Source: an uncultured Lachnospiraceae bacterium (GTDB lineage Bacteria; Bacillota; Clostridia; Lachnospirales; Lachnospiraceae). From it: a stretch of 62,577 nt of DNA. Where the stretch lies: positions 1-62,577 of the forward strand of contig CACZTL010000004.1 of NCBI GenBank assembly GCA_902784165.1, in the 5' to 3' direction. The notes below the pieces were generated by a model. That model had not been told where the DNA came from. It worked only from the letters and a program-made list of their open reading frames with translations, and ran no database searches. Shown here one piece after another: positions 1-62,577 of the stretch (position 1 is the stretch's first letter; each line of letters starts with the position of its first letter). Both the position numbers and the translations under genes were made by a program.

Positions 1-18
1 ACTTTGCGGGTTTTTTAA

Positions 19-945
19 TTAAATTCCGCCTCCCATAAGCAAGCTCTGCACATTAAGAGCATCAGCACCTTCTACCGCATTCTGCTTTACATCATCAGGC
101 ACTGTTACATCTTTTACTTTGTCAAATGAGTTAAACACAACTGACATCTTCATCTCTTCAGCAGTCATTTCCATACCCTGCATTGCTGAAGAACTCTGAG
201 CTTTCATCATCTTTTCTATGGCATCTGCCATATCCGCTTCTATAGCGTAAGGCGTTTCATCATCTGCCCTGAAATAAAGCTGCGTGTCAATATTTAACTG
301 TTCAAGGCTTTTCTTAGTTTCTTCAGGTATCGTCTGTCCTGACGAACCGGCTATTTCCGCGAGCTTTTCACCTTTAACCGTACCGCTCACGAGATAACAG
401 TTGGTGTTATTATAATTAACCGTACCGCTCTGAAGCGTCAGATCAGAAAGGCTGTCCTTTAGCTTAGCGTAAGCTTCTCCGATCTGTGACACACTCAACT
501 GACTGCTTGAATCCGTTAATTCTCCGACTTGGGTCGCAGTTTTAGTCCATGTACCCTCAGCGCCGCTTTCAGCAACCTTTGAATACTGAACCATATCAGC
601 TCCTTCTTTAACAGTATAACTTTCTACCTCAAGCGCCCTTTCCTGACCAAGCGCAGAGACATCCATCTTACCTGTTACATGAGTAGCGCCGTCTTTTATG
701 CCTACAGCATTCATATCAGCTTTATTCTTCATATCCATGCTGATACCGGACGCACTCATATTCATCGCCATGTCCATCTTTACATCCGCATCCATGGATT
801 GCATTTTTGTAAATGTATCTACTGCCTTATCAAGCAGATCATCTTTTGTAACAGCCTGCTTTGTCTGCCCGCCGCATCCTGCAAGTCCTGCAGTGATTGC
901 CACTGTCCCGGCAAGTATTATTCCGGTAAAAATCCTCTTCTTCAT
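19..945 (-). CDS. putative secreted lipoprotein, function unknown
   Basis: ORF 19..984 trimmed to ATG 945, 7 nt behind AAAGGAGA. The N-terminus MKKRIFTGIILAGTVAITAGLAGCGG is a signal peptide plus lipobox Cys. No catalytic motif recognised. Confidence 0.65.
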   Translation of the reverse strand: MKKRIFTGIILAGTVAITAGLAGCGGQTKQAVTKDDLLDKAVDTFTKMQSMDADVKMDMAMNMSASGISMDMKNKADMNAVGIKDGATHVTGKMDVSALGQERALEVESYTVKEGADMVQYSKVAESGAEGTWTKTATQVGELTDSSSQLSVSQIGEAYAKLKDSLSDLTLQSGTVNYNNTNCYLVSGTVKGEKLAEIAGSSGQTIPEETKKSLEQLNIDTQLYFRADDETPYAIEADMADAIEKMMKAQSSSAMQGMEMTAEEMKMSVVFNSFDKVKDVTVPDDVKQNAVEGADALNVQSLLMGGGI

Positions 946-1036
946 AGCGTTCTCCTTTCTGTTTTCGTGTGTAATCCTTTTCATTTCATTTCTACAGCTT
1001 CATTATACTATATTGTGCTAAATTATTAAAGTCTGA

Positions 1037-2089
1037 TTAATCCTCTGTCTGTTCTTCCGCCTGTATTTCTTTATCAGTATCCGCGCCTATCCCATAGGCT
1101 TCTCTGACCTGACGGCTGATATCCTCAAAGAAATCAGGATGATCTATAAGATACTGCTTTGCATTTTCACGCCCCTGACCTATCTTCTCATTGTTGTATG
1201 CAAACCATGCACCGCTTTTGTTGATAATATCCTTCTTGACAGCAAGGTCAAGAAGATCGCCTTCTCTTGATATGCCCGTTCCGTACATAATATCAAACTC
1301 TGCCTCCTTAAACGGCGGAGCTACCTTGTTCTTTACGACCTTGCATACAACATGGTTTCCGACTACATCAGTACCGCTCTTTAACTGCTCCTTTCTTCTT
1401 ACCTCCAGTCTTACGGATGCATAAAATTTCAGAGCCCGACCTCCGGATGTTACTTCGGGATTACCGAACATCACTCCGACCTTTTCCCTGAGCTGATTTA
1501 TAAATATAACCGCACAGTTACTCTTGCTCGTAATGGGCGTAAGCTTTCTTAAAGCCTGCGACATAAGACGCGCCTGAAGCGCTACATGAGTTTCACCCAT
1601 AACTCCCTCTATCTCCTGCTTCGGTACAAGTGCCGCAACAGAATCGACAACTATTATATCTATCGCTCCTGATCTAACCATGGTCTCAGCTATCTCAAGC
1701 GCCTGCTCGCCGCTGTCCGGCTGGGAAATATAAAGATTATCAATATCAACTCCTATCTTTTTTGCATATACGGGATCAAGCGCATGCTCGGCATCTATAA
1801 AACCGGCGATACCGCCCAGCTTCTGCGCCTCAGCAACCATATGGAGAGCTACGGTTGTCTTTCCGCTCGACTCAGGTCCGTAAACCTCTATAACCCTTCC
1901 TCTGGGTATTCCTCCGACTCCGAGCGCCAGATCAAGACTCATACAGCCTGTAGGTATCACGCTGACGTCCATCGTTTCATCGGCATCACCAAGCTTCATC
2001 ACCGAACCCTTGCCGAATTCCTTCTCTATATTAGCTATAGCCGCATCAAGGGCTTTAAGCTTGTCCTCCTTATTTGCAATGTTACTCAT
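1037..2089 (-). CDS. recA: recombinase RecA
   Basis: 350 aa. Walker [10 protein letters not shown] and the conserved [33 protein letters not shown] block. Confidence 0.97.
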
Positions 2090-2179
2090 TATTTACCCCT
2101 TTCTTATTTATTCTTGTTATCTTGTGTAAATCATCGGCACATCTTTTAAGTACAGTTAAAGTGTATATTTAATCAGTAA

Positions 2180-2728
2180 TCAGTCGCTCCCATTCATAAC
2201 CCCCTTATTACTTATGAAATAGTCTATTAACGAGACTACGGTGAGCACAAGTGCTGCGTATACAAATATCTGTGTTATGACTATCATAGGCATATTCTTA
2301 AAATCAATTATAAGCAGCATGGTGGCTATCATCTGAACAAAGGTCTTTACCTTGCCCCATTTGCCGGCAGCGATAACCTTTCCCTTATTAGACGCAACAA
2401 GCCTGAATCCGCTTATAATAAATTCTCTTGCTATTATGATTATTACGATCCATCCGAATATCCGCCCAAGATCTGTAAGCGCGATCAGCGCAGAACATAC
2501 TAAAAGCTTATCCGCCAGAGGATCCATAAATTTCCCGAAATCTGTTATGAGATTGTATTTTCTTGCTATGTAGCCGTCAACGGCATCCGTTGCGCTTGCT
2601 ATGCAGAATATAGCAAATGCAACCCAATTTGTTGCGCCGTTATCAGTATTGATATAAAGTATTATCAAAAACAACGGAATCAGCGCGATCCTGAACAATG
2701 TCAGCTTGTTAGGCAGATTCATTTTCAT
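2180..2728 (-). CDS. pgsA: CDP-diacylglycerol--glycerol-3-phosphate 3-phosphatidyltransferase
   Basis: 182 aa, multi-TM. CDP-alcohol phosphatidyltransferase motif DAVDGYIARKYNLITDFGKFMDPLADK. AGGAGG RBS upstream. Confidence 0.9.
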   Translation of the reverse strand: MKMNLPNKLTLFRIALIPLFLIILYINTDNGATNWVAFAIFCIASATDAVDGYIARKYNLITDFGKFMDPLADKLLVCSALIALTDLGRIFGWIVIIIIAREFIISGFRLVASNKGKVIAAGKWGKVKTFVQMIATMLLIIDFKNMPMIVITQIFVYAALVLTVVSLIDYFISNKGVMNGSD

Positions 2729-2765
2729 ATAAACCTCCTTTATAAATGTAAGTAACGTGCATAAC

Positions 2766-2798
2766 GTGTATCAGCAGAACCATCCCTGTTGACACACT
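2766..2798 (-). repeat. type B short element (reverse orientation)
   Basis: The reverse complement AGTGTGTCAACAGGGATGGTTCTGCTGATACAC matches AGTGTGTCAA-N-GGGGACGGTTCT-N-CTGACACAC. Lies 1 nt from the rimO stop codon. Confidence 0.85.
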
Positions 2799-2799
2799 T

Positions 2800-4125
2800 T
2801 CAAGTAACAGCCTCTCCTAAAAGGTCATACTCCGTAGCTCCGGTTATCTTTGCCTTGATAAATGTCCCTGACACCAGGTCACGAGACATCATACCCGGCG
2901 CTACAAATACCTGTCCGTCAACATCCGGCGCATCCCTGTAGGAACGACAGACGTACACATCATCCTCAGGAAGATAGCCGTCAATAATAAGCTCCATGGT
3001 TTTCCCGGTAAATCGTTTTGAAACAGCAGACGATATTTTCTGCTGCAGCTCCATAATTTCATTACGCCTTGCTTTTATCAGTTCAGGATCAACCTTATGA
3101 GCAAAGCCTGCCGCAACAGTTCCCTCTTCTTCGGAATATTCAAATACTCCCAGCCGGTCAAACTCATTATATGAAACAAACTCTTTAAGCACCCCGTGAT
3201 CATACTCCGTCTCTCCGGGGAATCCGGAGATCAGTGTAGTTCTTATACAAATATCCGGTATCTCACGCTTAAGCTTATCAATAATCTTTTCTATACTCTT
3301 TTTGTCTGTTTTACGCCCCATCGCCTTAAGTATGGGATCTGACGCATGCTGCACCGGCATATCTATATAGTTAAGCAATTTAGGCTCATTTTTCATCAAG
3401 TAGATAAGGTCATCCGTAATCTCCTCGGGATAACAGTACAACAGCCTGATCCACTTAAGCTCCTGTATGGTAGCCAGCGCCTTGATAAGCTTTGTAAGAA
3501 GCTTTTTCTTACCCGGCATATCAACGCCGTACATAGTAACCTCCTGGGCAACAAGTATAAGCTCCTTTGCTCCGTTTGCAACAAGATCCTTCGCCCTTTC
3601 CATAAGGTAATCAAGAGGATAAGATCTGTAGGGTCCTCTCACCTTCGGTATGATGCAGTAAGTGCAGTTTTTGGAGCACCCTTCTGCAATCTTCAAGTAT
3701 TCATACCACCCGCCTGTAACACTTACCCTGTCAGCCTTAACTATCGGCATCCTTTCGGGCTTGTCCATGTAAATGTTTTCTTCACCCTCAAGCGCCTCAA
3801 GTATTTTATCAATAGACGTCGTTCCGATAATGACATCTATCTCCGGTATCTCCGTAAGGATCTCATCCTTATACCTTGTAGCCAGGCAACCGCATACAAT
3901 AAGCTTACGACAGACTCCTTCTTCTTTAAAACGCGCCATATCAAGTATAGCCTGAATACTCTCTTCCTTGGCGTCATGAATGAAGCAGCAGGTGTTTATG
4001 ATTATCGCCTCAGCCTGCTGTTCATCATTTGTCAGACTGTGACCGTTTTCCGTCAGAAGACCTATCATCTCCTCGGAATCGACTAAGTTTTTATCGCAGC
4101 CAAGCGATACGAACAATATCTTCAT
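2800..4125 (-). CDS. rimO: ribosomal protein uS12 methylthiotransferase RimO
   Basis: 441 aa. MTTase N-domain SLGCDKNLVDSE, radical-SAM CSKNCTYC, C-terminal TRAM-like segment. Confidence 0.88.
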   Translation of the reverse strand: MKILFVSLGCDKNLVDSEEMIGLLTENGHSLTNDEQQAEAIIINTCCFIHDAKEESIQAILDMARFKEEGVCRKLIVCGCLATRYKDEILTEIPEIDVIIGTTSIDKILEALEGEENIYMDKPERMPIVKADRVSVTGGWYEYLKIAEGCSKNCTYCIIPKVRGPYRSYPLDYLMERAKDLVANGAKELILVAQEVTMYGVDMPGKKKLLTKLIKALATIQELKWIRLLYCYPEEITDDLIYLMKNEPKLLNYIDMPVQHASDPILKAMGRKTDKKSIEKIIDKLKREIPDICIRTTLISGFPGETEYDHGVLKEFVSYNEFDRLGVFEYSEEEGTVAAGFAHKVDPELIKARRNEIMELQQKISSAVSKRFTGKTMELIIDGYLPEDDVYVCRSYRDAPDVDGQVFVAPGMMSRDLVSGTFIKAKITGATEYDLLGEAVT

Positions 4126-4177
4126 TAAGCATTTATCTCCGCAACTATAGATAATCCCGGCTTTTACACCAAAATCC

Positions 4178-5986
4178 TCAACTCAACACATCCTGTCTGC
4201 GCATCCACGCATCCGAATAAGCGTCACTTGGCATCAGAAATCCGCTGCGCGGCGAAAGTGAACACTTAAAAACCTTAGGTCCCACAGGCATACATGACCT
4301 CTTAAACTGATTATTAAAAAATCTTTTTATAAATATCTTAAGAGTTTCCTCTACAGTTTCCCGACTATAGTTTCCTTCAAACTTCCTGCAAGCGTATCCG
4401 GCGATTTGCTCAATACTCTCATACGTGCAGTAAAGCATATGATACAGGAAAAAATCATGCAGCGCATACGGACCGAGGCTGTCCTCCGTCTTTTGAATTA
4501 TTGTATCGTCTTTTCCGACCGGAAGCAGCTCAGGACTGACCGGGGTCTCTATTATATCTTCAATTATCTCAGAAATTAATTCCTTGTCAGCTCTGTCTGC
4601 AACACACGACACATATGTCCTGAGCACCGGCGCTATCACTGTTTTGGGGACTCCCGCATTTACACTGAAGTTCGACATATGATCGCCGTTATAAGTGCAC
4701 CACCCAAGCGCAAGCTCGGACATATCGCCCGTACCGATGACTATAGCATTTTCCTTGTTTGCGATATCCATAAGTATCATAGTCCTGGTACGAGCCTGAG
4801 CATTTTCAAATGTAATATCACTTTTAAATGTTTCAGTACCGTCTTCACCGGTTATTACCGGCTGTCCTATACTTCTCAGATGTGCACAAACCTGATCTTT
4901 TATATCAATCTCTGTAAGGGTAACACCGAAAGCTTTGGCCAGCCGATGTGCGTTTCCTTTGGTTTTTGCGCTCGTTCCGAAGCACGGCATAGTTACACAA
5001 AGGATATCCTTGCGGTCAAGTAAATATCTGTCAAATGCGTTTACTGCCGCCACAAGAGCAAGCGTGGAATCAAGCCCGCCGGAAAGTCCGAGCACTGCCT
5101 TTTTCATATGCAAAAACTTAAGCCTCTCTCCCAGAGCATATGCCTGAATCCTCATGATATCAAGGCATGCCTCGATAGACTTATCCTCGTCTGCCGGCAG
5201 AAACGAATAACTCTCGATGTAATTTATTTTCCTTCCCTTTAAGGGCTCTTCCGGATTATGATCAAAAATCCATATACCTTTTTTTGAAGTGCTGTCTGTG
5301 ACCTTGCCGCCCTGTATAACACATTTCAGACCGCAATATACACATTCATCCACTGACTCACCGGGACCTGATGATACACCGACTACACAGGTGTTATGCG
5401 ACTCTGATATTTCAGATAGCCGACTCAGATATTCGTCCCTGCATCCGGCATACATCTCGCCTGACCAAAGCAGAAAAACTAAATCGCTGTATTCGGAAAT
5501 CTTTCCATTTGCTCCCGCTAAAAAGTCATCATTTGATAAAGCGCCGGAAACGACTTTTGACGGCATGATAAATGCAGCATTTAACCCGCCTATCTCCATT
5601 TCACAGTCACTTGGCACAGCACTGAACTGCTCATCGCCTATCGTCAACGTCATGATCCTGCCCTGAGAAATAATCCGGTATATCTCTCCGTTGCCGATAA
5701 GCGCTATACATCCCTCATCATCTAAGGGAAATCCGACCGCCAGGAGCATATCCTTAAATTCCCGTGACGCCGCTTTTATCCTTGCCAGGGAATCTGTTAC
5801 GGACAGCCTTAAAGTCCCGGTTTTAAAAAGCGAGCCGCACGTACAGCCTGTAATCACAAATGGCGGAAAAACCGCTATATCACAGCCTTTCTTATACGCC
5901 TCTCCGGCTGATTCAATAATGGTACCGGCATTATAGTCACAGTCAGCCGTATGAATTTCGGGTGTTATTGCAGCAATCCTAATCAT
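4178..5986 (-). CDS. nadE: glutamine-dependent NAD+ synthetase
   Basis: 602 aa. N-terminal CN-hydrolase-like domain fused to an NAD synthetase domain with PP-loop SGGLDS. Confidence 0.85.
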   Translation of the reverse strand: MIRIAAITPEIHTADCDYNAGTIIESAGEAYKKGCDIAVFPPFVITGCTCGSLFKTGTLRLSVTDSLARIKAASREFKDMLLAVGFPLDDEGCIALIGNGEIYRIISQGRIMTLTIGDEQFSAVPSDCEMEIGGLNAAFIMPSKVVSGALSNDDFLAGANGKISEYSDLVFLLWSGEMYAGCRDEYLSRLSEISESHNTCVVGVSSGPGESVDECVYCGLKCVIQGGKVTDSTSKKGIWIFDHNPEEPLKGRKINYIESYSFLPADEDKSIEACLDIMRIQAYALGERLKFLHMKKAVLGLSGGLDSTLALVAAVNAFDRYLLDRKDILCVTMPCFGTSAKTKGNAHRLAKAFGVTLTEIDIKDQVCAHLRSIGQPVITGEDGTETFKSDITFENAQARTRTMILMDIANKENAIVIGTGDMSELALGWCTYNGDHMSNFSVNAGVPKTVIAPVLRTYVSCVADRADKELISEIIEDIIETPVSPELLPVGKDDTIIQKTEDSLGPYALHDFFLYHMLYCTYESIEQIAGYACRKFEGNYSRETVEETLKIFIKRFFNNQFKRSCMPVGPKVFKCSLSPRSGFLMPSDAYSDAWMRRQDVLS

Positions 5987-6006
5987 AATTCACTCCGTAT
6001 TTTTGT

Positions 6007-6076
6007 AGTGTGTCAGATGGGGACAGTCCCTTTGTGTCAGTTCTGACACAATGGGACTGTCCCCATCTGACACACC
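6007..6076. repeat. nested palindromic element, type A, full length
   Basis: AGTGTGTCAGATGGGGACAGTCCCTTTGTGTCAG-TT-CTGACACAATGGGACTGTCCCCATCTGACACAC. Lies between valS (stop 6086) and nadE (start 5986). Confidence 0.95.
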
Positions 6077-6085
6077 TACATCCGC

Positions 6086-8719
6086 CTATCGGCAAGCGCC
6101 AAGCTCTCCCTCTACCTTAGCCAGCATCTGCCTGTATTTCTCCAGCTTATCCTTCTCCTCCTGTACCTTTGCGGGCGGAGCTTTAGATATGAATCTCTCG
6201 TTTGAAAGCATACCCTCGCAGCGCTTAACCTCAGCCTCAAGCCTTTCCTTCTCCGCAGTAAGCTTCCTTTTTTCTTCCTCACGGTCAACGAGTCCCTCTA
6301 TAGGCACATAAACAGCTGCATTTTCTATAACAACCGAGAGGGCATCCTCAGGCACTTCCGATTTATCCCGTAATATCTTAAGATCCTCAGCCTTGGCAAG
6401 AAGCTTGAAAATATTGCTGCCCTTTTCAAAACAATTTTGAGCTTCGTCAGTATCCGCAACTATTATTACATTTACCTTTTTGCCGGGCGCTATATCCTTT
6501 TCCGATCTTATATTTCTTACTGCCTTAACAGCTGACTTAAGTACCTCTGTTTCATGCTCCTCTGTCGGAAAATCATATACTTCATTAAACTCCGGCCATT
6601 TTGATATAACGATAGACTCTTCATCTGACTGAAGCGAGCAGAATATCTCCTCAGTTACAAAAGGCATAAACGGATGAAGGAGCTTAAGCAATGTGATCTG
6701 GGCAGTTTTAAGAGTCCATACCGCAGCTTCCTTTGTCGCGTCATTCTCATCGTAAAGACGTGACTTAACCATCTCCACATACCAGTCGCAGAACTCATCC
6801 CATGCATATCCGGATATCTTGTCATAGGCAATACCGAGTTCATATTTTTCAAGGTTCTCGGTTACCTCTCTTACAAGCCTGTTTAAGCCGGAGAGCAGCC
6901 ATTTGTCAGTATCGGTAAGATTACCGGGAATCTCTTTTCCGGCCTTGATCCTACCATCAGGATCGTTCATCATTATAAATCTAGCCGAATTCCACATCTT
7001 GTTGGCAAAATTTCTCGCCGCTTCTACACGAGAAATGTAAAATCTCATGTCATTTCCGGGCGATGTGTTAGAAATCAGAGACGCTCTGAGAGCATCCGCC
7101 CCGTATTTCTCAATTATATCCAGCGGATCTATTCCGTTTCCGAGAGACTTGCTCATCTTTCTTCCTTCGGAATCCCTTACAAGACCATGGAATAAAACGT
7201 CCTTAAAAGGTTTTTTACCCATATGTTCAAAGCCGGAGAACATCATCCTTATAACCCAGAAGAAAAGGATATCATAGCCTGTTACCAAAACATCTGTCGG
7301 ATAGAATTTCTCAAGCTCCTTTGTATCATCAGGCCAACCGAGAGTAGAAAAAGGCCAGAGGGCCGAGGAGAACCAGGTATCCAGAGTATCCTCATCCTGC
7401 CGTAGCTTACCGCCGCACTTAGGGCATTTCTCCCCGTCTCTTTCAAAGACAAAAACATCGTTACATGCATCACAGTAATATGCCGGTATCCTGTGTCCCC
7501 ACCAGAGCTGTCTTGATATACACCAGTCCTTGATATTATCGGTCCAGTGATAAAAGGTCTTGTCCATGCTTGAAGGAACGAGTCTTATATCACCTGTCTT
7601 TACCGCTTCTATCGCAGGCTTTATAAGCTCTTCCATCTTTACAAACCACTGAGGCTTTATCATTGGCTCTACGGTTGTATGACACCTGTCATGCGTCCCT
7701 ACGTTATGTTTATGATCCTCGATCTTTATAAGAAGACCCAGCTCGTCAAGATCCTCAACTATAAGCTTTCTTGCAGCGTAACGGTCAAGTCCGGAATACT
7801 TGCCGTAACCGTCGGCTATAGTCGCATCATCATTTAAAATATTAATCTGCTCCAAATCGTGGCGCTCTCCAACCGCAAAATCATTCGGGTCGTGAGCCGG
7901 CGTAATCTTTACGACACCGGTTCCGAATTCAGGATCCACATACTCATCAGCGATAACAGGTATCTCTCTGTCTGTAAGAGGAAGCTTAACTGTTTTTCCT
8001 ATAATGTCCTTGTAGCGTTCATCATCCGGATGAACAGCTACCGCCGTATCTCCGAGCATAGTTTCGGGTCTTGTCGTAGCAAGGCATACAAATCTTCCCT
8101 CTTCTCCGACGACCGGGTACTTAAGGTGCCAAAACTTACCCTCCTGCTCCTCGTACTCTACCTCGGCATCCGATATGGAGGTCTTACATACAGGACACCA
8201 GTTTATAAGGCGCGCCCCTTTGTAAATGAGACCTTTGTCGTACATATTTACAAATGCTTTGGTTACGGCTCTGCTTAAGCCTTCATCCATAGTGAAGCGC
8301 TCTCTGCTCCAGTCACATGAGGAACCTATTTTTTTAAGCTGCGAAATGATCGTCCCGCCGTACTCTTCCTTCCACTCCCATGTACGTTTAAGGAAAGCTT
8401 CACGCCCGATTTCCTTTTTGTCCTTGCCCTCTTTTCTGAGAGCTTCCGTAACCTTTACTTCCGTAGATATACTTGCGTGGTCTGTTCCCGGCACCCAGAG
8501 AGCTTCATATCCCGTCATCCTCTTAAATCTGATCAGGATGTCCTGCATGGTATTATCAAGCGCATGACCCATATGCAGCTTGCCCGTGATATTGGGCGGC
8601 GGCATAACTATAGTAAAGGGCTTCTTGTCGCTGTCCGCAGAAGCCCTGAAATAACCGTTATCTGTCCATTTTTTATATAATCTTTCCTCGATATCGGAGG
8701 GAGAATATTTTTTTTCCAA
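6086..8719 (-). CDS. valS: valine--tRNA ligase
   Basis: 877 aa. Class I motifs PNITGKLHMGHA (HIGH) and RKMSKSLGN (KMSKS), plus a C-terminal coiled coil. TTG start 9 nt after GAGG. Confidence 0.97.
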   Translation of the reverse strand: MEKKYSPSDIEERLYKKWTDNGYFRASADSDKKPFTIVMPPPNITGKLHMGHALDNTMQDILIRFKRMTGYEALWVPGTDHASISTEVKVTEALRKEGKDKKEIGREAFLKRTWEWKEEYGGTIISQLKKIGSSCDWSRERFTMDEGLSRAVTKAFVNMYDKGLIYKGARLINWCPVCKTSISDAEVEYEEQEGKFWHLKYPVVGEEGRFVCLATTRPETMLGDTAVAVHPDDERYKDIIGKTVKLPLTDREIPVIADEYVDPEFGTGVVKITPAHDPNDFAVGERHDLEQINILNDDATIADGYGKYSGLDRYAARKLIVEDLDELGLLIKIEDHKHNVGTHDRCHTTVEPMIKPQWFVKMEELIKPAIEAVKTGDIRLVPSSMDKTFYHWTDNIKDWCISRQLWWGHRIPAYYCDACNDVFVFERDGEKCPKCGGKLRQDEDTLDTWFSSALWPFSTLGWPDDTKELEKFYPTDVLVTGYDILFFWVIRMMFSGFEHMGKKPFKDVLFHGLVRDSEGRKMSKSLGNGIDPLDIIEKYGADALRASLISNTSPGNDMRFYISRVEAARNFANKMWNSARFIMMNDPDGRIKAGKEIPGNLTDTDKWLLSGLNRLVREVTENLEKYELGIAYDKISGYAWDEFCDWYVEMVKSRLYDENDATKEAAVWTLKTAQITLLKLLHPFMPFVTEEIFCSLQSDEESIVISKWPEFNEVYDFPTEEHETEVLKSAVKAVRNIRSEKDIAPGKKVNVIIVADTDEAQNCFEKGSNIFKLLAKAEDLKILRDKSEVPEDALSVVIENAAVYVPIEGLVDREEEKRKLTAEKERLEAEVKRCEGMLSNERFISKAPPAKVQEEKDKLEKYRQMLAKVEGELGACR

Positions 8720-8753
8720 AATTTTTACCTCGTGTTCTTTTTTTGAATTCTCT

Positions 8754-8823
8754 AGTGTGTCAGCCGGGGACAGTCCCTTTGTGTCAGTAATGACACAAAG
8801 GGACTGTCCCCGGCTGACACACT
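8754..8823. repeat. nested palindromic element, type A, full length
   Basis: Same consensus with spacers CC/GG. Lies 5 nt downstream of the CarD-like stop and 34 nt upstream of the valS start. Confidence 0.95.
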
Positions 8824-8828
8824 AACAT

Positions 8829-9323
8829 TTATTTAACCGACAGAAATGAATCCATCTCCTCACTGACTTCCGTGACTTCTCTGTCAAGTGCTACTGCCAT
8901 TTCACCGTATAATAGCTTTCTTGCCACAGACAGAACCCTGCTGTCGGCAGATTTCATTTTCCTTAAATCTTTAGCCCTTTCGTTTTTGATATTATACAGA
9001 AATCTTATGAGATGAAGCAGGACAAGAGAATCCTGTGATTTAATACATTCATCATACTGACCGGCAGGAATCCTTTCATTCAGAGTTTTATCATCCTTGC
9101 ACTTTTTTGCCTTACTGCGCAACTTGTCACATTCTTTTTTTGATATTATTTCCCTCATGGGAACCTTATTGTCAACAGGTGTATATATCAGTCCTCTGTT
9201 ATCAAAAAAGGGCTGTAAAAAATAATAATCACCGGAAATCCCTTTAATCGGCGGTGTTGCAATATCCGATACGGTACATACACCAACTACTCCGTAAACC
9301 ACCTTGTCATCGACAGCAAACAT
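8829..9323 (-). CDS. CarD/CdnL-family transcriptional regulator-like protein
   Basis: ORF 8829..9392 trimmed to ATG 9323 behind GAAAGGAG; the removed codons read through a repeat copy. N-terminal FAVDDKVVYGVVGVCTVSDI resembles the CarD/TRCF RNAP-interaction domain. Confidence 0.72.
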   Translation of the reverse strand: MFAVDDKVVYGVVGVCTVSDIATPPIKGISGDYYFLQPFFDNRGLIYTPVDNKVPMREIISKKECDKLRSKAKKCKDDKTLNERIPAGQYDECIKSQDSLVLLHLIRFLYNIKNERAKDLRKMKSADSRVLSVARKLLYGEMAVALDREVTEVSEEMDSFLSVK

Positions 9324-9361
9324 ACTTCTTCTCCTTTCTGATATATTTAAAAGTGCGTGTA

Positions 9362-9427
9362 AGTGTGTCAATGGGAACGGTTCTACTGACACGCTGACAC
9401 AATGGTACTGTCACCATCTGACACACT
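9362..9427. repeat. composite copy: type B unit fused to a degenerate type A right arm
   Basis: AGTGTGTCAATGGGAACGGTTCTACTGACAC followed by GCTGACACAATGGTACTGTCACCATCTGACACACT. Lies in the 5' leader of the CarD-like gene. Confidence 0.85.
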
Positions 9428-9476
9428 TTCCCCTCTATTACTCTAATAAAAAGGTCTACGTTGCATAATTAATATA

Positions 9477-9505
9477 AGTATAGACTAAATCCGGAAAAAA
9501 ATCAA
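9477..9505 (-). promoter_or_regulatory. promoter of the CarD-like gene (TTGATT-17-TATACT)
   Basis: Minus strand: -35 at 9500..9505, -10 at 9477..9482. This places repeat copy 9362..9427 inside the ~145-nt leader. Confidence 0.5.
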
Positions 9506-9529
9506 AAAATCATATGAAAGACTTTAAAG

Positions 9530-9561
9530 AAAAAATCGCCGTATCAGAATATGATAAGGCG
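9530..9561 (-). terminator. intrinsic terminator after the HPr-like gene
   Basis: Minus strand: CGCCUUAUCA-UAUUC-UGAUACGGCG followed by AUUUUUU. Confidence 0.7.
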
Positions 9562-9591
9562 AAAGTTCATAAAAAATAACAATTAAGCTTT

Positions 9592-9846
9592 TTAAGCACT
9601 GTATGAGAGAAAATCAGCTATTCCCTCCATGGCACTTTCGGAATCATCGCCTTCCGTAAAAATGTGTACCTCCATCCCCTTTTTAAGCCCGAAAGCCATA
9701 ACGCCCATAAGAGACTTGGCGTTGATGTTCTTACCGCCGCTTTCAAGTCCTATATGGCTTGTGTACCTGCATGCTTCCTCTACGAGCTCTGCAACGGGAT
9801 TTTTGTAGTTACTCTCGATGTCCGAAACGCAAATTGTTCTCTTCAT
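9592..9846 (-). CDS. HPr-family phosphocarrier-like protein (Crh-like, no His15)
   Basis: ATG 9846 behind GAGGTG. The Ser46 region NAKSLMGVM is conserved. The His15 motif GIHARPA is replaced by SNYKNPV. Confidence 0.8.
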   Translation of the reverse strand: MKRTICVSDIESNYKNPVAELVEEACRYTSHIGLESGGKNINAKSLMGVMAFGLKKGMEVHIFTEGDDSESAMEGIADFLSYSA

Positions 9847-9920
9847 TAGTTTCACCTCAAAATTTTTTTAGTCACTAAGTAAAATTTATACAGTAAAAGC
9901 TAATGCTTGTCAATATATTT

Positions 9921-11372
9921 TTATGCTAATCTTTTTAAAGTATTTTTAAGTATCTCCCAGTAATCTGCGGTAGATGATATGCTGAGTCTCTCTTTAAACG
10001 TATGAATGTCGTCGGCCTGAGGTCCGAAGGAAACAAAATCCGTACCCGGCATTTTCTCGGCAAAAACTCCGCACTCAAGACCTGCGTGTATTACCATCTG
10101 CTTAGGTTCCTTTCCCGTAACACGCCTGTATTCCTCCATGAGTATATCACGCGCCGGCGAAACCGGCTCGTAGCTCCATGCACTGTAGATTCCCGAAAGC
10201 TCCACTTCAAATCCGTCACCGGCAAGCGCACTTATCTTTGCTGTCTGTGCTGTGATCTTTTCGGTTATAAGTGATCTGACAAGAATCGTTATACTGCAGG
10301 ATGTTTCGTTTATTCTCGTTATACCGGTATTTGAGCTTGTCTCTACTACATCTTCAAGCTGATCCGACATAGCAATAACTCCGTCATCTATATCGGCTAA
10401 AAGCTTTAATATACTTACAGCTTTGTCTTTGGGTAATACCTGTGCTTTACTTATCTTTTCGGCGGCATTTGCCAAGCAAAGCGCTTCAGGATCGGTTGCC
10501 TTATACGCAGACAAAAGATCCTCTGAAAGAGCATTATATACGCCTATTACGTCCTGCGGATCCTCACCGGAATAAATGAGCTTTGCCTCTGCCATAGTCG
10601 CTATCGCATTGTCCTTCTCGCCGCCATCAAATGATAAAAGATAAAGATCATCAAATCGTTTTGCAAGCTCATAAACGGCAGTCGCCAGTATTTTATTGGC
10701 ATTGGCTCTGCGTTTATCTATCTCCATCCCCGAATGACCTCCGGTAAGATCTGCTACCTTAAGCGTAAGCAGCCTTCCGATAGCTTCCTCCGGCTGATAA
10801 CTGTCTTTGATCGTACATGTGCAGCCTCCGGCACAGCCCGCAAAAAATATGCCGTCATCCTCAGAATCAATATTTAAAAATGTTTTTCCGCTGAGTACAG
10901 ACGTATCAAGCTTGTTTGCACCTATAAGACCGATTTCCTCATCCGATGTAAAAACGGCTTCTATAGGCGGATGAACCATTTCTTTATCATCAAGCACCGC
11001 AAGCGCAAAGCATACTGCTACTCCGTCATCTGCGCCGAGGGTTGTACCGTCTGCATACAAGTAATCTCCGTCAATCAAGAGATCTATTCCTTCTTTTTGA
11101 AAATCCTTTTTCTTTCCGGGAGCGGAAACAGTCACCATATCAGTATGCCCTTGTATAATGACAGCATCGCGTGATAACGAACCGCCCTGGGCAGGTTTTT
11201 TTATAATACAATTATCATACTCATCCCTGATATACTCAAGACCTCTGTCCTTAGCAAATTTTACAAGATATGAGCTTATTCCCTCACGATTCCCCGAACC
11301 TCGCGGTACGGCAGATATTTCTTCAAAAAAACGAAAGACACTCTTCGGTTCAAGATTTTTTAATTTGTCCAT
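9921..11372 (-). CDS. pepD: aminoacyl-histidine (Xaa-His) dipeptidase, M20C family
   Basis: 483 aa. Metal-binding and catalytic blocks GHTDMV, GADDGVAV, SDEEIGLIGA. Confidence 0.88.
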   Translation of the reverse strand: MDKLKNLEPKSVFRFFEEISAVPRGSGNREGISSYLVKFAKDRGLEYIRDEYDNCIIKKPAQGGSLSRDAVIIQGHTDMVTVSAPGKKKDFQKEGIDLLIDGDYLYADGTTLGADDGVAVCFALAVLDDKEMVHPPIEAVFTSDEEIGLIGANKLDTSVLSGKTFLNIDSEDDGIFFAGCAGGCTCTIKDSYQPEEAIGRLLTLKVADLTGGHSGMEIDKRRANANKILATAVYELAKRFDDLYLLSFDGGEKDNAIATMAEAKLIYSGEDPQDVIGVYNALSEDLLSAYKATDPEALCLANAAEKISKAQVLPKDKAVSILKLLADIDDGVIAMSDQLEDVVETSSNTGITRINETSCSITILVRSLITEKITAQTAKISALAGDGFEVELSGIYSAWSYEPVSPARDILMEEYRRVTGKEPKQMVIHAGLECGVFAEKMPGTDFVSFGPQADDIHTFKERLSISSTADYWEILKNTLKRLA

Positions 11373-11397
11373 ATTATCTCCTATGGTTGTTCATGAA

Positions 11398-11467
11398 AGT
11401 GTGTCAAACGGGGACAGTCCCTTTGTGTCAGAACTGACACAAAGGGACTGTCCCCATCTGACACACT
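11398..11467. repeat. nested palindromic element, type A, full length
   Basis: Lies between the rpsT terminator and the pepD start. The left end reads TGTCAA (TTGACA on the minus strand). Confidence 0.95.
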
Positions 11468-11495
11468 TTTTCTACCTGTCACAACCTGCCTAACG

Positions 11496-11524
11496 AAAAA
11501 GCTGCCACTTAATATAGTGGCAGC
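11496..11524 (-). terminator. intrinsic terminator after rpsT
   Basis: Minus strand: AGCUGCCAC-UAUAUUAA-GUGGCAGCU followed by UUUUU. Confidence 0.8.
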
Positions 11525-11547
11525 TAAATAATCAAGCAAATCTAAAA

Positions 11548-11808
11548 TTATAAAGCATTAACAGCCTTTGTAAGTCTGGAAATCTTTCTTGCAGCCGTAT
11601 TCTTGTGATAGATTCCCTTATTGCAGGCCTTCTGTACAGAGCTTGTTGCAGCTGTAAGAGCAGCCTCTGCCGATGCCTTATCCTTTGCTGTTACTGCAGC
11701 TTCTACCTTCTTAATAGCAGTCTTAACAGCGCTCTTTACAGACTTATTACGCTCAGCACGTGCAGCGCTTGTGCGTACTCTCTTCTTAGCAGACTTTATG
11801 TTAGCCAT
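11548..11808 (-). CDS. rpsT: 30S ribosomal protein bS20
   Basis: 86 aa, Lys/Ala-rich, N-terminus MANIKSAKKR. Confidence 0.95.
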   Translation of the reverse strand: MANIKSAKKRVRTSAARAERNKSVKSAVKTAIKKVEAAVTAKDKASAEAALTAATSSVQKACNKGIYHKNTAARKISRLTKAVNAL

Positions 11809-11907
11809 TTCCTGTTCCTCCTTAAAGTTTTGATCGTCTATTTATTCGGACGGACTCCTGCCGGAAAGTAATGACTCTTTGCACGGCAAAAATAAACATA
11901 CCAAAGT

Positions 11908-11936
11908 ATTTTATATGTTTTTAAGATATATGTCAA
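11908..11936 (-). promoter_or_regulatory. rpsT promoter (TTGACA-17-TAAAAT)
   Basis: Minus strand: -35 at 11931..11936, -10 at 11908..11913. Confidence 0.6.
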
Positions 11937-11981
11937 ATACTTTTTATTTTTTGTGCAAGGTCACTGTTTAACTCTTACATA

Positions 11982-11993
11982 AGTGTGTCAGAT
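11982..11993. repeat. solo terminal fragment of the element
   Basis: AGTGTGTCAGAT, 1 nt from the clpX stop codon. Confidence 0.55.
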
Positions 11994-11994
11994 A

Positions 11995-13482
11995 TCAACC
12001 CGGCAGCAAATTCCCGTCCTTCATCTCCACCTTGGGAGAGCCTTGCTTATTAACAAAATCAGCATCAATGATCACGCGTCCTATATTTCTGTCACGCGGT
12101 ATTTCATACATAAGATCCGTCATAAGACTTTCCATTATCGCCCTTATGGCTCTTGCTCCCGTCTTCTTTTCAAGTGCCTTTTGCGCTATAGCCTCATAAG
12201 CATCCTGAGTAAATTCCAAATCAACACCATCTATAAAGAATAGCTTCTGGTACTGTCTTGATATGGAGTTTTTAGGGTCTCTTATAATCTTAACAAGCAT
12301 ATCCCTGTCAAGCGCATGAAGAGACATCACAACGGGAAGACGCCCGATAAACTCAGGTATCATACCGTAATTTCTCAAATCCTCATTCGTTGTCTTCATT
12401 AAAAGATCATCGTCTTCATCAAAAGCATCCTTAAGTGAAGAATTAAAACCTATGGCAGCGCTTTTAGTAAGCCTTTTCTTAATCACCTCGTCAAGCCCAG
12501 AGAAAGCCCCGCCGCAAATAAACAGAATATTACTTGTATCTACCGTAGCCTGCGGCACAAGTCCCATCCGCGCACCGGCGCCGCTTCCCATAGGCACCTC
12601 TATCTTGCTTCCCTCAAGAAGCTTAAGCATAGCCTGCTGCACAGACTCTCCCCTAATATCGCGCGCTCTTTCATCTGCCTTCCTTGCAATCTTATCGATC
12701 TCATCAACAAAAACAATACCGCACTCCGTCTTAAATACATCGTTATTAGCGGCTGTAAGAAGCTTAGAAACAACGCTTTCTACGTCATCACCGATATAAC
12801 CGGCTTCGGTGAGAGTGGTAGCATCGGCAATGGCAAGCGGAACCTTTAAAAGCTTTGCAAGTGTCTTTACAAGATAGGTCTTGCCGCTTCCTGTAGGGCC
12901 AAGCATAAGTATATTAGACTTCTCAAGCTCAACGTCCGCAAACGGATCATTTGATTCCGATGCAACCTGCTGTCTTGCTTCAGCCTCAGTAAGCTTTTTA
13001 TCCTTACCCATCAATTCCTCTACCGCTTTATTTTCTTTGTAGCGTGAGGAAAGCCTCTTGTAATGATTGTAGACAGCAACCGAAATAATACGTTTTGCCC
13101 TGTCCTGACCGATTACATAATCATCAAGCATAGCCTTTATCTCATGAGGCATGGGAATGGATTTGAAATCCTTGAGCATCTCGATTATTGAATCATTATC
13201 CTCATACTCATCCTTTTTTTCTTCACTCTTTTCATCCGTTTTGTTTTTTTCCTGCACGGGATTAAGATTTCCGAACGGATTATTGGAAGGATCCATACCA
13301 TTCCAAACATTACCTATCATCTCGATGGAACGCCTCATACAATCCTGGCAAACCTCAAGATTGTTAGGCAAATGTATAAGACGTCCTACCTCGCTCTCCG
13401 GTCTTCCGCATGAGCTGCAGCGCTTAGAGCTTCCGTTTCCTGAACTTCCCGAGCTGTTAGCTGTATTATTATTATCTGCCAT
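11995..13482 (-). CDS. clpX: ATP-dependent Clp protease ATP-binding subunit ClpX
   Basis: 495 aa. Zinc ribbon CSSCGRP..CQDC, Walker A GPTGSGKT, Walker B VFVDEIDK, IGF loop AIGFNS. Confidence 0.9.
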   Translation of the reverse strand: MADNNNTANSSGSSGNGSSKRCSSCGRPESEVGRLIHLPNNLEVCQDCMRRSIEMIGNVWNGMDPSNNPFGNLNPVQEKNKTDEKSEEKKDEYEDNDSIIEMLKDFKSIPMPHEIKAMLDDYVIGQDRAKRIISVAVYNHYKRLSSRYKENKAVEELMGKDKKLTEAEARQQVASESNDPFADVELEKSNILMLGPTGSGKTYLVKTLAKLLKVPLAIADATTLTEAGYIGDDVESVVSKLLTAANNDVFKTECGIVFVDEIDKIARKADERARDIRGESVQQAMLKLLEGSKIEVPMGSGAGARMGLVPQATVDTSNILFICGGAFSGLDEVIKKRLTKSAAIGFNSSLKDAFDEDDDLLMKTTNEDLRNYGMIPEFIGRLPVVMSLHALDRDMLVKIIRDPKNSISRQYQKLFFIDGVDLEFTQDAYEAIAQKALEKKTGARAIRAIMESLMTDLMYEIPRDRNIGRVIIDADFVNKQGSPKVEMKDGNLLPG

Positions 13483-13484
13483 GA

Positions 13485-13979
13485 TTAATCTTCCTTATTT
13501 TTGAACATATCCTTTATGTCGTCATCTATATCCTTATCCTTTTTTGAGCCGGACTTCGTGTCCTTGCTTTTCACAAAAGAAGTCACTTTATCAACTACAT
13601 CAGGCGCCATGCCGATAACCTTAGTGATCATATCCTGATCCTTTACATTTACCACACGGGCGATTCCGTCCTTAACCACCAGCACCGCTGTCGGTGACAT
13701 CTTGCCGTGAAGACCACCGCCCGAGTTACCGTCAGTATTTTGGGTGTTTGCTCCGAACGATCCCGCGCCTACGCCGAAGGATACATCCACCAGCGGAAGA
13801 ATTATCGTATCACCTATAGTGATAGGGTCGCCAAGCACTGTCTTTGCGGAAATAAACGAATCAAGACCGTACATAAGAGATCTGACGGTGCTCCTGAACT
13901 TGCTGTTATTTCCGATTCCCTGAGCAGCTTCTTTCCCGTCAACTCTTTCACGTCTGCTATCCCTTTCTTTATCAGACAT
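13485..13979 (-). CDS. ytfJ: GerW/YtfJ-family sporulation protein
   Basis: 164 aa. Family block LGDPITIGDTIILPLVDVSFGVGAGS. Confidence 0.78.
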   Translation of the reverse strand: MSDKERDSRRERVDGKEAAQGIGNNSKFRSTVRSLMYGLDSFISAKTVLGDPITIGDTIILPLVDVSFGVGAGSFGANTQNTDGNSGGGLHGKMSPTAVLVVKDGIARVVNVKDQDMITKVIGMAPDVVDKVTSFVKSKDTKSGSKKDKDIDDDIKDMFKNKED

Positions 13980-14013
13980 ATCATAACCTCCGTCTTTGTA
14001 AATAATCGTAAAC

Positions 14014-14823
14014 TTATTGCTTTTTAAGGATAAACCTTCTGAAGTCTTTATTAAAATAAATCTTCAGCGCAATCAATATAACCGGAAATACAAAAAAGAA
14101 ACCTTTTGCATCTACGTCGGCATCGATTCCTTTATTTTCAAAATCCGGCTCAAGCTTTACTGTATCAATGCCTGCAAGTCCGAGCCCTATAGACGCATAT
14201 GAAACTATCATGCCGGTAGTTGCCGGATCACCGGTTCCCCCGGCTATGCGGGCATTAAATTCCTTAGGCTTCACTTTTTTTAGAATCTTCATCCCGTTTG
14301 TCCAAAGGAATCCGTAAAGTCTCCTGTGATCTGCATCAAGCCATTCAAGAGCTGTACCGATTTTATCAAGGGCTCCTCTGATAAATCCTGTTATCTTGTC
14401 CATAACAGCTATGAACTTTTCCCTGAGGCTCTTCTCATGAGTATCATCATCCTCATCTTCAATCTCAAACGGCTTGCTGTCATCGTCTTTGGGAAGTTTC
14501 TTTTTCTTTGTTCTTGCCAGCGCCCCGGCCTTTCCTTTTTTCCGTGATTTCTTTTTCTTCTTTTTTTTCTTCTTCTTTGTACTGTCAAATACAGTAAACA
14601 TCAAAACCTTTACAAGTATCTTAGGTTTATCGTCGGTATAAGTGACGAATATCCTTAAAATACCCAAAAGCCAGCCTGCCTTTACATCAACATCCGGTGT
14701 CCCGTGATAGGCGACATCGGCTCTGTAAGTAAACGGAGTAACCATGGCAAAAACAATGAATCCGCCCACACAGGCAAATACGATGCCTATTATCTGAAAT
14801 ACAGTTATTAAAACACCGGGCAT
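14014..14823 (-). CDS. YtfI-like (DUF2953-type) membrane protein
   Basis: 269 aa with an N-terminal TM segment. The call rests mainly on conserved pairing with ytfJ. Contains a run of eleven Lys followed by SRKKGK. Confidence 0.5.
   Translation of the reverse strand: MPGVLITVFQIIGIVFACVGGFIVFAMVTPFTYRADVAYHGTPDVDVKAGWLLGILRIFVTYTDDKPKILVKVLMFTVFDSTKKKKKKKKKKSRKKGKAGALARTKKKKLPKDDDSKPFEIEDEDDDTHEKSLREKFIAVMDKITGFIRGALDKIGTALEWLDADHRRLYGFLWTNGMKILKKVKPKEFNARIAGGTGDPATTGMIVSYASIGLGLAGIDTVKLEPDFENKGIDADVDAKGFFFVFPVILIALKIYFNKDFRRFILKKQ
14548..14578. repeat. homopyrimidine (T/C) low-complexity tract encoding a poly-lysine run
   Basis: tttctttttcttcttttttttcttcttcttt on the plus strand; it encodes the poly-Lys run in the YtfI-like ORF. 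Confidence 0.8.
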
Positions 14824-14837
14824 AAGACCACCTGCAA

Positions 14838-15155
14838 CTAATCCTCTAAAAACTCTCTTACATTAAATCCGCCTGTCGCATTGTATGTATCCATAGCGAT
14901 CCTCGCGGTCAGTCCGAAGGCTTCATCCCGCCCCTTTGCGATTCCGACGATCTTTAATTGACCGGGATCACCTGTAAAGAAAAACGGATATTTTAGTGTA
15001 AATGCAGGCAGGATATCAAGCACGCCGTGTCTTCCGAGGGGCAATGTGATTACATACACAAAGGGCTGGAGTTCCTTTTTTTCCAGTCCTCTGAGTATCT
15101 TTCGTTTTTCTTTTTTTGCAGACTCACCAACGTAAAGGTCTTTAACTATCTTCAT
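14838..15155 (-). CDS. hypothetical protein
   Basis: 105-aa ORF whose ATG overlaps the stop of the upstream decarboxylase gene (ATGA at 15152..15155). No motif recognised. Confidence 0.45.
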   Translation of the reverse strand: MKIVKDLYVGESAKKEKRKILRGLEKKELQPFVYVITLPLGRHGVLDILPAFTLKYPFFFTGDPGQLKIVGIAKGRDEAFGLTARIAMDTYNATGGFNVREFLED

Positions 15156-16432
15156 ATTTCATCCGCATTTTCCAAAATATCACAAAAATCAAATGTAGCA
15201 AAATAATCCTTAAGTGTCTCTGCACGCCTTATCATCGAAACCTCTCCGTTTTCTTTAAGCAAGAGTTCTGCACACTTAAGCTTTCCGTTGTAATTATACC
15301 CCATCGAATAACCGTGCGCCCCTGCATCATGTAAGATAAGATAATCACCGATATCTATCTTCGGGAGCTTTCTGTCTATGGCAAATTTATCGGAATTCTC
15401 GCAAAGAGATCCCGTAACATCGTATACATGATCACATGCAGCATCTTCCTTGCCCGCCACAGTGATATGATGATATGCGCCGTACATTGCGGGACGTATA
15501 AGATTAACCGCGCAGGCATCAACGCCTATATACTCTTTATAGATGTGCTTTTCATGTATTGCCTTAGTCACAACTACTCCGTATGGCGCAAGCATAAATC
15601 GTCCCATCTCGGTAAATATCTTTACATCACCCATGCCGGCAGGTACAAGTATATCATTATATGCTTTTTTTACACCTTCACCGATAACATCTATATCATT
15701 CGGTGTCTGCTCAGGCTTATATGCGACACCTACTCCACCGGAAAGATTAATAAACTCAATATCGGCTCCTGTCTTTTCCTCGAGCTCCTTTGCGAGCTCA
15801 AACAGTTCACGGGCAAGAGTCGGGTAATAATCATTGGTAACGGTATTGCTTGCAAGAAACGCATGAATTCCGAATCTCTTAACACCTTTTGTTTTCATTA
15901 TCTTAAAGGCTTCGGTAATCTGCTCTTTAGTCATGCCGTATTTGGCATCCTTCGGACTGTCCATGATATCATTTCCCATCGTAAACACGCCGCCGGGATT
16001 ATACCTGCAGCTCATAAGCTCAGGGAACTTATCTCCTATAATACCTTCCAGAAACTCAATATGCGTAAAATCATCGAGATTTATCACTGCACCGATTTTT
16101 GCGGCATATTCATATTCCTCAGCCGGCGTGTCATTTGAGGAAAACATGATTTCTTCACCCGAGAAGCCGCACTTCACAGCCATCTTAAGCTCGGCAATCG
16201 AAGCACAGTCCACGCCGCATCCGTATTCCTTAAGTATCTTGAGTATAAACGGATTAGGAGTAGCCTTCACGGCAAAATACTCCCTGTATCCCTCATTCCA
16301 AGAAAATGCCTTATAGACATTTTCGGCATTTTTCCTTATGCCGGATTCATCATAAAGATAAAAAGGCGTAGGATATGCTTTAACGATTTCCTCTATCTGT
16401 TCCTTTGTAACAAAAGTTGTTTTTTTAGCCAT
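15152..16432 (-). CDS. lysA: fold-type III PLP-dependent decarboxylase (Orn/DAP/Arg family), probably diaminopimelate decarboxylase
   Basis: 426 aa. PLP-Lys context YFAVKATPN and Gly-rich loop INLSGGVGVAY. Substrate assignment is inferred only. Confidence 0.6.
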   Translation of the reverse strand: MAKKTTFVTKEQIEEIVKAYPTPFYLYDESGIRKNAENVYKAFSWNEGYREYFAVKATPNPFILKILKEYGCGVDCASIAELKMAVKCGFSGEEIMFSSNDTPAEEYEYAAKIGAVINLDDFTHIEFLEGIIGDKFPELMSCRYNPGGVFTMGNDIMDSPKDAKYGMTKEQITEAFKIMKTKGVKRFGIHAFLASNTVTNDYYPTLARELFELAKELEEKTGADIEFINLSGGVGVAYKPEQTPNDIDVIGEGVKKAYNDILVPAGMGDVKIFTEMGRFMLAPYGVVVTKAIHEKHIYKEYIGVDACAVNLIRPAMYGAYHHITVAGKEDAACDHVYDVTGSLCENSDKFAIDRKLPKIDIGDYLILHDAGAHGYSMGYNYNGKLKCAELLLKENGEVSMIRRAETLKDYFATFDFCDILENADEI

Positions 16433-16446
16433 ATCAATTCCTTATA

Positions 16447-18054
16447 TCAACCGCCGAGGTACGCATCAATAACCTTCTTACAAGCGGTCGTTGCTTTAGT
16501 ATAATCTATCTCTGTCTTCTCCATAACGCAAACAACTGCGATTTTGGGATCGTTGTACGGCGCAAAGCAGGTAAACCACATATGCGCCGTATCAAGATCA
16601 CTCTCATACTCGGCAGTACCCGTCTTTCCCGCAACACGGTACGGGTTGCTGCCGTATACATCCGAAAGTCCTTCATTTACCATGTTATACATCATCTTGC
16701 CAAGCTCTGAGCTTTCTGATTCAGTTGCTATCGAGTTTCTGTATACTGTAGGTACAAAATTCTTCACAAGATCGCCATCGGGTGAAAGCACCTTTTCAAC
16801 CATGTAAGGCTTCATCAAGGTACCGCCGTTTGCAATGGTCGATGTTATAAGTAGTGTCTGAAGAGGTGTCGTAAGAGTACTTCCCTGTCCGTATGAAGCT
16901 GCCTGCACATCACTCATATCGGAATTGCCGTCAAGTCTGAATATACTCTTTGTTGTCGCTACCTCATCAAGAGGTGAGTCCTGGTTGTATCCGAAATTCT
17001 CCGCAAGAGTTCTGAAAGCATTCCTGTCAAGTCTCAGACCGATGGTGGAAAATGCCACGTTACATGAAACGACAAAGGCTGTATTAATATTCTCATCACC
17101 GTGAGCATACTGGCAGTTAACTCTTGCACCGCCTGCCGGCTGAACTGTTCCCGAGCAGTGGAAAAACGCATCGTGGAACTCTTCCGGCTCTTCCTTAAGG
17201 TATTCAAGTGCCGTTACGATCTTGAATGTGGATCCCGGCGGATAAAGACCCTGCGTAGCCCTGTTTAAAAGAACAGAATCATCCCCGTCAAGCTGCGCCC
17301 ATTCGTCATAATCAGTAGCACCCTTATTAGGATCATAAGTCGGCTTTGACACCATGGCAAGCACTTTACCTGTAGACGGTTCTATCGCTATGATAGCTCC
17401 TTTCTCATCGCCGAGGGCATCAAAAGCGACCTGCTGTAGATAAGGTCTTAATGTCGTATAGACGTTATCGCCCTGAAACTCGGTTTTTTCTATGTCCGAA
17501 GCTTCGGCATCAACTACTATATTATTAGTAGGCGTATTAAGATCCTCATAGAAGCTTCCTTCTATACCGCTTCCGCCGCCACGTTCCATTCCTACGGGAA
17601 CTGCAAAAAGCTCTCCCTTAGGGTAAGACCTGTACTCCTCACCGTCAGCATCAAGATAAGTAGCAGCAAGAACAGAGCCGTCCTGTGCAAATATAGTTCC
17701 TCTTCTTACGGGATTAGGAGGCTCTGTCGTAGTAACCCTGGGGTTGTAAGGACTCGTAGCAATATCCGGAGCCACCTTTGCATTGAAATGCGCAAAATAA
17801 ATAATCATCGTAACGAATATACCGACGAATATCAACGCTATTACGTTAGTTTCTACATTACGCCTTTTCTTGCGAAGGATTCCGGTTCCCGCATCCGTCC
17901 TGGTTCTGTAAGGATCTTCCCGATCCGCGCTTCCTTTGCTCCCTTTCTTTACGCCGTCACCATCGCCCTCAAAACCCTCAAAGTGAAAATCATCGGCAGA
18001 AAATTCTTCTTCACCCTGATTTTTTATTTTTTTCTCTTTATCTTTTCTGTCCAT
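16447..18054 (-). CDS. mrdA: class B penicillin-binding protein (PBP2-type transpeptidase)
   Basis: 535 aa. Charged N-terminal tail plus TM anchor; transpeptidase motifs STFK, SCN, KTGT. Confidence 0.85.
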   Translation of the reverse strand: MDRKDKEKKIKNQGEEEFSADDFHFEGFEGDGDGVKKGSKGSADREDPYRTRTDAGTGILRKKRRNVETNVIALIFVGIFVTMIIYFAHFNAKVAPDIATSPYNPRVTTTEPPNPVRRGTIFAQDGSVLAATYLDADGEEYRSYPKGELFAVPVGMERGGGSGIEGSFYEDLNTPTNNIVVDAEASDIEKTEFQGDNVYTTLRPYLQQVAFDALGDEKGAIIAIEPSTGKVLAMVSKPTYDPNKGATDYDEWAQLDGDDSVLLNRATQGLYPPGSTFKIVTALEYLKEEPEEFHDAFFHCSGTVQPAGGARVNCQYAHGDENINTAFVVSCNVAFSTIGLRLDRNAFRTLAENFGYNQDSPLDEVATTKSIFRLDGNSDMSDVQAASYGQGSTLTTPLQTLLITSTIANGGTLMKPYMVEKVLSPDGDLVKNFVPTVYRNSIATESESSELGKMMYNMVNEGLSDVYGSNPYRVAGKTGTAEYESDLDTAHMWFTCFAPYNDPKIAVVCVMEKTEIDYTKATTACKKVIDAYLGG

Positions 18055-18114
18055 AAATATCCCCGATTAAATAATCCTCATTGTGTTCATATCTTACTTC
18101 TTATGCCTCTACGT

Positions 18115-19407
18115 TTATTCCTTACGCATAGTATACATACCGTTGATGAGTGCAAACATAATAAGCGAGCTGATAAGCGAGCTTCCGCCGTAGCTGATAA
18201 ACGGAAGTGATACACCGGTAAGAGGTATAAGCTTAATAGAACCTCCTATCGTAAGGAACACCTGAATACCGTATGTGGCACCGAGTCCTACCGCTACAAG
18301 TCTGTAGAAAAGTGTGTTGCATCTTGAAGCAATATTCATCATAAGTATGAGATTGTTAAGACATATGAGAATTATACATATAGCTACTATGGCGCCCATT
18401 TCCTCTGTAATGGATGATATCATAAAATCCTTTTCCACATAAGGAATAAGCTTAGGACTGCCCTTTCCGAGCCCTGTTCCGAGCCACCCACCGGCAGATA
18501 TCGCAAACAAAGAACGAAGGATATGCCATCCGGAATTTTGCGGATCTGACCAGGGATCCCGCCATGCGCTGATTCGTCTGGCCACATGTGAAAACGCTTT
18601 ATTTGCAAGAAACGCGCCTAATATACCTGCTCCTACACCCCCGGCAAGAAGATAAACCTTCCTTGAAGCAACATACAACATAGAAAGATATGCCACAAAG
18701 AATATAAGCGCAGTTCCCAAGTCTCTTGAAACTATTAACAGCAAAACATGTGCAGCCGCTATTCCCGACACTATTAGTATGGTCTTCCAGTTGGTGATCT
18801 TATTAAACATCGAGGCTATAAACAGCACGAACAGTATCTTTACAAACTCACCCGGAAGAAGCTGGAAATCACCTATATTAATCGAAAGGACAGCGCCGTT
18901 ATATGACTCTCCCAACACAAATACAGCAGCCAGCAGCGCAAATCCCACGATCGCAAATATCCATCCCCAGTTTCTGATCTGTCTTATATTTTTAAGAAGA
19001 GCAGGGATAAAGAATGTAATTACGGTTCCTATGCAGCCTAGCACAAACTGCCTCAAGCACTCGTCGTAATTGATTCTTCCTATCATAAGGAAGCCTATGG
19101 CTTCCAAAAGAACCATGTTATTTACAAGGAGTCGCGAAGCCTTCGGATAGGCGATGTCATAAACAACAATAGTGGCAAACAAAAGCGCAAACTCACAGAT
19201 ATACAAAATAATGTATTTCATGTCATTTGCATTCATATACAGGACTATGTAGCCTATAAGATGCAAAACAAATGTCATGACATTTTGCACGGCGTAAACG
19301 CTTTTTAAGCCTCTTGAATCCGATGTAGTGGATCCGACATAGGTGATAAGTGTGTATATACACATAACACCTATAAAGATATACTTGGCTATATCAGCAA
19401 AATCCAT
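18115..19407 (-). CDS. rodA: SEDS-family peptidoglycan glycosyltransferase (FtsW/RodA/SpoVE)
   Basis: 430 aa polytopic membrane protein immediately upstream of the class B PBP. Confidence 0.82.
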   Translation of the reverse strand: MDFADIAKYIFIGVMCIYTLITYVGSTTSDSRGLKSVYAVQNVMTFVLHLIGYIVLYMNANDMKYIILYICEFALLFATIVVYDIAYPKASRLLVNNMVLLEAIGFLMIGRINYDECLRQFVLGCIGTVITFFIPALLKNIRQIRNWGWIFAIVGFALLAAVFVLGESYNGAVLSINIGDFQLLPGEFVKILFVLFIASMFNKITNWKTILIVSGIAAAHVLLLIVSRDLGTALIFFVAYLSMLYVASRKVYLLAGGVGAGILGAFLANKAFSHVARRISAWRDPWSDPQNSGWHILRSLFAISAGGWLGTGLGKGSPKLIPYVEKDFMISSITEEMGAIVAICIILICLNNLILMMNIASRCNTLFYRLVAVGLGATYGIQVFLTIGGSIKLIPLTGVSLPFISYGGSSLISSLIMFALINGMYTMRKE

Positions 19408-19428
19408 TTCTCCCTCCGGTAACCTGTT

Positions 19429-22005
19429 TTATAAAACCCCGGTATAAAAACCGGCGCTGTAGCTGTTCCCCTCTTGCTTATATCTTCCCTCACCAAAACG
19501 CTTAAGTAACTTACGTGTTTCTTTTGCATCCTCATCTGTCAGGTCGATACGAAACCTGTAAATGCCCGTGCTGCCTTTGATATCCTCTGTCAGACTGACC
19601 GGTGTATGGTCATAAATAACATTATTACAATATCTGCAATCCGGATAAGCAATGTACTCATTGCCTTTCTCATCGGAAAACTCAAAAGGCTTGTCGTCCC
19701 TCGTGCAGCACCCTGTCGTTTTTCTTACACAGTGTTCACTAAGCATAAGTACCATTCGTCCGTATCCTACAGCCTCAGTCTTTTCAGTCAGACCTATCTT
19801 ACTGATCTCATCGCTTTTAAGCTCAACCGGAGCCGTAAAAAGCTCATGATAAAACCCAAGGCTCCGGGTCAGACCCGCTAAAAACTCAGCGGCTCTGCTG
19901 TTATAAGCATACACCTGATAGTCAGAAACTATACTGTATTTTTTCCCGGTACCGCTGCTGCTGACAAAAAATGACAACGCACACAGTTCATCGGCGCTCC
20001 TGACTAAAAATCCGTCCGGATCAAGTTTTAAGGCAAGTTTTATATCCTCTTTAAAAAGCTTTATATGTCGCTCCCTGAAAAAATGCGGGAGCGTGACAAA
20101 AAGCTCATTGCCGCTATCTTTCAGTTTATTGAGAAGCGCTGTGTCATTTAAAACCTTCCTTAAAACACGCGTTGAAACATATATTCTTGACAGTACTGTC
20201 CCGCACTCAAGCACGGCTTTTAGCTGCTCGGATGTATTTACTGACGCGGAAAAAGCAAGCCTTTCGGGCACACTCCCGCTTATTATATCATTTTTTTCAT
20301 TAATAGCAAACAAAAAATTGCTTTTCACACTTTTTTTGTTGTTTTTATGCTTGCTCAATATTTCTTCAGTAAGCTTTAAAATCCCTTTTCGCCTGAGGTC
20401 ATTGACCCCCCCGTTAGATATAAATATCCCGTCATCAGCTTCTACAGTCACTTCTGAGCATGAAAAGTCGGTTCCGCCGAGCTTGCACAGCCTTTTTTTC
20501 AGATCCTCTTTTGTTACTCCGGCATTTTTTGCTTTCTGTACGGTTTCTCCTCTAACCTCTACCTGCGCTCCGCTTTCCGGGTGTAGTATTTTAAGTATCG
20601 CAGGCTTATCCTTTTTGACCGTAAGCTTCATCTTAATATTTATCCGGGAAAACCTCACCTTTAGTGTGTCAGAGCGGGGACAGTCCCTTTGTGTCAGTCC
20701 TGACACAAAGGGACTGTCCCCATCCTGACACACTGAGTCAACAAAGCTTGCGCGGATATATTCCTGCAAAGCGCTGTCATTCATACGGTACAGGATATCA
20801 TTTTTTCTTATTCCGTACTTGGACGGCAGGTTTATCTCAAACACCCCGCCTTTCTTTACAGCCTTGCCGCTTGTGAATGAATTGCCGGTAGTTATTTCAA
20901 ACACATCCCCCGGATTTATATCCTCAAGCGTCCGAAACCTGATATGACCTTTACGGTTTTCTTCAACTTTCAGCGCAGCAACTCCCCTGTTATTCGGACG
21001 ATCAAGAGACATAAGAGAAATCCCCTTTCTTCCGGTAAACATCCCTTCGCTAAATGATCCTCTGTTATAAAGCGCTGCAAGCTTTCTTTTGTCACGCTCA
21101 AGCTCTTCAGGATCAGCTTTAATCATACCATCGTAAAGTCTGTCCAAATATTTTCTGTAAATGTGGGTTACTCCCGCAGCATAATAAACATTTTTCATCC
21201 TTCCTTCTATTTTAAAGGATCTGACTCCTGCCGCCGCAATCTTAGGCAAGAGAGAAAGAGCCGCGATATCCCTTGTGCATAAAAGCCTGTTCTTATTCTT
21301 TCCGTCGTCAAACATAAGCCTGCATGGCTGTGCGCAGCTGCCGCGGTTGCCGCTTCTTTGCCCGTGCATAGACGAAAAAAGACACTGACCGGAATAAGAA
21401 TAACAAAGAGCCCCATGAACAAAAGCCTCCAGCTCTATCCCTGTATGATCATAAATACTTCTTATTTCTTCAAGTGTCATCTCTCGCGGAAGAACAACCC
21501 TGGAAACTCCGATCTCTTTCAGCTTGGCTGCAAAAAATCGAGTCATCACAGCCATCTGTGTGCTTGCATGAATATTAAGCTCAGGTATTTTCTCGCGAAT
21601 CAGACTCAAGCAGCCGTAGTCCTGTACTATAACGGCATCCAGCCCGGCGCTGTACAATTCCTTAAGAAAAGGTATTATCTTACCAATCTCTTCTTCTTTA
21701 AGTAATGTATTTACCGTCAAATAAATATTAGCGCCCCGCAGATGAGCGTAATCCAGCGCCTGAATTATCTCTTCAATGCTCAGATTACCTGCATACGCGC
21801 GTGCGCTAAAACTTTTTCCTCCGAGATAAACAGCATCTGCTCCGGCATTTATCACTGCTTTACAGATATCAAGACTGCCTGCCGGCGCAAGAAGCTCAAG
21901 CGTTCTCTTTTTGGCTGATGCTGCTGTTTCCGTTTCGGTTATTTTCATATTGTTTTTGTTTATTAACTTGTTTATCGAATTCTTTTTCTTTGTTGTCATA
22001 GGCAC
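19429..22005 (-). CDS. U32-family peptidase, long form, carrying an in-frame repeat insertion
   Basis: 858 aa. U32 signature EAFVHGALCYSYSGQCLFSS in the N-terminal half. Residues about 424-447 (SVCQDGDSPFVSGLTQRDCPRSDTL) are encoded by repeat copy 20663..20734. Start is GTG 22005 or ATG 21999 behind AAGGA. Confidence 0.85.
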   Translation of the reverse strand: MPMTTKKKNSINKLINKNNMKITETETAASAKKRTLELLAPAGSLDICKAVINAGADAVYLGGKSFSARAYAGNLSIEEIIQALDYAHLRGANIYLTVNTLLKEEEIGKIIPFLKELYSAGLDAVIVQDYGCLSLIREKIPELNIHASTQMAVMTRFFAAKLKEIGVSRVVLPREMTLEEIRSIYDHTGIELEAFVHGALCYSYSGQCLFSSMHGQRSGNRGSCAQPCRLMFDDGKNKNRLLCTRDIAALSLLPKIAAAGVRSFKIEGRMKNVYYAAGVTHIYRKYLDRLYDGMIKADPEELERDKRKLAALYNRGSFSEGMFTGRKGISLMSLDRPNNRGVAALKVEENRKGHIRFRTLEDINPGDVFEITTGNSFTSGKAVKKGGVFEINLPSKYGIRKNDILYRMNDSALQEYIRASFVDSVCQDGDSPFVSGLTQRDCPRSDTLKVRFSRINIKMKLTVKKDKPAILKILHPESGAQVEVRGETVQKAKNAGVTKEDLKKRLCKLGGTDFSCSEVTVEADDGIFISNGGVNDLRRKGILKLTEEILSKHKNNKKSVKSNFLFAINEKNDIISGSVPERLAFSASVNTSEQLKAVLECGTVLSRIYVSTRVLRKVLNDTALLNKLKDSGNELFVTLPHFFRERHIKLFKEDIKLALKLDPDGFLVRSADELCALSFFVSSSGTGKKYSIVSDYQVYAYNSRAAEFLAGLTRSLGFYHELFTAPVELKSDEISKIGLTEKTEAVGYGRMVLMLSEHCVRKTTGCCTRDDKPFEFSDEKGNEYIAYPDCRYCNNVIYDHTPVSLTEDIKGSTGIYRFRIDLTDEDAKETRKLLKRFGEGRYKQEGNSYSAGFYTGVL
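20663..20734. repeat. nested palindromic element, type A, full length, inside the U32 peptidase CDS
   Basis: AGTGTGTCAGAGCGGGGACAGTCCCTTTGTGTCAGTCCTGACACAAAGGGACTGTCCCCATCCTGACACACT. It is 72 bp (24 codons) and is read without a stop in the gene frame. Confidence 0.95.
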
Positions 22006-22375
22006 CGCCCGTCGTCCTTATTTCACTTTCGGGCTCTATATCAGGATTTTCTCCTCTCTTCAAGCGTGCAAGCTGCGTCTGAAGACCGGCAGCCTCATGC
22101 TTTATCTTATAAATATCCTGCTCTTTTTTTTCTATCTCACTTTTGAGTTCTTCATACTTTTGCTTCATCTTAAAATAGTCATCTGCTATATTAAGATGCA
22201 TAAGATACGCCCTGAGTACATCCGGCAGCTTATTAAAGCTGCTGTTTGCCTTAAGATCCCTTTCCTTGGCATTGATATAATTAGCAACCTTTTGCATATA
22301 TTCAACGCTCTCGTAGCCTGATATCTTATAGACCTTACCGTCTAAAAGAACCTCTAATTCTGTTTTTTCAGCCAT
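21896..22375 (-). CDS. zapA: cell division protein ZapA-like
   Basis: 159 aa. N-terminus LDGKVYKISGYESVEYMQKVANYIN followed by a coiled coil. The 3' ~110 nt overlap the U32 ORF. Confidence 0.65.
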   Translation of the reverse strand: MAEKTELEVLLDGKVYKISGYESVEYMQKVANYINAKERDLKANSSFNKLPDVLRAYLMHLNIADDYFKMKQKYEELKSEIEKKEQDIYKIKHEAAGLQTQLARLKRGENPDIEPESEIRTTGGAYDNKEKEFDKQVNKQKQYENNRNGNSSISQKENA

Positions 22376-22402
22376 GGCAACCTCCTTCCTCTGTCAAAAG
22401 CA

Positions 22403-22888
22403 CTAAACCTCAACACTGTCTGTCGGCGCAAAGCTGTCATGCTCTGTTATATCGAGATTAACATCTATGCCCCTCGGCTCAACAGGTGTTGAAAACACTA
22501 TCTGCGTCGATGTGCGTCCAAACTGCTGCAGCTGGCCGATAAATGAATCAAGCTCAAGCGTGCTCGGAAAAACCACCTTTAGCAGCATGGAATAATTACC
22601 GGTTACACAATTACACTCTACTACGCTCGGACATTCCTGCACAAACGGATAAAACTCCGGCTTTCTTGCAGGCGCTACCTCAAGATTGATAAAAGCAGTT
22701 ATATGATACCCTACCTTCAGTCTGTTTATCTTTGCCTCATATCCGGTTATAATACCTTCCTTCTCAAGTCGTTCTATCCTGGCAGAAACGGCAGGTGATG
22801 ACAGAAAAACCTGTTCAGCAAGAGTCTTAAGTGGCATCCTTGCGTTTTCCTGCAGCAGTGTAACTAATTTCTTATCAATTTTATCCAT
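22403..22888 (-). CDS. Lrp/AsnC-family transcriptional regulator
   Basis: 161 aa. HTH LKTLAEQVFLSSPAVSARIERLEKEGII plus a C-terminal RAM-type domain. Confidence 0.9.
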   Translation of the reverse strand: MDKIDKKLVTLLQENARMPLKTLAEQVFLSSPAVSARIERLEKEGIITGYEAKINRLKVGYHITAFINLEVAPARKPEFYPFVQECPSVVECNCVTGNYSMLLKVVFPSTLELDSFIGQLQQFGRTSTQIVFSTPVEPRGIDVNLDITEHDSFAPTDSVEV

Positions 22889-22911
22889 ATCTCCTCCGCT
22901 TTATCCCCCGC

Positions 22912-22945
22912 AGTGCATCCATGGGGACGTATGTCTTTAACACAC
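22912..22945. repeat. possible highly degenerate element remnant
   Basis: AGTGCATCCATGGGGACGTATGTCTTTAACACAC, in the leader of the Lrp/AsnC gene. Only partial identity to the consensus. Confidence 0.3.
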
Positions 22946-23025
22946 CAAATGCAGGGTGCCAAACAGCAACCTTCATAAAGACTTTCAAAAATTAAGTAAA
23001 TACTTTTTATTTTTAATCGCAAAGT

Positions 23026-23054
23026 ATTATACACTTAATCAGCAGAATAATCAA
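23026..23054 (-). promoter_or_regulatory. promoter of the Lrp/AsnC gene (TTGATT-17-TATAAT)
   Basis: Minus strand: -35 at 23049..23054, -10 at 23026..23031. Leader about 130 nt. Confidence 0.5.
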
Positions 23055-23138
23055 TGTAATTTTTTCTTTTTTCCATAAATATTTAATTAAAAACAACAAA
23101 AAACTTAACTATAATAAGTATAATGCTATACTGCTCAC

Positions 23139-25010
23139 CTAACAAAACAAAGTAAGCGGTTTTAAAAATGAAGAAGCTGCGGTTTTTTTATTTCCCGAGC
23201 TTTTGTGACAGCTTATGATAAGCCGATCCTTTGCCCGCGTCATGCCTACATAAAACAAGCGCCGCTCCTCTTCATCCATGCCTTTCTCAACCGCTTTGCG
23301 ATAAGGAATAAGACCTTCATTGGCATTTAATATCCATACACTGTCAAACTCTAACCCCTTTGATGCATGAAGGGTCATTACGTATACATTGCTTTTTTCT
23401 GAATTACCGGAAATCTTTCCCTTAGCTATATCAACCCGCACAACCTCATCTGTGTAATTAACCAGACTCTCAGGTGTTGAAAAATCCTTTGCAAACTCAG
23501 TGAAGCTATTCATACGCTCCTCGCATATCTCATAATCATCTCCCGATGATAAAAACTTATCTTTAAAATACCGGTCTATGCCGCAGACATTTCTGATAAA
23601 CATTACCTGCACAGACGGCTGCATATCCTGCAAAAGCTCTGTTTTTTGCTGCAAATCACACACAGAACGCTTCAAAATCCCGTTACCCTCCGCATATCTT
23701 TGAAGTTTTAAAAATGCCGTATCCTGATCACCATCGCAGCAAACCGATAATACCTGCGCTGACAGTGGCACATCTGAAGTCTTAAACGCATTTACAAAAT
23801 CCTTAAGCGTACCACGTTTAAGTGACAAACGAATATACGATAATATCATATTTACAGAGGCATGATCGAATGGATCGGCGTTTTTAAGAGAGCTGTTAAA
23901 CGCAATCCCCTTATTCTTAAAAAAGCTGCAAACAAGCTCTGCTTCATAATTTGTTCTGGTCAGAACAGCAAAGCTTTCGTTTGGTTTCTGTCTGTTTTCC
24001 GTCAGTTGATCATAAATACCCTTCATCTCATCATAAGGTGTATTAAAAGTTTTGACATGAACGCAGGATCCTGCATATCTTGAATTATAACGTGAGATTA
24101 TTTCTTTAGGAAAGCGGGATTTGTTTTCCCGGATGACAATGTTAGCCGCTTCGGTTATATCGGCACTGCACCTGTAATTATCTTTAAGGATAAAGCATTC
24201 ATACTCCGGATATAAAGAGCTAAACACCCTGAATATCTCAGGAGAAGCTCCTCTGAAGGAATAAATGGACTGATCGTCATCACCAACTGCAAATATATTT
24301 TTCTTTACGGAAATTTCATTTAGCAGATATAACTGCGATATGCTCGTATCCTGAAATTCATCAGCCAAAATATACTCAAATCCCAATCGGCTTTTAAGGA
24401 TATCAGGATCATTTTTTATGCAGCTTCTTGCCAGATACGTCATATCATCAAAATCGTAATAGGCATTTTGCTTTAAAAATGAAACATACGCGGGATATAT
24501 GTCCGCAAAAAGCTCTTTATCCGCAAAGTGAGTTTCGTACTCCCGCAAAAACGTAAGCTCCGATTGTGTACCGGTTGCACCGCTTTCCTCACAAACGGAT
24601 TTAAACCTTGATATCTCCATAGAAACGTCACGATAATGCTTATCCGCGGCCGCCCTGTAGCTGCCGTACTTTGAAATCATCTGCAATAAAAGAGCGCGTT
24701 TTACCTTATCCGGTACAAGCGCAGCTTTCGTATGTTTTCCGGTATTGATGATATGATAGCAGAGAGAATGTATCGTCGAAAATCTGACATCCGAAATACC
24801 TGTCATATCATAAAATCTTTTTTCCATGTTTCTTGCGGCAGCCTTTGCAAATGTAACGACGAGTATATGCGGCGGTGCAACACCTTTCGCAATAAGGTTT
24901 TTTACCCTGTTTATGATAACGGCTGTTTTTCCGCTTCCGGGACCGGCTATACATAAAGCAGGTCCTTGAATATGCATTACCGCTGCAGTCTGTTCTTTTG
25001 ATAACTTCAT
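23139..25010 (-). CDS. UvrD/Rep-family SF1 DNA helicase
   Basis: 623 aa. Walker A AGPGSGKTA and motif II ILADEFQDTS. Confidence 0.85.
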   Translation of the reverse strand: MKLSKEQTAAVMHIQGPALCIAGPGSGKTAVIINRVKNLIAKGVAPPHILVVTFAKAAARNMEKRFYDMTGISDVRFSTIHSLCYHIINTGKHTKAALVPDKVKRALLLQMISKYGSYRAAADKHYRDVSMEISRFKSVCEESGATGTQSELTFLREYETHFADKELFADIYPAYVSFLKQNAYYDFDDMTYLARSCIKNDPDILKSRLGFEYILADEFQDTSISQLYLLNEISVKKNIFAVGDDDQSIYSFRGASPEIFRVFSSLYPEYECFILKDNYRCSADITEAANIVIRENKSRFPKEIISRYNSRYAGSCVHVKTFNTPYDEMKGIYDQLTENRQKPNESFAVLTRTNYEAELVCSFFKNKGIAFNSSLKNADPFDHASVNMILSYIRLSLKRGTLKDFVNAFKTSDVPLSAQVLSVCCDGDQDTAFLKLQRYAEGNGILKRSVCDLQQKTELLQDMQPSVQVMFIRNVCGIDRYFKDKFLSSGDDYEICEERMNSFTEFAKDFSTPESLVNYTDEVVRVDIAKGKISGNSEKSNVYVMTLHASKGLEFDSVWILNANEGLIPYRKAVEKGMDEEERRLFYVGMTRAKDRLIISCHKSSGNKKTAASSFLKPLTLFC

Positions 25011-25074
25011 TTCTCCCCCCTCTTTTTACAAATACTAAATGTCAACCGGCACAATAAGCGTGACACTTTTATAA

Positions 25075-26253
25075 TCAAATGACAATAAGTTCTGCTGTCT
25101 CGATCGCTTTATCCACCATCGGCTCCACTATTCCCTCCAGCCTCTTCTCATGCCTCTCTATGGCATCAAGTCTGGGCTTTGTAACGGGATGCTTTGCCAC
25201 AAATATAGTACAGCAATCCTCATATGGCTGGATAGAGGTTTCATAAGTCCCGATCTCCATCGCCTTTTCAACTATATCCTGCTTATCAAAAGCTATAAGA
25301 GGTCTGTACACCGGGAGCTCACACACCGCATTGGTACACAAAAGCCCCTGCATAGTTTGGCTTGCCACCTGCCCTATACTCTCTCCCGTTATAAGTCCTG
25401 TACAGCCCTCCTTTTTTGCCAGACTCTGCGCGATACGCATCATAAACCGACGCATGATTATGGTCATTTCATCATGCGGACAGTTTTTATATATCTCAAG
25501 CTGGATTTCCGTAAAATCTATAACATAAAGCTTCAAAGCCCCCGAATACTGCGAGACGATCCGCGCAAGATCTGCAACTTTTTGCTTTGCCCTCTCGCTT
25601 GTGTAAGGCGGAGCATGAAAATACGCTGCGCAAAGCTTAACACCTCTTTTTGATACCATATATCCCGCTACCGGCGAATCAATGCCGCCTGACAAAAGCA
25701 GCATAGCGCTCCCCGCCGTCCCTACCGGCATGCCGCCCGGTCCCTTTATAGCTTTCGAATAAATATTTATAACATTTCTTATCTCAACACTAAGCAATAC
25801 GTCCGGGTTATGAACATCTACGGAAAGCTCCGGATAGGCCTCAAGGAGGTCATGCCCAAGCTCTTCATTTATCTGCATGGAATTAAGAGGATAATTTTTC
25901 CTGGCTCTTCTTGCATCCACCTTAAATGTAAAACTTTTATCCTTATACTCTTTGTCAAAAAACTCAATTACATTTTTGCTTAGGTCATCATATCCGTTAT
26001 CCTCTATTTGGAATACGGGACAGATCCACACCAGCCCGAAAACCTTTTTAAGCCGGCAAACCGCATCATCATAGTCAAACTCATTCTCTGCTGATGCGTA
26101 TATTCTTCCCGACTCCTTAGTCACCTTAAAATCGCCGTCCGCGCCTTCAAGAGCACGCTCAACGGAACGCACCAGCGCATCCTCGAAAAGATGACGATTT
26201 TTCCCTTTGACTCCTATTTCTCCGTATTTAAGTAAAAATGCTTTATACATCAT
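25075..26253 (-). CDS. thiI: tRNA 4-thiouridine(8) synthase ThiI
   Basis: 392 aa. THUMP-type N-terminal half and PP-loop LSGGIDSPVA. Confidence 0.9.
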   Translation of the reverse strand: MMYKAFLLKYGEIGVKGKNRHLFEDALVRSVERALEGADGDFKVTKESGRIYASAENEFDYDDAVCRLKKVFGLVWICPVFQIEDNGYDDLSKNVIEFFDKEYKDKSFTFKVDARRARKNYPLNSMQINEELGHDLLEAYPELSVDVHNPDVLLSVEIRNVINIYSKAIKGPGGMPVGTAGSAMLLLSGGIDSPVAGYMVSKRGVKLCAAYFHAPPYTSERAKQKVADLARIVSQYSGALKLYVIDFTEIQLEIYKNCPHDEMTIIMRRFMMRIAQSLAKKEGCTGLITGESIGQVASQTMQGLLCTNAVCELPVYRPLIAFDKQDIVEKAMEIGTYETSIQPYEDCCTIFVAKHPVTKPRLDAIERHEKRLEGIVEPMVDKAIETAELIVI

Positions 26254-26285
26254 TATTTCTCCGATTTTTTATACAATTTTTTTAA

Positions 26286-26355
26286 AGTGTGTCAGACGGG
26301 GACAGTCCCTTTGTGTCAGGTCTGACACAAAGGGACTGTCCCCGTCTGACACACT
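26286..26355. repeat. nested palindromic element, type A, full length
   Basis: Perfect arms with spacers AC/GT. Lies 18 nt downstream of the cysteine desulfurase stop and upstream of thiI. Confidence 0.95.
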
Positions 26356-26373
26356 TTGCCCTCTATATTCAGC

Positions 26374-27534
26374 TTACCTGCGCACAAACTGGCGCAAAAA
26401 AGGCACATGTTTTTTCAGCAGCTCTAACACCCTGTCTGTATCTTGCTTGTCAGTTTCAAAGCTAAAGCTAAACCTGATGATACTGTCAAGCTCCTCCCCT
26501 GTCGCACCCATAGCGGCAAGCGAAAAACTAAGTCCCGGTTTGTTTGATGAGCAAGCCGATCCCGAAGAAACATACACCCCATCGCTTTCAAGCTGATGAA
26601 GAAGAACCTCACTTTTTATGCCTTTAAATGCCGCGCATACTATATGAGGCGCAGCTGTTTTTAAATCCTGACAAAACACCTTTACATCTTCTATAGACAT
26701 CAGACCGTCAATAAAGCATTTCCGTATTTCACTCATTTTTGAAATCTTTTCTTCAAATGAATCTTCATAGACCTGTTCAAGCGCCTTGCTCATGCCAGCT
26801 ATTCCCGGCACATTTTCCGTACCGGAGCGAAAACCTTTTTGTTGTCCGCCTCCGCAGAGAAGAGGCTCACATTTCGTACCGTCTTTAATATAAAGAAATC
26901 CTACCCCCTTCGGTCCATGAAATTTATGAGCCGATGCCGTAACCATATCAGCTTTTATCTTTCCGGGTAACACTTTCAGTTTACCAAAGGCCTGTACGGC
27001 GTCCACATGAAAATATATATCTTTATTGTATTCCTTTATGACTGACCCGAGCTCCTCCACCGGCTGTATCGCTCCCGTTTCGTTATGAACATACATGATC
27101 GACACAAGCGTTGTTTCCTCAGTAAGGACGCTTTTAAGTTGTGACGCACTTATAAGACCTTTCTCATCAGGATCCAGATATGTTACCTTAAACCCTTCCT
27201 TTTCAAGCAAAAGAAAAGGCTCTCTGACACTCGGATGTTCCAGTTTAGTCGTTATGATATGCGTGCCGGATCTTATCCTTCTTCTTGCGGCTCCTATGAT
27301 AGCGGTATTATTGCCCTCTGTTGCACCTGAAGTAAAAAAAATCTCCTTCTCCTGTACTTTCATAAGAGAAGCTATTGTTTTACTTGATTCTTTTAAGACC
27401 TTCTCCGCCTCTACCCCCTTCATATGCTTTGAGGACGGATTGCCGTATGCGGTTCTCATCATTTCACATACCGTATCTGTTACGGCATCAAGCGGACGGG
27501 TAGTCGCCGCATTATCCATATATATTTCTTTCAT
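26374..27534 (-). CDS. cysteine desulfurase (NifS/IscS type)
   Basis: Start taken at ATG 27534 (MKEIYMDNAATT). PLP-Lys SAHKFHGPKG and active-site Cys SSGSACSS. Adjacent to thiI. Confidence 0.88.
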   Translation of the reverse strand: MKEIYMDNAATTRPLDAVTDTVCEMMRTAYGNPSSKHMKGVEAEKVLKESSKTIASLMKVQEKEIFFTSGATEGNNTAIIGAARRRIRSGTHIITTKLEHPSVREPFLLLEKEGFKVTYLDPDEKGLISASQLKSVLTEETTLVSIMYVHNETGAIQPVEELGSVIKEYNKDIYFHVDAVQAFGKLKVLPGKIKADMVTASAHKFHGPKGVGFLYIKDGTKCEPLLCGGGQQKGFRSGTENVPGIAGMSKALEQVYEDSFEEKISKMSEIRKCFIDGLMSIEDVKVFCQDLKTAAPHIVCAAFKGIKSEVLLHQLESDGVYVSSGSACSSNKPGLSFSLAAMGATGEELDSIIRFSFSFETDKQDTDRVLELLKKHVPFLRQFVRR

Positions 27535-27574
27535 TTTATTACGGACTCCCATGTAATAAATATATTAATTAACC

Positions 27575-27608
27575 GGTGTTTCAATGAGGACGGTTCTACT
27601 GTCACACT
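27575..27608 (+). repeat. type B short element (degenerate)
   Basis: GGTGTTTCAATGAGGACGGTTCTACTGTCACACT, between the rsmE stop and the cysteine desulfurase start. Confidence 0.8.
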
Positions 27609-27630
27609 AAACCGGAAATTTCGACATATA

Positions 27631-28371
27631 TCAGTCAGCTTCCGTCAAAAACCCTAAAACCGAAAGCACGAAAATCGCAGCCGTTTCGGTGCGCAGAATT
27701 CGCCTTCCAAGCGTTACCGTTTTCACACCCGCCGCCTCCGCAAGCTGCGCCTCTTTATTTGAAAACCCGCCCTCCGGTCCGATAAAAAGTGCCACACTCT
27801 CGCCCGGCATTATTTCGGAAAACACCTTACGCGTGAAAGCAAAGCCTTCGGCACACTCATAAGGAAAGATCAGATGGTCAAAATCCACAGCTTTCGCCAA
27901 TGCTTCTTCAAATGTAACAGGCTCCGAAACAAGACATACTTTACTGCGCCTGCTCTGCTCGGAAGCACCAAGAGCCACCTTTTCCCAGCGCGCAAGTTTA
28001 CTTTTTTTCTTTTTATCATCAAGCCTTACGATACTGCGTTCAGTCATGACGGGTATGATTTCCGAAGCGCCCAGTTCTGTGCATTTCTGTATCACAAGCT
28101 CCATTTTATCGCCTTTTGGTATTCCCTGAAACACACTCACTCTTATCGGAAGCTCGGTATCAGCTTCAAAAATATCCTTAACGCTGCATATCACTTTGTT
28201 TTCTTCAAATTCTGACACTGAGCATAAATATGACAGATTACCGCCTGTCTTTACAAGGATCTCATCACCTTTTGCAAGGCGCAGCACATTTTTTATATGA
28301 TGATAATTATCCCCCGTAAGAACAACCGTCTTATCTGAGACATCCGATCTGTCTGTAAAAAATACTCTCAT
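27631..28371 (-). CDS. rsmE: 16S rRNA (uracil1498-N3)-methyltransferase RsmE
   Basis: ATG 28371 overlaps the prmA stop (ATGA). SPOUT C-terminal block IGPEGGFS. Confidence 0.85.
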   Translation of the reverse strand: MRVFFTDRSDVSDKTVVLTGDNYHHIKNVLRLAKGDEILVKTGGNLSYLCSVSEFEENKVICSVKDIFEADTELPIRVSVFQGIPKGDKMELVIQKCTELGASEIIPVMTERSIVRLDDKKKKSKLARWEKVALGASEQSRRSKVCLVSEPVTFEEALAKAVDFDHLIFPYECAEGFAFTRKVFSEIMPGESVALFIGPEGGFSNKEAQLAEAAGVKTVTLGRRILRTETAAIFVLSVLGFLTEAD

Positions 28372-29333
28372 CAGTCTTTCTTCCTTGAAACTATAGCCAT
28401 CCATTCACCTTCATACAAAGTCTCAATTATATCAAGGCTTTTATTTTTTTCAAGAGCCGCTTTTACCTCTTCCTCTTTTTCAAGAAGAATTCCCGAATAA
28501 ATAAGAACCGCTTCAGACTTCATATGTTTGTCAACATCGGTTGAAAGCGGCACAAGCACCTCCGGAAGGATATTAGCCAGCACCATGTTATACTTTAAAA
28601 AACCGCATTCTTTTTTAAACGCTTCATCTGTTACTATATTCCCCCTTGCAAATGTAACATCTCTCGTATCCTTAACATTGGCCCGAAGATTTTCTTCAGA
28701 TGCAGCTACCGCCAGCTTATCAAGGTCAGTCCCCATGCACTCTCCGGCGCCGTACAGCTTTGCGACTATGGTCAGGATGCCGCTGCCGCAGCCTATATCA
28801 AGAACCGTATCACCGGGTTTAAGATACTTTTGTATGGCAGTTATACAAAGCTTAGTAGTCTCATGTCCTCCCGTTCCGAAGGCTGTCCCCGGATCAAGGC
28901 TTAGAATCTTTTGCCCCTGCATATCGGGAGTTACCTCCTCCCATGAAGGCTTTATATACAGATCGTTTATCTTTATCGTATGCCAGTACTTTTTCCAGTT
29001 ATGCGCCCAGTCAGTATTCTCCAGACGTCCCTTATCTGCCAAAAAATCAATATCCTGATAAAACTCCTTAAGCTCAGCTATAGCAGCCTCCGCACATTTC
29101 TGAAGCTTATCGCATTCCGGATCATCCTCATCGATGTAAAAGCTTATTACCGCTTTTCCGTCATCATCCTGCTGTGTCGGCAGTATCTCCGTAAACACTC
29201 CATCCAACTGTTCGGGAGGCACCGGAAGCTTATCTTGAATTTCTATGGACGTGATACCATGATCATAAAGGACGGATGATATAATATCTTCGGCTTCTGC
29301 AGTTGTTTTTATATCATATTTTATCCAAGCCAT
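28371..29333 (-). CDS. prmA: ribosomal protein L11 methyltransferase
   Basis: ATG 29333 behind AGGGGA. SAM-binding VLDIGCGSGILT. Confidence 0.9.
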   Translation of the reverse strand: MAWIKYDIKTTAEAEDIISSVLYDHGITSIEIQDKLPVPPEQLDGVFTEILPTQQDDDGKAVISFYIDEDDPECDKLQKCAEAAIAELKEFYQDIDFLADKGRLENTDWAHNWKKYWHTIKINDLYIKPSWEEVTPDMQGQKILSLDPGTAFGTGGHETTKLCITAIQKYLKPGDTVLDIGCGSGILTIVAKLYGAGECMGTDLDKLAVAASEENLRANVKDTRDVTFARGNIVTDEAFKKECGFLKYNMVLANILPEVLVPLSTDVDKHMKSEAVLIYSGILLEKEEEVKAALEKNKSLDIIETLYEGEWMAIVSRKKD

Positions 29334-29355
29334 TTTTCTTCCCCTTGTCAGATAA

Positions 29356-30759
29356 CTATGCATCCTTTAAAAATGCCTTATACGCACAATAAGCTTCATA
29401 AAGATCCACCTTGCTTATGATCTCTGCCGGAGCGTGCATATTAAGTACCGCTACGCCGCTGTCGATTACCTGCATTCCGTACGCTGCAAGAATATAAGCT
29501 ATCGTTCCGCCGCCTCCTATATCTACTTTTCCCAGCTCTGCTGTCTGAAAGGAAACTTTGTTTTTATCCATTATACTTCTAAGCTCTCCGAGGTATTCGG
29601 CGGATGCATCATTTGATCCGCTCTTTCCCCTTGCTCCGGTAAATTTATTAAATACCACACCGTGTCCGAGATACGCTACATTTTTTGTTTCAAAAAACGA
29701 AGGGTAGTTCGGATCAAATGCGCTTGATACGTCCGATGAGAGCATCTTGGAATTTGCAAGACATCTCCTTAGAGTCAGCTCGGAATACTCTCCCGTGCGA
29801 TCCATGACCTCTGCCACCATATTCTCAAAGAAGCGGGAGGTCATGCCTGTTGCACCTACACTGCCTATCTCTTCCTTGTCTACAAGTATGCACACACCCG
29901 TTTTTTTAAGCTTTTCTGATTCGAGCTGGGCGATCAGCGAAGGATAAGAGCAAACCCTGTCGTCATGCCCGTATCCCATGATCATGCTTGAATCAAAGCC
30001 GCAATCTCTTGCAGGTCCTGCAGGAACGATCTCAAGCTCTGCCGAAATAAAATCCTCTTCCTCAAAACCGTACTGCTTCTTAAGAACGGAAAGTATCTTT
30101 TTCTTAACAAGCTCCTTCCCTTCATCCTTACTGTCCTTGCCGGCAGGCTTCTTTTCCGGCATGCTCCCTACAAGAAGATTAAGATCCTCTCCCTCAACAA
30201 CATGCTCGCCGCTTTTTTTAAGCTGCTTGTCAGCAAGATGAACAAGTATATCGGTTATGCAAAAAACAGGATCCTGCGGATTTTCGCCAACATTTACCTC
30301 AATTATCTTACCGTTTTTAAGGGCTACTACCCCGTGAATCGCCATCTCTCTGGCAACCCACTGATACTTCTTTATGCCCCCGTAATAATGAGTATCAAGG
30401 AGCACCAGATCATTGTCCTCATAAAGAGGATTCTGCTTGACATCTATACGAGGAGAATCAAGATGAGCTCCGAGGATATTTAGCCCCTCCTCCATCGGAC
30501 GCTCTCCAATATTAAAAAGCAGAAGCGCCTTCTTCATATTGACGGCATAAACCTTGTCACCGGTCTTAAGCTTTTTGTTTCCGGCAATGATATCCTCCAG
30601 ATTTCTGTATCCCGCTGCCTCGGCCCGGCACACGGCTTCACTTACGCATTCCCTCTCTGTCTTACAGTCCGAAATAAACCCTCTGTATCCCTCTGCAAAT
30701 GTGAATACTTTCTTTCTTTGTGACTCTGAATATTTTTCCCAGGCATTATTTGTTTTCAT
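29356..30759 (-). CDS. M18-family aminopeptidase
   Basis: 467 aa. Blocks LGAHLDSPRIDV, GYGHDDRVCS, LVDKEEIGSVG. Confidence 0.82.
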   Translation of the reverse strand: MKTNNAWEKYSESQRKKVFTFAEGYRGFISDCKTERECVSEAVCRAEAAGYRNLEDIIAGNKKLKTGDKVYAVNMKKALLLFNIGERPMEEGLNILGAHLDSPRIDVKQNPLYEDNDLVLLDTHYYGGIKKYQWVAREMAIHGVVALKNGKIIEVNVGENPQDPVFCITDILVHLADKQLKKSGEHVVEGEDLNLLVGSMPEKKPAGKDSKDEGKELVKKKILSVLKKQYGFEEEDFISAELEIVPAGPARDCGFDSSMIMGYGHDDRVCSYPSLIAQLESEKLKKTGVCILVDKEEIGSVGATGMTSRFFENMVAEVMDRTGEYSELTLRRCLANSKMLSSDVSSAFDPNYPSFFETKNVAYLGHGVVFNKFTGARGKSGSNDASAEYLGELRSIMDKNKVSFQTAELGKVDIGGGGTIAYILAAYGMQVIDSGVAVLNMHAPAEIISKVDLYEAYCAYKAFLKDA

Positions 30760-30794
30760 TTTTTATCTCCTCGTGTGTTTTATTCATATAATTA

Positions 30795-30827
30795 AGTGTG
30801 TCAGCAGATCCGTCCCCGTTGACACAT
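30795..30827 (-). repeat. type B short element (reverse orientation)
   Basis: AGTGTGTCAGCAGATCCGTCCCCGTTGACACAT, 5 nt from the scpB stop codon. Confidence 0.88.
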
Positions 30828-30832
30828 TTTTC

Positions 30833-31480
30833 TTACGTCGCCACCTCTGCGACTTCATCCTCTCTCGGTTCCTCTTTCGGAACCTCATTTTCAACCTCAA
30901 GCTTCATCTGTCCCAGCAGATCCTCCGAAACATCAGGAAGATCATCAAGGCTGCTTAAATTAAATCTTCTTAAGAAATCATCCGTGGTAGAAAAAAGAAA
31001 CGGTCGTCCCGGAGCATCAAGCCGACCGGTTTCTTCTATCAAGCCAAATTCCACAAGTCTGCTTATGGAATTAGAACAGCTCACACCTCTGATATATTCT
31101 ATCTGAGATCTTGTAACGGGCTGCTTATACGCCACAATAGACAGAGTTTCAAGCATTGCATCAGAAAAAACATATTTCGTTTCTCTTGCGAGCACCTTGC
31201 AAAGCACATCATAATACTCTCTTTTAGTTGCGAGCTCATATCCGTCATTTATCTTTGCTATATATATACCCCTGTTTTGCGCGGTATAGTCATCCATTAA
31301 AGCAGTAAGTGCCGCCTGAATCTTATCGCACCCCGCTTCCAAACCCGAAGCCATAGCTTCGACAGTCAGAGGCTCGCCGAAAGCGTAAAGCATCGCCTCA
31401 ATTGCTCCTTTAAGATAGTCTTGTGAGGTGTTATCGCTTATATCTGTTATACCTTCTGTTTTTTCGTTTTTGATCGGCAT
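30833..31480 (-). CDS. scpB: segregation and condensation protein B
   Basis: 215 aa. Tandem winged-helix pattern (EAMLYAFGEPLTVEAM..., VTRSQIEYIRGV). Follows scpA. Confidence 0.9.
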   Translation of the reverse strand: MPIKNEKTEGITDISDNTSQDYLKGAIEAMLYAFGEPLTVEAMASGLEAGCDKIQAALTALMDDYTAQNRGIYIAKINDGYELATKREYYDVLCKVLARETKYVFSDAMLETLSIVAYKQPVTRSQIEYIRGVSCSNSISRLVEFGLIEETGRLDAPGRPFLFSTTDDFLRRFNLSSLDDLPDVSEDLLGQMKLEVENEVPKEEPREDEVAEVAT

Positions 31481-31525
31481 ACTTGTTATCCTTTTGTTAG
31501 TATAATCTTATGTATTTTATTATCA

Positions 31526-31545
31526 TTGTGTCAACGCGGACACAC
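31526..31545. repeat. degenerate element fragment
   Basis: TTGTGTCAACGCGGACACAC, between scpA and scpB. Confidence 0.5.
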
Positions 31546-31567
31546 GCCGCATGAAGTATTTGCAATT

Positions 31568-32353
31568 CTACAAAAACTCCCCGGACTCCCCGAATCCTTC
31601 CGGATCCTTAAGAACCGTTATATCTATCTGCGCACCTACCCCCTCCTGTGTTACCGAAACAAATCCGCCCTTCATCATTTCAAGAAGGACAAGAAAGGTT
31701 ACTATCTCCGAAAGAATCCCGCCCTTTTCGTCAAGCAGATTTTTAAATGTCAGCTTCCTCTCACGCTTCATTACCGTCTTGATTCCCTGAACACGACCGG
31801 CAACATCCACCTTTTCGGCCTCTATTGTTCCAAAGCGGCTTCTTATCGGATCCTTTCTTTCCGCCGCACGTCTGAGAGCATCGGCAAACGCTCGGTTTAA
31901 TACATTAACATCCATACCGTACATGAGCTTGTCAAGATCAGGCGCCGGACGGTATTTAAGTACCTCGGACGGAATATCCTCATAACCGAAAAACCTCTTT
32001 TTGCCTACCTCCTCACCAAGCCTGAGTTTTCCTGAAAGGTACTTAATCATCTTAAGCTCAAGAAGTCTTTTAGTTAACTCCTCCTTCATAAGCTCGGGAT
32101 CCGTTTCCTCCTCTTCCTCTTCGGGCTTCGGAAGAAGCATTTTTGATTTGATCATCAAAAGCTGCGCAGCCATAACAAGAAATTCACTTGCTATATCAAG
32201 ATCATTTCTTGCCATCTCGCGCACATATTCAACATACTGGTCTGTTATCTGCGCTATGGGTATATCGTAAATATCTAATTTGTTTTTTTCTATCAGGTGT
32301 AAAAGGAGATCAAGCGGTCCCTCGAACACCTCAAGCTTAAATTTCAGTTCCAT
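31568..32353 (-). CDS. scpA: segregation and condensation protein A (kleisin)
   Basis: 261 aa. N-terminus FEGPLDLLLHLIEKNKLDIYDIPIA. Confidence 0.9.
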   Translation of the reverse strand: MELKFKLEVFEGPLDLLLHLIEKNKLDIYDIPIAQITDQYVEYVREMARNDLDIASEFLVMAAQLLMIKSKMLLPKPEEEEEETDPELMKEELTKRLLELKMIKYLSGKLRLGEEVGKKRFFGYEDIPSEVLKYRPAPDLDKLMYGMDVNVLNRAFADALRRAAERKDPIRSRFGTIEAEKVDVAGRVQGIKTVMKRERKLTFKNLLDEKGGILSEIVTFLVLLEMMKGGFVSVTQEGVGAQIDITVLKDPEGFGESGEFL

Positions 32354-32415
32354 ATTTTTTATCTCTAATCAAACCGTTACTGTCCCTATCCGAGTTACTA
32401 TTCAGCGATAATTGT

Positions 32416-32485
32416 AGTGTGTCAAACGGGGACAGTCCCTTTGTGTCAGTCCTGACACAAAGGGACTGTCCCCATTTGACACACT
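32416..32485. repeat. nested palindromic element, type A, full length
   Basis: Upstream of scpA. Both termini read TTGACA outward. Confidence 0.95.
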
Positions 32486-32513
32486 ACTGACCGAACGCTA
32501 AATTATAACCTAT

Positions 32514-32530
32514 CGACACACTTTGACACT
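32514..32530. repeat. tandem right-end fragments of the element
   Basis: CGACACACTTTGACACT. The TTGACA within it is the -35 of the candidate sRNA promoter. Confidence 0.55.
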
Positions 32531-32551
32531 TATATAATTTCATAGTATAAT
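32523..32551 (+). promoter_or_regulatory. consensus sigma-A promoter (TTGACA-17-TATAAT) on the plus strand
   Basis: TTGACA at 32523..32528, a 17-nt spacer, TATAAT at 32546..32551. No plus-strand CDS lies downstream. Confidence 0.65.
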
Positions 32552-32557
32552 ATATAC

Positions 32558-32741
32558 AAATCTGGAATGTTCGCCAGCCCGCATATTTTGATCCGACATA
32601 TTTGATACGGGACACCTATATCGAACAGTCGGATGTCAGGCCGTCATTCGAGCGGAAGACTGACGATTGCTCTGCGGAGACCCACCTGGCCGTTTGCCGG
32701 GAGTCATTCATGCGGACAACGGCATTCCGGATCTTTTTTTA
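32558..32741 (+). ncRNA. candidate ~180-nt structured small RNA, class unknown
   Basis: Consensus promoter (TTGACA-17-TATAAT) ends at 32551. A GC-richer segment follows with long-range pairing 32560-32569/32723-32732 and 32579-32584/32710-32715. It also contains the extended hairpin 32591-32634 and ends in a hairpin plus T7 run. No plausible ORF or RBS. Confidence 0.5.
32697..32740 (+). terminator. terminator of the candidate sRNA
   Basis: Plus strand: CCGGG...AUGC-ggacaacg-GCAU-UCCGG, then AUC and U7. Converges on the yihY-like stop codon. Confidence 0.55.
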
Positions 32742-33665
32742 TTTATCCTTGGTGTCCGCATCATTTTTTTTTCCTCTCTTGTTGTGAGGTGTACTGTCAC
32801 TCAAGACCTTAACTATCTTCCACTGCGAAATACGCATCCATTTCGGAAGTATTATCCATTTCTTTTCCAGAAAAGTATTAAACTCAGCGCCTATGAATAT
32901 GAATATGAATATAGCAAAAAGCCAGAAAAGTGTAAATATTACATTTGCTATACTTCCGTACATATAATTAAACTGAGGCGAATTAGATATAATCAGTGAA
33001 AATATAACCGTAAATACCATCGCTCCCAGCATCGCTATGATCGCTCCGGGAAGTGATCCCCAAAATGTTCCCTTCCTGTTCGGTACATATATATACATTG
33101 CCGTAAACATAGCAAGAAGTGAGGCAGGCACTATCAAAAGCCTCCAAAACATTATATGATGCAATATATTAGCCAATCCGGGAAATACAGGCTCTATATC
33201 TTTTATGATAAGCCCGCCGTAACCGTACAGCACCACGAGCAGCACTATCACAAACATAAATAAAAATGTGTAAGCCGTAGATTTCAAACGGCGTAACAGC
33301 CATGATTTTTGCGTCTTTACACCGTATATGGTATCAAGCGCTTTCATTATCGCCATAAACCCCTGACCGGCCGTGTAAACCGTAAATACGATAGAAAACG
33401 ACGTGATCAGAAACGATCGTTTTTCAAATATATCCTTGACAAAACCATCTATAAGACCTGCTATCTGAGGTGGTGCGGAAGCATTTATTATCTTCAGCAG
33501 ATCCTCCACCTGCACCGGGAATAATGTAAGGATATTGAGCAAAATCAGTAAAAACGGAAGGAAACAAGTCACTAAAAAAAAGACTGAAGCAGCAGCATAA
33601 TAAATACAGTTATCTTCAAAAAACTTGCTGAACATCTTTTTTATTGTCGGATCATAATTCGACAT
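32739..33665 (-). CDS. YihY/BrkB-family membrane protein
   Basis: 308 aa, about 6 TM segments, YihY-like N-terminal region with a Lys-rich tail. Confidence 0.75.
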   Translation of the reverse strand: MSNYDPTIKKMFSKFFEDNCIYYAAASVFFLVTCFLPFLLILLNILTLFPVQVEDLLKIINASAPPQIAGLIDGFVKDIFEKRSFLITSFSIVFTVYTAGQGFMAIMKALDTIYGVKTQKSWLLRRLKSTAYTFLFMFVIVLLVVLYGYGGLIIKDIEPVFPGLANILHHIMFWRLLIVPASLLAMFTAMYIYVPNRKGTFWGSLPGAIIAMLGAMVFTVIFSLIISNSPQFNYMYGSIANVIFTLFWLFAIFIFIFIGAEFNTFLEKKWIILPKWMRISQWKIVKVLSDSTPHNKRGKKNDADTKDK

Positions 33666-33673
33666 AAACGCTT

Positions 33674-34222
33674 TTAAACCCTTCCGCCTCTTACCGGTGT
33701 ATCAAAATCTATATCCTTTATCTCATAACCTGAGAGCTCTACAGCCTCTATTATCACATCTTCATCTACTCCGAGATACTCAGATAACTCCTTAGGTGTC
33801 GGCTTGATTCCGTATTCTGTACAAAATCTTTCTACTCCTTCGTTTATCAGATTTACCTTGGCAAGTATCTCTTCACCTGCTTTTTTTGACTGTTCTTCAG
33901 ACTTAGTAAGAACAATCAAAGCCTCTTCACAGCCCGAGCTTACTTCATGTATAATCTCCCGAAACACCTCCGTCTGCGTTTCAGTTTCACCGGTTAATAT
34001 ACGTTCTCTCCTGTTATTCTTTTCTATAAAGGCGCCTCCCAAAATAACCTCAGAAATAACAAGAGCGCATTCCTGCCTCAGGTCTTCTTCCGGTACACCC
34101 TTTCCCTTAAAATCCCTTATATAATCATCCGAAAAGCCTAAAAAAATATCCAGGAGCTTATTAATATCCTCCTGCTCATTATTCAAAGCTATATCTTTAA
34201 GTAAAAATATATACTCATTCAT
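33674..34222 (-). CDS. hypothetical acidic protein with a sigma-70 region-3-like segment
   Basis: Start moved to ATG 34222 (GGGGA upstream), which avoids overlap with the GNAT gene. The C-terminal YGIKPTPKELSEYLGVDEDVIIEAVELSG resembles a sigma region 3 HTH. No region 2 or region 4 seen. Confidence 0.4.
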   Translation of the reverse strand: MNEYIFLLKDIALNNEQEDINKLLDIFLGFSDDYIRDFKGKGVPEEDLRQECALVISEVILGGAFIEKNNRRERILTGETETQTEVFREIIHEVSSGCEEALIVLTKSEEQSKKAGEEILAKVNLINEGVERFCTEYGIKPTPKELSEYLGVDEDVIIEAVELSGYEIKDIDFDTPVRGGRV

Positions 34223-34223
34223 A

Positions 34224-34658
34224 TCATGATTCCCCGAATTCATTTTTAAGAACCAGTGTCAGACCGGATCCGAATCTCTCATTCGGACGTCTTACAAAGC
34301 CGCATTTTTCATAAAAGCTTTCAGTGCCCTTTACACTCATAAGACCCAGGTACATCTGTGTACCCGGCAATACCATATCCCTCGCGCTTTGTATAAGCCT
34401 GTCTACGATATTCCTTCCTATCCTCTGTCCCTGATAATCAGGATCCACCATCACATCCTGGATGTAACAAATGACTGCACCGTCACCTATAAGACGCCCC
34501 ATACCGGCCAGTCTGCTTCCGTCATAAGCGCATATTACTTTGATAGCATTATTAAGTGATTTATGAGCCTGATCCTCTGAAATCTCAAAAAAGCCGACCT
34601 TTTTTCTAAGTGCTCTGTACACATCGGTAAATGGCTTTATTTCGTTATAAACTATCAT
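34224..34658 (-). CDS. GNAT-family N-acetyltransferase
   Basis: 144 aa. Acetyl-CoA motif A VDPDYQGQRIGRNIV. Confidence 0.85.
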   Translation of the reverse strand: MIVYNEIKPFTDVYRALRKKVGFFEISEDQAHKSLNNAIKVICAYDGSRLAGMGRLIGDGAVICYIQDVMVDPDYQGQRIGRNIVDRLIQSARDMVLPGTQMYLGLMSVKGTESFYEKCGFVRRPNERFGSGLTLVLKNEFGES

Positions 34659-34680
34659 CAGTTATTCCCCTTAAATTCAT

Positions 34681-36204
34681 TTATACTCCTTTATTACAGT
34701 CAAGATCAAACCAGAAGTCCACGCCGGTTTCCGTATTAACAACACCACACTCTCTTCCGTGCTGTGCCATAATAGCTTTAACTATGGAAAGACCAATGCC
34801 ATTTCCGCCGTACTCCCTTGATCTTGCCTTATCCACCTTATAAAACTTATTCCATATTTCATTTATCTGATCTGCTGGTATACTATCCCCGGTATTTTCT
34901 ACATGAACCCTGACAAAATCATCCTGCTGCGTTAAATGCACATAAATAATCTTGTCATATTTACAGTGATTTACGGCATTTGTTATAAAATTCGTAAGAA
35001 CCTGCTCGGTCTTTAGTGCGTCGGCAAATACCTCTATACATTCATCCCTCTGATCAAATCTTACAGATATCCCTTCTTTGTTGAACTTAATGGAATTTGA
35101 TGTAAGCAAAGCCTTGATCATTTTGACAATATCAAAGCGTTCTATCTCAAGCTCGCTTTTTCCGCTTTCTATCTGACTTATGGTAAGCATCTGCTTTACC
35201 ATACTGTTCATCTTTGCCGCCTCATCGATTATGATATCGCAATACTCATTCCTGGTTTCTTCATCGTCTGCAATACCGTCCCTTAAAGCCTCAGCATAGC
35301 CTTCAATAAGCGCTATAGGCGTCTTCAGCTCATGAGATACATCAGAAACAAACTCTTCCTGCCTCTTTTGTATTTTCTTTTTATTTTCAATGTCGCTTTG
35401 AAGCTCGAGATTGGCGCTTTTCAGCTTTGTTATAGTGCTTTCAAGTTCACGGGACATCTCGTTCATGCTCTCGCCGAGCAGCCCGATTTCAGAGGAGTCT
35501 TTTTCAGTATATTTTGCATCGAAGTCAAGCACAGACATCCTTTTAGCAACTTCAGAAAGCTTGCGTATAGGCTTTGATATATAAGACGACAAAAAAATAG
35601 CAAATAAAAAAGCTATTCCGAGCATAAGCAGACCTACGATAAGTATGTTTGTATTCATCACGCTCATCGTATCTTTAATACTTGCTGTAGCAACCCTGAG
35701 AAGTATAGTCTGACCGGATGGTATGCTGCCGTACAGTTCCACGACCTCATCGCCGAATTTAATATCATAAAACTTCTGTAACACATAATCATCATTTTTT
35801 TCCAGAAGCTTTATTACATTATCCGCATCCAGCTGCTCCGGATCCGACATGAGATTTTGCTGAAGCCTTCCTACTATCACCTCATAATTTCCTACATTAC
35901 TGTAGGATGTTGACCAGTCACTTTCGATCATGAGTGCCGTCAGTGACCTTTTTAGGCAAATATTATCAAACTGGTCACCCAGTGCTTCCTGTGTTATCTT
36001 TCCCTGCTCGTAATCCTCCATAAGACGTGATATTTCCGTATAGGCTTCCCGCATATCCCTGCGCTTGCTGTTTTCATAAAACATCTCGGAAAAAGCAGCG
36101 TTAAAAATAAGCAAAAACGCAATCATACCGCTTATTACGGCTAAGAAGCCAAGCAGCAGACGCGTCCTTATAGAGTGTCTTATTCCTATTTTACCGTTAC
36201 TCAT
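34681..36204 (-). CDS. sensor histidine kinase (two TM segments, HAMP, HisKA, HATPase)
   Basis: 507 aa. H-box SHELKTPIA, N box NAVNH, G boxes ENTGDSI and GGNGIGLSIV. Confidence 0.9.
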   Translation of the reverse strand: MSNGKIGIRHSIRTRLLLGFLAVISGMIAFLLIFNAAFSEMFYENSKRRDMREAYTEISRLMEDYEQGKITQEALGDQFDNICLKRSLTALMIESDWSTSYSNVGNYEVIVGRLQQNLMSDPEQLDADNVIKLLEKNDDYVLQKFYDIKFGDEVVELYGSIPSGQTILLRVATASIKDTMSVMNTNILIVGLLMLGIAFLFAIFLSSYISKPIRKLSEVAKRMSVLDFDAKYTEKDSSEIGLLGESMNEMSRELESTITKLKSANLELQSDIENKKKIQKRQEEFVSDVSHELKTPIALIEGYAEALRDGIADDEETRNEYCDIIIDEAAKMNSMVKQMLTISQIESGKSELEIERFDIVKMIKALLTSNSIKFNKEGISVRFDQRDECIEVFADALKTEQVLTNFITNAVNHCKYDKIIYVHLTQQDDFVRVHVENTGDSIPADQINEIWNKFYKVDKARSREYGGNGIGLSIVKAIMAQHGRECGVVNTETGVDFWFDLDCNKGV

Positions 36205-36218
36205 ATACCAAACATTCC

Positions 36219-36902
36219 TTACTCTTTATCCGGTTCAAACTTATATCCCATCCCCCAGATAGTCTTGATATACGAGCCCTTATCACCAAGCTTCTGACGA
36301 AGCTTTTTTACATGAGTATCTATAGTTCTGGCATCGCCGTAGTAGTCATAATTCCATACATTATTGAGTATCTTGTCTCTCGAAAGCGCCAGACCTTCAT
36401 TCTCTATAAAATAAGTCAGAAGCTCAAACTCTTTAAAGCTAAGCTCAATAAACTCACCATCGATAGAAACGGTATGAGCGCCCTGATCTACAACTATACC
36501 GCCGGCATTTATCACGGAAGCTTCACCGTCGCCGTATGTACGACGTATAAGTGCCGCGATACGTGCCATAAGTACCTTAGGACTTACCGGCTTGGAAATA
36601 AACTCATCGGCGCCCGACTCGAAGCTTTCCAGCTCATCAGACTCTGTATCTTTAGCAGTAAGCATGATTATAGGAACATCTGATGATTTACGTACTTCCT
36701 TACACACCTCCCAGCCGTCAAATTTCGGCATCATAACATCAAGGATAATAAGTGATATATCTTTATCACGCTCAAATGCAGTAAGAGCCTCCTGCCCGTC
36801 CTCGGCTTCAGTTACTTCGTAATTTTCCCTCACAAGAAAGTCCCTCAAAAGCTTTCTCATCCTTTCTTCATCATCAGCGACAAGTATTTTATATTTATTC
36901 AT
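36219..36902 (-). CDS. OmpR-family response regulator
   Basis: 227 aa. Receiver Asp in LIILDVMMP and a C-terminal winged helix (...IKTIWGMGYKF). Confidence 0.92.
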   Translation of the reverse strand: MNKYKILVADDEERMRKLLRDFLVRENYEVTEAEDGQEALTAFERDKDISLIILDVMMPKFDGWEVCKEVRKSSDVPIIMLTAKDTESDELESFESGADEFISKPVSPKVLMARIAALIRRTYGDGEASVINAGGIVVDQGAHTVSIDGEFIELSFKEFELLTYFIENEGLALSRDKILNNVWNYDYYGDARTIDTHVKKLRQKLGDKGSYIKTIWGMGYKFEPDKE

Positions 36903-36951
36903 TTTATCATCTCCCGTTTTTATTTAAATAATTATCGGCATATAAACTTCC

Positions 36952-37656
36952 CTACAAATGCTCATCATGCTTAGACTCATGCCTTATAAGAAAGAACATA
37001 ACGACATACATAGCTACCACAAATGAAATATAAAGCACTGTAGCCGTGGTTCCCCTAAGTGTCGCAAGAGTATCGTACAATCCGTGAAGTCCGACCGGCA
37101 CCAGCCAGGAAAGCCACGAACAAAGCCTTGACGTCTGCTCCCTTCCCCTGTTTCTGTAAAACTTCGCTTTTGAATAAAAAATACCCATAGCGACGGAAAA
37201 TGCCATATGCGCCGGAACAGCAAGTACGGCTCTTGAGCCGGCAACCGCCAGTCCGTATCTGAAAACGTAGCTTACATTTTCAAAAATGGCAAATCCGAGT
37301 GAAACAGAAACCGCATAAACCAGACCGTCGAATTTATAATCAAAATTCGAATTCTTCCACGTCTGTGTTCTTAGCATGATATACTTTGTTCCTTCTTCAA
37401 CCGCTCCTACCATCAGGAAGGTCAGAACGGTCACAAACATAATAGTCTGATCCGAAGCCAGGAAACGTATCACTCCGTCACCGATATCTTCAAGAAATAT
37501 CGAAATAACGGCAGCTAAAATCCCCATAAACAACAGCCTGATCACAAACGGCATAGGCTCCGGCTCTATCTTGTCCATACTGTATACATAAACAAGAAGT
37601 AATATAGCAGGAAGTATAGCCGCTGCTATATATATTATAAAAATAAACACAGACAT
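36952..37656 (-). CDS. PrsW-family intramembrane metalloprotease
   Basis: 234 aa polytopic protein with motifs AVEEGTKY and HGLYD. Confidence 0.78.
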   Translation of the reverse strand: MSVFIFIIYIAAAILPAILLLVYVYSMDKIEPEPMPFVIRLLFMGILAAVISIFLEDIGDGVIRFLASDQTIMFVTVLTFLMVGAVEEGTKYIMLRTQTWKNSNFDYKFDGLVYAVSVSLGFAIFENVSYVFRYGLAVAGSRAVLAVPAHMAFSVAMGIFYSKAKFYRNRGREQTSRLCSWLSWLVPVGLHGLYDTLATLRGTTATVLYISFVVAMYVVMFFLIRHESKHDEHL

Positions 37657-37707
37657 GTGTTATATCCTCCCTACATTTTTCCTCTTTAAATCCGTTAATA
37701 TTTATAA

Positions 37708-37770
37708 TTAACTGTAGTGTGTCAGACGGGGACACACTTGGTCTGTCCCCGTCTGACACACTACAGTTAA
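37708..37770. repeat. internally deleted type A derivative; perfect 27-bp arms extend 8 nt into the flanks
   Basis: TTAACTGTAGTGTGTCAGACGGGGACA-cacttggtc-TGTCCCCGTCTGACACACTACAGTTAA. The element core is 37716..37762. Confidence 0.93.
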
Positions 37771-37870
37771 TGCCAAATGTTAACAAAAATCCTTCTCAAG
37801 TAATAGCGCAACACAAAATCACGCAATAACACAACATATATTGTATACAAAAAGCTTTAAAAAATCAACT

Positions 37871-37898
37871 AAAAAAAGAGACCGACTTAGGTCTCTTT
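37871..37898 (-). terminator. intrinsic terminator after tmRNA
   Basis: Minus strand: AGAGACC-UAAGUC-GGUCUCU followed by U7. Confidence 0.8.
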
Positions 37899-37900
37899 AG

Positions 37901-38288
37901 TGGAGTAGACGAGAATCGAACTCGTGTCCGGAAAACGCTCCGTACGGTCTTCTACTATCATAGTTGATCATTTGCTCAAAGCTGTTTAAACCACATTCCG
38001 GGAATCAACGCCGGCACATGGCCGAGCCCTGTAATATCGCCCGCCGGCCACAAGACATCACCGTCGGGAGTACCCCGCAAAATATAAGACCCGGACTCCG
38101 ATCCTGCGGGCAAACCGGACCGGACCGCCGTTTATAGAAGAAACGGCCTTTGGTTGCTGCTTAACCTAAATTAGGCAGCAAGCGCTAAATCATAATCGTC
38201 TTCAGCGTTTAATTTAAAAGAACGTTTAACGCACGCCTGCGGATAGCTTCTCCGTCTTTACATTCCCCGTCGAAACCTTTACTACCCC
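37901..38288 (-). ncRNA. ssrA: tmRNA (ssrA)
   Basis: The 5' GGGGTAG pairs with 3' CTACTCC, including the G3:U alanine identity pair. T-arm ACGAGTTCGATTCTCGT. Internal tag frame GCT GAA GAC GAT TAT GAT TTA GCG CTT GCT GCC TAA = AEDDYDLALAA. CCA is not encoded. Confidence 0.93.
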
Positions 38289-38290
38289 AT

Positions 38291-38318
38291 GTGTGTGTCA
38301 GTCCCCATCTGACACACT
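38291..38318. repeat. minimal derivative (terminal modules only)
   Basis: GTGTGTGTCAG-TCCCCAT-CTGACACACT. Lies between the guaB stop (38343) and the tmRNA 5' end (38288). Confidence 0.85.
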
Positions 38319-38342
38319 TTACCGTCACAACGCCTCTGCGCA

Positions 38343-39845
<1,503 letters not shown>

Positions 39846-39858
39846 TTATATTCTTTAC

Positions 39859-39887
39859 ATAATATTTGAAAAAAAAGCAAATGTCAA
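39859..39887 (-). promoter_or_regulatory. guaB promoter (TTGACA-17-TATTAT)
   Basis: Minus strand: -35 at 39882..39887, -10 at 39859..39864, about 55 nt upstream of the guaB ATG. Confidence 0.6.
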
Positions 39888-40307
39888 TCATTTTTTCTCT
39901 GTTCCTGTGTTTTGCACAAACTCTATCCTGCAGCTGGGGCATTTTATCTTTATATCGCCCTTTCCCCTTGGCACACGAATCTTTTGGGAACAGTTTGGAC
40001 ATCTAAATATCTTATGGGTCTTTTTATCTTTTCTCCTCAGATAAAATCTGTGAACATATCCCCTTGCATTTCCGGTAAGCTGCATATAAGTCTGGTTTTC
40101 GGCATAACGCCTCGAAAGATTTTTTGAAAACACCCTGAACAGAGCAATAGCAATCAATATCCCTCCGAGCACGGCAAGTGCCCAAATACGGAAAAGCGCT
40201 GTAAGTATAAATACTCCCAGCGCTACAAAAAGAAGTATACGCGACAGATTATCGAACCCGTTCCTGCCGCCCATAAACCCGTGAATACCGTTATCTCTTT
40301 TCGCCAT
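39888..40307 (-). CDS. membrane protein with C-terminal zinc ribbon, function unknown
   Basis: 139 aa. Two TM segments, then CPNC...CPSC. Confidence 0.5.
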   Translation of the reverse strand: MAKRDNGIHGFMGGRNGFDNLSRILLFVALGVFILTALFRIWALAVLGGILIAIALFRVFSKNLSRRYAENQTYMQLTGNARGYVHRFYLRRKDKKTHKIFRCPNCSQKIRVPRGKGDIKIKCPSCRIEFVQNTGTEKK

Positions 40308-40316
40308 AAAAAAGCT

Positions 40317-40859
40317 TTATTCCTTTACTGCTTTGCCGAAATCCCCCAGTATTTCATTAAAATCCTCATACTCTTCTTCGGCATCATTATCCATATATAT
40401 ATGTTCGGGAACTATCTCAATATTGCTTCCCCACGCTTTACCCATCAGATACACCGTATGCTCCGAGTCCGCGTTTTCAAGATGATCTGATATCTTAGTA
40501 AAAATATTGTTCACATCCGCTGTTACCCTCTGACCCGGAGGCATAATTACGGTAAGCGAAGCTCCTTTTACATTAATACTTATATATACATCCTTTTCTA
40601 TAGAAGCACGGCTGAGATCCAACACCAGCTTAGAACTAAATACCTTCAACTCACAGCCTTCAAACGGACCGTCTTCTATCTCAACAAGCTTTCTGTCAAA
40701 AAACGCAGTATACTTTCTAATCAAATCATGCCTTGAATCATCCTCAAGCAATGCATATTCCCTTTTTTTCTTACGATACATATCCGTACCGACCTTTATA
40801 GCTACACCCGCAACAACGGCCGCAGCTCCAAATTTAATTATCTTCCCGGTAAATGACAT
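40317..40859 (-). CDS. membrane-anchored hypothetical protein (LiaF C-terminal-like pattern)
   Basis: 180 aa. N-terminal TM segment, a beta-rich segment LVLDLSRASIEKDVYISINVKGASLTVIMPPG, and an acidic tail. Confidence 0.45.
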   Translation of the reverse strand: MSFTGKIIKFGAAAVVAGVAIKVGTDMYRKKKREYALLEDDSRHDLIRKYTAFFDRKLVEIEDGPFEGCELKVFSSKLVLDLSRASIEKDVYISINVKGASLTVIMPPGQRVTADVNNIFTKISDHLENADSEHTVYLMGKAWGSNIEIVPEHIYMDNDAEEEYEDFNEILGDFGKAVKE

Positions 40860-40911
40860 CTTTCAACACTCCCTTATGATATCGGTTTATATTAAACACA
40901 GCCTGCGTTGT

Positions 40912-40940
40912 TAATTACCATTCAGCCATTAGTGTGTCAA
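40912..40940 (-). promoter_or_regulatory. promoter whose -35 lies inside a repeat copy (TTGACA-17-TGgTAATTA)
   Basis: The -35 at 40935..40940 is the terminal module of element 40931..40965. The extended -10 is at 40912..40920. It would drive gene 40317..40859. Confidence 0.5.
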
Positions 40941-40965
40941 ACAGGGACAGTCCCTTTGACACACT
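40931..40965. repeat. short derivative: terminal modules plus a single GGGACAGTCCC core
   Basis: AGTGTGTCAAACAGGGACAGTCCCTTTGACACACT, upstream of gene 40317..40859. Confidence 0.9.
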
Positions 40966-41026
40966 TATATTCCTGCTAAACAAGAATCTCCTACTTGAAA
41001 AATTATATCATAGCGAAAAGAAGTTT

Positions 41027-41695
41027 TCAATTTCGGATAACAGGAATAAACATATTAAGCATCATATCCGAAGCTTCCATATATCTGGGAACTGTACTCC
41101 AGCCGTCAGCTATCTTAAGATACATATAACGCCGCCCCGTTTCTTCATCACGTACATAGCTGTATCCGTAGCATACCACATGATGCGATCCGTAAGGCTT
41201 GTCAAATCTGAGCTGAAGATAACAAATACTTCCGCTCTCCAGACATTTTTTAAAATTCTTCTCCGTGGCTCTTCTTCTGACAAGCGTTTTTACATCGTCC
41301 AGACCGAACTCCTTAAAACAGCTTTTTAAAAACACCTTTGTAAATGTATCAAACGTACCGCCAAACATTTTCAAAAAATCGGTATTCCAGTAAATACCTT
41401 TGCGTCTCCCTGTATCGGACACCTTTAAAAATGCCTCGCGGATAAATTCATCATCCGGCTTCAGTACGGTTTTTCCTTCACTGAAGGCTCTGTTTAAAAA
41501 AGTAATTATCACATTTGTCACAGCCGTCGGTCCGCAATGCTTGACAAATCCTTTTCCGAGCGCTGCAAACTGCCCTGTCGTCAGATAAGAAGCATCCTTG
41601 CCCCAAATATCAAGATATTCATCCTGCACAAATAAAGAATCATGCTTCTTAGAAGCATGACTAACCGGATTTTCTATTACACCTTCTTTGCTCAT
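41027..41695 (-). CDS. hypothetical protein, possible papain-like (C39-like) cysteine peptidase
   Basis: 222 aa. Candidate nucleophile context KHCGPTAVTN and a downstream GSHHVVCYGY. Assignment is tentative. Confidence 0.4.
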   Translation of the reverse strand: MSKEGVIENPVSHASKKHDSLFVQDEYLDIWGKDASYLTTGQFAALGKGFVKHCGPTAVTNVIITFLNRAFSEGKTVLKPDDEFIREAFLKVSDTGRRKGIYWNTDFLKMFGGTFDTFTKVFLKSCFKEFGLDDVKTLVRRRATEKNFKKCLESGSICYLQLRFDKPYGSHHVVCYGYSYVRDEETGRRYMYLKIADGWSTVPRYMEASDMMLNMFIPVIRN

Positions 41696-41704
41696 AAAAC
41701 GCCT

Positions 41705-42919
41705 TTACAGTCTTACACATACCTCGGCAGCGGAAAGCCCCGCTTCCTTTAAAGCCTTAATGATTTCATTCTTGTGCGCTGTTCCGAATGCTTCTATCGT
41801 GATCTGCAATTCAACCGCTGCATTTCTGTTTATGCTGACAAACTGGTTGTGCTCAAGCTTAATAACGTTTCCGTTGTTTTTTGCAATGATTTCCGATACT
41901 AAAACGAGTTCGCCGGGCTTGTCAGGAAGCTGTACGGATACGGTAAATATCCTGTCACGCATAACGAGTCCCTGCTGTATGACAGAGGACATAGTTATCA
42001 CATCCATATTCCCCCCTGAAAGAACGCACACTACCTTTCTGCCGTCAAGATCTATGTGTCTTAGAGCCGCAACACTGAGCAGTCCCGAGTTTTCCGCAAT
42101 CATTTTATGATTTTCCACCATGTCCAAAAAAGCCACGATGATATCCCTGTCAGGAACGCTTATGACTTCATCAATATTTTCTCTGAGCGTACAAAAAAGC
42201 TTATCACCTATCGTCTTTACCGCTGTACCGTCCGCTATCGTGCTTACATGAGCAAGCGTCACGGGAGTTCCTGCCGATAATGATTCTTTAAGGCAGGCTG
42301 CCCCCTCCGGCTCGACGGCTATCACCCTGATCTCAGGTTTTTTAAGCTTGGCATATGTCGCTACCCCCGCCGCCAGGCCTCCTCCGCCTACCGGCACGAT
42401 CAAAACATCCGCCTCAGGCAGCTCCGAAAGAATCTCCACTCCTACAGAACCCTGACCAGTCGCCACGTCGATATCATTAAAGGGATGAACAAAAGTCATA
42501 TTTTGCTCAGCGGCAAGCTTGTGCGCATATGAGCAAGCGTCATCATAAATATCACCATGCAGAATAACCTCGGCGCCGTAAGACTTTGTGCGGTTTACTT
42601 TTATAAGAGGAGTTGTCGTAGGCATAACGACTGTAGCTTTTACACCGAATTCTTTCGCGGCATAAGCTACTCCCTGAGCATGATTACCGGCCGATGCGGT
42701 AATAAGACCTCTTTGCCTTTCCTCCTCAGACATAGTACTTATCTTATAATATGCGCCTCTTAGCTTATATGAGCCTGTATACTGCATATTTTCAGGCTTA
42801 AGATAAACTTTGGCATTATTTTGCTCTGAAAGGAATGAGCTGAATATAAGCTCGGTTTTTGCCGTCACTCCGCTTATAAGCTTTGCAGCCTCTTCAAATA
42901 TTTTGATATCTTTATTCAT
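41705..42919 (-). CDS. ilvA: threonine ammonia-lyase
   Basis: 404 aa. PLP-Lys motif YTGSYKLRGA and a single C-terminal ACT-like domain. Confidence 0.87.
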   Translation of the reverse strand: MNKDIKIFEEAAKLISGVTAKTELIFSSFLSEQNNAKVYLKPENMQYTGSYKLRGAYYKISTMSEEERQRGLITASAGNHAQGVAYAAKEFGVKATVVMPTTTPLIKVNRTKSYGAEVILHGDIYDDACSYAHKLAAEQNMTFVHPFNDIDVATGQGSVGVEILSELPEADVLIVPVGGGGLAAGVATYAKLKKPEIRVIAVEPEGAACLKESLSAGTPVTLAHVSTIADGTAVKTIGDKLFCTLRENIDEVISVPDRDIIVAFLDMVENHKMIAENSGLLSVAALRHIDLDGRKVVCVLSGGNMDVITMSSVIQQGLVMRDRIFTVSVQLPDKPGELVLVSEIIAKNNGNVIKLEHNQFVSINRNAAVELQITIEAFGTAHKNEIIKALKEAGLSAAEVCVRL

Positions 42920-42925
42920 GCAAAT

Positions 42926-44578
42926 TTACTTCCTTCTCCTGAACAACCCGAATAAGCCTCTGCGTTTCCCTGTATCATGATCATCATATTTTTCATCTTG
43001 ATACCCATCATCCCCGTAATCTTCATCCGCTTCATCGCTTGAATCGTCATTAAGATCACTGCCGTCATCTTCATCCTCCCAATCATGTGCGAGACGACGT
43101 TTTCTCATAAATGCTTCATAAGCTTTATCATTATGAACCGTCGATATTTCTTCTTCATCATCCTCATCCTCATCCTCATCATAAAGCTCATCTTCGTCGT
43201 CGGAAATATCTTCAAAAATACCTCCTATTTCTCCGACATTTTCAGACACCGGCGCCTCTCCTTCTTCAGACTCTTCTTCGGTCACGGACTCATCTGTATC
43301 CACCGACTCCTCTGCAGCTACGGCATCATCAACCTTCTCAGGCTGTTCTGTGATTTCGGGCTCTGCTTCGTATTCAGGCTCCTCTTCGTACTTGGCTTCC
43401 TCCGTAACGTCGGGCTCCGCTTCGTATTCAGGCTCTTCTGTTGCCTCCGGCTCCTCTTCGTACTTGGCTTCTTCCGAAACTTCGGGCTCTGCTTCGTATT
43501 CAGGCTCCTCTTCTTCAACCGGCTCTGTCTCTGACAAATATTCCTCTTCAGCTATATCCTCTTCAACATCCGCTCCCCCGGCAAATATATCATCGTAAGC
43601 ATCAGAAGCAAGTAAGGTCTCGTCTATCTCATCCTCTTCAAAGCCTCTCATTTCTTCATCCGAAAGCTCGACATCAAACAATGCATTTACAAACGAGCCC
43701 GAATCAAACTTTTGAAGATCCTCTATTTTCTCACCTACTCCGATATACTTTACGGGAATACCAAACTCTGCCTGTATGGCTATGATTATACCACCCTTTG
43801 CAGTACCGTCCATCTTGGTAAGGATAATACCGGTTATATCCGTAACCTCATTGAATTCCTTTAGCTGCGAAATCGCATTCTGTCCGGTAGTTGCGTCAAG
43901 AACTATCAGGTTCTCCCTGTAGCAGTCGGGATATTCTCTCTCAATAATCCTGTCTATCTTAGAGAGCTCATTCATTAGATTTTTTTTGTTGTGCAGTCGT
44001 CCGGCTGTATCTGCAATCAGCACATCCGCCCCCCTGGCTTTAGAAGCCTGGACGGCATCAAAAATAACAGCGCCCGGGTCGGCTCCCTCTTGCTGTGCAA
44101 CCACATCTACGCCTGCTCTTTTCCCCCATACCTTAAGCTGGTCTATAGCCCCGGCCCTGAAAGTATCAGCCGCGGCAAGAACTACCTTTTTACCTTTGCT
44201 CTTAAGTGAGGCAGCAAGCTTTCCCACTGAAGTAGTCTTTCCTACACCGTTAACCCCTATAATAAGGAGCGCCGACCTGGTATTCTCATAGTCATAAGCA
44301 TTTGGTCCTAAGTCTATTTTTTCTTTAATGGTATCGATAAGAAGCTGTCTGCACTCCTCAGGATCCTTTATTTTTTGTTCTTTAACTTTTGCTTTGAGCT
44401 CCTCCAGTATTTCATCGGTGGCACGGACTCCCATGTCACCCATGATCATAACCTCCTCGAGCTCGTCATAAAAATCATCATTAATAGCCTTATGACCGGA
44501 AAATATACTGTCAAAGCCCGCTACGATATTCTGACGGGTTTTAGCAAGACCTTCCTTTAATTTTTTAAATATATTCAT
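42926..44578 (-). CDS. ftsY: signal recognition particle receptor FtsY with long C-terminal acidic repeat extension
   Basis: 550 aa. The NG domain spans residues 1 to about 300 ([19 protein letters not shown]). About 250 Asp/Glu-rich residues follow, ending in [13 protein letters not shown]. Confidence 0.9.
43347..43510. repeat. imperfect in-frame tandem repeat (54-bp unit, about 2.5 copies) within ftsY
   Basis: TCGGGCTC[T/C]GCTTCGTATTCAGGCTC recurs at 43347, 43401 and 43483. It encodes EPEYEAEPE(V/D/I)(S/T)EE(AKYEE) units. Confidence 0.85.
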
Positions 44579-44617
44579 CTGTTTATCTCCGGTTATTACT
44601 TTACTGAAACTTCCCGC

Positions 44618-47600
44618 TTAGTGTGTTTTATCCCCTTTTTCAAGCTCAACCGATACAAGAGCGGAGATACCCTTCTCCTGCATAGTTATACCGTAGAGTC
44701 TGTCAGCTGCCGACATAGTTCCTCGCCTGTGGGTGATAACTATATACTGCGTCTTATCTGCAAGCTGATTAAGATAGCTTGCAAAACGGCCTACATTGGC
44801 ATCATCAAGAGCCGCCTCGATCTCGTCAAGCAAACAAAACGGTGAGGGCTTCAGGTTCTGTATAGCAAACAGCAGCGCTATGGCTGTCAGCGCTCTCTCT
44901 CCTCCCGAAAGCTGAAGCATATTCTGAAGCTTTTTACCGGGCGGCTGCGCAGTTATGGTTACGTCGGCATCAAGAATATCAACACTTTCATCGAGTGTAA
45001 CAGATCCGTTTCCGCCTCCGAAAAGCTTTTTAAACGTTTCGGAAAACGCTTTATTAATACTGGCAAACTCCCGTGTAAACTGCTCACGCATTCCCTTATC
45101 GAGCTCATTAATCACACTCTCCAGTGAAGCTGTAGCCTTAACTAAATCCTCATGCTGGGTCGACAAAAACTCATAACGCTGATTGGTCTCTTTGAACTCT
45201 TCTATGGCGTTTACATTTACATCGCCAAGCCGCCTTACGGAATCCTTAAGCTCCTCACAGCGCGCCTTAACTAAAGAAAGATCAGTGAGCTCTTCATCCC
45301 TTAGCTCTGCCGCGTAAGAATATGTAAGCTCATACTCGCGCCACATGTAATCAGTAATGCTTTCAATGATTCCTTCAAGCTTTTCTTTTGAAGAGTTAAG
45401 CCTGAAAAGCTCCTTATCCAAAAGACTGATAGTCTCTGCTACTGCCTCTCTCTTCGCAAAAAAGGCTTTGTTTTTCTCATTTATCCTTTCGCGCTCAGCC
45501 TCGGTTTTTTCATGCTCTTGTTTAAGCTCTTCTATCCTGCTTCCAGCAAAGTCAAATCTTTCTCTGGTGTCCTCAAGCTCCTTTTCCTTTTCCTTAAGCT
45601 CCTCTTCATCTGCCTTTCTTCTTTCCTTGATAAATCTTATCTGCGTCTCTTTATCTTTGAGTTCCTTCTCAAGTCTTTCGAGCTGTTCATCGAGATAACC
45701 GTTTTCCTGAAGCGTAGATGAATAAGATATCTTAAGCTCCTCTAAATCAGATGAAAGCTTTTGGAGTCGGGCGTCACGCTCGGAAATTTCCTCTCCGAAG
45801 CTTTCCGTTGCCTCTCGATACCTTTTTTCATCAAGGATCATCTTGTCCATATCTTCCCCCGCGCGGGTAAGTTTGCTTTCAAGCTCTGCCTGTTTTTCCT
45901 TTAATTCATCCAGCCTCTCTCCGGCTCCGCTTGAATCCTTTGCAAGTTCATCCTTTTTCTCATCTGCATTTTTAAGGTTTATGCTTGCGGTATTTCTTTC
46001 TATGCCCGCATTTACCAGCTCCTCGCTTGCGGCTTCATATCTTACCCTAAGCTCCTCCTTTATTTCCTCATGTTTTTTTATCTTTTCGGAAAAGAAGGAT
46101 ATTTCTTCATTTAGCTTTTTTATCTCTCCCTCTGCTTCGGTAATTCGCCTTCTTCTTGAAAGAAGATTACCCGCATGACGAAAAGCTCCTCCTGTTATGG
46201 ATCCTCCGGGACTCAGCTGCTCGCCTTCAAGGGTAACTATCCTGAGTGAATAATTATTATTTCTTGCAATCCTTAAAGCGTTGTCTATATTATCAATAAC
46301 AAGAGTCCGCCCTAAAAGAAAATCAGCAAGCACATTAAACTTTTCATCATTTTTTACAAGCCCGTTTGCTATATCTATAAAACCGGGTTCATGAGTAAAC
46401 TGGTCACGCCTCACAAGACCTCTGACTCTAATTGCATCAAGCGGAAGAAATGTAGCCCGACCTCCTTTCTCTCGCTTTAAGAACGCAACAAGCTCCTTTG
46501 CCTGCCTCTCGGTGTCTGTTACTATATTCTGAAGGGCACCTCCGAGAGCTGTTTCTATCGCTGTTTCGTATTTTGAATCAGTTTTGAAAATATCAGCAAC
46601 AGCGCCAAGCACACTTGATTTTTCATCTTTGCGGTTCATGATCCTTCGGATACTTTCGGAATAACCCTCATATCTTTCAGTAACCGCTCTCAGCGCTTCC
46701 AGATCAGACTGCTTTTTCACGGCAGCATTTCTTGTTTCATGAAGCTTAGCGGAAACCAATGCTTCTTTTTCAGAATTATCCCTGATAAGCCTTTCAAGCT
46801 CTTCCTTAGCCTCAAGCGCTTTTGAAACACGCTTCTCTGCACTTTCAAGACCACGTCTGGCTTCGCTTAAGATACTTTCATGCCTGCTAATTATATCCTT
46901 TTTTTTACCCTCGTCCTTTCGGATTTCATCCATCGTTTCCCTGACGGATTCGATCTGAAGCTCTAATCGGCTTATAAGAGACTTTACCTCAGACTGTCCC
47001 TGAAGAGCGGCATATATACCCTCTCTGGCTTCCTTAAGCTTGTTTTCAGAGTCAAGGGCTTCGACTTTGAGCGAATCCCTTTTATCCTCAAGAGAGTTTT
47101 GTCTTTTGTTATATTCTTCTATGGATACAGCCAGTTCCTTCTTTTTTTCAACTATTTTTTCAATCTCTCCGCGTGTTTCCGGAGCTGATTCACTAAGTCG
47201 TTCGGAATCACTCGATGCAGTCTTAATCTTTTCTTTAAGGGCTCTTATCTGTTCCGAAAGTATACCTGTCCCTGAAGAAAACTCCTGGCTTTCTTTATTT
47301 AGTCTTTCTGTCTCAAGCCTTATCTCTTCCTCGTGCCTGTTAAGTGCGTTTATCTTTTCCTCGGCTTTTTCATATTCTTCCTTTGTGCTTTCATACTCTG
47401 CATTGGCCCTCCCCAGATCACCGGAGGCTATAGATATCTTTTCTTCAAGCTCTTCAAGCTCTCCCGAAGTCTTGTCCGACTGCATAACAAAATAATTGCA
47501 GTCAAATTTTTTAAGCTCTTCCTTAAGTTCAAGATAAGCCTTAGCTTTGTCAGACTGCTCCTTTAAAGGACCTACCCGCGTTTCTATTTCCCTAAGTATA

Positions 47601-48178
47601 TCGGTAACACGTATAAGGTTATCATTTTCTATAGCCAGCTGCTTGATGGCGCGGGCTTTTCTTCTTTTGTATTTTACAATACCTGCAGCCTCATCAAAGA
47701 GCTCGCGCCGCTCATCGGCACGTCCGCTTAGTATCTTATCTATACGCCCCTGACCGATCATGGAATAGCCTTCCTTGCCGATTCCTGTATCATAAAAAAG
47801 CTCCTCTATATCACGGAGCCTGCAGGCAGTGTCATTTATACGATACTCACTCTCTCCGGAGCGGTAAACGCGCCTTGATACGGTCACCTCGTCGAATTCT
47901 ATGGGCAGCGCCCTGTCAGAGTTATCAAATGTTATAGAGACGGCAGCAAATCCAACCGGCTTACGCTCCTGTGTTCCTGCAAATATAACATCCTCCATCT
48001 TGCCGCCGCGAAGCTGCTTTGCACTCTGCTCGCCCAAAACCCATTTTACGGCATCCGACACATTACTCTTTCCCGAACCGTTCGGTCCGACAATAGCTGT
48101 TATACCTTCATGAAATTCCAGCTTTGTTCTTCCTGCAAACGACTTAAAGCCCTGCAGATCCAAGCTTTTTAAAAACAT
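44618..48178 (-). CDS. smc: chromosome segregation protein SMC
   Basis: 1186 aa. Walker A GPNGSGKSN, long coiled coils and hinge, signature LSGGE, Walker B LLDEIEAALD. Confidence 0.97.
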   Translation of the reverse strand: MFLKSLDLQGFKSFAGRTKLEFHEGITAIVGPNGSGKSNVSDAVKWVLGEQSAKQLRGGKMEDVIFAGTQERKPVGFAAVSITFDNSDRALPIEFDEVTVSRRVYRSGESEYRINDTACRLRDIEELFYDTGIGKEGYSMIGQGRIDKILSGRADERRELFDEAAGIVKYKRRKARAIKQLAIENDNLIRVTDILREIETRVGPLKEQSDKAKAYLELKEELKKFDCNYFVMQSDKTSGELEELEEKISIASGDLGRANAEYESTKEEYEKAEEKINALNRHEEEIRLETERLNKESQEFSSGTGILSEQIRALKEKIKTASSDSERLSESAPETRGEIEKIVEKKKELAVSIEEYNKRQNSLEDKRDSLKVEALDSENKLKEAREGIYAALQGQSEVKSLISRLELQIESVRETMDEIRKDEGKKKDIISRHESILSEARRGLESAEKRVSKALEAKEELERLIRDNSEKEALVSAKLHETRNAAVKKQSDLEALRAVTERYEGYSESIRRIMNRKDEKSSVLGAVADIFKTDSKYETAIETALGGALQNIVTDTERQAKELVAFLKREKGGRATFLPLDAIRVRGLVRRDQFTHEPGFIDIANGLVKNDEKFNVLADFLLGRTLVIDNIDNALRIARNNNYSLRIVTLEGEQLSPGGSITGGAFRHAGNLLSRRRRITEAEGEIKKLNEEISFFSEKIKKHEEIKEELRVRYEAASEELVNAGIERNTASINLKNADEKKDELAKDSSGAGERLDELKEKQAELESKLTRAGEDMDKMILDEKRYREATESFGEEISERDARLQKLSSDLEELKISYSSTLQENGYLDEQLERLEKELKDKETQIRFIKERRKADEEELKEKEKELEDTRERFDFAGSRIEELKQEHEKTEAERERINEKNKAFFAKREAVAETISLLDKELFRLNSSKEKLEGIIESITDYMWREYELTYSYAAELRDEELTDLSLVKARCEELKDSVRRLGDVNVNAIEEFKETNQRYEFLSTQHEDLVKATASLESVINELDKGMREQFTREFASINKAFSETFKKLFGGGNGSVTLDESVDILDADVTITAQPPGKKLQNMLQLSGGERALTAIALLFAIQNLKPSPFCLLDEIEAALDDANVGRFASYLNQLADKTQYIVITHRRGTMSAADRLYGITMQEKGISALVSVELEKGDKTH

Positions 48179-48181
48179 CAG

Positions 48182-48922
48182 TTACTTCCCCTTTGAAACC
48201 GGAAACAAACCCTTTTCCTTAAGAACAAGCAGCGCCCGATACGCGCATTCCTGCTGGGCGTCTTTTTTGGTATGTCCCGAAGCACTCACATCAAAATATC
48301 CTTCACAAACCGCCCTTACAGAAAAGATCCTGTTATGAGCCGGTCCTTTCTCATCTGTATCCTTATACTCAACCATATACCCGTAAGCCTGCATACACTC
48401 CTGAAGAGCTGTTTTCGAGTCGGAAAACAAGGTGATATGGTCTATATCTTTAAAAATATGATCATCGATAAACTTCAGTGCGCTGTCAAGACCGCCGTCA
48501 AGGAAAACAGCGCCTATAACTGCTTCGAACGCATCGGATATTATAGACGGACGCTTCCGCCCTCCCGTACATTCCTCTCCGCGCCCCAGAAGAATGAACT
48601 TCTGGAAATTGATCTTTTTGGCGCACAGATTCAGTGTTTTCTCGCAGACTATACTGGCTCTTAACTTAGACATCTCGCCTTCCCGCATATCCGGATAAGT
48701 TAAAAATATATATCTGCTCGTAGCAAGCTCTAATACCGCATCACCTAAAAACTCCAGTCTCTCATTATTAAGATCTTTTCTGTTTTTAGTATCGGTTCTT
48801 CTCTCTTCATTAGCAAAGGAGCTGTGTGAAAGAGCGCGCAAAAGAAGCTGCGGATCACTAAACTTATACCCGGACAGCTCTTGAAACTCTTCTATAGTTT
48901 TTTTAACGCTTTTTTTGGCCAT
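48182..48922 (-). CDS. rnc: ribonuclease III
   Basis: 246 aa. Signature ERLEFLGDAV and a C-terminal dsRBD. Confidence 0.95.
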   Translation of the reverse strand: MAKKSVKKTIEEFQELSGYKFSDPQLLLRALSHSSFANEERRTDTKNRKDLNNERLEFLGDAVLELATSRYIFLTYPDMREGEMSKLRASIVCEKTLNLCAKKINFQKFILLGRGEECTGGRKRPSIISDAFEAVIGAVFLDGGLDSALKFIDDHIFKDIDHITLFSDSKTALQECMQAYGYMVEYKDTDEKGPAHNRIFSVRAVCEGYFDVSASGHTKKDAQQECAYRALLVLKEKGLFPVSKGK

Positions 48923-48930
48923 AGGATTCT

Positions 48931-49158
48931 TTAAACCGCATCATTTATGACTTCCAGGGCATCTTCAACAGTTTTTATATTGGTAAGATCCTCTTCGGGC
49001 ACCTGTGTCTGTAAGATATCCTCAACCTCTGTAACTATTTCAAAAAGGTCGAGTGAATCCGCTCCGAGATCCTCGGTAAACCTTGAGTTTTCGGTAATCG
49101 TTTCCTCTTCTATATCCAGTTTTTCAGCTATTATTCTTCTTAATTCCTCAAATTCCAT
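48931..49158 (-). CDS. acpP: acyl carrier protein
   Basis: ORF trimmed to ATG 49158 behind AGGAGGA. Phosphopantetheine site LGADSLDL. Confidence 0.9.
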   Translation of the reverse strand: MEFEELRRIIAEKLDIEEETITENSRFTEDLGADSLDLFEIVTEVEDILQTQVPEEDLTNIKTVEDALEVINDAV

Positions 49159-49192
49159 ATCTGTCCTCCTTACTGATTTGTTCGGCATGCGC

Positions 49193-50221
49193 CTACTCCT
49201 CGTCCTCCGTTGCAAACAATCCTGCCATATCACCCAGTATATTTTTCCTGAGCAGACCGGCCATCTGACGTATGGCTATAACTATCTGACGTGCCTCGGA
49301 ATTACCATGAGCCTTTACCACAAGCCCCTTTGTCCCCAAAAGCACTGCACCTCCGTACGACGCTGCATTATATGTGCCCAGAACATTTTTTAAACTCTTT
49401 TTGATAAGAGCCCCTCCGAGCTTGGAAACGGCAGATGAATAGATAGCCTTTTTAATCTCGGACAGAAGAGTTTTTGCAACACCTTCATACATCTTCAGTA
49501 TTACATTACCAACAAATGCATCACAAACAATTACATCGGCATCTCCTGCGCTGATATCCCGCGCTTCTATGCTTCCCGTAAAATTGATATCACCTGCTTC
49601 CTTTAAAAGAGGAAATGTATCCTGAACCAGCTTATTGCCTTTTTCCTCTTCTTCGCCTACATTTACCAAGGCTACGGACGGCTTTCTCCTGTCAAACATC
49701 TTGGAGGCGTATACAGACCCCATTTTTGCCCACTGCAGCAGCCATGCCGGTCTTGCGTCCATATTTGCTCCTGCATCAACAAGCACTACAGGACCCTTAG
49801 GTGTCGGTATGCACGGAGCAAGACAGGCTCTCTCAACACCTCTCATACGACCGGCTATCGTCTGCCCGCCAACTAAAAGCGCTCCCGTGTTCCCGGCGGA
49901 AAGGAAAGCATCCGCCTCGCCGTCTTTAAGCAACTGTAAACCCCTCACCATAGATGAATCCTTCTTGCCGCGGATTGCTTTAACAGGGTGCTCTGCTGTT
50001 CCTATAATCTCAGAGGCGTCAGTTATCTCTATATTATCTGTTTTGATATGGGAATCATCAGACATAAGCTCGGCTATGACCTTTTTAATCTCAGACTCCT
50101 TTCCGACAAGATTAAAATAAAGTCCTCTGTCTTCTTTTAAGGCCTCAAGCGCACCCTTTACTATCTCAAAAGGTGCATTATCCCCACCCATACAATCAAT
50201 GGCTATCCTCACATCTGCCAT
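49193..50221 (-). CDS. plsX: phosphate acyltransferase PlsX
   Basis: ATG 50221 (MADVRIAIDCMGGDNAP), the typical PlsX N-terminus. Confidence 0.92.
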   Translation of the reverse strand: MADVRIAIDCMGGDNAPFEIVKGALEALKEDRGLYFNLVGKESEIKKVIAELMSDDSHIKTDNIEITDASEIIGTAEHPVKAIRGKKDSSMVRGLQLLKDGEADAFLSAGNTGALLVGGQTIAGRMRGVERACLAPCIPTPKGPVVLVDAGANMDARPAWLLQWAKMGSVYASKMFDRRKPSVALVNVGEEEEKGNKLVQDTFPLLKEAGDINFTGSIEARDISAGDADVIVCDAFVGNVILKMYEGVAKTLLSEIKKAIYSSAVSKLGGALIKKSLKNVLGTYNAASYGGAVLLGTKGLVVKAHGNSEARQIVIAIRQMAGLLRKNILGDMAGLFATEDEE

Positions 50222-50285
50222 AAAACCACCATCCCGTAAAAAATTCACCCTCTAATATACAATATACTATGATTAAAATCAAATA

Positions 50286-50813
50286 TCACATAACAGACTT
50301 TAATTCCCCGACCGATTCAAGAAAACGTATCCGCCCTCTTTCCTGAGGTGTTATAAAGCCTTCTTCAACCATTTTGTCATACTGACCCTTAAAATGATTA
50401 TAATAACCGTCTACATTAATAAGAGTGCAAAGACCGTTTAGCTGATCAATTCTCGCAAGCGACATGATCTCAGCTATCTCCTCTATCGTACCAGGACCAC
50501 CCGGAAGCGCAACAAAAACATCCCCCAAGGCTATCATCTTAGCCCGTCTTTCGCGTATGTCATCAGTCATGATCAGCTTATCAAGGTTGGGATGCAGCCC
50601 TTCTATCCCTTTTAGATTCTCCGGAAACACGCCTATCACATTGCCTCCTGCTTCAAGCACCGCGTCGGCAACTACACCCATGAGTCCCTGATCAGAGCCT
50701 CCGTAAACGAGTGAATGCGAATTCTCTCCTATAAATCTGCCTAACTCTTCGGCCGCTTCCCTGAAAGCCGGATTTTTACCCGGGTTTGACCCCATATAAA
50801 CTGTTATGTTCAT
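50286..50813 (-). CDS. LOG-family (TIGR00730) nucleotide phosphoribohydrolase
   Basis: ATG 50813 behind AGGAGA. Motifs VYGGS and LPGGPGTIEE. Confidence 0.85.
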   Translation of the reverse strand: MNITVYMGSNPGKNPAFREAAEELGRFIGENSHSLVYGGSDQGLMGVVADAVLEAGGNVIGVFPENLKGIEGLHPNLDKLIMTDDIRERRAKMIALGDVFVALPGGPGTIEEIAEIMSLARIDQLNGLCTLINVDGYYNHFKGQYDKMVEEGFITPQERGRIRFLESVGELKSVM

Positions 50814-50829
50814 AAATATCACTCTCCTA

Positions 50830-51504
50830 TTATATGTTTTCTATCTGCCAGTCTATACCTTTTATGCCCCGGTCCTCAAGAAATGAATTTGTTTTTGAAA
50901 AATGTCTGCAGCCGAAAAATCCCCTGTACGCCGAAAGCGGACTTGGGTGCGGAGCTTTGAGTATCAAGTGCCCCGGATTTGTAAGAAGCTTCTCTTTTCT
51001 TTGCGCCGGCGCTCCCCAAAGAAGAAAAACAATGGGTCTGTCTTGTGTGTTTAAGGCAGTGATAGCCGCATCCGTAAACTGCTCCCAGCCGATACCTGCA
51101 TGGGAATTAGCCTCATGCGCCCGTACTGTAAGCACTGTATTAAGAAGCAAAACCCCTTCCTCTGCCCACTTTGTAAGACATCCATTGTTTGGAATGAAAC
51201 ACCCCAGATCACTTTGCAGCTCTTTATAAATATTTACCAGGGAAGGAGGTATCTGAATTCCCGGTTTAACCGAAAAAGACAGACCATGTGCCTGTCCGGT
51301 GTTGTGATAAGGATCCTGTCCCAGTATTACTGCTTTAACTTTACTCAAGGGCGTCAGATGAAACGCATTAAAAATATCATCAGGAACAGGAAAAACAGTA
51401 TGTATTTTATACTCATCACATACCGTTTCGTAAAGCTTTTTATAATACTGTTTTGAAAACTCGCCCTTTAGCGCATCGCGCCAGTCGTTATTAATCTGTG
51501 CCAT
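50830..51504 (-). CDS. ung: uracil-DNA glycosylase
   Basis: Motifs GQDPYH and HPSPLSA. ATG 51504 is preferred over the TTG at 51510. Confidence 0.92.
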   Translation of the reverse strand: MAQINNDWRDALKGEFSKQYYKKLYETVCDEYKIHTVFPVPDDIFNAFHLTPLSKVKAVILGQDPYHNTGQAHGLSFSVKPGIQIPPSLVNIYKELQSDLGCFIPNNGCLTKWAEEGVLLLNTVLTVRAHEANSHAGIGWEQFTDAAITALNTQDRPIVFLLWGAPAQRKEKLLTNPGHLILKAPHPSPLSAYRGFFGCRHFSKTNSFLEDRGIKGIDWQIENI

Positions 51505-51516
51505 AAACAATAAGGA

Positions 51517-52278
51517 TCAGAGATCCACCTCTACTCCGTTTTCTTTCAAATATTCCTTGAGCTCACGTATCCCAACCTCTTTAAAATGAAAAAGTGAAGC
51601 CGCAAGCGCAGCAGCTGCATTACACTCCGTAAATGCAGCAAGTATATCCTCTTTTGAGCCTGCTCCTCCGGAGGCTGTTACGGGAATACTGACCGCTTCC
51701 GCAACCGCTTTCGTAAGACCGATATCATAACCTTTTTTTTGTCCGTCCTCATCCATGCTGGTAAGTATAATCTCACCGGCTCCGAGCTCTTCAACCTGCT
51801 TTGCCCACTCCACTACATCCATATCAGCATCAACAGTACCGCTGTTTCTGACCACAGACCAGCCTGAACCATCCTTTCTTCTTACCGCATCTATGGCAGA
51901 AACCACTCTCTCAGATCCAAACTCCTCTGCAAGCTCTTTTAAAAGCTCCGGGTTTAATATCGCTGCGGAATTAACAGCTGCTTTGTCGGCTCCCGCCCCG
52001 ATAACTGCCCTGAATTCTTCAGCACTGTGTATGCCGCCTCCGACTGCAAAAGGTATAGTCACAACCTCAGCTACCCTTCTGACAAGATCAAGCTTTGTAG
52101 CTCTGTCATCAGTTGTTGCAGTTATATCAAGAAGGACAAGCTCGTCCGCGCCCTCAGCGCAGTACGCCTTCGCTATCTCCACAGGATCACCTGCATCCTT
52201 CAGATCTACAAATGATACACCTTTAACTACTCTTCCGTCTTTACAATCCAGGCAGGGAATGATCTTTTTCTTGCTCAT
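51517..52278 (-). CDS. hisF: imidazole glycerol phosphate synthase cyclase subunit HisF
   Basis: 253 aa. (beta/alpha)8 HisF blocks [39 protein letters not shown]. Confidence 0.88.
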
Positions 52279-52408
52279 GATGCGCCTCCGTAAATTTTTA
52301 GATTATTGAGAATTATCTTTTTATGAATACGGTTATATTTTACTGTATTATACATAAATAACGCAAATTTTTTTTTGTACTTTTATCAATACGCAGTTAT
52401 AAATATGC

Positions 52409-52437
52409 AGTGTATCAAAGGGTCGTTAGTGTGTCAA
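52409..52437 (-). promoter_or_regulatory. possible hisF promoter built from repeat termini (TTGACA-17-TACACT)
   Basis: The -35 at 52432..52437 is inside the type B copy. The -10 at 52409..52414 is inside the adjacent solo end fragment. Confidence 0.4.
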
Positions 52438-52461
52438 AGGGGACGGTTCTGCTGACACACT
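52428..52461 (+). repeat. type B short element
   Basis: AGTGTGTCAAAGGGGACGGTTCTGCTGACACACT, 11 nt from the mtaB stop. A solo left-end fragment AGTGTATCAAAGGG lies at 52409..52422. Confidence 0.9.
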
Positions 52462-52472
52462 ATTACAGCCGT

Positions 52473-53825
52473 TTACAGCAACCGGCCAATAACATAATCT
52501 TCACCGGCAACAGAGACGATTTCCTCAAGCTTCACGCTTACCATACTGCCCTCAAGCCCTTCTTTATTTATCGACACCAAGACCTTTATATACCTTCGGG
52601 TATGACCTACATAAAAGGCGTCGCAGCCACCGGGCATATACTCCGCAGGCAGCGCGCCCTTCCAAAGCTCTTCTATCAAAACCTCATCAGTTGTTCCTAC
52701 AAAGGTCTCAAGACCCTTTCTCTTAAACTCTGCAGCCTTTTGAATCAACAATGCGCTTCTTAAGCGCTTTACCTTTCCTTCGACCTGCCTCGGCATATTT
52801 GCTGCCGGAGTTCCCGAGCGAGGTGAAAAAGCAAAAACATGTATATCAAAAAAACCGACCTTTTCAACAAACTTCAGGGTTTGAGCAAATTCTTCATCTG
52901 TCTCTTCCGGGAAACCGGTAATTATATCGGTAGTTATACTCGGACGATCATAGTATTTGCGAAGCATATCACATTTACTAAGATACTCATCACAGGTATA
53001 GCGTCTGTTCATTCGCTTAAGAACACCGTCGGATCCGCTCTGTAGTGAAAGATGAAAATGCGGACACAGCTTTGTTACCGGTTTTATTTTTTCTAAAAAC
53101 TCACTGCTTACAAGTCCGGGCTCAAGCGAGCTTATCCGGACCCTTGTTAATTCCGAAACTTCCTGAAGTGCAAGCAGCAAATCAGCAATACCTCCGCCGG
53201 AATCAAGATCGGTTCCGTAAGCTGACATATTTATACCGGTAAGGACGATTTCTTTAATCCCTCCCGCAGTAAGCCTTCGAACTTCCTCAAGCACATCCGG
53301 GATCTTGCGGCTCCTCACCCTTCCTCTGGCATATGGAATTATACAAAAGGTGCAGAACTGATCACACCCGTCTTCTATCTTAATAAATGCCCTGGTATGT
53401 TTAGGGGTTTCATTAACGGGAAGCGTTTCGTAATCCGTTTTCTTTTTAAGATCGCTGACGGTAATCCGCCTGATCCCGTCCTTTAAAAAGTCCTGTATAC
53501 TCTCTATAAGCTTACCCTTGTCATTGCTGCCGAGGCAGATATCAAAGCCTTCCCTCTCAAGATCAGACTTTTTGCTTGTCTGCACAAAACACCCCACGGC
53601 AACTATAACAGCCGCGGGGTTAAGCGTACGTGCTTTATGTAGCATCTGCCTTGATTTTCTGTCTGCAATATTAGTTACGGAACAGGTATTAACTATATAT
53701 ACATCCGCAGGTACTTCCCCTGCAAATGCAACTATCTCAAAGCCTGCCGCCTTAAGAGCCTGTTCCATAGCCTCTGTTTCATATGAATTTGTTTTGCAAC
53801 CTAAATTATGAAGAGCAGCCTTCAT
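52473..53825 (-). CDS. mtaB: tRNA methylthiotransferase, MtaB type
   Basis: 450 aa. N-terminus HNLGCKTNSYE, radical-SAM CDQFCTFC, C-terminal TRAM. Confidence 0.82.
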   Translation of the reverse strand: MKAALHNLGCKTNSYETEAMEQALKAAGFEIVAFAGEVPADVYIVNTCSVTNIADRKSRQMLHKARTLNPAAVIVAVGCFVQTSKKSDLEREGFDICLGSNDKGKLIESIQDFLKDGIRRITVSDLKKKTDYETLPVNETPKHTRAFIKIEDGCDQFCTFCIIPYARGRVRSRKIPDVLEEVRRLTAGGIKEIVLTGINMSAYGTDLDSGGGIADLLLALQEVSELTRVRISSLEPGLVSSEFLEKIKPVTKLCPHFHLSLQSGSDGVLKRMNRRYTCDEYLSKCDMLRKYYDRPSITTDIITGFPEETDEEFAQTLKFVEKVGFFDIHVFAFSPRSGTPAANMPRQVEGKVKRLRSALLIQKAAEFKRKGLETFVGTTDEVLIEELWKGALPAEYMPGGCDAFYVGHTRRYIKVLVSINKEGLEGSMVSVKLEEIVSVAGEDYVIGRLL

Positions 53826-53869
53826 TTATATATACCTCATCAACTGCTTATCCACTAAAACCTCCCGCT

Positions 53870-53938
53870 AGTGTGTCAGAACGGGGACAGTCCCTTTGTG
53901 TCAACGTGACACAAAGGGACTGTCCCCGTTCTGACACT
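53870..53938. repeat. nested palindromic element, type A, full length (2-nt terminal deletion)
   Basis: Spacers AAC/GTT and loop ACG. Lies between the trpB2 terminator and the mtaB start. Confidence 0.93.
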
Positions 53939-53948
53939 ATAACCGGGC

Positions 53949-53988
53949 AAAAAATACACCCCGTAAATAGTTTTGCAGAACCGGGGTG
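53949..53988 (-). terminator. intrinsic terminator after trpB2
   Basis: Minus strand: CACCCCG-(18-nt loop)-CGGGGUG followed by UAUUUUUUG. Confidence 0.65.
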
Positions 53989-54021
53989 CATTAATTCATG
54001 TATGGTAAGAAGAAAAAACAA

Positions 54022-55392
54022 TTATACTTCGGGAATTCCGGCAAATCCCTTTGCGAGCTCTTCATCTGTAGGAATATGATCGCTCATAGTTCCGTCATTG
54101 TACTGCTCATATGCCTTCATATCAAAATATCCTGTTCCGGTAAGACCGAATATAATAACCTTTTCTTCGCCTGTTTCTTTGCATTTTAAAGCTTCATCGA
54201 TAGCCGCGCGTATAGCATGACCTGACTCAGGCGCCGGAAGTATACCCTCTGTGCGTGCAAACTGTGTAGCCGCCTCAAAAACAGATGTCTGCTCAACGGC
54301 AACAGCCTCCATAAGACCGTCATGATAAAGCTGTGAAAGCACCGGACTCATACCGTGATAACGAAGACCTCCTGCATGATTTGCCGAAGGTATAAAACCA
54401 TGACCGAGAGTATACATCTTAGCCATAGGACAAACCATACCAAGATCAGCGAAATCATATGCAAACTTACCCTTTGTGAAGCTTGGACAAGATGCCGGCT
54501 CTACGGCAATCAGTCTGTAATCGGCTTCACCCCTGAGCTTCTCCCCCATAAACGGACTTATAAGGCCTCCGAGGTTTGATCCTCCTCCCGCGCACCCTAT
54601 AATGATGTCAGGCTTTATTCCGTATTTCTCACAGGCAGCCTTTGTCTCAAGACCTATCACGGACTGATGAAGAAGAACCTGGTTAAGCACGCTTCCTAAA
54701 ACGTAACGGTATCCTTCTGTTTTCGTTGCAACCTCTACCGCCTCAGAGATAGCGCAGCCAAGAGATCCTGTCGTTCCGGGATTTTCCTCATTTATCTTTC
54801 TTCCTATCTCTGTATCCATGGATGGAGATGCTGTAACAGACGCACCATAGGTTCTCATCACCTCTCGTCTGAATGGCTTTTGCTCATAAGATACCTTAAC
54901 CATGTATACCTTACAATCAATACCGAAGAAAGCGCTTGCCATAGAAAGAGCTGTTCCCCACTGACCTGCACCTGTTTCCGTAGTCACTCCTTTAAGGCCC
55001 TGCTTCTTTGCATAATATGCCTGGGCAATAGCGGAATTAAGCTTATGAGATCCGGAAGTATTGCTTCCCTCAAACTTATAAAAAATCTTTGCAGGCGTAT
55101 CAAGAGCCTTCTCAAGAAATTCAGCATGGATAAGCGGCGACGGACGATACATACGATAAAAGCTCTGGATCTCCTCAGGTATCGGAATATCTCTTGTCTC
55201 ATCATCGAGTTCCTGCTTTATAAGCTCATCACAAAAAATAGGCTGCATCTCTTCAAATGTGAGAGGCTGCTTTGTCCCCGGATGGATGAGCGGCTCCGGC
55301 TTATTCTTCATATCCGCACGGACGTTATACCAGGTCTTAGGTATCTCGTCCTCCTCAAGAAATATTTTGTAAGGTATCTCTGAAATATTCAT
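54022..55392 (-). CDS. TrpB2-type tryptophan synthase beta subunit-like PLP enzyme
   Basis: ATG 55392 behind AGGAG. PLP-Lys GSHKLNSA. The long N-terminal extension EIPKTWYNVRADM is typical of TrpB2. Confidence 0.85.
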   Translation of the reverse strand: MNISEIPYKIFLEEDEIPKTWYNVRADMKNKPEPLIHPGTKQPLTFEEMQPIFCDELIKQELDDETRDIPIPEEIQSFYRMYRPSPLIHAEFLEKALDTPAKIFYKFEGSNTSGSHKLNSAIAQAYYAKKQGLKGVTTETGAGQWGTALSMASAFFGIDCKVYMVKVSYEQKPFRREVMRTYGASVTASPSMDTEIGRKINEENPGTTGSLGCAISEAVEVATKTEGYRYVLGSVLNQVLLHQSVIGLETKAACEKYGIKPDIIIGCAGGGSNLGGLISPFMGEKLRGEADYRLIAVEPASCPSFTKGKFAYDFADLGMVCPMAKMYTLGHGFIPSANHAGGLRYHGMSPVLSQLYHDGLMEAVAVEQTSVFEAATQFARTEGILPAPESGHAIRAAIDEALKCKETGEEKVIIFGLTGTGYFDMKAYEQYNDGTMSDHIPTDEELAKGFAGIPEV

Positions 55393-55492
55393 GGTAATTC
55401 TCCTAATTATTTTTATGCAAACGAATGTGTTGCGGGTGTAACAATCGCGTACGGTAGTATTTTTACACACCCGGCACATTCACCTGCATTGT

Positions 55493-55521
55493 ATCATACC
55501 ACGCGAGCCTCTATACCGCAA
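55493..55521 (-). promoter_or_regulatory. trpB2 promoter (TTGCGG-17-TGgTATGAT)
   Basis: Minus strand: -35 at 55516..55521, extended -10 at 55493..55501. Leader about 90 nt. Confidence 0.45.
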
Positions 55522-55596
55522 TGTTATTTTTAAACTTCTGTATCAACTATAGCAGAAAACCACCACTGCCTGACACAAACTCTTACATCTTATTTT

Positions 55597-55624
55597 TTGA
55601 CATATGTATGAAATTGTGTAAAGT
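55597..55624 (+). promoter_or_regulatory. possible promoter of the ferredoxin-type gene (TTGACA-16-TAAAGT)
   Basis: Plus strand: -35 at 55597..55602, -10 at 55619..55624. Long AT-rich leader. Confidence 0.35.
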
Positions 55625-55789
55625 CTAAGCTCGGAAAACCTTATTATATTAAAGTCTATATTGAAAAAAACAAAAACATATAAACTGATATTTTTCATAC
55701 AAAGCTCTGCTTTTGTAGTAAAATATAACCAAGAAAAAATTCAAATTAATTTTGGTATCTGCTTTAAACCAAAAAAGGAGGAAACTGTC

Positions 55790-56176
55790 ATGATACGCAA
55801 GATAATAAATATAGATCAGGAAAAATGTGAAGGGTGCGGCACCTGCATTACCGAATGCAACAAAGGCGCCATACAAATTGTTGAAGGTAAAGCTACTCTG
55901 ATAAATGCCAACGTTTGCGACTCCTTAGGCTCGTGTATACCTAAGTGTCCTATGTATGCCATAAGCTTCGCAGAGTGCGATGTTGTCGAGTTTGATAAAG
56001 ACAAAGCAATAAATGAGATGCTGAGGAAGATGCTTGTCGACACTCCTCCGGCCTTTCCTCCCTCTGCATTTTCCGGTATGGGCAGTCACTGTCCTTGCAT
56101 GGACTTCAGTAAATCGAGAAAGTCATCCGGTGGTATTGAGGAGGAGGAATTTGTCGCCGACGCAGTAACAGCCTGA
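55790..56176 (+). CDS. 4Fe-4S dicluster (ferredoxin-type) domain protein
   Basis: ATG 55790 behind AAGGAGG. Cluster motifs CEGCGTCITEC and CDSLGSCIPKCP. This is the only plus-strand gene in the window. Confidence 0.75.
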   Translation: MIRKIINIDQEKCEGCGTCITECNKGAIQIVEGKATLINANVCDSLGSCIPKCPMYAISFAECDVVEFDKDKAINEMLRKMLVDTPPAFPPSAFSGMGSHCPCMDFSKSRKSSGGIEEEEFVADAVTA

Positions 56177-56186
56177 ATAAATAAAT

Positions 56187-56211
56187 ATGCCCGTATTGGG
56201 TGTGTTTTTTT
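56187..56211 (+). terminator. possible terminator after the ferredoxin-type gene
   Basis: Plus strand: AUGCCC-GUAUU-GGGUGU (two wobble pairs), then G and U7. Confidence 0.4.
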
Positions 56212-56239
56212 ATTTAGAGAAGATTTGTCCGAAAATGAA

Positions 56240-56272
56240 AGTATGTCAACGGGAACTGTTCTACTGACACAC
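56240..56272 (+). repeat. type B short element
   Basis: AGTATGTCAACGGGAACTGTTCTACTGACACAC, between the ferredoxin gene and tRNA-Gly. Confidence 0.85.
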
Positions 56273-56293
56273 AACCGTCTTTGAAATAAAAAA

Positions 56294-56366
<73 letters not shown>

Positions 56367-56381
56367 AAAAGCACAATATGT

Positions 56382-56410
56382 ATACTACACTAACATAGCA
56401 TACATGTCAA
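56382..56410 (-). promoter_or_regulatory. tRNA-Gly promoter (TTGACA-17-TAGTAT)
   Basis: Minus strand: -35 at 56405..56410, -10 at 56382..56387, about 15 nt upstream of the tRNA 5' end. Confidence 0.6.
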
Positions 56411-56539
56411 GTGCTTTTTTAAATTTTTTTTTATTTTTTTATTATTTTCAGCTTGTTTTCAAAACATCCAGCTTAATGTCAGACGGTAACTATCGCCATC
56501 TTTCACAATTATCGTGATGCTTTGTTATTAAACAGGTAT

Positions 56540-57703
56540 TTACTTTACAACCCTTACCTTAATAACGCCTTCTATGGCCTCAAGAGAACTGATCAGCGCA
56601 TCATCCGCAGCCTTATCCACATCAAGAAGTGTGTAAGCATAATCATCCTTAGACTTATTGGTCATGTCGGAAATATTTACACCGGTATCACCGACTGCTG
56701 CGGTAATCTTGCTTATGGTGTTAGGCACATTCTTATGAAATACGGCTATACGTCCGGCGTGCTCGGGGATACCCATATCACAAGCCGGATAATTAACGGA
56801 ATTTCTGATATTACCGTTCTCGATATAATCCATAAGCTGCTCAACAGCCATAAGCGCGCAGTTCTCCTCCGCCTCTCTTGTAGAAGCTCCGAGGTGAGGG
56901 AATACGATCACATTCTCCTTGCCTGCCACAGTAGGATTAGCGAAGTCTGTAACGTATTTGCTGACTACTCCGTCCTCAATAGCCTTAAGCATCTCCGGCT
57001 CATCTACAAGGATGTCACGGGCACAGTTAACGATAACAACTCCAGGCTTCATCATAGCAAACTGCTCTTTGCCTATCATACCCTTTGTAGAATCAAGAAG
57101 AGGCACATGGATAGTGATATAATCGCACTCTCTGTAGATATCCTCAAGATTAGACGTATGCTTAACCTTTCTTGAAATATTCCATGCGGCATTTACGGAA
57201 AGATAAGGATCATAACCGTAAACCTCCATCTTAAGGTCTATGCAGGCATTAGCCACAAGGCGACCGATTGCCCCAAGACCAATTACGCCAAGCTTCTTGC
57301 CCTTAAGCTCCTGTCCGCCGAATGCTTTTTTAGCCTTTTCAGCCGACTTTGCGATATCAGGATCTGAAGCATTATCTTTTACCCACTCGGCTCCGCCTAT
57401 AAGATCTCTTGACGCAAGAAACATAGCTGCAAGCACCTGCTCCTTTACGGCATTGGCGTTAGCTCCGGGAGTATTGAAAACAACAATCCCCTCATCAGCG
57501 CATCTGTCAAGAGGTATATTGTTCACACCCGCGCCGGCACGCGCTACGGCAAGCGGATTCTTACCGAATTCCATCTCATGCATCTTTGCGCTTCTTACGA
57601 GTATGGCATGAGCCTCCTCAAAAGAAGCATCGGTATTATAATTATCAGGAAGCACCGAAAGTCCTGATTCCGAAATATTATTCAGACAATGAATATTTAT
57701 CAT
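56540..57703 (-). CDS. serA: D-3-phosphoglycerate dehydrogenase
   Basis: 387 aa. NAD fold GVIGLGAIGRLV and a C-terminal ACT domain. Adjacent to serC. Confidence 0.87.
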   Translation of the reverse strand: MINIHCLNNISESGLSVLPDNYNTDASFEEAHAILVRSAKMHEMEFGKNPLAVARAGAGVNNIPLDRCADEGIVVFNTPGANANAVKEQVLAAMFLASRDLIGGAEWVKDNASDPDIAKSAEKAKKAFGGQELKGKKLGVIGLGAIGRLVANACIDLKMEVYGYDPYLSVNAAWNISRKVKHTSNLEDIYRECDYITIHVPLLDSTKGMIGKEQFAMMKPGVVIVNCARDILVDEPEMLKAIEDGVVSKYVTDFANPTVAGKENVIVFPHLGASTREAEENCALMAVEQLMDYIENGNIRNSVNYPACDMGIPEHAGRIAVFHKNVPNTISKITAAVGDTGVNISDMTNKSKDDYAYTLLDVDKAADDALISSLEAIEGVIKVRVVK

Positions 57704-57767
57704 AACTGTTCTCCGTTTTTTTATAATTTTAAAGTGTTATTATAACAGGTTTATTAAATATCGTCTA

Positions 57768-58850
57768 TTATGAATTAGCTTTTTCAAAGGCATCCATAAA
57801 CTCAACAAGCTTTTCAACACCCTCTATAGGCATAGCATTATAAATAGAAGCCCTCATACCGCCTACCGATCTGTGTCCTTTAAGGTTAATAAAGCCTGCT
57901 TCCTTTGCTTCCGAAATGAACTTAGCATTCATATCATCATCGCCTGTAACAAACGGTACATTCATAAGAGAACGCGCTTCAGGTACTACAGTTCCCTTAA
58001 AAAGAGAGCTTTGATCAAGGAAGTCATAAAGCACTGCGGCCTTTTTCTCATTATGAGTCTTCATAACCTCAAGTCCGCCCATATTCTTGATCCACTTAAA
58101 CACCTTGCCGCACATGTAGATGTTATAGCAGGGAGGTGTATTATAAAGAGAATCAGCATCTGCGTGCGTCTTGTACTGAAGCATTGTAGGAACACCGGGA
58201 ATTGCCTCCTCAGGAATAAGATCCTCTCTGATAGCACAGATAGTAACGCCTGCCGGTCCGATATTCTTCTGGGCGCCGCCGTAGAACATGGCATATTTTG
58301 AAATATCCATAGGCTCTGAAAGGAAGCATGAGGATACATCGGCTATAAGATCATGCCCTTTAGTATTCGGAAGCTCCTTAAACTTAGTTCCGTATATGGT
58401 ATTGTTTTCGCAAATATATACATAATCCGCATCCTCCGGTATGTCAAGATCGGAGCAATCCGGTATATATGAAAATGTCTTATCCTCAGAGGAAGCAACA
58501 CATACCGCATCTCCGAAAAGTGAAGCCTCCTTGTATGCCTTCTTTGCCCACTGACCCGTTACGATGTAAGCTGCCTTCTTATTCTTCATAAGATTTAAAG
58601 GAATCATCGCAAACTGTGTCGAAGCCCCGCCCTGAAGGAATAAAACCTTATAATTGTCGGGAAGACCCAAAAGCTCCCTGAAATCAGCCTCTGCCTCTTT
58701 TATTATGCCGTCAAACTCCTTTGAGCGATGGCTCATCTCCATAACAGACTGTCCCGATCCCTTGTAATCAAGCATCTCATCTGCTGCTTCCTTAAGAACG
58801 TCCTCGGGCAAAACTGCGGGACCTGCACTGAAATTATATACTCTTGACAT
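57768..58850 (-). CDS. serC: phosphoserine aminotransferase
   Basis: ATG 58850 behind AGGAGG. N-terminus MSRVYNFSAGPAVLP. Confidence 0.92.
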   Translation of the reverse strand: MSRVYNFSAGPAVLPEDVLKEAADEMLDYKGSGQSVMEMSHRSKEFDGIIKEAEADFRELLGLPDNYKVLFLQGGASTQFAMIPLNLMKNKKAAYIVTGQWAKKAYKEASLFGDAVCVASSEDKTFSYIPDCSDLDIPEDADYVYICENNTIYGTKFKELPNTKGHDLIADVSSCFLSEPMDISKYAMFYGGAQKNIGPAGVTICAIREDLIPEEAIPGVPTMLQYKTHADADSLYNTPPCYNIYMCGKVFKWIKNMGGLEVMKTHNEKKAAVLYDFLDQSSLFKGTVVPEARSLMNVPFVTGDDDMNAKFISEAKEAGFINLKGHRSVGGMRASIYNAMPIEGVEKLVEFMDAFEKANS

Positions 58851-58932
58851 AAATACCTCCTGCATACTTATATACTTTTTATCGCTATCACAGTATCTTT
58901 ACTACACTTACGACTGAGCTCTGAACTGCAAC

Positions 58933-60624
58933 TTATTTTTTCTTCTTCAGATCCTCAGCATCAAATGCCTCTGAAATATTTCCTCCCGGCGATACCATCG
59001 GGAATACCTTATCATCAGAGTCTATCAAACATTCTATCATAACAGGAATGTTTTGTTTTGTATTTTTTAATGCTTTCTCAAAAACTTTTTCAAACTCTTC
59101 TATCGTGTCTGCTCTGTATGCGGCAGCTCCCAAGCCTTCCGCAACCTTTACAAAATCCACCTTATCCTTAAGAGTTGTGTTGGAGTAACGCTTGTCGTAG
59201 AAAAGATCCTGCCACTGACGCACCATGCCCAGAACGTTATTATTTATAACTAACTCTATAACGGGAATTCCGTATCTTGAAGCCGTAGCAAGCTCATTCA
59301 TATTCATACGGAAGCAGCCGTCACCGGCAATGTTAACAACTACACTCTCAGGCGAACCTTTCTTTGCTCCTATGGCCGCGCCGAGACCGAAGCCCATAGT
59401 TCCAAGTCCTCCTGAAGTTAAAAGATGCCTCGGCTTTGTAAATTTATAATGCTGCGCCGCCCACATCTGATGCTGTCCCACATCTGTGACTATGATCGCT
59501 TCACCTTTTGTAAGCTCGTAAAGCTTTTCAATGATAAGAGGACCGTTAAGACGCTTATCATTTACCTTAACGGCATACTTCTTCTTAGCGTCATTTATCT
59601 CCTTAAGCCATTCCTTATGCGACTGCTGCTCAAGCTCTGAGTTAAGCCGTTTCAGAATCTCCTTTGCGTCACCTATAATACTTGTGGTCGCCTTGATATT
59701 TTTATTGATTTCCGCAGGGTCGATATCGATGTGTATTATCTTGGCATTCTTGGCAAACGATCTGGTATTTCCTGTATCTCTGTCGGAAAATCTTGCTCCG
59801 ATAACTATAAGAAGATCACACTTTGAAACACCGAAGTTCGACGTTTTTGTACCGTGCATACCAAGCATACCGGTATAGAGCTTATCCGTCTCGTCAAATC
59901 CGCCCTGCCCCATAAGAGAGTCAGTTACGGGAGCATCCATGAGATTAGCAAACTCATAAACTTCTTTTTCCGCACCGGACGCAATAACACCGCCTCCTAT
60001 AAATATATAAGGCTTTTTGGATTTCTTTATAAGCTCTATAGCTTTAGTTATATCCTTTTCAGTTATTGTTTCTGTTACCGGCTCTATTTTCTCCGGCTCC
60101 TTTGCCGTATAAGCACAGGTATTAGATGTAACATCCTTAGCGACATCTATGAGCACGGGACCCGGACGACCCTCTGCCGCTATCTTAAAAGCGCGTCTGA
60201 CAGTATCTGCAAGAACCTTTACATCCTTTACGATAAAGTTATGCTTTGTGATCGGCATGGTCACACCTGCTATATCTATCTCCTGAAAGGTATCCTTACC
60301 GAGCATAGCTACATTTACATTACACGTAATAGCAACAAGCGGGATAGAATCCATATACGCCGTAGCTATTCCCGTTACAAGGTTTGTAGCGCCGGGACCT
60401 GATGTTGCAAAGCACACGCCTGTTTTTCCGGTCGCTCTTGCATAACCGTCTGCTGCATGAGCTGCCCCCTGCTCATGTGAAGTAAGAATATGCTCAATCT
60501 CATCCTGATGCTTATAAAGAGCATCATATAAATTAAGAGCCGTACCGCCGGGATATCCGAATACAGTATCAACGCCCTGCTCCTTAAGGCACTCTACGAT
60601 TATTTCCGCACCGCTTATATTCAT
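58933..60624 (-). CDS. ilvB: acetolactate synthase large subunit (biosynthetic type)
   Basis: ATG 60624 behind GAGGTG. ThDP motif IAGDGCFRMN...N. Confidence 0.9.
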   Translation of the reverse strand: MNISGAEIIVECLKEQGVDTVFGYPGGTALNLYDALYKHQDEIEHILTSHEQGAAHAADGYARATGKTGVCFATSGPGATNLVTGIATAYMDSIPLVAITCNVNVAMLGKDTFQEIDIAGVTMPITKHNFIVKDVKVLADTVRRAFKIAAEGRPGPVLIDVAKDVTSNTCAYTAKEPEKIEPVTETITEKDITKAIELIKKSKKPYIFIGGGVIASGAEKEVYEFANLMDAPVTDSLMGQGGFDETDKLYTGMLGMHGTKTSNFGVSKCDLLIVIGARFSDRDTGNTRSFAKNAKIIHIDIDPAEINKNIKATTSIIGDAKEILKRLNSELEQQSHKEWLKEINDAKKKYAVKVNDKRLNGPLIIEKLYELTKGEAIIVTDVGQHQMWAAQHYKFTKPRHLLTSGGLGTMGFGLGAAIGAKKGSPESVVVNIAGDGCFRMNMNELATASRYGIPVIELVINNNVLGMVRQWQDLFYDKRYSNTTLKDKVDFVKVAEGLGAAAYRADTIEEFEKVFEKALKNTKQNIPVMIECLIDSDDKVFPMVSPGGNISEAFDAEDLKKKK

Positions 60625-60754
60625 ATATTTCACCTCTACTTATATTTTTCGCTTATTCAAGGATTCTTAACAAACACTTTCCTCAAAGGGCATTTTTGTT
60701 ATTAGGCCATAATATGAACATTATACCTGTTACAAAACCCTTTAACAAGCATTA

Positions 60755-62467
60755 TTATATTTTACAGCAATCAACCTCAAGCACTGCGCCTCTGTTTCCT
60801 GATGTAACCATAGAAGCATAACGCGCAAGATACCCTGTAGTAATAACCGGCGCCTTCGGCATCCAGTTCTTTCTTCTCTCCTCCATCTCTTCATCGGAAA
60901 CATCAAGCGTAATAGTGAAATTAGGTATATCGATCTTAATGATATCTCCTTCATGCACAAGCGCGATAGGCCCTCCAACCGCTGCCTCCGGTGATACATG
61001 ACCGATAGATGCGCCACGGCTGGCACCGGAAAACCTTCCGTCCGTAATAAGCGCTACCGTTGAACCGAGCCCCATGCCTGCTATAGCTGATGTAGGATTT
61101 AACATCTCTCGCATACCCGGTCCGCCTTTAGGCCCTTCATACCTGATAACAACCACATCACCCGGATTGATTTTACCACCCTTTATAGCCGCTATGGCAT
61201 CCTCCTCACACTCAAAAACCCTCGCAGGACCCTCGTGCACCATCATCTCATCCACAACAGCCGATCTCTTTACCACGCTTCCGTCCGGAGCAAGATTGCC
61301 CGAAAGAACCGCAAGACCTCCGGTCTTACTGTAAGGATCATCAAACGGCCTGATTATTTCCTCATCCTTGTTGACAGAATCTGCTATATTTTCACCGATG
61401 GTATTTCCTGTAACCGTCATACATTCCGTATGTATAAGATCGTGATCGGCGAGCTGCTTCATAACCGCATATACGCCGCCTGCCTCCTGAAGGTCTTCCA
61501 TATATGCCGGACCTGCCGGGGCGAGATGACAGAGGTTCGGAGTTTTTTCGCTTATCTCATTAGCGAATTTTATATCAAAATCAAAGCCGATCTCATGAGC
61601 TATCGCCGGCAAATGTAACATACTGTTTGTAGAACAGCCGAGAGCCATATCCACCGTAAGTGCATTAAGTATCGCTTCCTTTGTCATGATATCCCGAGGT
61701 CTTATATTCTTCCTTATAAGCTCCATAACCTGCATACCTGCATGCTTTGCAAGCTTAATCCTTTCGGAATAAACAGCGGGAATAGTACCGTTACCTTTAA
61801 GTCCCATTCCGAGTGCCTCTGTCAGGCAGTTCATGGAATTTGCTGTATACATGCCGGAGCATGATCCGCAGGTGGGACAGGCATGGTTCTCATAATCAAG
61901 AACATCCTCCTCAGTCATGGTTCCGGCTGCATTGGCACCTACTGCCTCAAACATGGATGAAAGGCTTCTCTTTTGCCTCTTCACGCGTCCGGCAAGCATG
62001 GGGCCTCCGCTGACAAATACCGTAGGCACATTTACCCTCGCTGCCGCCATAAGAAGTCCCGGAACATTCTTATCACAATTAGGTATCATTACAAGACCGT
62101 CGAACTGGTGGGCGATAGCCATAGCCTCGGTAGAATCGGCTATCAAATCTCTTGTTACAAGCGAATACTTCATTCCGACGTGTCCCATCGCTATTCCGTC
62201 ACACACTGCGATTGCCGGAAATACAAGAGGCGTTCCGCCGGCTGCTGCAACACCCATCTTTACGGCATCCGCTATCTTATCAAGATTCATATGACCCGGA
62301 ACAACTTCATTGTACGAGCTTACTATCCCGATGATAGGGCGGGACATCTCTTCTCTCGTAAGACCGAGCGCATTAAGAAGCGAACGCTGAGGAGCGTGCT
62401 CAACGCCTGCCGTTATCTGGTCGCTTTTCAAATTTTTCTTGTCCGGAAATAAATTTTCTTTTCCCAT
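60755..62467 (-). CDS. ilvD: dihydroxy-acid dehydratase
   Basis: ATG 62467 behind AGGTGA. IlvD/Edd blocks CDKNVPG and [10 protein letters not shown]. Confidence 0.95.
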
Positions 62468-62509
62468 ATATATCACCTGCTGTATCTGATAAATAAAAAC
62501 TACCGTTTT

Positions 62510-62577
62510 AGTGTGTCAGATGGGGACAGTCCCTTTGTGTCAGTGCTGACACAAAGGGACTGTCCCCATTTGACACA
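62510..62577. repeat. nested palindromic element, type A, cut by the window edge
   Basis: AGTGTGTCAGATGGGGACAGTCCCTTTGTGTCAGTGCTGACACAAAGGGACTGTCCCCATTTGACACA, upstream of ilvD. Confidence 0.9.

Follow-up and report, generated by a model that had tools for sequence, protein, structure and literature searches.

A dense family of hairpin-forming repeats in a Lachnospiraceae-like bacterium shows REP/REPIN traits and probably relies on a RAYT-like transposase

Research on REPINs and their RAYT transposases treats them as long-lived "replicators within genomes" that are inherited vertically, and nearly all of it concerns Proteobacteria. Classical REPs are defined by a GTAG (or CGTC) tag at one end. 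Among Gram-positive bacteria, BOX, RUP and SPRITE of pneumococcus, bcr1 of Bacillus cereus and EFAR of enterococci are co-transcribed with neighbouring genes, and the Firmicute MITE-like repeats with a known mobilisation route are of the inverted-repeat/DDE type and produce target duplications. Rickettsia palindromic elements (RPEs) reach about 100–150 bp; to our knowledge, no transposase partner has been identified for them.

In a survey of RAYT groups, highly abundant flanking 16-mers were found only with groups 2 and 3, while in Clostridia only Group 1 was noted, with low-abundance flanks (Bertels et al. 2017, PMC5581495). In TIRtrons, inverted repeats flanking RAYT-like genes (TIRYT) share the motif GGGGWSAS; they occur mainly in Proteobacteria and Acidobacteria, and their families are "moderately abundant", some being spread genome-wide as dimers (Di Nocera et al. 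2013, PMC3733652). TIRYT corresponds to TnpA-REP subclass 2.1, which carries a C-terminal HTH (Bac_DnaA_C, HTH_23 or HTH_28), and no REP-like sequences were found near subclass 2.1 genes (Quentin et al. 2018, PMC6006769).

The locus analysed here is a 62.6-kb contig of a Clostridial (Lachnospiraceae-like) gut/rumen bacterium, and this whole stretch is referred to below as the window. It contains 18 copies or remnants of one family of hairpin-forming repeats, 34 to 72 bases in length, at a density of about one per 3.5 kb. This is far above chance: GGGGACAGTCCC with at most one mismatch was counted 17 times (0.06 expected) and the GTGTCAG box 41 times (3.5 expected). The copies make up ~840 of the ~5,700 intergenic bases of the window. 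The first-pass annotation had listed these copies as a dispersed family of nested palindromes. The list was reproduced by reading each coordinate and by searching with a profile derived from the arms, and the description as a dispersed family was borne out by copies at unlinked loci and in other genomes.

Two subfamilies were distinguished. Type A consists of two inverted 34-nt arms with a loop of 2–4 nt, and the consensus proposed earlier for it was correct. Either strand of a full type A copy can fold into a hairpin of 35–36 bp, with −70 kcal/mol and z = −13 to −16 for the RNA; a single arm has the direct order box-core-box and forms no hairpin by itself. The element is open in two of the three reading frames. 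A hand count of G·U versus A·C pairs on the coding strand gave 6 against 2, an asymmetry that is not significant and was dropped as a sign of selection on the RNA. Type B forms a distinct subfamily; its own core, with the consensus GGGGACGGTTCT, is not palindromic. Type B copies are 81% alike, whereas type A arms are 91.5% alike, which indicates that type B is the older of the two. Longer variants also occur, namely, a ~118-nt form with outer inverted repeats (32392–32514), which recurs in contig L094 at an unrelated locus, and variants of 86–92 nt with an additional apical mini-palindrome at other loci.

The two arms of type A covary. In 10 of 16 copies the two arms have the same variable spacer (1.8 expected), none of 20,000 shuffles reached 10, and the agreement extends to length variants, 3-nt versus 4-nt. 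This was assessed by direct comparison of spacers; an alignment-based pair count was dropped because gap placement broke the palindrome register.

The genes next to the copies are housekeeping genes, every one of them on the minus strand, and 17 of the 18 copies are intergenic, lying in short spacers and mostly 1–25 nt past a stop codon. Coordinates without a sign below carry no strand assignment. Among full type A copies, 6007..6076 (70 nt) lies 9 nt past the ValRS stop and 20 nt ahead of the NadE start, and 8754..8823 (70 nt) lies 5 nt past the stop of the ORF 8829–9392 and 34 nt ahead of the ValRS start. The copy at 26286..26355 occupies the IscS-like/ThiI spacer, and the one at 11398..11467 corresponds to a 35-nt centrally deleted copy at the orthologous site of strain L088. 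At 32392..32514, upstream of the 6S RNA gene, a full copy (32416–32485) is enclosed in the outer inverted repeat GAGTTACTATTCAGCGATAATT.. of the ~118-nt form. The right terminus is degenerate in the full copy at 53870..53939, and that at 62510..62577, 33 nt ahead of the IlvD start, is truncated where the window stops. A composite at 9362..9427 (+) joins a type B hairpin (9362–9395) to a type A right arm (9394–9427).

The type B copy at 2766..2798 (−; 33 nt), 1 nt past the stop of a RimO/MiaB-like gene, has a 9-bp stem AGTGTGTCA/TGATACAC and the loop core GGGATGGTTCT. The copy at 27575..27608 (+; 34 nt) is identical in strains L088 and L089, that at 30795..30828 (−; 34 nt) begins 4 nt past a stop codon, and that at 56240..56273 (+) is located 20 nt downstream of a tRNA gene (56294–56366, minus strand). 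Within the window, the exact GGGGACGGTTCT 12-mer is found among type B copies only at 52428..52461 (+), with the core seen beside the Y1 transposase genes of other genomes. Reduced copies include a centrally deleted one of 47 nt at 37716..37762, within a 66-nt palindrome downstream of tmRNA (37898–38288, minus strand), and a short remnant with two terminal boxes and a partial core at 38292..38318, 3 nt from the tmRNA 5' end. Another centrally deleted copy (40931..40965; 35 nt) has the order box-core-box' and is preceded by the outer-arm motif TTACCATTCAGCCATT; the end fragment at 11982..11992 (+), 2 nt past the ClpX stop, is a terminal box AGTGTGTCAGA. The earlier view that almost all copies occupy short spacers between co-directional genes was upheld, except that the 20663 copy lies inside an ORF, which had been missed.

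Positions of this kind, inside operons and 1–25 nt past stop codons, would suit cis elements selected by the host (RNase III sites, 3'-exonuclease barriers setting differential mRNA stability within operons, or protein-binding sites) and spread by recombination or gene conversion. The great stability of the RNA hairpins, the stem pairing kept by spacer covariation and the presence of an RNase III gene in the window (48182..48922, −) are in line with this explanation, whereas the lack of a U-tract after the hairpin on the transcribed strand is not. A role as intrinsic terminator was rejected, as the sequence after the hairpins on the minus (coding) strand is A-rich or mixed and T-runs occur on the wrong side. 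For the main family, the idea of integron attC-like or Xer sites was dropped after inspection by eye revealed no matching motifs.

The exceptional copy, a 72-nt type A element at 20663..20734, forms a 24-codon in-frame insertion that encodes the peptide SVCQDGDSPFVSGLTQRDCPRSDT inside a U32 peptidase/DUF3656 gene (19429..22005, −). In strains L088 and L089 this site holds a 36-nt type-B-like element instead, likewise in frame, and U32 peptidase orthologues at ≤59% identity have no insert. An in-frame arm was additionally found in mnmE of Lachnospira/Lachnospiraceae MAGs. The occurrence of in-frame copies within two unrelated proteins speaks against host selection in operons; the replacement of type A in one strain by a type-B-like element in others looks like conversion and is in its favour.

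Comparison of strains and genomes bears on the same question. Lachnospira and Lachnospiraceae MAGs carry near-identical copies at sites that are not homologous, which confirms the expectation that the family extends beyond this locus. Strains that are ~98% identical show no presence/absence polymorphism and no new insertions; they differ by internal deletions, such as the loss of the left half of the 26286 copy in L089, and by the one type A/type B replacement. The fully syntenic sister genus L095 has the same operons with empty spacers; for example, the IscS-like/ThiI spacer measures 120 nt in the window and 32 nt, without a copy, in L095. The evidence on the mobility proposed at first is mixed. 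Retention of every site between strains agrees with host selection, whereas the deletion decay of copies between close strains and their absence from the same operons of the sister genus argue against it. No copies were found in the ValRS loci of 80 other Clostridia, and a metagenome scan with ValRS yielded only relatives at ~65% identity without copies, which are of use as a negative control but not for defining empty sites. A scan of viral contigs and BLAST searches against plasmids and phages gave no match. A shared 20-mer occurs in Syntrophomonas and Alkaliphilus MAGs.

Samples and assemblies obtained independently (L007, L088 and L089) carry these copies in the same places, and independent MAGs and JGI contigs also carry the family. 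These data make it extremely improbable that the repeats are fold-back chimeras or collapsed palindromes generated by metagenome assemblers. Scaffold N-gaps do fall inside copies in L088 and L090, and some strain "deletions" could represent assembly collapses, but the copies are interior to the 62.6-kb contig, between intact genes, and one of them preserves a reading frame.

The search for target duplications revealed flanking direct repeats of 0–4 nt (6 nt in one case), with the same distribution as at 2,000 random positions. IS21- or Tn7-like ends carry multiple transposase-binding sites. The GTGTCAG boxes repeated within each arm recall such ends, and the two long, nearly perfect inverted arms could be read as joined 34-nt terminal inverted repeats of a classical MITE, that is, an internally deleted DDE-type IS moved by the transposase of its parent. 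Contig L003 does contain IS21-like and IS1182-like genes, but these were rejected as parents, since their ends are unrelated. The lack of a fixed-length target-site duplication, with the best flank matches equal to random controls, is at odds with a MITE, as are the type B singlets, which are hairpins and not inverted-repeat pairs. At no locus except the Y1 gene are the arms separated by a transposase-sized insert, and no DDE transposase bounded by the arms was present in 1.45 Mb of fetched loci. The classical MITE reading is therefore disfavoured and appears very unlikely.

No transposase gene lies in the window, as the first-pass annotation had stated, and the RAYT search that it suggested was successful in related contigs, where such a gene is flanked by these repeats. 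A search by peptide brought up contig L097, from which homologues were traced to L098/L099. L097 contains a 247-aa Y1_Tnp gene with copies 78 nt upstream and 10 nt downstream, the arms of which equal the window consensus, and three further copy clusters on its 6.2 kb. The L098/L099 homologue (73%) is flanked likewise and has the same neighbour gene; the genes of these contigs encode 247–249 aa. More distant homologues (~50% identity) come from four other genomes (Butyrivibrio sp. VCB2001, L102–105, L106 and L107), and in each case inverted hairpins that carry the core GGGGACGGTTCT lie on the flanks. In L107 these are inverted doublets of type B hairpins; the loci with type B cores beside the Y1 gene are L100, L102–105, L106 and L107. 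Since the hairpins beside the ~50% homologues carry GGGGACGGTTCT, type B looks like the older cognate REP of the transposase clade. In composition, the Y1 contigs differ from the window (GC 45–47% versus 43%; tetranucleotide r = 0.80–0.85, compared with 0.97–0.99 for confirmed same-species contigs). They probably belong to a sister species, and we therefore infer the linkage for the genome of the window.

The L097 protein matches Pfam Y1_Tnp with 50 bits (cut-off 23), and in NCBIfam it comes closest to "REP-associated tyrosine transposase", with 62 bits, under the cut-off of 80. Its HUH motif reads HVHLL and its Tyr motif RYILNNPKKAGI; the HUH and RY..NP motifs are invariant across 21 homologues. 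Because sequence-only PDB searches with the Y1 protein were too weak, folds were compared. The best match of the AlphaFold model (pLDDT 85) was 4ER8, a complex of E. coli TnpA-REP with a REP hairpin (TM 0.76 on target), which fits better than the IS608 or ISDra2 transposases. Model residues 186–246 form a confident helical domain, and only sub-threshold HTH matches were detected in the 21 members (HTH_23 in 5 of 21, HTH_28 in 1 of 21, HTH_ParB in 7 of 21).

The transposase gene flanked by the same repeats is a further point against host selection, which fits a secondary exaptation, leaves the origin unexplained and is, on balance, unlikely. The repeats probably constitute a non-autonomous REP/REPIN-type family spread in trans by an HUH/Y1 RAYT-like enzyme with a putative C-terminal HTH tail, and they look like a Clostridial REP/REPIN counterpart because, in related genomes, a REP-type tyrosine transposase gene has these repeats on its flanks. 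As in REP/REPIN-RAYT systems (E. coli REP/BIME with TnpA-REP; Pseudomonas REPINs), the short extragenic palindromes are dense, inverted pairs appear to form a long hairpin as the unit, the arms covary, target duplications are lacking, copies sit past coding regions between co-directional genes and are occasionally in frame, and in the related contigs a low-copy HUH/Y1 gene with a fold nearest to 4ER8 lies between inverted repeats. Unlike classical REPs, the present repeats lack a GTAG tag; GTAG occurs at the left junction in a minority of copies (6007, 32416 and 37716, e.g.), and the bases outside the element vary. The recognition-like sequence is here in the loop/core, GGGGAC[G/A]GT.., and not at the stem foot, and a type A arm alone is not a hairpin, unlike a REP within a REPIN. 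The partner is ~80 residues longer, with its putative HTH tail, and the host is not proteobacterial.

TIRtrons show several parallels: a Y1 gene between inverted repeats, a C-terminal extension (with HTH matches that are sub-threshold here) and a type A core, GGGGACAG, that fits GGGG[AT][CG]A[CG]. By contrast, the type B core GGGGACGG deviates from GGGGWSAS at position 7, genuine hairpins form the flanks, and the density is very high. When compared by description, RPEs share the palindromic repeat lying in frame in protein genes and adding a peptide segment, but they are longer, come from an unrelated host and appear unrelated in sequence, and in-frame copies are exceptional here (1 of 18 in the window). 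BOX, RUP, SPRITE, bcr1 and EFAR are likewise small, dispersed, structured intergenic repeats of Gram-positive bacteria; the present family differs from Firmicute MITE-like repeats in having no target duplication, no sequence similarity and a Y1 enzyme as partner.

The novelty suggested earlier holds in part. Rfam gave no family at the gathering threshold and, below it, only generic miRNA-precursor hairpins and one match to the Clostridiales-1 RNA, for a single copy (25.8 bits versus 48 needed), with no match for other copies. In open-access literature, the core strings were not found, and "miniature inverted-repeat" with "Lachnospiraceae" returned nothing useful. The repeat sequence family is apparently undescribed. 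Its kind is already known: novelty in this respect does not hold, given the RAYT gene flanked by these repeats in related contigs and the REP/REPIN traits (no target duplication, covarying arms, post-stop placement).

The most probable course of events would be as follows. A chromosomal gene would encode the RAYT-like enzyme with an extra C-terminal helix-turn-helix tail, and type B (GTGTCA stem, GGGGACGGTTCT loop) would be the ancestral cognate hairpin of its clade. Type A would be a younger, lineage-specific derivative in which the core turned into the palindrome GGGGACAGTCCC, and two facing 34-nt arms would form a 70-nt hairpin that works as one unit, as REPINs do. If the enzyme acts like TnpA-REP and IS200/IS605, it is expected to recognise the folded hairpin on single-stranded DNA and to cut and rejoin it without target duplication. 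Copies would persist where they are harmless, past stop codons in operon spacers with at least 20 nt left for the next ribosome-binding site, and rare survivors would lie in frame in tolerant protein loops. Co-transcription of copies as very stable RNA hairpins is probable, and the hairpins could plausibly serve RNase III as sites or form exonuclease barriers, which would be a side effect and not the reason for their existence; if copies are co-transcribed, host RNase III is the enzyme expected to cut the 33-bp RNA hairpins. The long palindromes would then decay through internal deletion. Since no fresh insertion was seen in ~98% identical strains, current activity is unproven.

Taken jointly, the data allow the tentative suggestion, somewhat short of an even chance, that this population is dense, evolving and of the REPIN-RAYT type, the first such to be documented in Clostridia, and that it is driven by a RAYT clade bearing an HTH. 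The cognate hairpin of the clade would bear a conserved signature in its loop, GGGGACGGTTCT, and would merely flank the gene in most hosts (e.g., Butyrivibrio, L106), whereas here it would have burst to several hundred copies, by extrapolation, after the core became a palindrome. Correction templated by the hairpin seems to keep the arms identical, since even length changes are mirrored, and the 20-mer of the Syntrophomonas and Alkaliphilus MAGs would mark a Clostridia-wide superfamily.

The palindromes have practical consequences, as they break metagenome assemblies (contigs end in copies, and N-gaps fall inside them) and can be mis-called as small ORFs (P0121–P0124). For the bacteria themselves, copies add peptide segments to proteins and may shape operon mRNA processing in abundant gut/rumen anaerobes. 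The same enzyme clade occurs in the Clostridial lineage in a "silent" state, with hairpins beside the gene only, and in a "burst" state with one copy per 3.5 kb, and this offers a natural comparison in which the trigger of proliferation can be sought.

The family of dispersed palindromes proposed in the first-pass annotation is real, and its description there was good. The 12-mer GGGGACAGTCCC, with at most one mismatch allowed, was observed 17 times in the window against 0.06 expected, and GTGTCAG was observed 41 times against 3.5 expected. The annotated copies were read one by one at their coordinates, and profile searches were run with 14 arms of the ~70-nt palindrome with two inverted 34-nt arms (type A) and with six copies of the shorter hairpin (type B). 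The earlier catalogue was reproduced by both routes: eight type A copies of 70–72 nt, one of them truncated by the window end, one composite copy, three centrally deleted copies, five type B copies of 33–34 nt and one end fragment. Folding bore out the long hairpin expected from the paired arms, since a full copy forms a hairpin of 35–36 bp whichever strand is folded (as RNA, about −70 kcal/mol, with z between about −13 and −16). Variants with outer inverted repeats (~118 nt) were found both in the window and in contig L094, at loci unrelated to each other, and other variants contain an additional apical mini-palindrome; both show a modular, BIME-like composition.

All protein genes in the window lie on the minus strand and have housekeeping functions (RecA, ValRS, NadE, ClpX, FtsW, ThiI, SMC, FtsY, RNase III, PlsX, GuaB, IlvBD and others), in agreement with the setting described earlier. 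At the gathering threshold, Rfam identified only tmRNA, 6S RNA and one tRNA. The 6S RNA gene (32556–32737) lies on the plus strand, counter to all protein genes of the window; apart from it, the plus strand has a single candidate, a ferredoxin-like ORF (55661–56176). Seventeen of the 18 copies are intergenic; the near-exclusive placement in short spacers thus holds, except for the copy at 20663, located within a U32 peptidase/DUF3656 gene. Without the copies, the spacers would measure approximately 30–50 nt. Ten copies start no more than 25 nt past the stop codon of the upstream gene, and in 13 of the 14 copies lying wholly within a spacer at least 20 nt separate the copy from the next start, which is room enough for a ribosome-binding site. 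A remnant abutting the 5′ end of tmRNA is the one exception: the tmRNA gene (37898–38288, minus strand) lies between two degenerate copies (37716–38318), and one of these stops 3 nt short of the predicted 5′ end of the gene. As for intrinsic terminators, this function was rejected, because no U-tract follows the hairpins on the transcribed strand in the flanks of the copies.

According to the sequence reading, one of the three frames of the element contains stop codons, and the other two are open. The 72-nt copy at 20663 is translated as 24 codons of the U32 gene. This segment is missing in orthologues with identity of 59% or less and is shorter in an orthologue with 92% identity. In the strains ~98% identical to the window, the same site carries a 36-nt type-B-like element instead of the 72-nt type A copy, both being in frame. 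An in-frame insert is also present in mnmE of a Lachnospiraceae MAG, where it consists of one 34-nt arm; alignment of this MnmE to the structure 3GEH gives a 16-residue gap at the insert. The region of the U32 copy (window 20645–20760, L088:9095–9180) shows ~96% identity between the window and strain L088, compared with 98–99% elsewhere. This raised divergence, together with the different element types at one site, suggests that recombination or conversion affected a local tract.

The family is not confined to one locus. The contig of the window was found again in ENA metagenomes, copies occur at unlinked loci on additional contigs from this species or sister species, and a 21-mer scan of the genome collection matched at least six MAG contigs. 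Among the matches listed, full type A copies are present in Lachnospira sp. UBA4346 and one rumen Lachnospiraceae MAG, the in-frame mnmE arm belongs to a second such MAG, and related architectures occur in Syntrophomonas, Alkaliphilus and Clostridiales MAGs. No copies were found in 80 ValRS loci of other Clostridia (~1.1 Mb, ~65% ValRS identity), and viral contigs, plasmids and phages gave no match.

The Syntrophomonas MAG contig L002 contains, at 2600–6300, seven copies of a 23-nt palindrome, CACAAGGGGACAGTCCCCTTGTG, with a 20-mer core in common with type A. They are spaced 550–800 nt apart, with one close inverted pair in addition, and mainly have one orientation. Small genes lie between them (HicA/HicB, a Uma2-like gene and three Rpn-like paralogues), in an arrangement reminiscent of a gene-cassette array. 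At 2372–2447 there is a match to a group II intron domain. In Alkaliphilus (L004:2700–2790) and a Clostridiales MAG (L006:4745–4835), a related ~90-nt palindrome with identical module order occupies the interval from the L10 leader (Rfam match) to the rplJ ribosome-binding site.

Presence/absence polymorphism between strains was not observed: in L088 and L089 (~98% identity) each site is occupied, and the copies, which differ internally, are the chief points of difference. One central deletion leaves a 35-nt copy, and another copy has no left half. Empty sites were found in a sister genus (L095/L096), where synteny is full (U32 57% identical) and the orthologous spacers have no copy; the IscS–ThiI spacer is 32 nt there versus 120 nt in the window. 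Since the sister genus is empty and all strain sites are occupied, the insertions are later than the split from L095/L096 and earlier than the strain divergence, and the long palindromes undergo decay by deletion. Part of the strain differences could be assembly collapse, because scaffold N-gaps sit within palindromes (L088:3555–3564; L090:4208–4210). The palindromes appear to interrupt metagenome assemblies and to seed spurious small ORFs (P0121–P0124). Contig L095, from a bovine metagenome, has an unrelated ~120-nt repeat of its own (TGTCATTCCGAACGGATGTGAGGAATC...CTCGGAATGACA); it occurs in three spacers (17102–17283, 18724–18909 and 20407–20770) within the same gene cluster.

The target duplication that the first-pass annotation proposed to look for was not found, the best flanking repeats being equal to those of 2,000 random controls. 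This speaks against an origin as a DDE-type MITE and is consistent with HUH/Y1 chemistry. Within the arm, only a spacer of 3–4 nt varies. Although it exists in seven versions, 10 of the 16 copies have the same version in both arms, versus 1.8 expected (none of 20,000 shuffles reached 10). That length variants are mirrored suggests copying of one arm from its partner or replication of the whole unit, the latter having been reported for REPINs (PMC3116915).

The absence of a transposase from the window was confirmed, and no Y1 gene was found in the other fetched loci. A RAYT-type gene flanked by the repeats is present on related contigs. A search with element-encoded peptides yielded four small spurious ORFs, one of which, P0124 on the 6.2-kb contig L097, directly follows a 247-aa gene matched by Pfam Y1_Tnp (50 bits, cut-off 23). 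In its protein the HUH motif reads HVHLL and the tyrosine motif RYILNNPKKAGI; the top NCBIfam match, "REP-associated tyrosine transposase", scored 62 bits, below the cut-off of 80. A 36-nt copy with an extra box lies 78 nt upstream of the gene, and an arm cluster with an 86-nt copy lies 10 nt downstream. These arms have the window consensus, and L097 carries three further copy clusters. Contigs L098/L099 contain a 73%-identical homologue with like flanks and the same neighbouring gene. The family includes 988 relatives at E ≤ 1e-10, one annotated "REP element-mobilizing transposase RayT"; most are on 1–3-kb contigs, as expected if flanking repeats break assemblies. In 21 homologues the HUH and Tyr motifs are invariant, and the C-terminal segment is conserved with weak HTH matches. 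The AlphaFold model (pLDDT 85) was most similar to 4ER8, E. coli TnpA-REP with bound REP hairpin (TM 0.76 on target), which outscored the IS608 and ISDra2 transposases. Judging by GC (45–47%) and tetranucleotide correlation with the window (r 0.80–0.85), the Y1 contigs probably derive from sister species rather than the window's genome, and the link of the window's repeats to the Y1 gene through such contigs is the main gap.

Homologues with ~50% identity were read in Butyrivibrio sp. VCB2001, a high-GC organism (L102–L105), L106 and L107. All of them have inverted hairpins GTCAA-n-GGGGACGGTTCT-n-TTTGAC on both sides, located 45–130 nt upstream and 0–2 nt past the stop, and over the 12–20 kb read these occur only next to the gene. 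In L107 (GCA_024712465.1), the type B hairpins on both sides of the gene are paired as inverted doublets (5890–5960 and 6742–6815), with a third doublet in the next spacer (~7517–7570); these are true REPIN-like units. The loop of the type B copies in the window has GGGGACGGTTCT as its consensus, matched exactly at 52428. The flanks of the L097 and L098 genes carry the derived core GGGGACAGTCCC, and pairwise identity is 81% among window type B copies versus 91.5% among type A arms. The simplest reading of these sequences is that type B would be the ancestral cognate hairpin of the Y1 clade and type A a younger derivative, its core having turned into the palindrome GGGGACAGTCCC. Two homologues adjoin large TIR_2-domain genes (L102:4873–7557 and L106:6730–9216), and in L102–L105 the Y1 5′ end and its upstream hairpin are partially tandem-duplicated.

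The family resembles REP/REPIN–RAYT systems in its extragenic palindromes after coding regions, in inverted pairs that may form the unit, with covarying halves and no duplication, in occasional in-gene copies and in a low-copy Y1 gene amid repeats. Unlike classical REPs, it has no GTAG tag, and its arms do not fold alone. The TIRtrons/TIRYTs of Di Nocera et al., whose flanking inverted repeats share GGGGWSAS (PMC3733652), appear to be a better fit, GGGGACAG agreeing with this motif. By description, the subclass 2.1 that Quentin et al. defined, with an HTH and for which no REP-like flanks were found, may also fit (PMC6006769). Bertels et al. reported highly abundant flanking 16-mers only with RAYT groups 2 and 3, and Group 1, with low-abundance flanks, in Clostridia (PMC5581495). 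The novelty suggested earlier stands in part: systems of this kind, REP/REPIN-like families with RAYT-type partners, are known, and the literature searched seems to contain no description of this family, its host among the Clostridia, its density or its in-frame copies.

Follow-up and report, generated by a model that had tools for sequence, protein, structure and literature searches.

The REP and BIME elements of E. coli are imperfect palindromes of 30–40 nt which lie between co-transcribed genes, carry a GTAG tag and are mobilised by RAYT (TnpA-REP) proteins. MITEs are built otherwise: a body that is not palindromic lies between terminal inverted repeats, and insertion produces target-site duplications.

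Palindromic repeats translated as parts of proteins are known from two sources. Di Nocera et al. (2013) described in several phyla intragenic REPs and REP dimers encoding 20–30 residues, with copies located wholly inside ORFs of known proteins, sometimes in a single ORF of a species, and proposed that the inserts reside in loops or linkers (PMC3733652). For the Rickettsia palindromic elements (RPEs; Ogata et al. 2000), the summary in PMC10969869 reports selfish palindromes of ~100–150 bp placed in frame in housekeeping genes, where the extra peptide is compatible with the protein fold, dozens of genes being affected per genome and near half of the copies being genic in some families. Repeats described in Firmicutes include RUP, BOX and SPRITE of S. 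pneumoniae, bcr1 of B. cereus and EFAR of enterococci (PMC3733652, PMC10969869). No report of translated intragenic palindromic repeats in Clostridia or Lachnospiraceae was found in the literature consulted.

Here we analyse a 62.6-kb stretch of DNA (62,577 nucleotides, hereafter the window) from an uncultured Lachnospiraceae bacterium, for which a preliminary description had proposed that a full-length palindromic element is read in frame inside a U32 peptidase gene, and had named Rickettsia as the precedent. The RPEs are indeed inserted in frame, although with the intragenic REP dimers of several phyla the precedent is wider than that (PMC3733652).

Results

A palindromic repeat family in the window

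The inner 22-mer of the repeat (up to 3 mismatches) occurs 17 times in the 62.6-kb window and is missing from each of 100 shuffles. At least 17 family members are present, 16 of the 17 intergenic though 92% of the window is genic (P = 2e-17); usually they occupy short spacers between co-directional housekeeping genes, at 6–35 nt from the flanking ORFs. The same boxes form 32-nt stem-loop units with 8–9-bp stems and 68–70-nt compound palindromes, the latter folding at −64 to −70 kcal/mol. Singletons, dimers and composites all occur, represented by short units, 68-nt forms, a composite (9363–9426) and a tandem (52410–52460). The members other than the genic copy are as follows.

6008..6075, canonical 68-nt intergenic copy between valS-like and nadE-like genes
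8755..8822, canonical 68-nt intergenic copy
11399..11466, canonical 68-nt intergenic copy
26287..26354, canonical 68-nt intergenic copy in the aminotransferase/thiI gap, common to the sister lineage
32417..32484, canonical 68-nt intergenic copy immediately upstream of the 6S RNA gene
53871..53939, 69-nt intergenic variant with complementary 3-nt spacers AAC/GTT
62511..62577, full-length copy interrupted by the window end
9363..9426, composite of half a long copy and a short unit, upstream of a CarD-like gene whose real ATG lies at about 9322
37717..37761, 45-nt short form within a 91-nt extended palindrome (37694–37784), downstream of the tmRNA gene
2766..2797, 32-nt intergenic short unit, outer arms with an asymmetric loop (GGGRACGGTTCTRC type)
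27576..27607, intergenic unit of the same type
30796..30827, intergenic unit of the same type
52429..52460, intergenic unit of the same type
56241..56272, intergenic unit of the same type
38293..38317, related intergenic mini form
40932..40964, related intergenic mini form

The sister-lineage counterpart of copy 26287..26354 contains an N-run in L001 and is internally deleted in L002. Counted over the window and the other loci compared, nine copies are 68 nt long, two 69 nt and three 70 nt, the last comprising the genic locus, as it stands in both the window and L013, and a copy in L007. Copy ends read GTAG, CTAG, TTAG, AAAG or TAAG (NWAG), with GTAG at about 5 of 30 ends, and approximately half of the copies are flanked by TA...TA, which is itself palindromic; the flanks of the remaining ones, AAA...TTT, represent an inverted-repeat extension and not a direct repeat. 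A GTAG tag and a target-site duplication, both considered for the family, are unsupported by these ends and flanks. The copies were also rejected as intrinsic terminators: no T-tract follows the stem, and none was flagged. The Rfam search returned no family matching the element, and no transposase domain was present in any scanned ORF of the window. Neither the window nor the other loci compared contain an IS that could be a parent with the same termini.

With the GTAG/CGTC REPs this family shares its organisation into stem-loop units and dimer-like compounds, its abundance and a nearly exclusively extragenic location near ORF ends. It differs in having no conserved GTAG or CGTC, a tag found in >90% of the members of those REPs, and in its long form, which is one continuous 33-bp palindrome and not two separately folding REPs. 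Moreover, it occurs in a phylum that the REP survey did not include (Firmicutes/Clostridia, PMC3733652), and no RAYT is encoded in the window. Imperfect palindromes between co-transcribed genes, compound arrangements and stable RNA hairpins are common to our family and to the REP/BIME of E. coli, and the lack of target-site duplication probably is too, whereas RAYT mobilisation and the GTAG tag are unsupported here. Like the MITEs of Firmicutes, the element is a small non-autonomous repeat of a Gram-positive host, mostly intergenic and hairpin-forming, but it is palindromic throughout, with a 2-nt centre, and has no consistent target-site duplication.

The genic copy and its reading frame

One family member lies within a coding sequence. 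The host gene and the parts of this copy, which follow one another between a terminal A and a terminal T, are listed below.

19429..22005, minus strand, U32-family host gene with Peptidase_U32, DUF3656 and a second C-terminal alpha/beta module
20663..20734, minus strand, genic repeat copy, a 72-bp nested palindrome giving 24 extra residues, V406–L429 in P0001 (839 aa)
20664..20672, outer arm A, GTGTGTCAG, pairing with 20725–20733
20673..20675, left spacer AGC, 3 nt versus the canonical 2 nt, at the DNA level non-complementary to the right spacer ATC
20676..20697, inner arm GGGGACAGTCCCTTTGTGTCAG, 0 mismatches to the family consensus
20698..20699, 2-nt loop TC between the inner arms
20700..20721, reverse complement of the inner arm, CTGACACAAAGGGACTGTCCCC, 0 mismatches to the consensus
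20722..20724, right spacer ATC, 3 nt
20725..20733, outer arm A', CTGACACAC

The host ORF, which was correctly described as open across the copy, comprises 858 aa with a GTG start and 839 aa with the ATG chosen by gene callers; the ATG at 21948 is likely the start of the gene. The protein reads ...FVDSVCQDGDSPFVSGLTQRDCPRSDTLKVRFSRINIKMKLTVKKDKPAILKIL... and also contains EAFVHGALCYSYSGQCLFSS; it matches Peptidase_U32 with 232 bits and DUF3656 with 65.6 bits, both above the gathering score.

Between the GTGTGTCA and TGACACAC landmarks, the genic copy measures 70 nt and five intergenic copies of the window measure 68 nt (72 and 70 with the flanking A/T), so the 72-bp length noticed initially is confirmed, as are the 3-nt non-complementary spacers. 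Variants with 3+3-nt spacers also occur between genes (53871 in the window; L007), and post-insertion repair is therefore not required to account for the genic copy. No target-site duplication is apparent around it.

Only one frame per strand is open through the genic copy, and the host gene uses that frame. The resulting peptide combines pieces of three canonical frames, VCQ / GDSPFVSGLTQRDCP / SDTL, which the two longer spacers bring together. The intergenic copy 6008 (6007 in the preliminary description) has two frames without stops within the element, and its third frame contains both TGAs, as had been stated. The ORF survived because the length of the variant can be divided by three and the sole stop-free frame of the variant coincided with that of the gene; canonical copies (70 bp with A/T) shift the frame, and this selective sieve explains why the sole genic copy is an odd-length variant. 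The tryptic peptide within the insert is ASFVDSVCQDGDSPFVSGLTQR, followed by DCPR and SDTLK; DGDSPFVSGLTQR, suggested as a proteomic target, is not a full tryptic peptide.

Insert boundaries and the state of the host gene

Removal in silico of exactly 72 bp gives FVDS|KVRF, where L014, a syntenic orthologue without the insert, has FIS|KNKK, and changes the DUF3656 match from profile positions 23–109 (65.6 bits) to a contiguous 1–109 (75.2 bits). The insert therefore does not occupy an inter-domain linker in Pfam terms, as first thought, since it lies inside DUF3656 and splits the N-terminal helix (profile positions 1–22) from the beta-sheet. It is absent from orthologues of ≤57% identity, a syntenic one of which presents an exact empty S|K site; the expected clean gap of 24 residues is, however, one of ~27 columns in the automatic alignment, and the orthologues also show indels at this place. 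It is the in-silico excision, not the automatic alignment, that supports the exact 24-residue reading.

Purifying selection operates on both sides of the insert, omega being 0.161 for the N-terminal half and 0.202 for the C-terminal half, which suggests that the U32-family gene is still functional. The insert itself has an omega of about 0.88, based on 18 codons, from which we infer its neutrality. Translation of the 24 residues is suggested by the preservation of the ORF and by this pattern of selection.

The structure model gives residues 407–429 as coil with pLDDT <50, between helix 392–403 and strand 436–444, although low pLDDT is expected where the alignment has no depth, and P0002 is the sole sequence extending over part of the insert. 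The insert is probably a disordered surface loop: the coil is seen in the model, and surface exposure is inferred. The PDB sequence search found nothing, and the fold search gave nothing beyond generic TIM barrels, 5d88 (U32 Mk0906) among them, and no match covering the DUF3656 site.

One could suppose that the segment is native protein sequence and that its resemblance to the repeat is secondary. Apart from its being translated, nothing speaks for this, and the chance of it appears negligible given that the DNA belongs to a repeat family with at least 17 members, both arms being 100% matched, that all orthologues at ≤57% identity are without the insert, that the Pfam domain is restored by excision and that the segment drifts near-neutrally. 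The preliminary description would have been refuted by homologous residues at this position in DNA lacking the repeat, and this was not found: the closest relative has homologous residues there, but a remnant of the same repeat encodes them.

Full copies, a remnant and the empty site in relatives

The full genic copy is present in three independent assemblies from different samples, each having the 72 bp at this same site. The host gene is identical in L003, where, as in the window, both 22-nt arms are perfect and equal to the family consensus. L013 (98.3% nucleotide identity) has identical spacers and one arm substitution, which is uncompensated though a compensating change would have been synonymous. 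These observations, together with the consensus arms and the restored DUF3656, uphold the description of a full-length intergenic repeat embedded in frame as 24 codons. An artefact, in which a palindrome was mis-assembled into the gene or two genes were joined, might be suspected from the N-run inside a copy of L001 and from the frequency with which contigs end in copies. Three independent assemblies with the same 72 bp, others with the remnant, orthologues that are all single proteins of ~800 aa and constraint on both halves reduce this to a vanishingly small chance; this explanation and that of a native peptide are effectively refuted already.

The sister lineage (L001 and L002, 93.5% nucleotide identity) carries an in-frame remnant, 39 bp shorter and encoding 11–13 residues, with the same right-hand junction and the 3-nt right spacer; further independent assemblies have it too. 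Independent insertion of a long form in the window and of a short form in the sister lineage at a hot spot could be imagined, as short and truncated family members exist and the window copy, with its perfect arms, looks young. We consider this very unlikely, since the right junction CTGACACACTAAA is identical and the unusual right spacer occurs in both lineages, the remnant retains the inner-arm segment AAAGGACTGTTCC of the long copy, which short units lack, and a similar internal deletion is found in an intergenic copy (L002). Judged from these alignments, the insertion is old and predates the split of the three sampled lineages. The arms are perfect in the window lineage despite ~3% lineage divergence, which is within chance (roughly P = 0.2); selection acting on the hairpin, or else gene conversion, could account for it as well.

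The nearest insert-free orthologue is 57% identical, and close relatives offer no empty-site allele. In the syntenic relative L014/L015, 22 kb contain no family member, which points to a recent expansion of the repeat family. L005 shares only paralogues with the window genes (34% identity).

A possible role of the RNA hairpin

The sense-strand RNA of the genic copy forms a 33-bp hairpin of −63.6 kcal/mol (z = −9.8). This stability, the arms intact in the window and in L003, the RNase III gene present in the genome (48182–48922) and the effect of REP hairpins on mRNA stability (PMC3733652) would fit a hairpin that is functional at the RNA level, regulating the U32-family gene as an RNase III site or as a pause after the N-terminal catalytic module. 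Nevertheless, the sister lineage has deleted the hairpin, leaving −18.6 kcal/mol, with the constraint on the gene unchanged; the arm mutation of L013 remained uncompensated despite the synonymous option; a stem without a T-tract is not an intrinsic terminator; and the perfection of the arms is within what chance allows. We regard such a function as unlikely.

The family outside the window

Two further MAGs of Lachnospiraceae contain full copies, as do short AUXO metagenome contigs, and every copy examined there is intergenic. Exact core scans yielded 2 loci in representative genomes, 7 short contigs in metagenomes and none in viral contigs, a number too small to ask genome-wide whether genic copies are multiples of three in length; plasmid records gave no match. 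Among ~30 copies inspected in the window and at other loci, only that of the U32-family gene is mid-genic.

Searched against a database of 5.8 billion proteins, the concatenated element-encoded peptides retrieved small ORFs only and no mid-protein copy, but this search missed P0001 despite 25 exact query residues and is uninformative for long proteins. A 161-residue query around the insert gave no matches, P0001 itself included, as long proteins are beyond the reach of the word index when the query is a fragment. A profile of the element peptides gave 11 matches among 1.84 billion representative proteins, all ≤172 aa and none a mid-protein insert, one (P0130) being an ABC-F fragment with read-through at its C-terminus; each 50%-identity cluster has one representative in that set, so that insert-bearing alleles can be hidden.

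These palindromes also disturb assemblers, as seen from the N-run within the L001 copy and from the many contigs that terminate in copies. The family breaks or gaps metagenome assemblies and yields spurious small ORF calls (P0121–P0135) and terminal fusions in protein databases.

Discussion

We consider it highly probable that the U32-family gene contains an old in-frame copy of a REP-like selfish or structural repeat, tolerated as a 24-residue loop, which represents a near-neutral passenger and not an adaptation. According to this scenario, the rarer 3-nt-spacer variant (72 bp with the terminal A/T) would have entered the long U32-family gene, possibly mobilised by a hairpin-recognising enzyme acting in trans, e.g., a transposase of the RAYT/IS200 type. 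The element would have landed exactly between conserved Ser and Lys codons, in the loop after the first DUF3656 helix. Later, the most divergent lineage may have lost the hairpin through an in-frame deletion within the element, which left the remnant of 11–13 residues.

The element resembles RPEs as a selfish palindrome inserted in frame in a housekeeping gene, probably translated as an extra peptide segment and compatible with the fold. Here, 1 of the 17 window members is mid-genic and none was seen elsewhere, while the RPE hallmark, frequent colonisation of many unrelated protein genes, did not appear in our searches, which have low sensitivity; the sequence of the element, its size (72 bp against ~100–150 bp) and its host are different as well. 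The type of event is already documented, and what appears to be new is the repeat family and the host group. The family is apparently undescribed and marks a Lachnospiraceae-related rumen/gut lineage, the host belonging to Lachnospiraceae or near them.

A bolder reading, to which we give little credence, is that the 3+3 variant constitutes a coding-competent subfamily repeatedly seeding new, translated loops into Lachnospiraceae proteins, and/or that the perfectly preserved hairpin was exapted for post-transcriptional control. If true, the former would parallel in Gram-positive bacteria what RPEs do in Rickettsia, and the latter would be a target of RNase III or a point where ribosomes pause between modules of the protein.

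The tolerated passenger copy leaves the known biology of such elements unaltered. It offers for comparison three allelic states, the full hairpin, the point-mutated hairpin and the in-frame deleted remnant, together with an insert-free syntenic outgroup. It also makes visible the sieve by which only a multiple-of-three variant, with its single open frame matching that of the gene, persists in a gene, and provides a natural example of selfish palindromic DNA adding a loop to a conserved enzyme.

Results

The 72-bp palindromic repeat at window positions 20663-20734 (the genic copy) lies inside a minus-strand gene of the U32 family. Its sequence, read directly, is A-GTGTGTCAG-AGC-GGGGACAGTCCCTTTGTGTCAG-TC-CTGACACAAAGGGACTGTCCCC-ATC-CTGACACAC-T, representing a nested palindrome in which two 35-nt arms (91% complementary) surround a centre of 2 nt. 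The observation of an in-frame palindromic repeat in this gene is confirmed: the peptide which the preliminary description assigned to the copy, SVCQDGDSPFVSGLTQRDCPRSDTL, is present exactly in the translation of the host ORF, as are both landmarks flanking the insert.

19429..22005, minus strand: U32-family host ORF, 858 aa from the GTG start, enclosing the genic copy

The ATG start chosen by the gene caller gives a protein of 839 aa (P0001), and Pfam recognises Peptidase_U32 (232 bits) and DUF3656 (65.6-65.7 bits) in the ORF. A zapA-like ORF (21896-22375, minus strand) overlaps its 5' end, by 53 nt if translation begins at the ATG (21948) and by 110 nt if it begins at the GTG (22005). L014, a relative of 57% identity, likewise has zapA, the U32-family gene, ftsW/spoVE and the transpeptidase gene in this order.

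In the MAFFT alignment of homologues (n = 20), the insert segment is missing from all orthologues at <=57% identity. The clean 24-residue gap initially anticipated holds in this respect, but not in detail, because the closest relative retains a remnant and the gap spans ~27 columns, where other orthologues also show small indels. When exactly these 72 bp are excised, a TCA codon is re-formed and the translation reads ...FVDS/KVRF..., while an insert-free syntenic orthologue reads ...FIS/KNKK... at the same site; the two ends of the palindrome thus fall precisely on a conserved Ser/Lys junction. Insert-free orthologues have a contiguous DUF3656 match (profile positions 1-108), whereas in P0001 it begins at profile position 23, and in-silico excision restores it to 1-109, raising the score from 65.6 to 75.2 bits. 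Thus, the insert interrupts DUF3656 after the N-terminal helix and before the beta-sheet of this domain, and the inter-domain linker position proposed earlier has to be abandoned, since the insert is within this domain and not between Pfam domains.

Omega (Nei-Gojobori) for the window gene versus L001, a sister-lineage locus
Whole gene: 0.197
N-terminal half: 0.161
C-terminal half: 0.202
Insert and its immediate surroundings (18 alignable codons): about 0.88

The gene is constrained in both halves and the insert is not, the latter being judged on a small codon sample (n = 18). In the AlphaFold2 model of P0001 (21-sequence alignment, mean pLDDT 77, pTM 0.80), the insert corresponds to V406-L429. 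The structure prediction suggested in the preliminary description places residues 407-429 in a coil with pLDDT <50, between the helix 392-403 and the strand 436-444, which fits a tolerated loop, although low pLDDT is also expected where the alignment has no depth. No solved structure covers the insert region.

Copy lengths were measured between identical landmarks in all copies: nine canonical copies, other loci included, have 68 nt (70 bp with the terminal A/T), two have 69 nt, and the genic copy has 70 nt (72 with the terminal A/T), in agreement with the greater length claimed for it. The extra length resides in both spacers, each having 3 nt versus 2 nt. No post-insertion repair of the copy needs to be assumed: another locus, L007, carries a 70-nt variant with complementary TTA/TAA spacers, and the intergenic copy 53871 likewise has 3-nt spacers, so the genic geometry is a natural variant. 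As reported for copy 6008, each strand of a canonical copy can be read through in two frames, and both TGAs lie in the remaining one. In the genic copy, the two TGAs are 25 nt apart and in different frames, therefore only one frame per strand is open, and the resulting peptide joins segments from each of the three canonical frames (VCQ, GDSPFVSGLTQRDCP and SDTL). A canonical copy (70 bp with A/T) entering any gene would shift its frame, and survival there is possible only for the 72-bp variant, and for it in just one of the three frames; this length and frame sieve explains why the single genic copy has an odd length.

Since two other loci carry the same full copy, the genic copy is not an artefact: in L003 (ENA ERZ1029111) the gene is 100% identical to that of the window, element included, and in L013 (ERZ28019087; 98.3% nt identity) both spacers are the same. 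The L013 copy has a single T-to-G change in one arm, uncompensated in the other even though the compensating change would be synonymous. The sister lineage (L001 and L002, 93.5% nt identity; P0139 and P0143 are further cluster members of this type) has AGCGTGTCAGA-AAAAGGACTGTTCCGATTCTGACACACTAAA at the insert site. This remnant has kept the right junction, a right spacer of 3 nt and a portion of the right inner arm; with 39 bp (13 codons) fewer than the copy in the window, it is still in frame. The simplest history for these alleles is one insertion before the three-lineage split, followed by an in-frame internal deletion in one lineage.

The intergenic copy between the aminotransferase gene and thiI has lost 50 nt internally in L002 (about 1690-1720), a deletion comparable to that of the genic remnant and showing AGGG microhomology where the ends join, and contains a scaffold N-run (gap) in L001 (1586-1663); the U32 genes of these two loci are 99.96% identical. 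Either these palindromes are prone to deletion, or assemblers handle them poorly, or both. Within the U32 gene, 11 of the 42 window-versus-L013 differences fall into ~75 nt (gene nt 658-731 of 2520, about window 21218-21291), and dS versus L001 is 0.28 in the N-terminal half and 0.105 in the C-terminal half, which suggests recombination patches.

Folded as sense-strand RNA, the genic copy gives a 33-bp stem (-63.6 kcal/mol, z = -9.8), as compared to -70.4 kcal/mol for a canonical copy and only -18.6 kcal/mol for the sister-lineage remnant. Processing of this hairpin by RNase III, which is encoded in the genome, is conceivable; however, the sister lineage has lost the hairpin and the arm mutation of L013 is uncompensated, both of which speak against such processing being selected.

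The existence of the repeat family is confirmed: its inner 22-mer has 17 window matches at <=3 mismatches and none in each of 100 dinucleotide-preserving shuffles. Eight copies are long (6008, 8755, 11399, 20664, 26287, 32417, 53871 and 62511, which is truncated where the window ends), and nine shorter or composite members, including mini forms of 25, 33 and 45 nt, share with them the outer arms GTGTGTCA/TGACACAC.

2766, 9363, 27576, 30796, 52429, 56241: 32-nt short units (n = 6) with the asymmetric loop GGGRACGGTTCTRC
9363-9426: composite member, half a long copy fused to one 32-nt short unit
38293-38317: 25-nt mini form, 5 nt from the tmRNA gene 5' end
37717-37761: 45-nt form within a 91-nt extended palindrome (37694-37784), downstream of the tmRNA gene

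The loop of the 32-nt units is unlike the corresponding box in long copies, GGGGACAGTCCC, which is self-complementary; these units are therefore oriented and represent a second subfamily. Sixteen of the 17 members are intergenic, although the window is 92% genic (binomial P = 2e-17), and most lie 6-35 nt from adjacent ORFs, between co-directional housekeeping genes. The element corresponds to no Rfam family; the copies have no T-tract, and none was flagged as an intrinsic terminator.

The tmRNA gene (37898-38288, minus strand) has family members on both sides. The 6S RNA gene (32556-32737, plus strand) is preceded by a perfect TTGACA-17-TATAAT promoter-like site (32523-32551), and the full copy 32417 ends 39 nt upstream of this site. 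Its terminus TTTGACACAC gives a further TTGACA hexamer (32476), and since the copy itself supplies this box, repeat termini of the TTGACACAC variant could donate -35 boxes.

In exact scans, two species-representative MAGs (Lachnospira sp. UBA4346 and Lachnospiraceae bacterium RUG11815) proved to carry full 68-nt copies, and seven short AUXO metagenome contigs contained copies as well; viral contigs and plasmid records gave none. L014 and L015 (bovine metagenome; U32 protein 57% identical) are fully syntenic with the window, but neither family members nor long inverted repeats occur in their 22 kb, so the family expanded after these lineages split. The sporulation genes of the window (Spore_YtfJ, an FtsW/SpoVE-family protein and a transpeptidase) fit an endospore-forming member of Clostridia as the host.

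In the other loci every copy is intergenic, and the open stretches spanning copies proved to be antisense or upstream artefacts. Two database searches with the element-encoded peptide matched only proteins of <=172 aa: spurious ORFs across intergenic copies, an N-terminal over-extension (P0131), a cluster of partial copies (P0133) and one ABC-F fragment (P0130). Public protein collections hold 41-172-aa translations of the repeat or its clusters in its open frames (P0121-P0135), almost certainly spurious gene calls. P0130 (166 aa, from the search of representative proteins), an ABC-F-type ATPase fragment whose C-terminus runs through a repeat copy into apparent nonsense sequence, is possibly a 3'-end fusion made by the family in another genome. 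The word-indexed search missed P0001 itself with an exact 25-residue stretch (73-aa query) and an exact 161-residue fragment, so negatives from such queries do not mean absence, and the representative-protein library may hide insert-bearing alleles behind insert-free representatives. The genic copy is therefore unique in the sense of the roughly 30 copies inspected, both peptide searches being weak as tests for further genic copies.

Discussion

With the corrections on site, remnant and precedent, the interpretation of the copy as an in-frame insert is supported. The precedent in Rickettsia, initially the only one named, is valid, since the RPE elements form in-frame inserts there at a much higher frequency (PMC10969869), but it is broader: REPs "entirely located within ORFs" occur in several phyla (Di Nocera et al. 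2013, PMC3733652). Dimers or groups make up more than half of these inserts and "encode 20 to 30 amino acids"; some species have just one affected ORF, and a location in flexible linkers or loops was suggested (PMC3733652). The genic copy works likewise. However, membership of the window family in these groups is doubtful on several counts: it lacks a conserved GTAG or CGTC tag, no RAYT was recognised in the window, and its copies show no consistent target-site duplication. Firmicutes and Clostridia are not mentioned in the survey (PMC3733652), and targeted searches of the literature that could be consulted returned no account of repeats of this type from Lachnospiraceae or Clostridia; the family appears to be undescribed. 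The kind of event is thus already known while the host group is new, and the finding, with its tidy allelic series at the genic copy, is of moderate interest.

Follow-up and report, generated by a model that had tools for sequence, protein, structure and literature searches.

The segment at positions 32556-32740 on the plus strand of the window, by which we mean the whole stretch of 62,577 nucleotides analysed here (contig CACZTL010000004.1 of assembly GCA_902784165.1), is almost certainly, with a probability of about 0.95, ssrS, the gene that encodes 6S RNA in an uncultured Lachnospiraceae bacterium of the rumen. This small RNA is well known and abundant; by imitating an open promoter it restrains the housekeeping RNA polymerase. 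A first-pass annotation had proposed at this place an independent structured RNA of ~180 nt on the plus strand, possibly 6S-like, and the proposal has been borne out by a match to the Rfam family RF00013, by covariation among relatives and by contigs assembled from RNA. The segment is of an already known kind: an ordinary, expressed 6S gene within a curated family. On the basis of an invariant hairpin in the 3′ strand of its central bubble and of a predicted G-initiated product RNA (pRNA), it can be classed as Bacillus subtilis 6S-1-like.

Family match and gene neighbourhood

In a cmscan search of both strands against Rfam, 6S/SsrS (RF00013) was matched at 32556-32737 on the plus strand with 75.5 bits (GA 46.4, E 4.4e-13), and the match spans positions 1-187 of the 187 of the model, i.e., its full length. 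A covariance model of the clade gives 210.8 bits on the same gene. The 5′ end is predicted 5-7 nt past the -10 box, and the length from this start to the T-run, ~180-185 nt, can be compared with the ~180-200 nt expected of a 6S rod. The 6S consensus of the two bubble strands (5′ ...UGAnCCGA..., 3′ ...ACCCACCUGG...) was also tested: UGAUCCGACA and ACCCACCUGG are invariant in 7/7 sequences, the window and six relatives, and agree with the upper-case positions of the Rfam consensus. The minus strand of the segment has no family match in Rfam, and the search that the first-pass annotation had suggested as a check thus returned 6S/SsrS on the plus strand and found no leader element on the other. 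That annotation had failed to match the segment to SRP RNA, RNase P RNA or a GEMM riboswitch, in agreement with cmscan, by which none of the three reaches its gathering score at any position of the window. Apart from 6S, Rfam matches in the whole window are limited to a tmRNA and one tRNA. The tmRNA gene lies at 37898-38288 on the minus strand (RF00023, 136.2 bits, full length), and the tRNA gene at 56294-56366, also on the minus strand (RF00005, 70.7 bits), has the anticodon loop UUGCCAA and is probably tRNA-Gly(GCC).

The neighbours of the 6S gene had been described as lying on the minus strand without exception, and this is the case for the M18 aminopeptidase gene, scpB, scpA (31568-32353), the gene for a BrkB/YihY-family membrane protein (32739-33665), and the GNAT acetyltransferase and histidine kinase genes; of the 51 ORFs in the window with a length of 180 aa or more, 43 are on the minus strand. 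Between the BrkB-like and GNAT genes lies an ORF of 189 aa (33674-34243, minus strand) with no confident Pfam family and a weak, sub-threshold TPR-like match, and the corresponding place is taken in L040 and L044 by ORFs of 182 and 259 aa, respectively, without Pfam matches.

Conservation of the spacer in related genomes had been named as a further check, and an RNA with covariation was indeed found between scpA and the BrkB/YihY-like gene in all six relatives, whose ScpA proteins are 89-62% identical to that of the window and whose 6S matches score 65.9-82.5 bits. The highest of these belongs to L001, a rumen Lachnospiraceae MAG with an 86% identical ScpA, which has 6S in the same place at 82.5 bits. 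Five further loci, obtained by a protein search and fetching of the contigs (ScpA 89, 71, 68, 63 and 62% identical), hold 6S in the gap with 65.9-73.5 bits, on the strand opposite to the genes. The order BrkB-like gene, gap, scpA, scpB, M18 peptidase gene and prmA is kept in the relatives with enough flanking sequence. When the window is compared with L001, identity is ~93% over the -35, the -10 and the RNA as far as the T-run, and both flanks hardly align, so that the footprint of conservation consists of the promoter core and the RNA body only. L042 and L046 were left out, as their contigs end too near scpA to hold a 6S gene.

With the Rfam and clade models, no 6S gene was found beside scpA at ScpA identities of 53% or less, nor at genome-contig loci at 45% or less; the synteny of 6S and scpA is therefore shallow. 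The neighbourhood of 6S in lactic acid bacteria is likewise conserved only within a family-level group (PMC8414754). The flanking genes themselves differ, being rarA and a universal stress protein gene in Lactobacillales (PMC8414754), unlike the BrkB-like gene and scpA here. At a distant, Blautia-like ScpA locus (L051), a THF riboswitch (RF01831, 82.9 bits) was found at 5500-5597 on the minus strand upstream of an ECF-transporter-like gene; it is unrelated to 6S. A scan of metagenomes with a DNA pattern anchored on the two bubble strands yielded 27 loci, none of which (0/27) resembles the RNA by blastn or nhmmer, and they were set aside as chance matches.

Secondary structure and covariation

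Folded as a single sequence, the RNA has a minimum free energy (MFE) of -66.1 kcal/mol (z = -3.57 against dinucleotide shuffles, none of 200 of which was as good). An alignment of seq­uences from the window and the six relatives (seven in all, mean identity 85%) was used for a consensus fold by RNAalifold, and this consensus is the canonical 6S rod, with a closing stem, a large central bubble and an apical arm. Standard pairs occupy 97.6% of the cells over the 47 consensus pairs, as against 35-46% when the partners are slid. Compensatory double changes occur in 14 of the 47 pairs; shuffles give 6.5±1.7 (0/500 reach 14) and the slid controls 2-6.

The closing stem of 13 bp (helix 1), formed by 32560-32573 with 32720-32732, is 98.9% paired with two pairs changed on both sides, and it contains the pairing of 32560-32569 with 32723-32732 that had been drawn from the single sequence. 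On its inner side follow helix 2 (32577-32583 with 32711-32717; 95.9% paired, three pairs changed on both sides) and helix 3 (32589-32592 with 32703-32706), which is invariant. The earlier pairing of 32579-32584 with 32710-32715 falls here, and compensatory changes are seen for it in the relatives. By analogy with B. subtilis 6S-1, helices 32577-32583 and 32589-32592 would correspond to the P2/downstream helix, which pRNA synthesis would unwind (PMC8876501). The 3′ strands of these helices and of the closing stem together make up 32703-32732, as placed by the consensus and covariation.

The 5′ strand of the central bubble, the 16 nt CCGACAUAUUUGAUAC at 32593-32608, is unpaired in the consensus; it aligns with the Rfam consensus CuGAgCCgA, and 32587-32598 is invariant in the seven sequences. 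The apical arm (32609-32683) consists of helices 4-7, i.e., 32609-32616 with 32676-32683, 32627-32631 with 32664-32668, 32635-32637 with 32658-32660, and 32641-32644 with 32652-32655, which are 89-100% paired and include nine pairs changed on both sides. The 3′ strand of the bubble (32684-32702) carries a small hairpin with a stem of 6 bp (32685-32690 with 32696-32701) and a loop at 32691-32695. This hairpin is seen in the consensus as well as in the single-sequence fold; its stem is invariant in the seven sequences and so stands without proof from covariation, and its loop varies (CGUUU, GGUGU, CUGAU, CUACU). The conserved ACCCACCUGG motif at 32680-32689 overlaps the start of the hairpin.

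The single-sequence MFE structure closes part of the bubble, unlike the consensus. It contains the extended hairpin that had been drawn at 32591-32597/32628-32634 and 32601-32607/32619-32625, yet the two parts of this hairpin are only 63% and 84% paired in the relatives, no better than in shuffles, and what it uses as 5′ arm is the 5′ strand that stays open in the central bubble of 6S. No clean 6S fold had been recognized at first because the single-sequence fold closes this strand into an unconserved local hairpin. The pairing CGUCA/UGACG had to be given up as well: its 3′ arm was placed off by one (UGACG is at 32661-32665), it is 67% paired, no better than shuffles, and the conserved apical helix is instead that of 32641-32644 with 32652-32655. 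The imperfect direct repeat pointed out in the segment does exist (14 nt, 86% identity); it is not kept as a repeat in the relatives and has been treated as chance.

In B. subtilis 6S-1, a central bubble collapse helix forms between the distal part of the 5′ bubble strand and the 3′ strand of P2 once the pRNA has been made. No convincing counterpart was identified in the alignment of seven or when the RNA was refolded with its template blocked. A 4-bp UGAU/GUCA option (32603-32606 with 32703-32706) was spotted by eye and is lost in L041, and the fold with the template blocked gave another rearrangement than bubble collapse.

Transcription and the position opposite scpA

The perfect TTGACA-17-TATAAT promoter noted at the outset was recovered by a promoter scan as the best site of the region: a sigma-A/sigma-70-type promoter on the plus strand at 32523-32551, with the -35 TTGACA at 32523-32528, a 17-nt spacer and the -10 TATAAT at 32546-32551, matching the consensus at 12 of 12 positions. 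All seven loci share GTATAAT and the TTG of the -35 without change, and the sequence upstream of the -35 has diverged. The segment is GC-rich relative to its surroundings, as had been remarked, with a GC content of 0.53 in the RNA body, 0.15 in the promoter stretch, 0.36 in the 3′ flank and 0.43 in the whole window.

At the other end, a run of seven T residues (32734-32740, plus strand) lies directly 3′ of the closing stem and is likely an intrinsic termination signal; six of its seven T residues are invariant across 7/7 loci. The first-pass annotation had combined this run, correctly located, with a hairpin at 32697-32740, and this local hairpin proved weak (-9.8 kcal/mol, z = -0.76), no better than shuffles. 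A terminator search of the 6S region found no compact intrinsic terminator; the closing stem of the whole RNA is taken as the putative terminator stem, which together with the conserved U-run would end transcription.

RNA from this segment was found in eight metatranscriptome runs, which come from six studies of rumen or gut, as contigs within 32562-32732 and one running to 32813; in one of the runs the depth rises to ~60. Over scpA the depth is zero in the eight runs, and for the brkB-like gene there is a single weak match of 90-95% identity. The 6S RNA accumulates as a discrete RNA far above the neighbouring mRNAs. The RNA check proposed earlier has thus been answered as to coverage, there being RNA over the segment and almost nothing beside it, and not as to strand: the data are assembled contigs that carry neither strand nor true ends, and because of this the strand and the 5′ and 3′ ends of the RNA are deduced from the covariance model together with the promoter and T-run. 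The plus strand is supported by the covariance model, by the conserved promoter and T-run, and by G-U pairs that the minus strand would lose. The ends of the contigs (32572, ~32730) are probably assembly breaks rather than RNA ends, since polymorphic sites adjoin them at 32571 and 32731. Run X36 also holds the L001-type 6S allele as RNA. The contig of run X30 (32583-32813) continues for ~70 nt beyond the T-run and enters the end of the BrkB-like gene, which is convergent; this extra stretch could stem from read-through at the T-run, from the 3′ end of the convergent mRNA, or from DNA. The contig of run X37 (32562-32685) joins 32685 back to 32562 ('goes back 124', with a 4-nt overlap), probably an artefact of template switching or of assembly on an RNA that is abundant and structured.

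The gap between the BrkB-like gene and scpA measures 385 nt in the window and ~220-275 nt in the relatives, and it is wider in the window because of a dispersed palindromic repeat. This repeat of ~74 bp at 32414-32487 has 36-nt arms that are 97% complementary, a 2-nt centre and the core GTCARAYGGGGACAGTCCCTTTGTGTCAG. It occurs in eight copies in 62.5 kb, the others being at ~6012-6071, 8759-8818, 11403-11462, 20676-20720, 26291-26350, 53883-53926 and 62515-62574. The six copies checked against ORFs are all intergenic, often a few tens of nt from minus-strand start or stop codons. None was found in the relatives' loci, and the repeat is absent from the 6S spacer of L001 and L040. It looks REP- or MITE-like. 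Two RNA contigs, from runs X33 and X30, match part of the palindrome and differ in their flanks, suggesting transcription of other copies. One copy separates two adjacent minus-strand ORFs (25075-26253 and 26374-27552), both of 392 aa, which may be a tandem duplication.

In L040, where positions 2461-2503 are equivalent to 32354-32555 of the window, the ATG of scpA is 6 nt from the -35 of 6S. The ribosome-binding site of scpA therefore lies inside the 6S promoter. No promoter-like site on the scpA strand was found in the gap of L040, and any scpA transcript in that genome would probably cross the entire 6S gene in antisense. In the enlarged spacer of the window, promoter-like sites on the minus strand are present at 32529-32502 (GTGTCA-16-TATAAT, back to back with the -35 of 6S) and at 32425-32397 (inside the palindrome). 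One could imagine a positional coupling in which transcription of scpAB through the gap yields an mRNA that includes the complete anti-6S sequence, and the two transcription units collide head-on, with scpAB expression tied to the 6S promoter or the mRNA acting as a 6S sponge. We regard this as improbable; were it true, chromosome-condensation genes would be coupled to the activity of the 6S promoter, and the REP-like palindrome that separates 6S from scpA in the window could loosen such coupling. A literature search found no link between 6S and the segregation gene scpA, its matches concerning the streptococcal C5a peptidase of the same name.

The same arrangement could be read more radically, the RNA being a cis-antisense regulator that opposes transcription from the BrkB-like gene into scpA-scpB or pairs with the mRNA, and its likeness to 6S being secondary. 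The placement of all neighbours on the opposite strand would suit such a regulator, as would the 6-nt spacing and the gap without an scpA-strand promoter-like site in L040. However, the full-length 6S match and the long-range covariation argue for selection on the RNA's own fold, scpA has no RNA coverage in the eight runs, and the synteny is lost at ScpA identities of 53% or less while 6S is widespread, so that position would have at most an added effect. Antisense regulation as the main role is thus very unlikely, and 6S RNA is the preferred reading. Still less credible is an element of the minus strand, whether it belonged to the BrkB-like gene, as 3′ UTR or terminator, or to scpA, as leader: the segment does lie between two minus-strand genes and a long palindromic rod would fold on that strand too, but cmscan, run on both strands, gave no match there, the promoter, perfect and conserved, faces the plus strand as does the T-run, and U-G pairs (e.g., 32561/32731, 32563/32729 and 32570/32722) become A-C mismatches when the minus strand is read. 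A small protein is equally far from credible. The first-pass annotation had seen no ORF preceded by a ribosome-binding site; plus-strand ORFs do overlap the RNA (61 aa from TTG 32602, 59 aa from 32633), but the same frame has stops in L047, L044 and L045 and a frameshift in L001, and the substitutions are compensating base pairs with no codon pattern.

Predicted product RNA and comparison with known 6S RNAs

A 6S rod that imitates an open promoter and occupies the RNA polymerase holoenzyme belongs to the general biology of the family (PMC8414754, PMC8876501). By analogy with B. subtilis and E. coli, the rod would mimic an open promoter here too by virtue of its open bubble and fill the active site of RNA polymerase in its sigma-A holoenzyme form, and this capture would damp housekeeping transcription once nutrients run out. 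When NTPs are back, the polymerase would copy the 5′ bubble strand, starting at C32597 and reading towards 32584, into a short product RNA predicted to be 5′-GUCGGAUCAAAAUA. The hybrid of this pRNA with 32584-32597 would unwind the adjacent helices, refold 6S and free the polymerase. Polymerase binding and pRNA synthesis in the source organism are inferred from the biology of the family in those two species.

The start at C32597 is predicted by alignment to the Rfam consensus. This residue is invariant in 7/7 sequences, and a template C predicts a G-initiated pRNA, with the 5′ start 5′-GUCGGAUC.... The pRNA of B. subtilis 6S-1 is 5′-GUUCGGUCAAAACU (PMC12005410), and its efficient synthesis needs a G start (PMC3753640). 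Ten of the 14 positions of the predicted GUCGGAUCAAAAUA agree with GUUCGGUCAAAACU, among them the G start and the run of four A residues at 9-12 (PMC12005410, PMC3753640).

The RNA resembles B. subtilis 6S-1 (bsrA, of the Firmicutes type) in several respects: both are ~190 nt in length, with a closing stem, a central bubble whose 5′ strand is open and an apical arm, and both have a sigma-A promoter of their own. In 6S-1, a small hairpin is pre-formed in the 3′ bubble strand (PMC8876501), as is predicted here, and the G-starting pRNA begins at a C ~40 nt from the 5′ end, which is C40 in 6S-1 and would be C42 in the present RNA. The location of the gene between the BrkB/YihY-like gene and scpA, on the opposite strand, sets it apart from 6S-1.

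With E. coli SsrS, the RNA shares the Rfam family and the architecture, and its template motif UGAUCCGAC aligns with UGAGCCGAU of E. coli. The ssrS gene of E. coli is co-transcribed with ygfA and its transcript is then processed, unlike the gene here, where a T-run directly follows the RNA. The 3′ bubble strand of E. coli 6S is unstructured until pRNA synthesis, upon which it forms a 9-bp hairpin, and the pRNA starts with A (PMC8876501, PMC3753640); in contrast, a 6-bp hairpin in the free RNA and a G start are predicted here. The 6S RNAs of lactic acid bacteria have the canonical structure and TATAAT at -10 in common with this one, and possess a 3′ intrinsic terminator there (PMC8414754).

The finding raises no new question about 6S RNA. 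It settles the annotation of the segment, in that the sole plus-strand gene in a long minus-strand region is that of 6S RNA. What is gained is a covariation-supported, expressed 6S RNA from an uncultured rumen Lachnospiraceae bacterium, with a predicted pRNA that can be searched for in small-RNA data.
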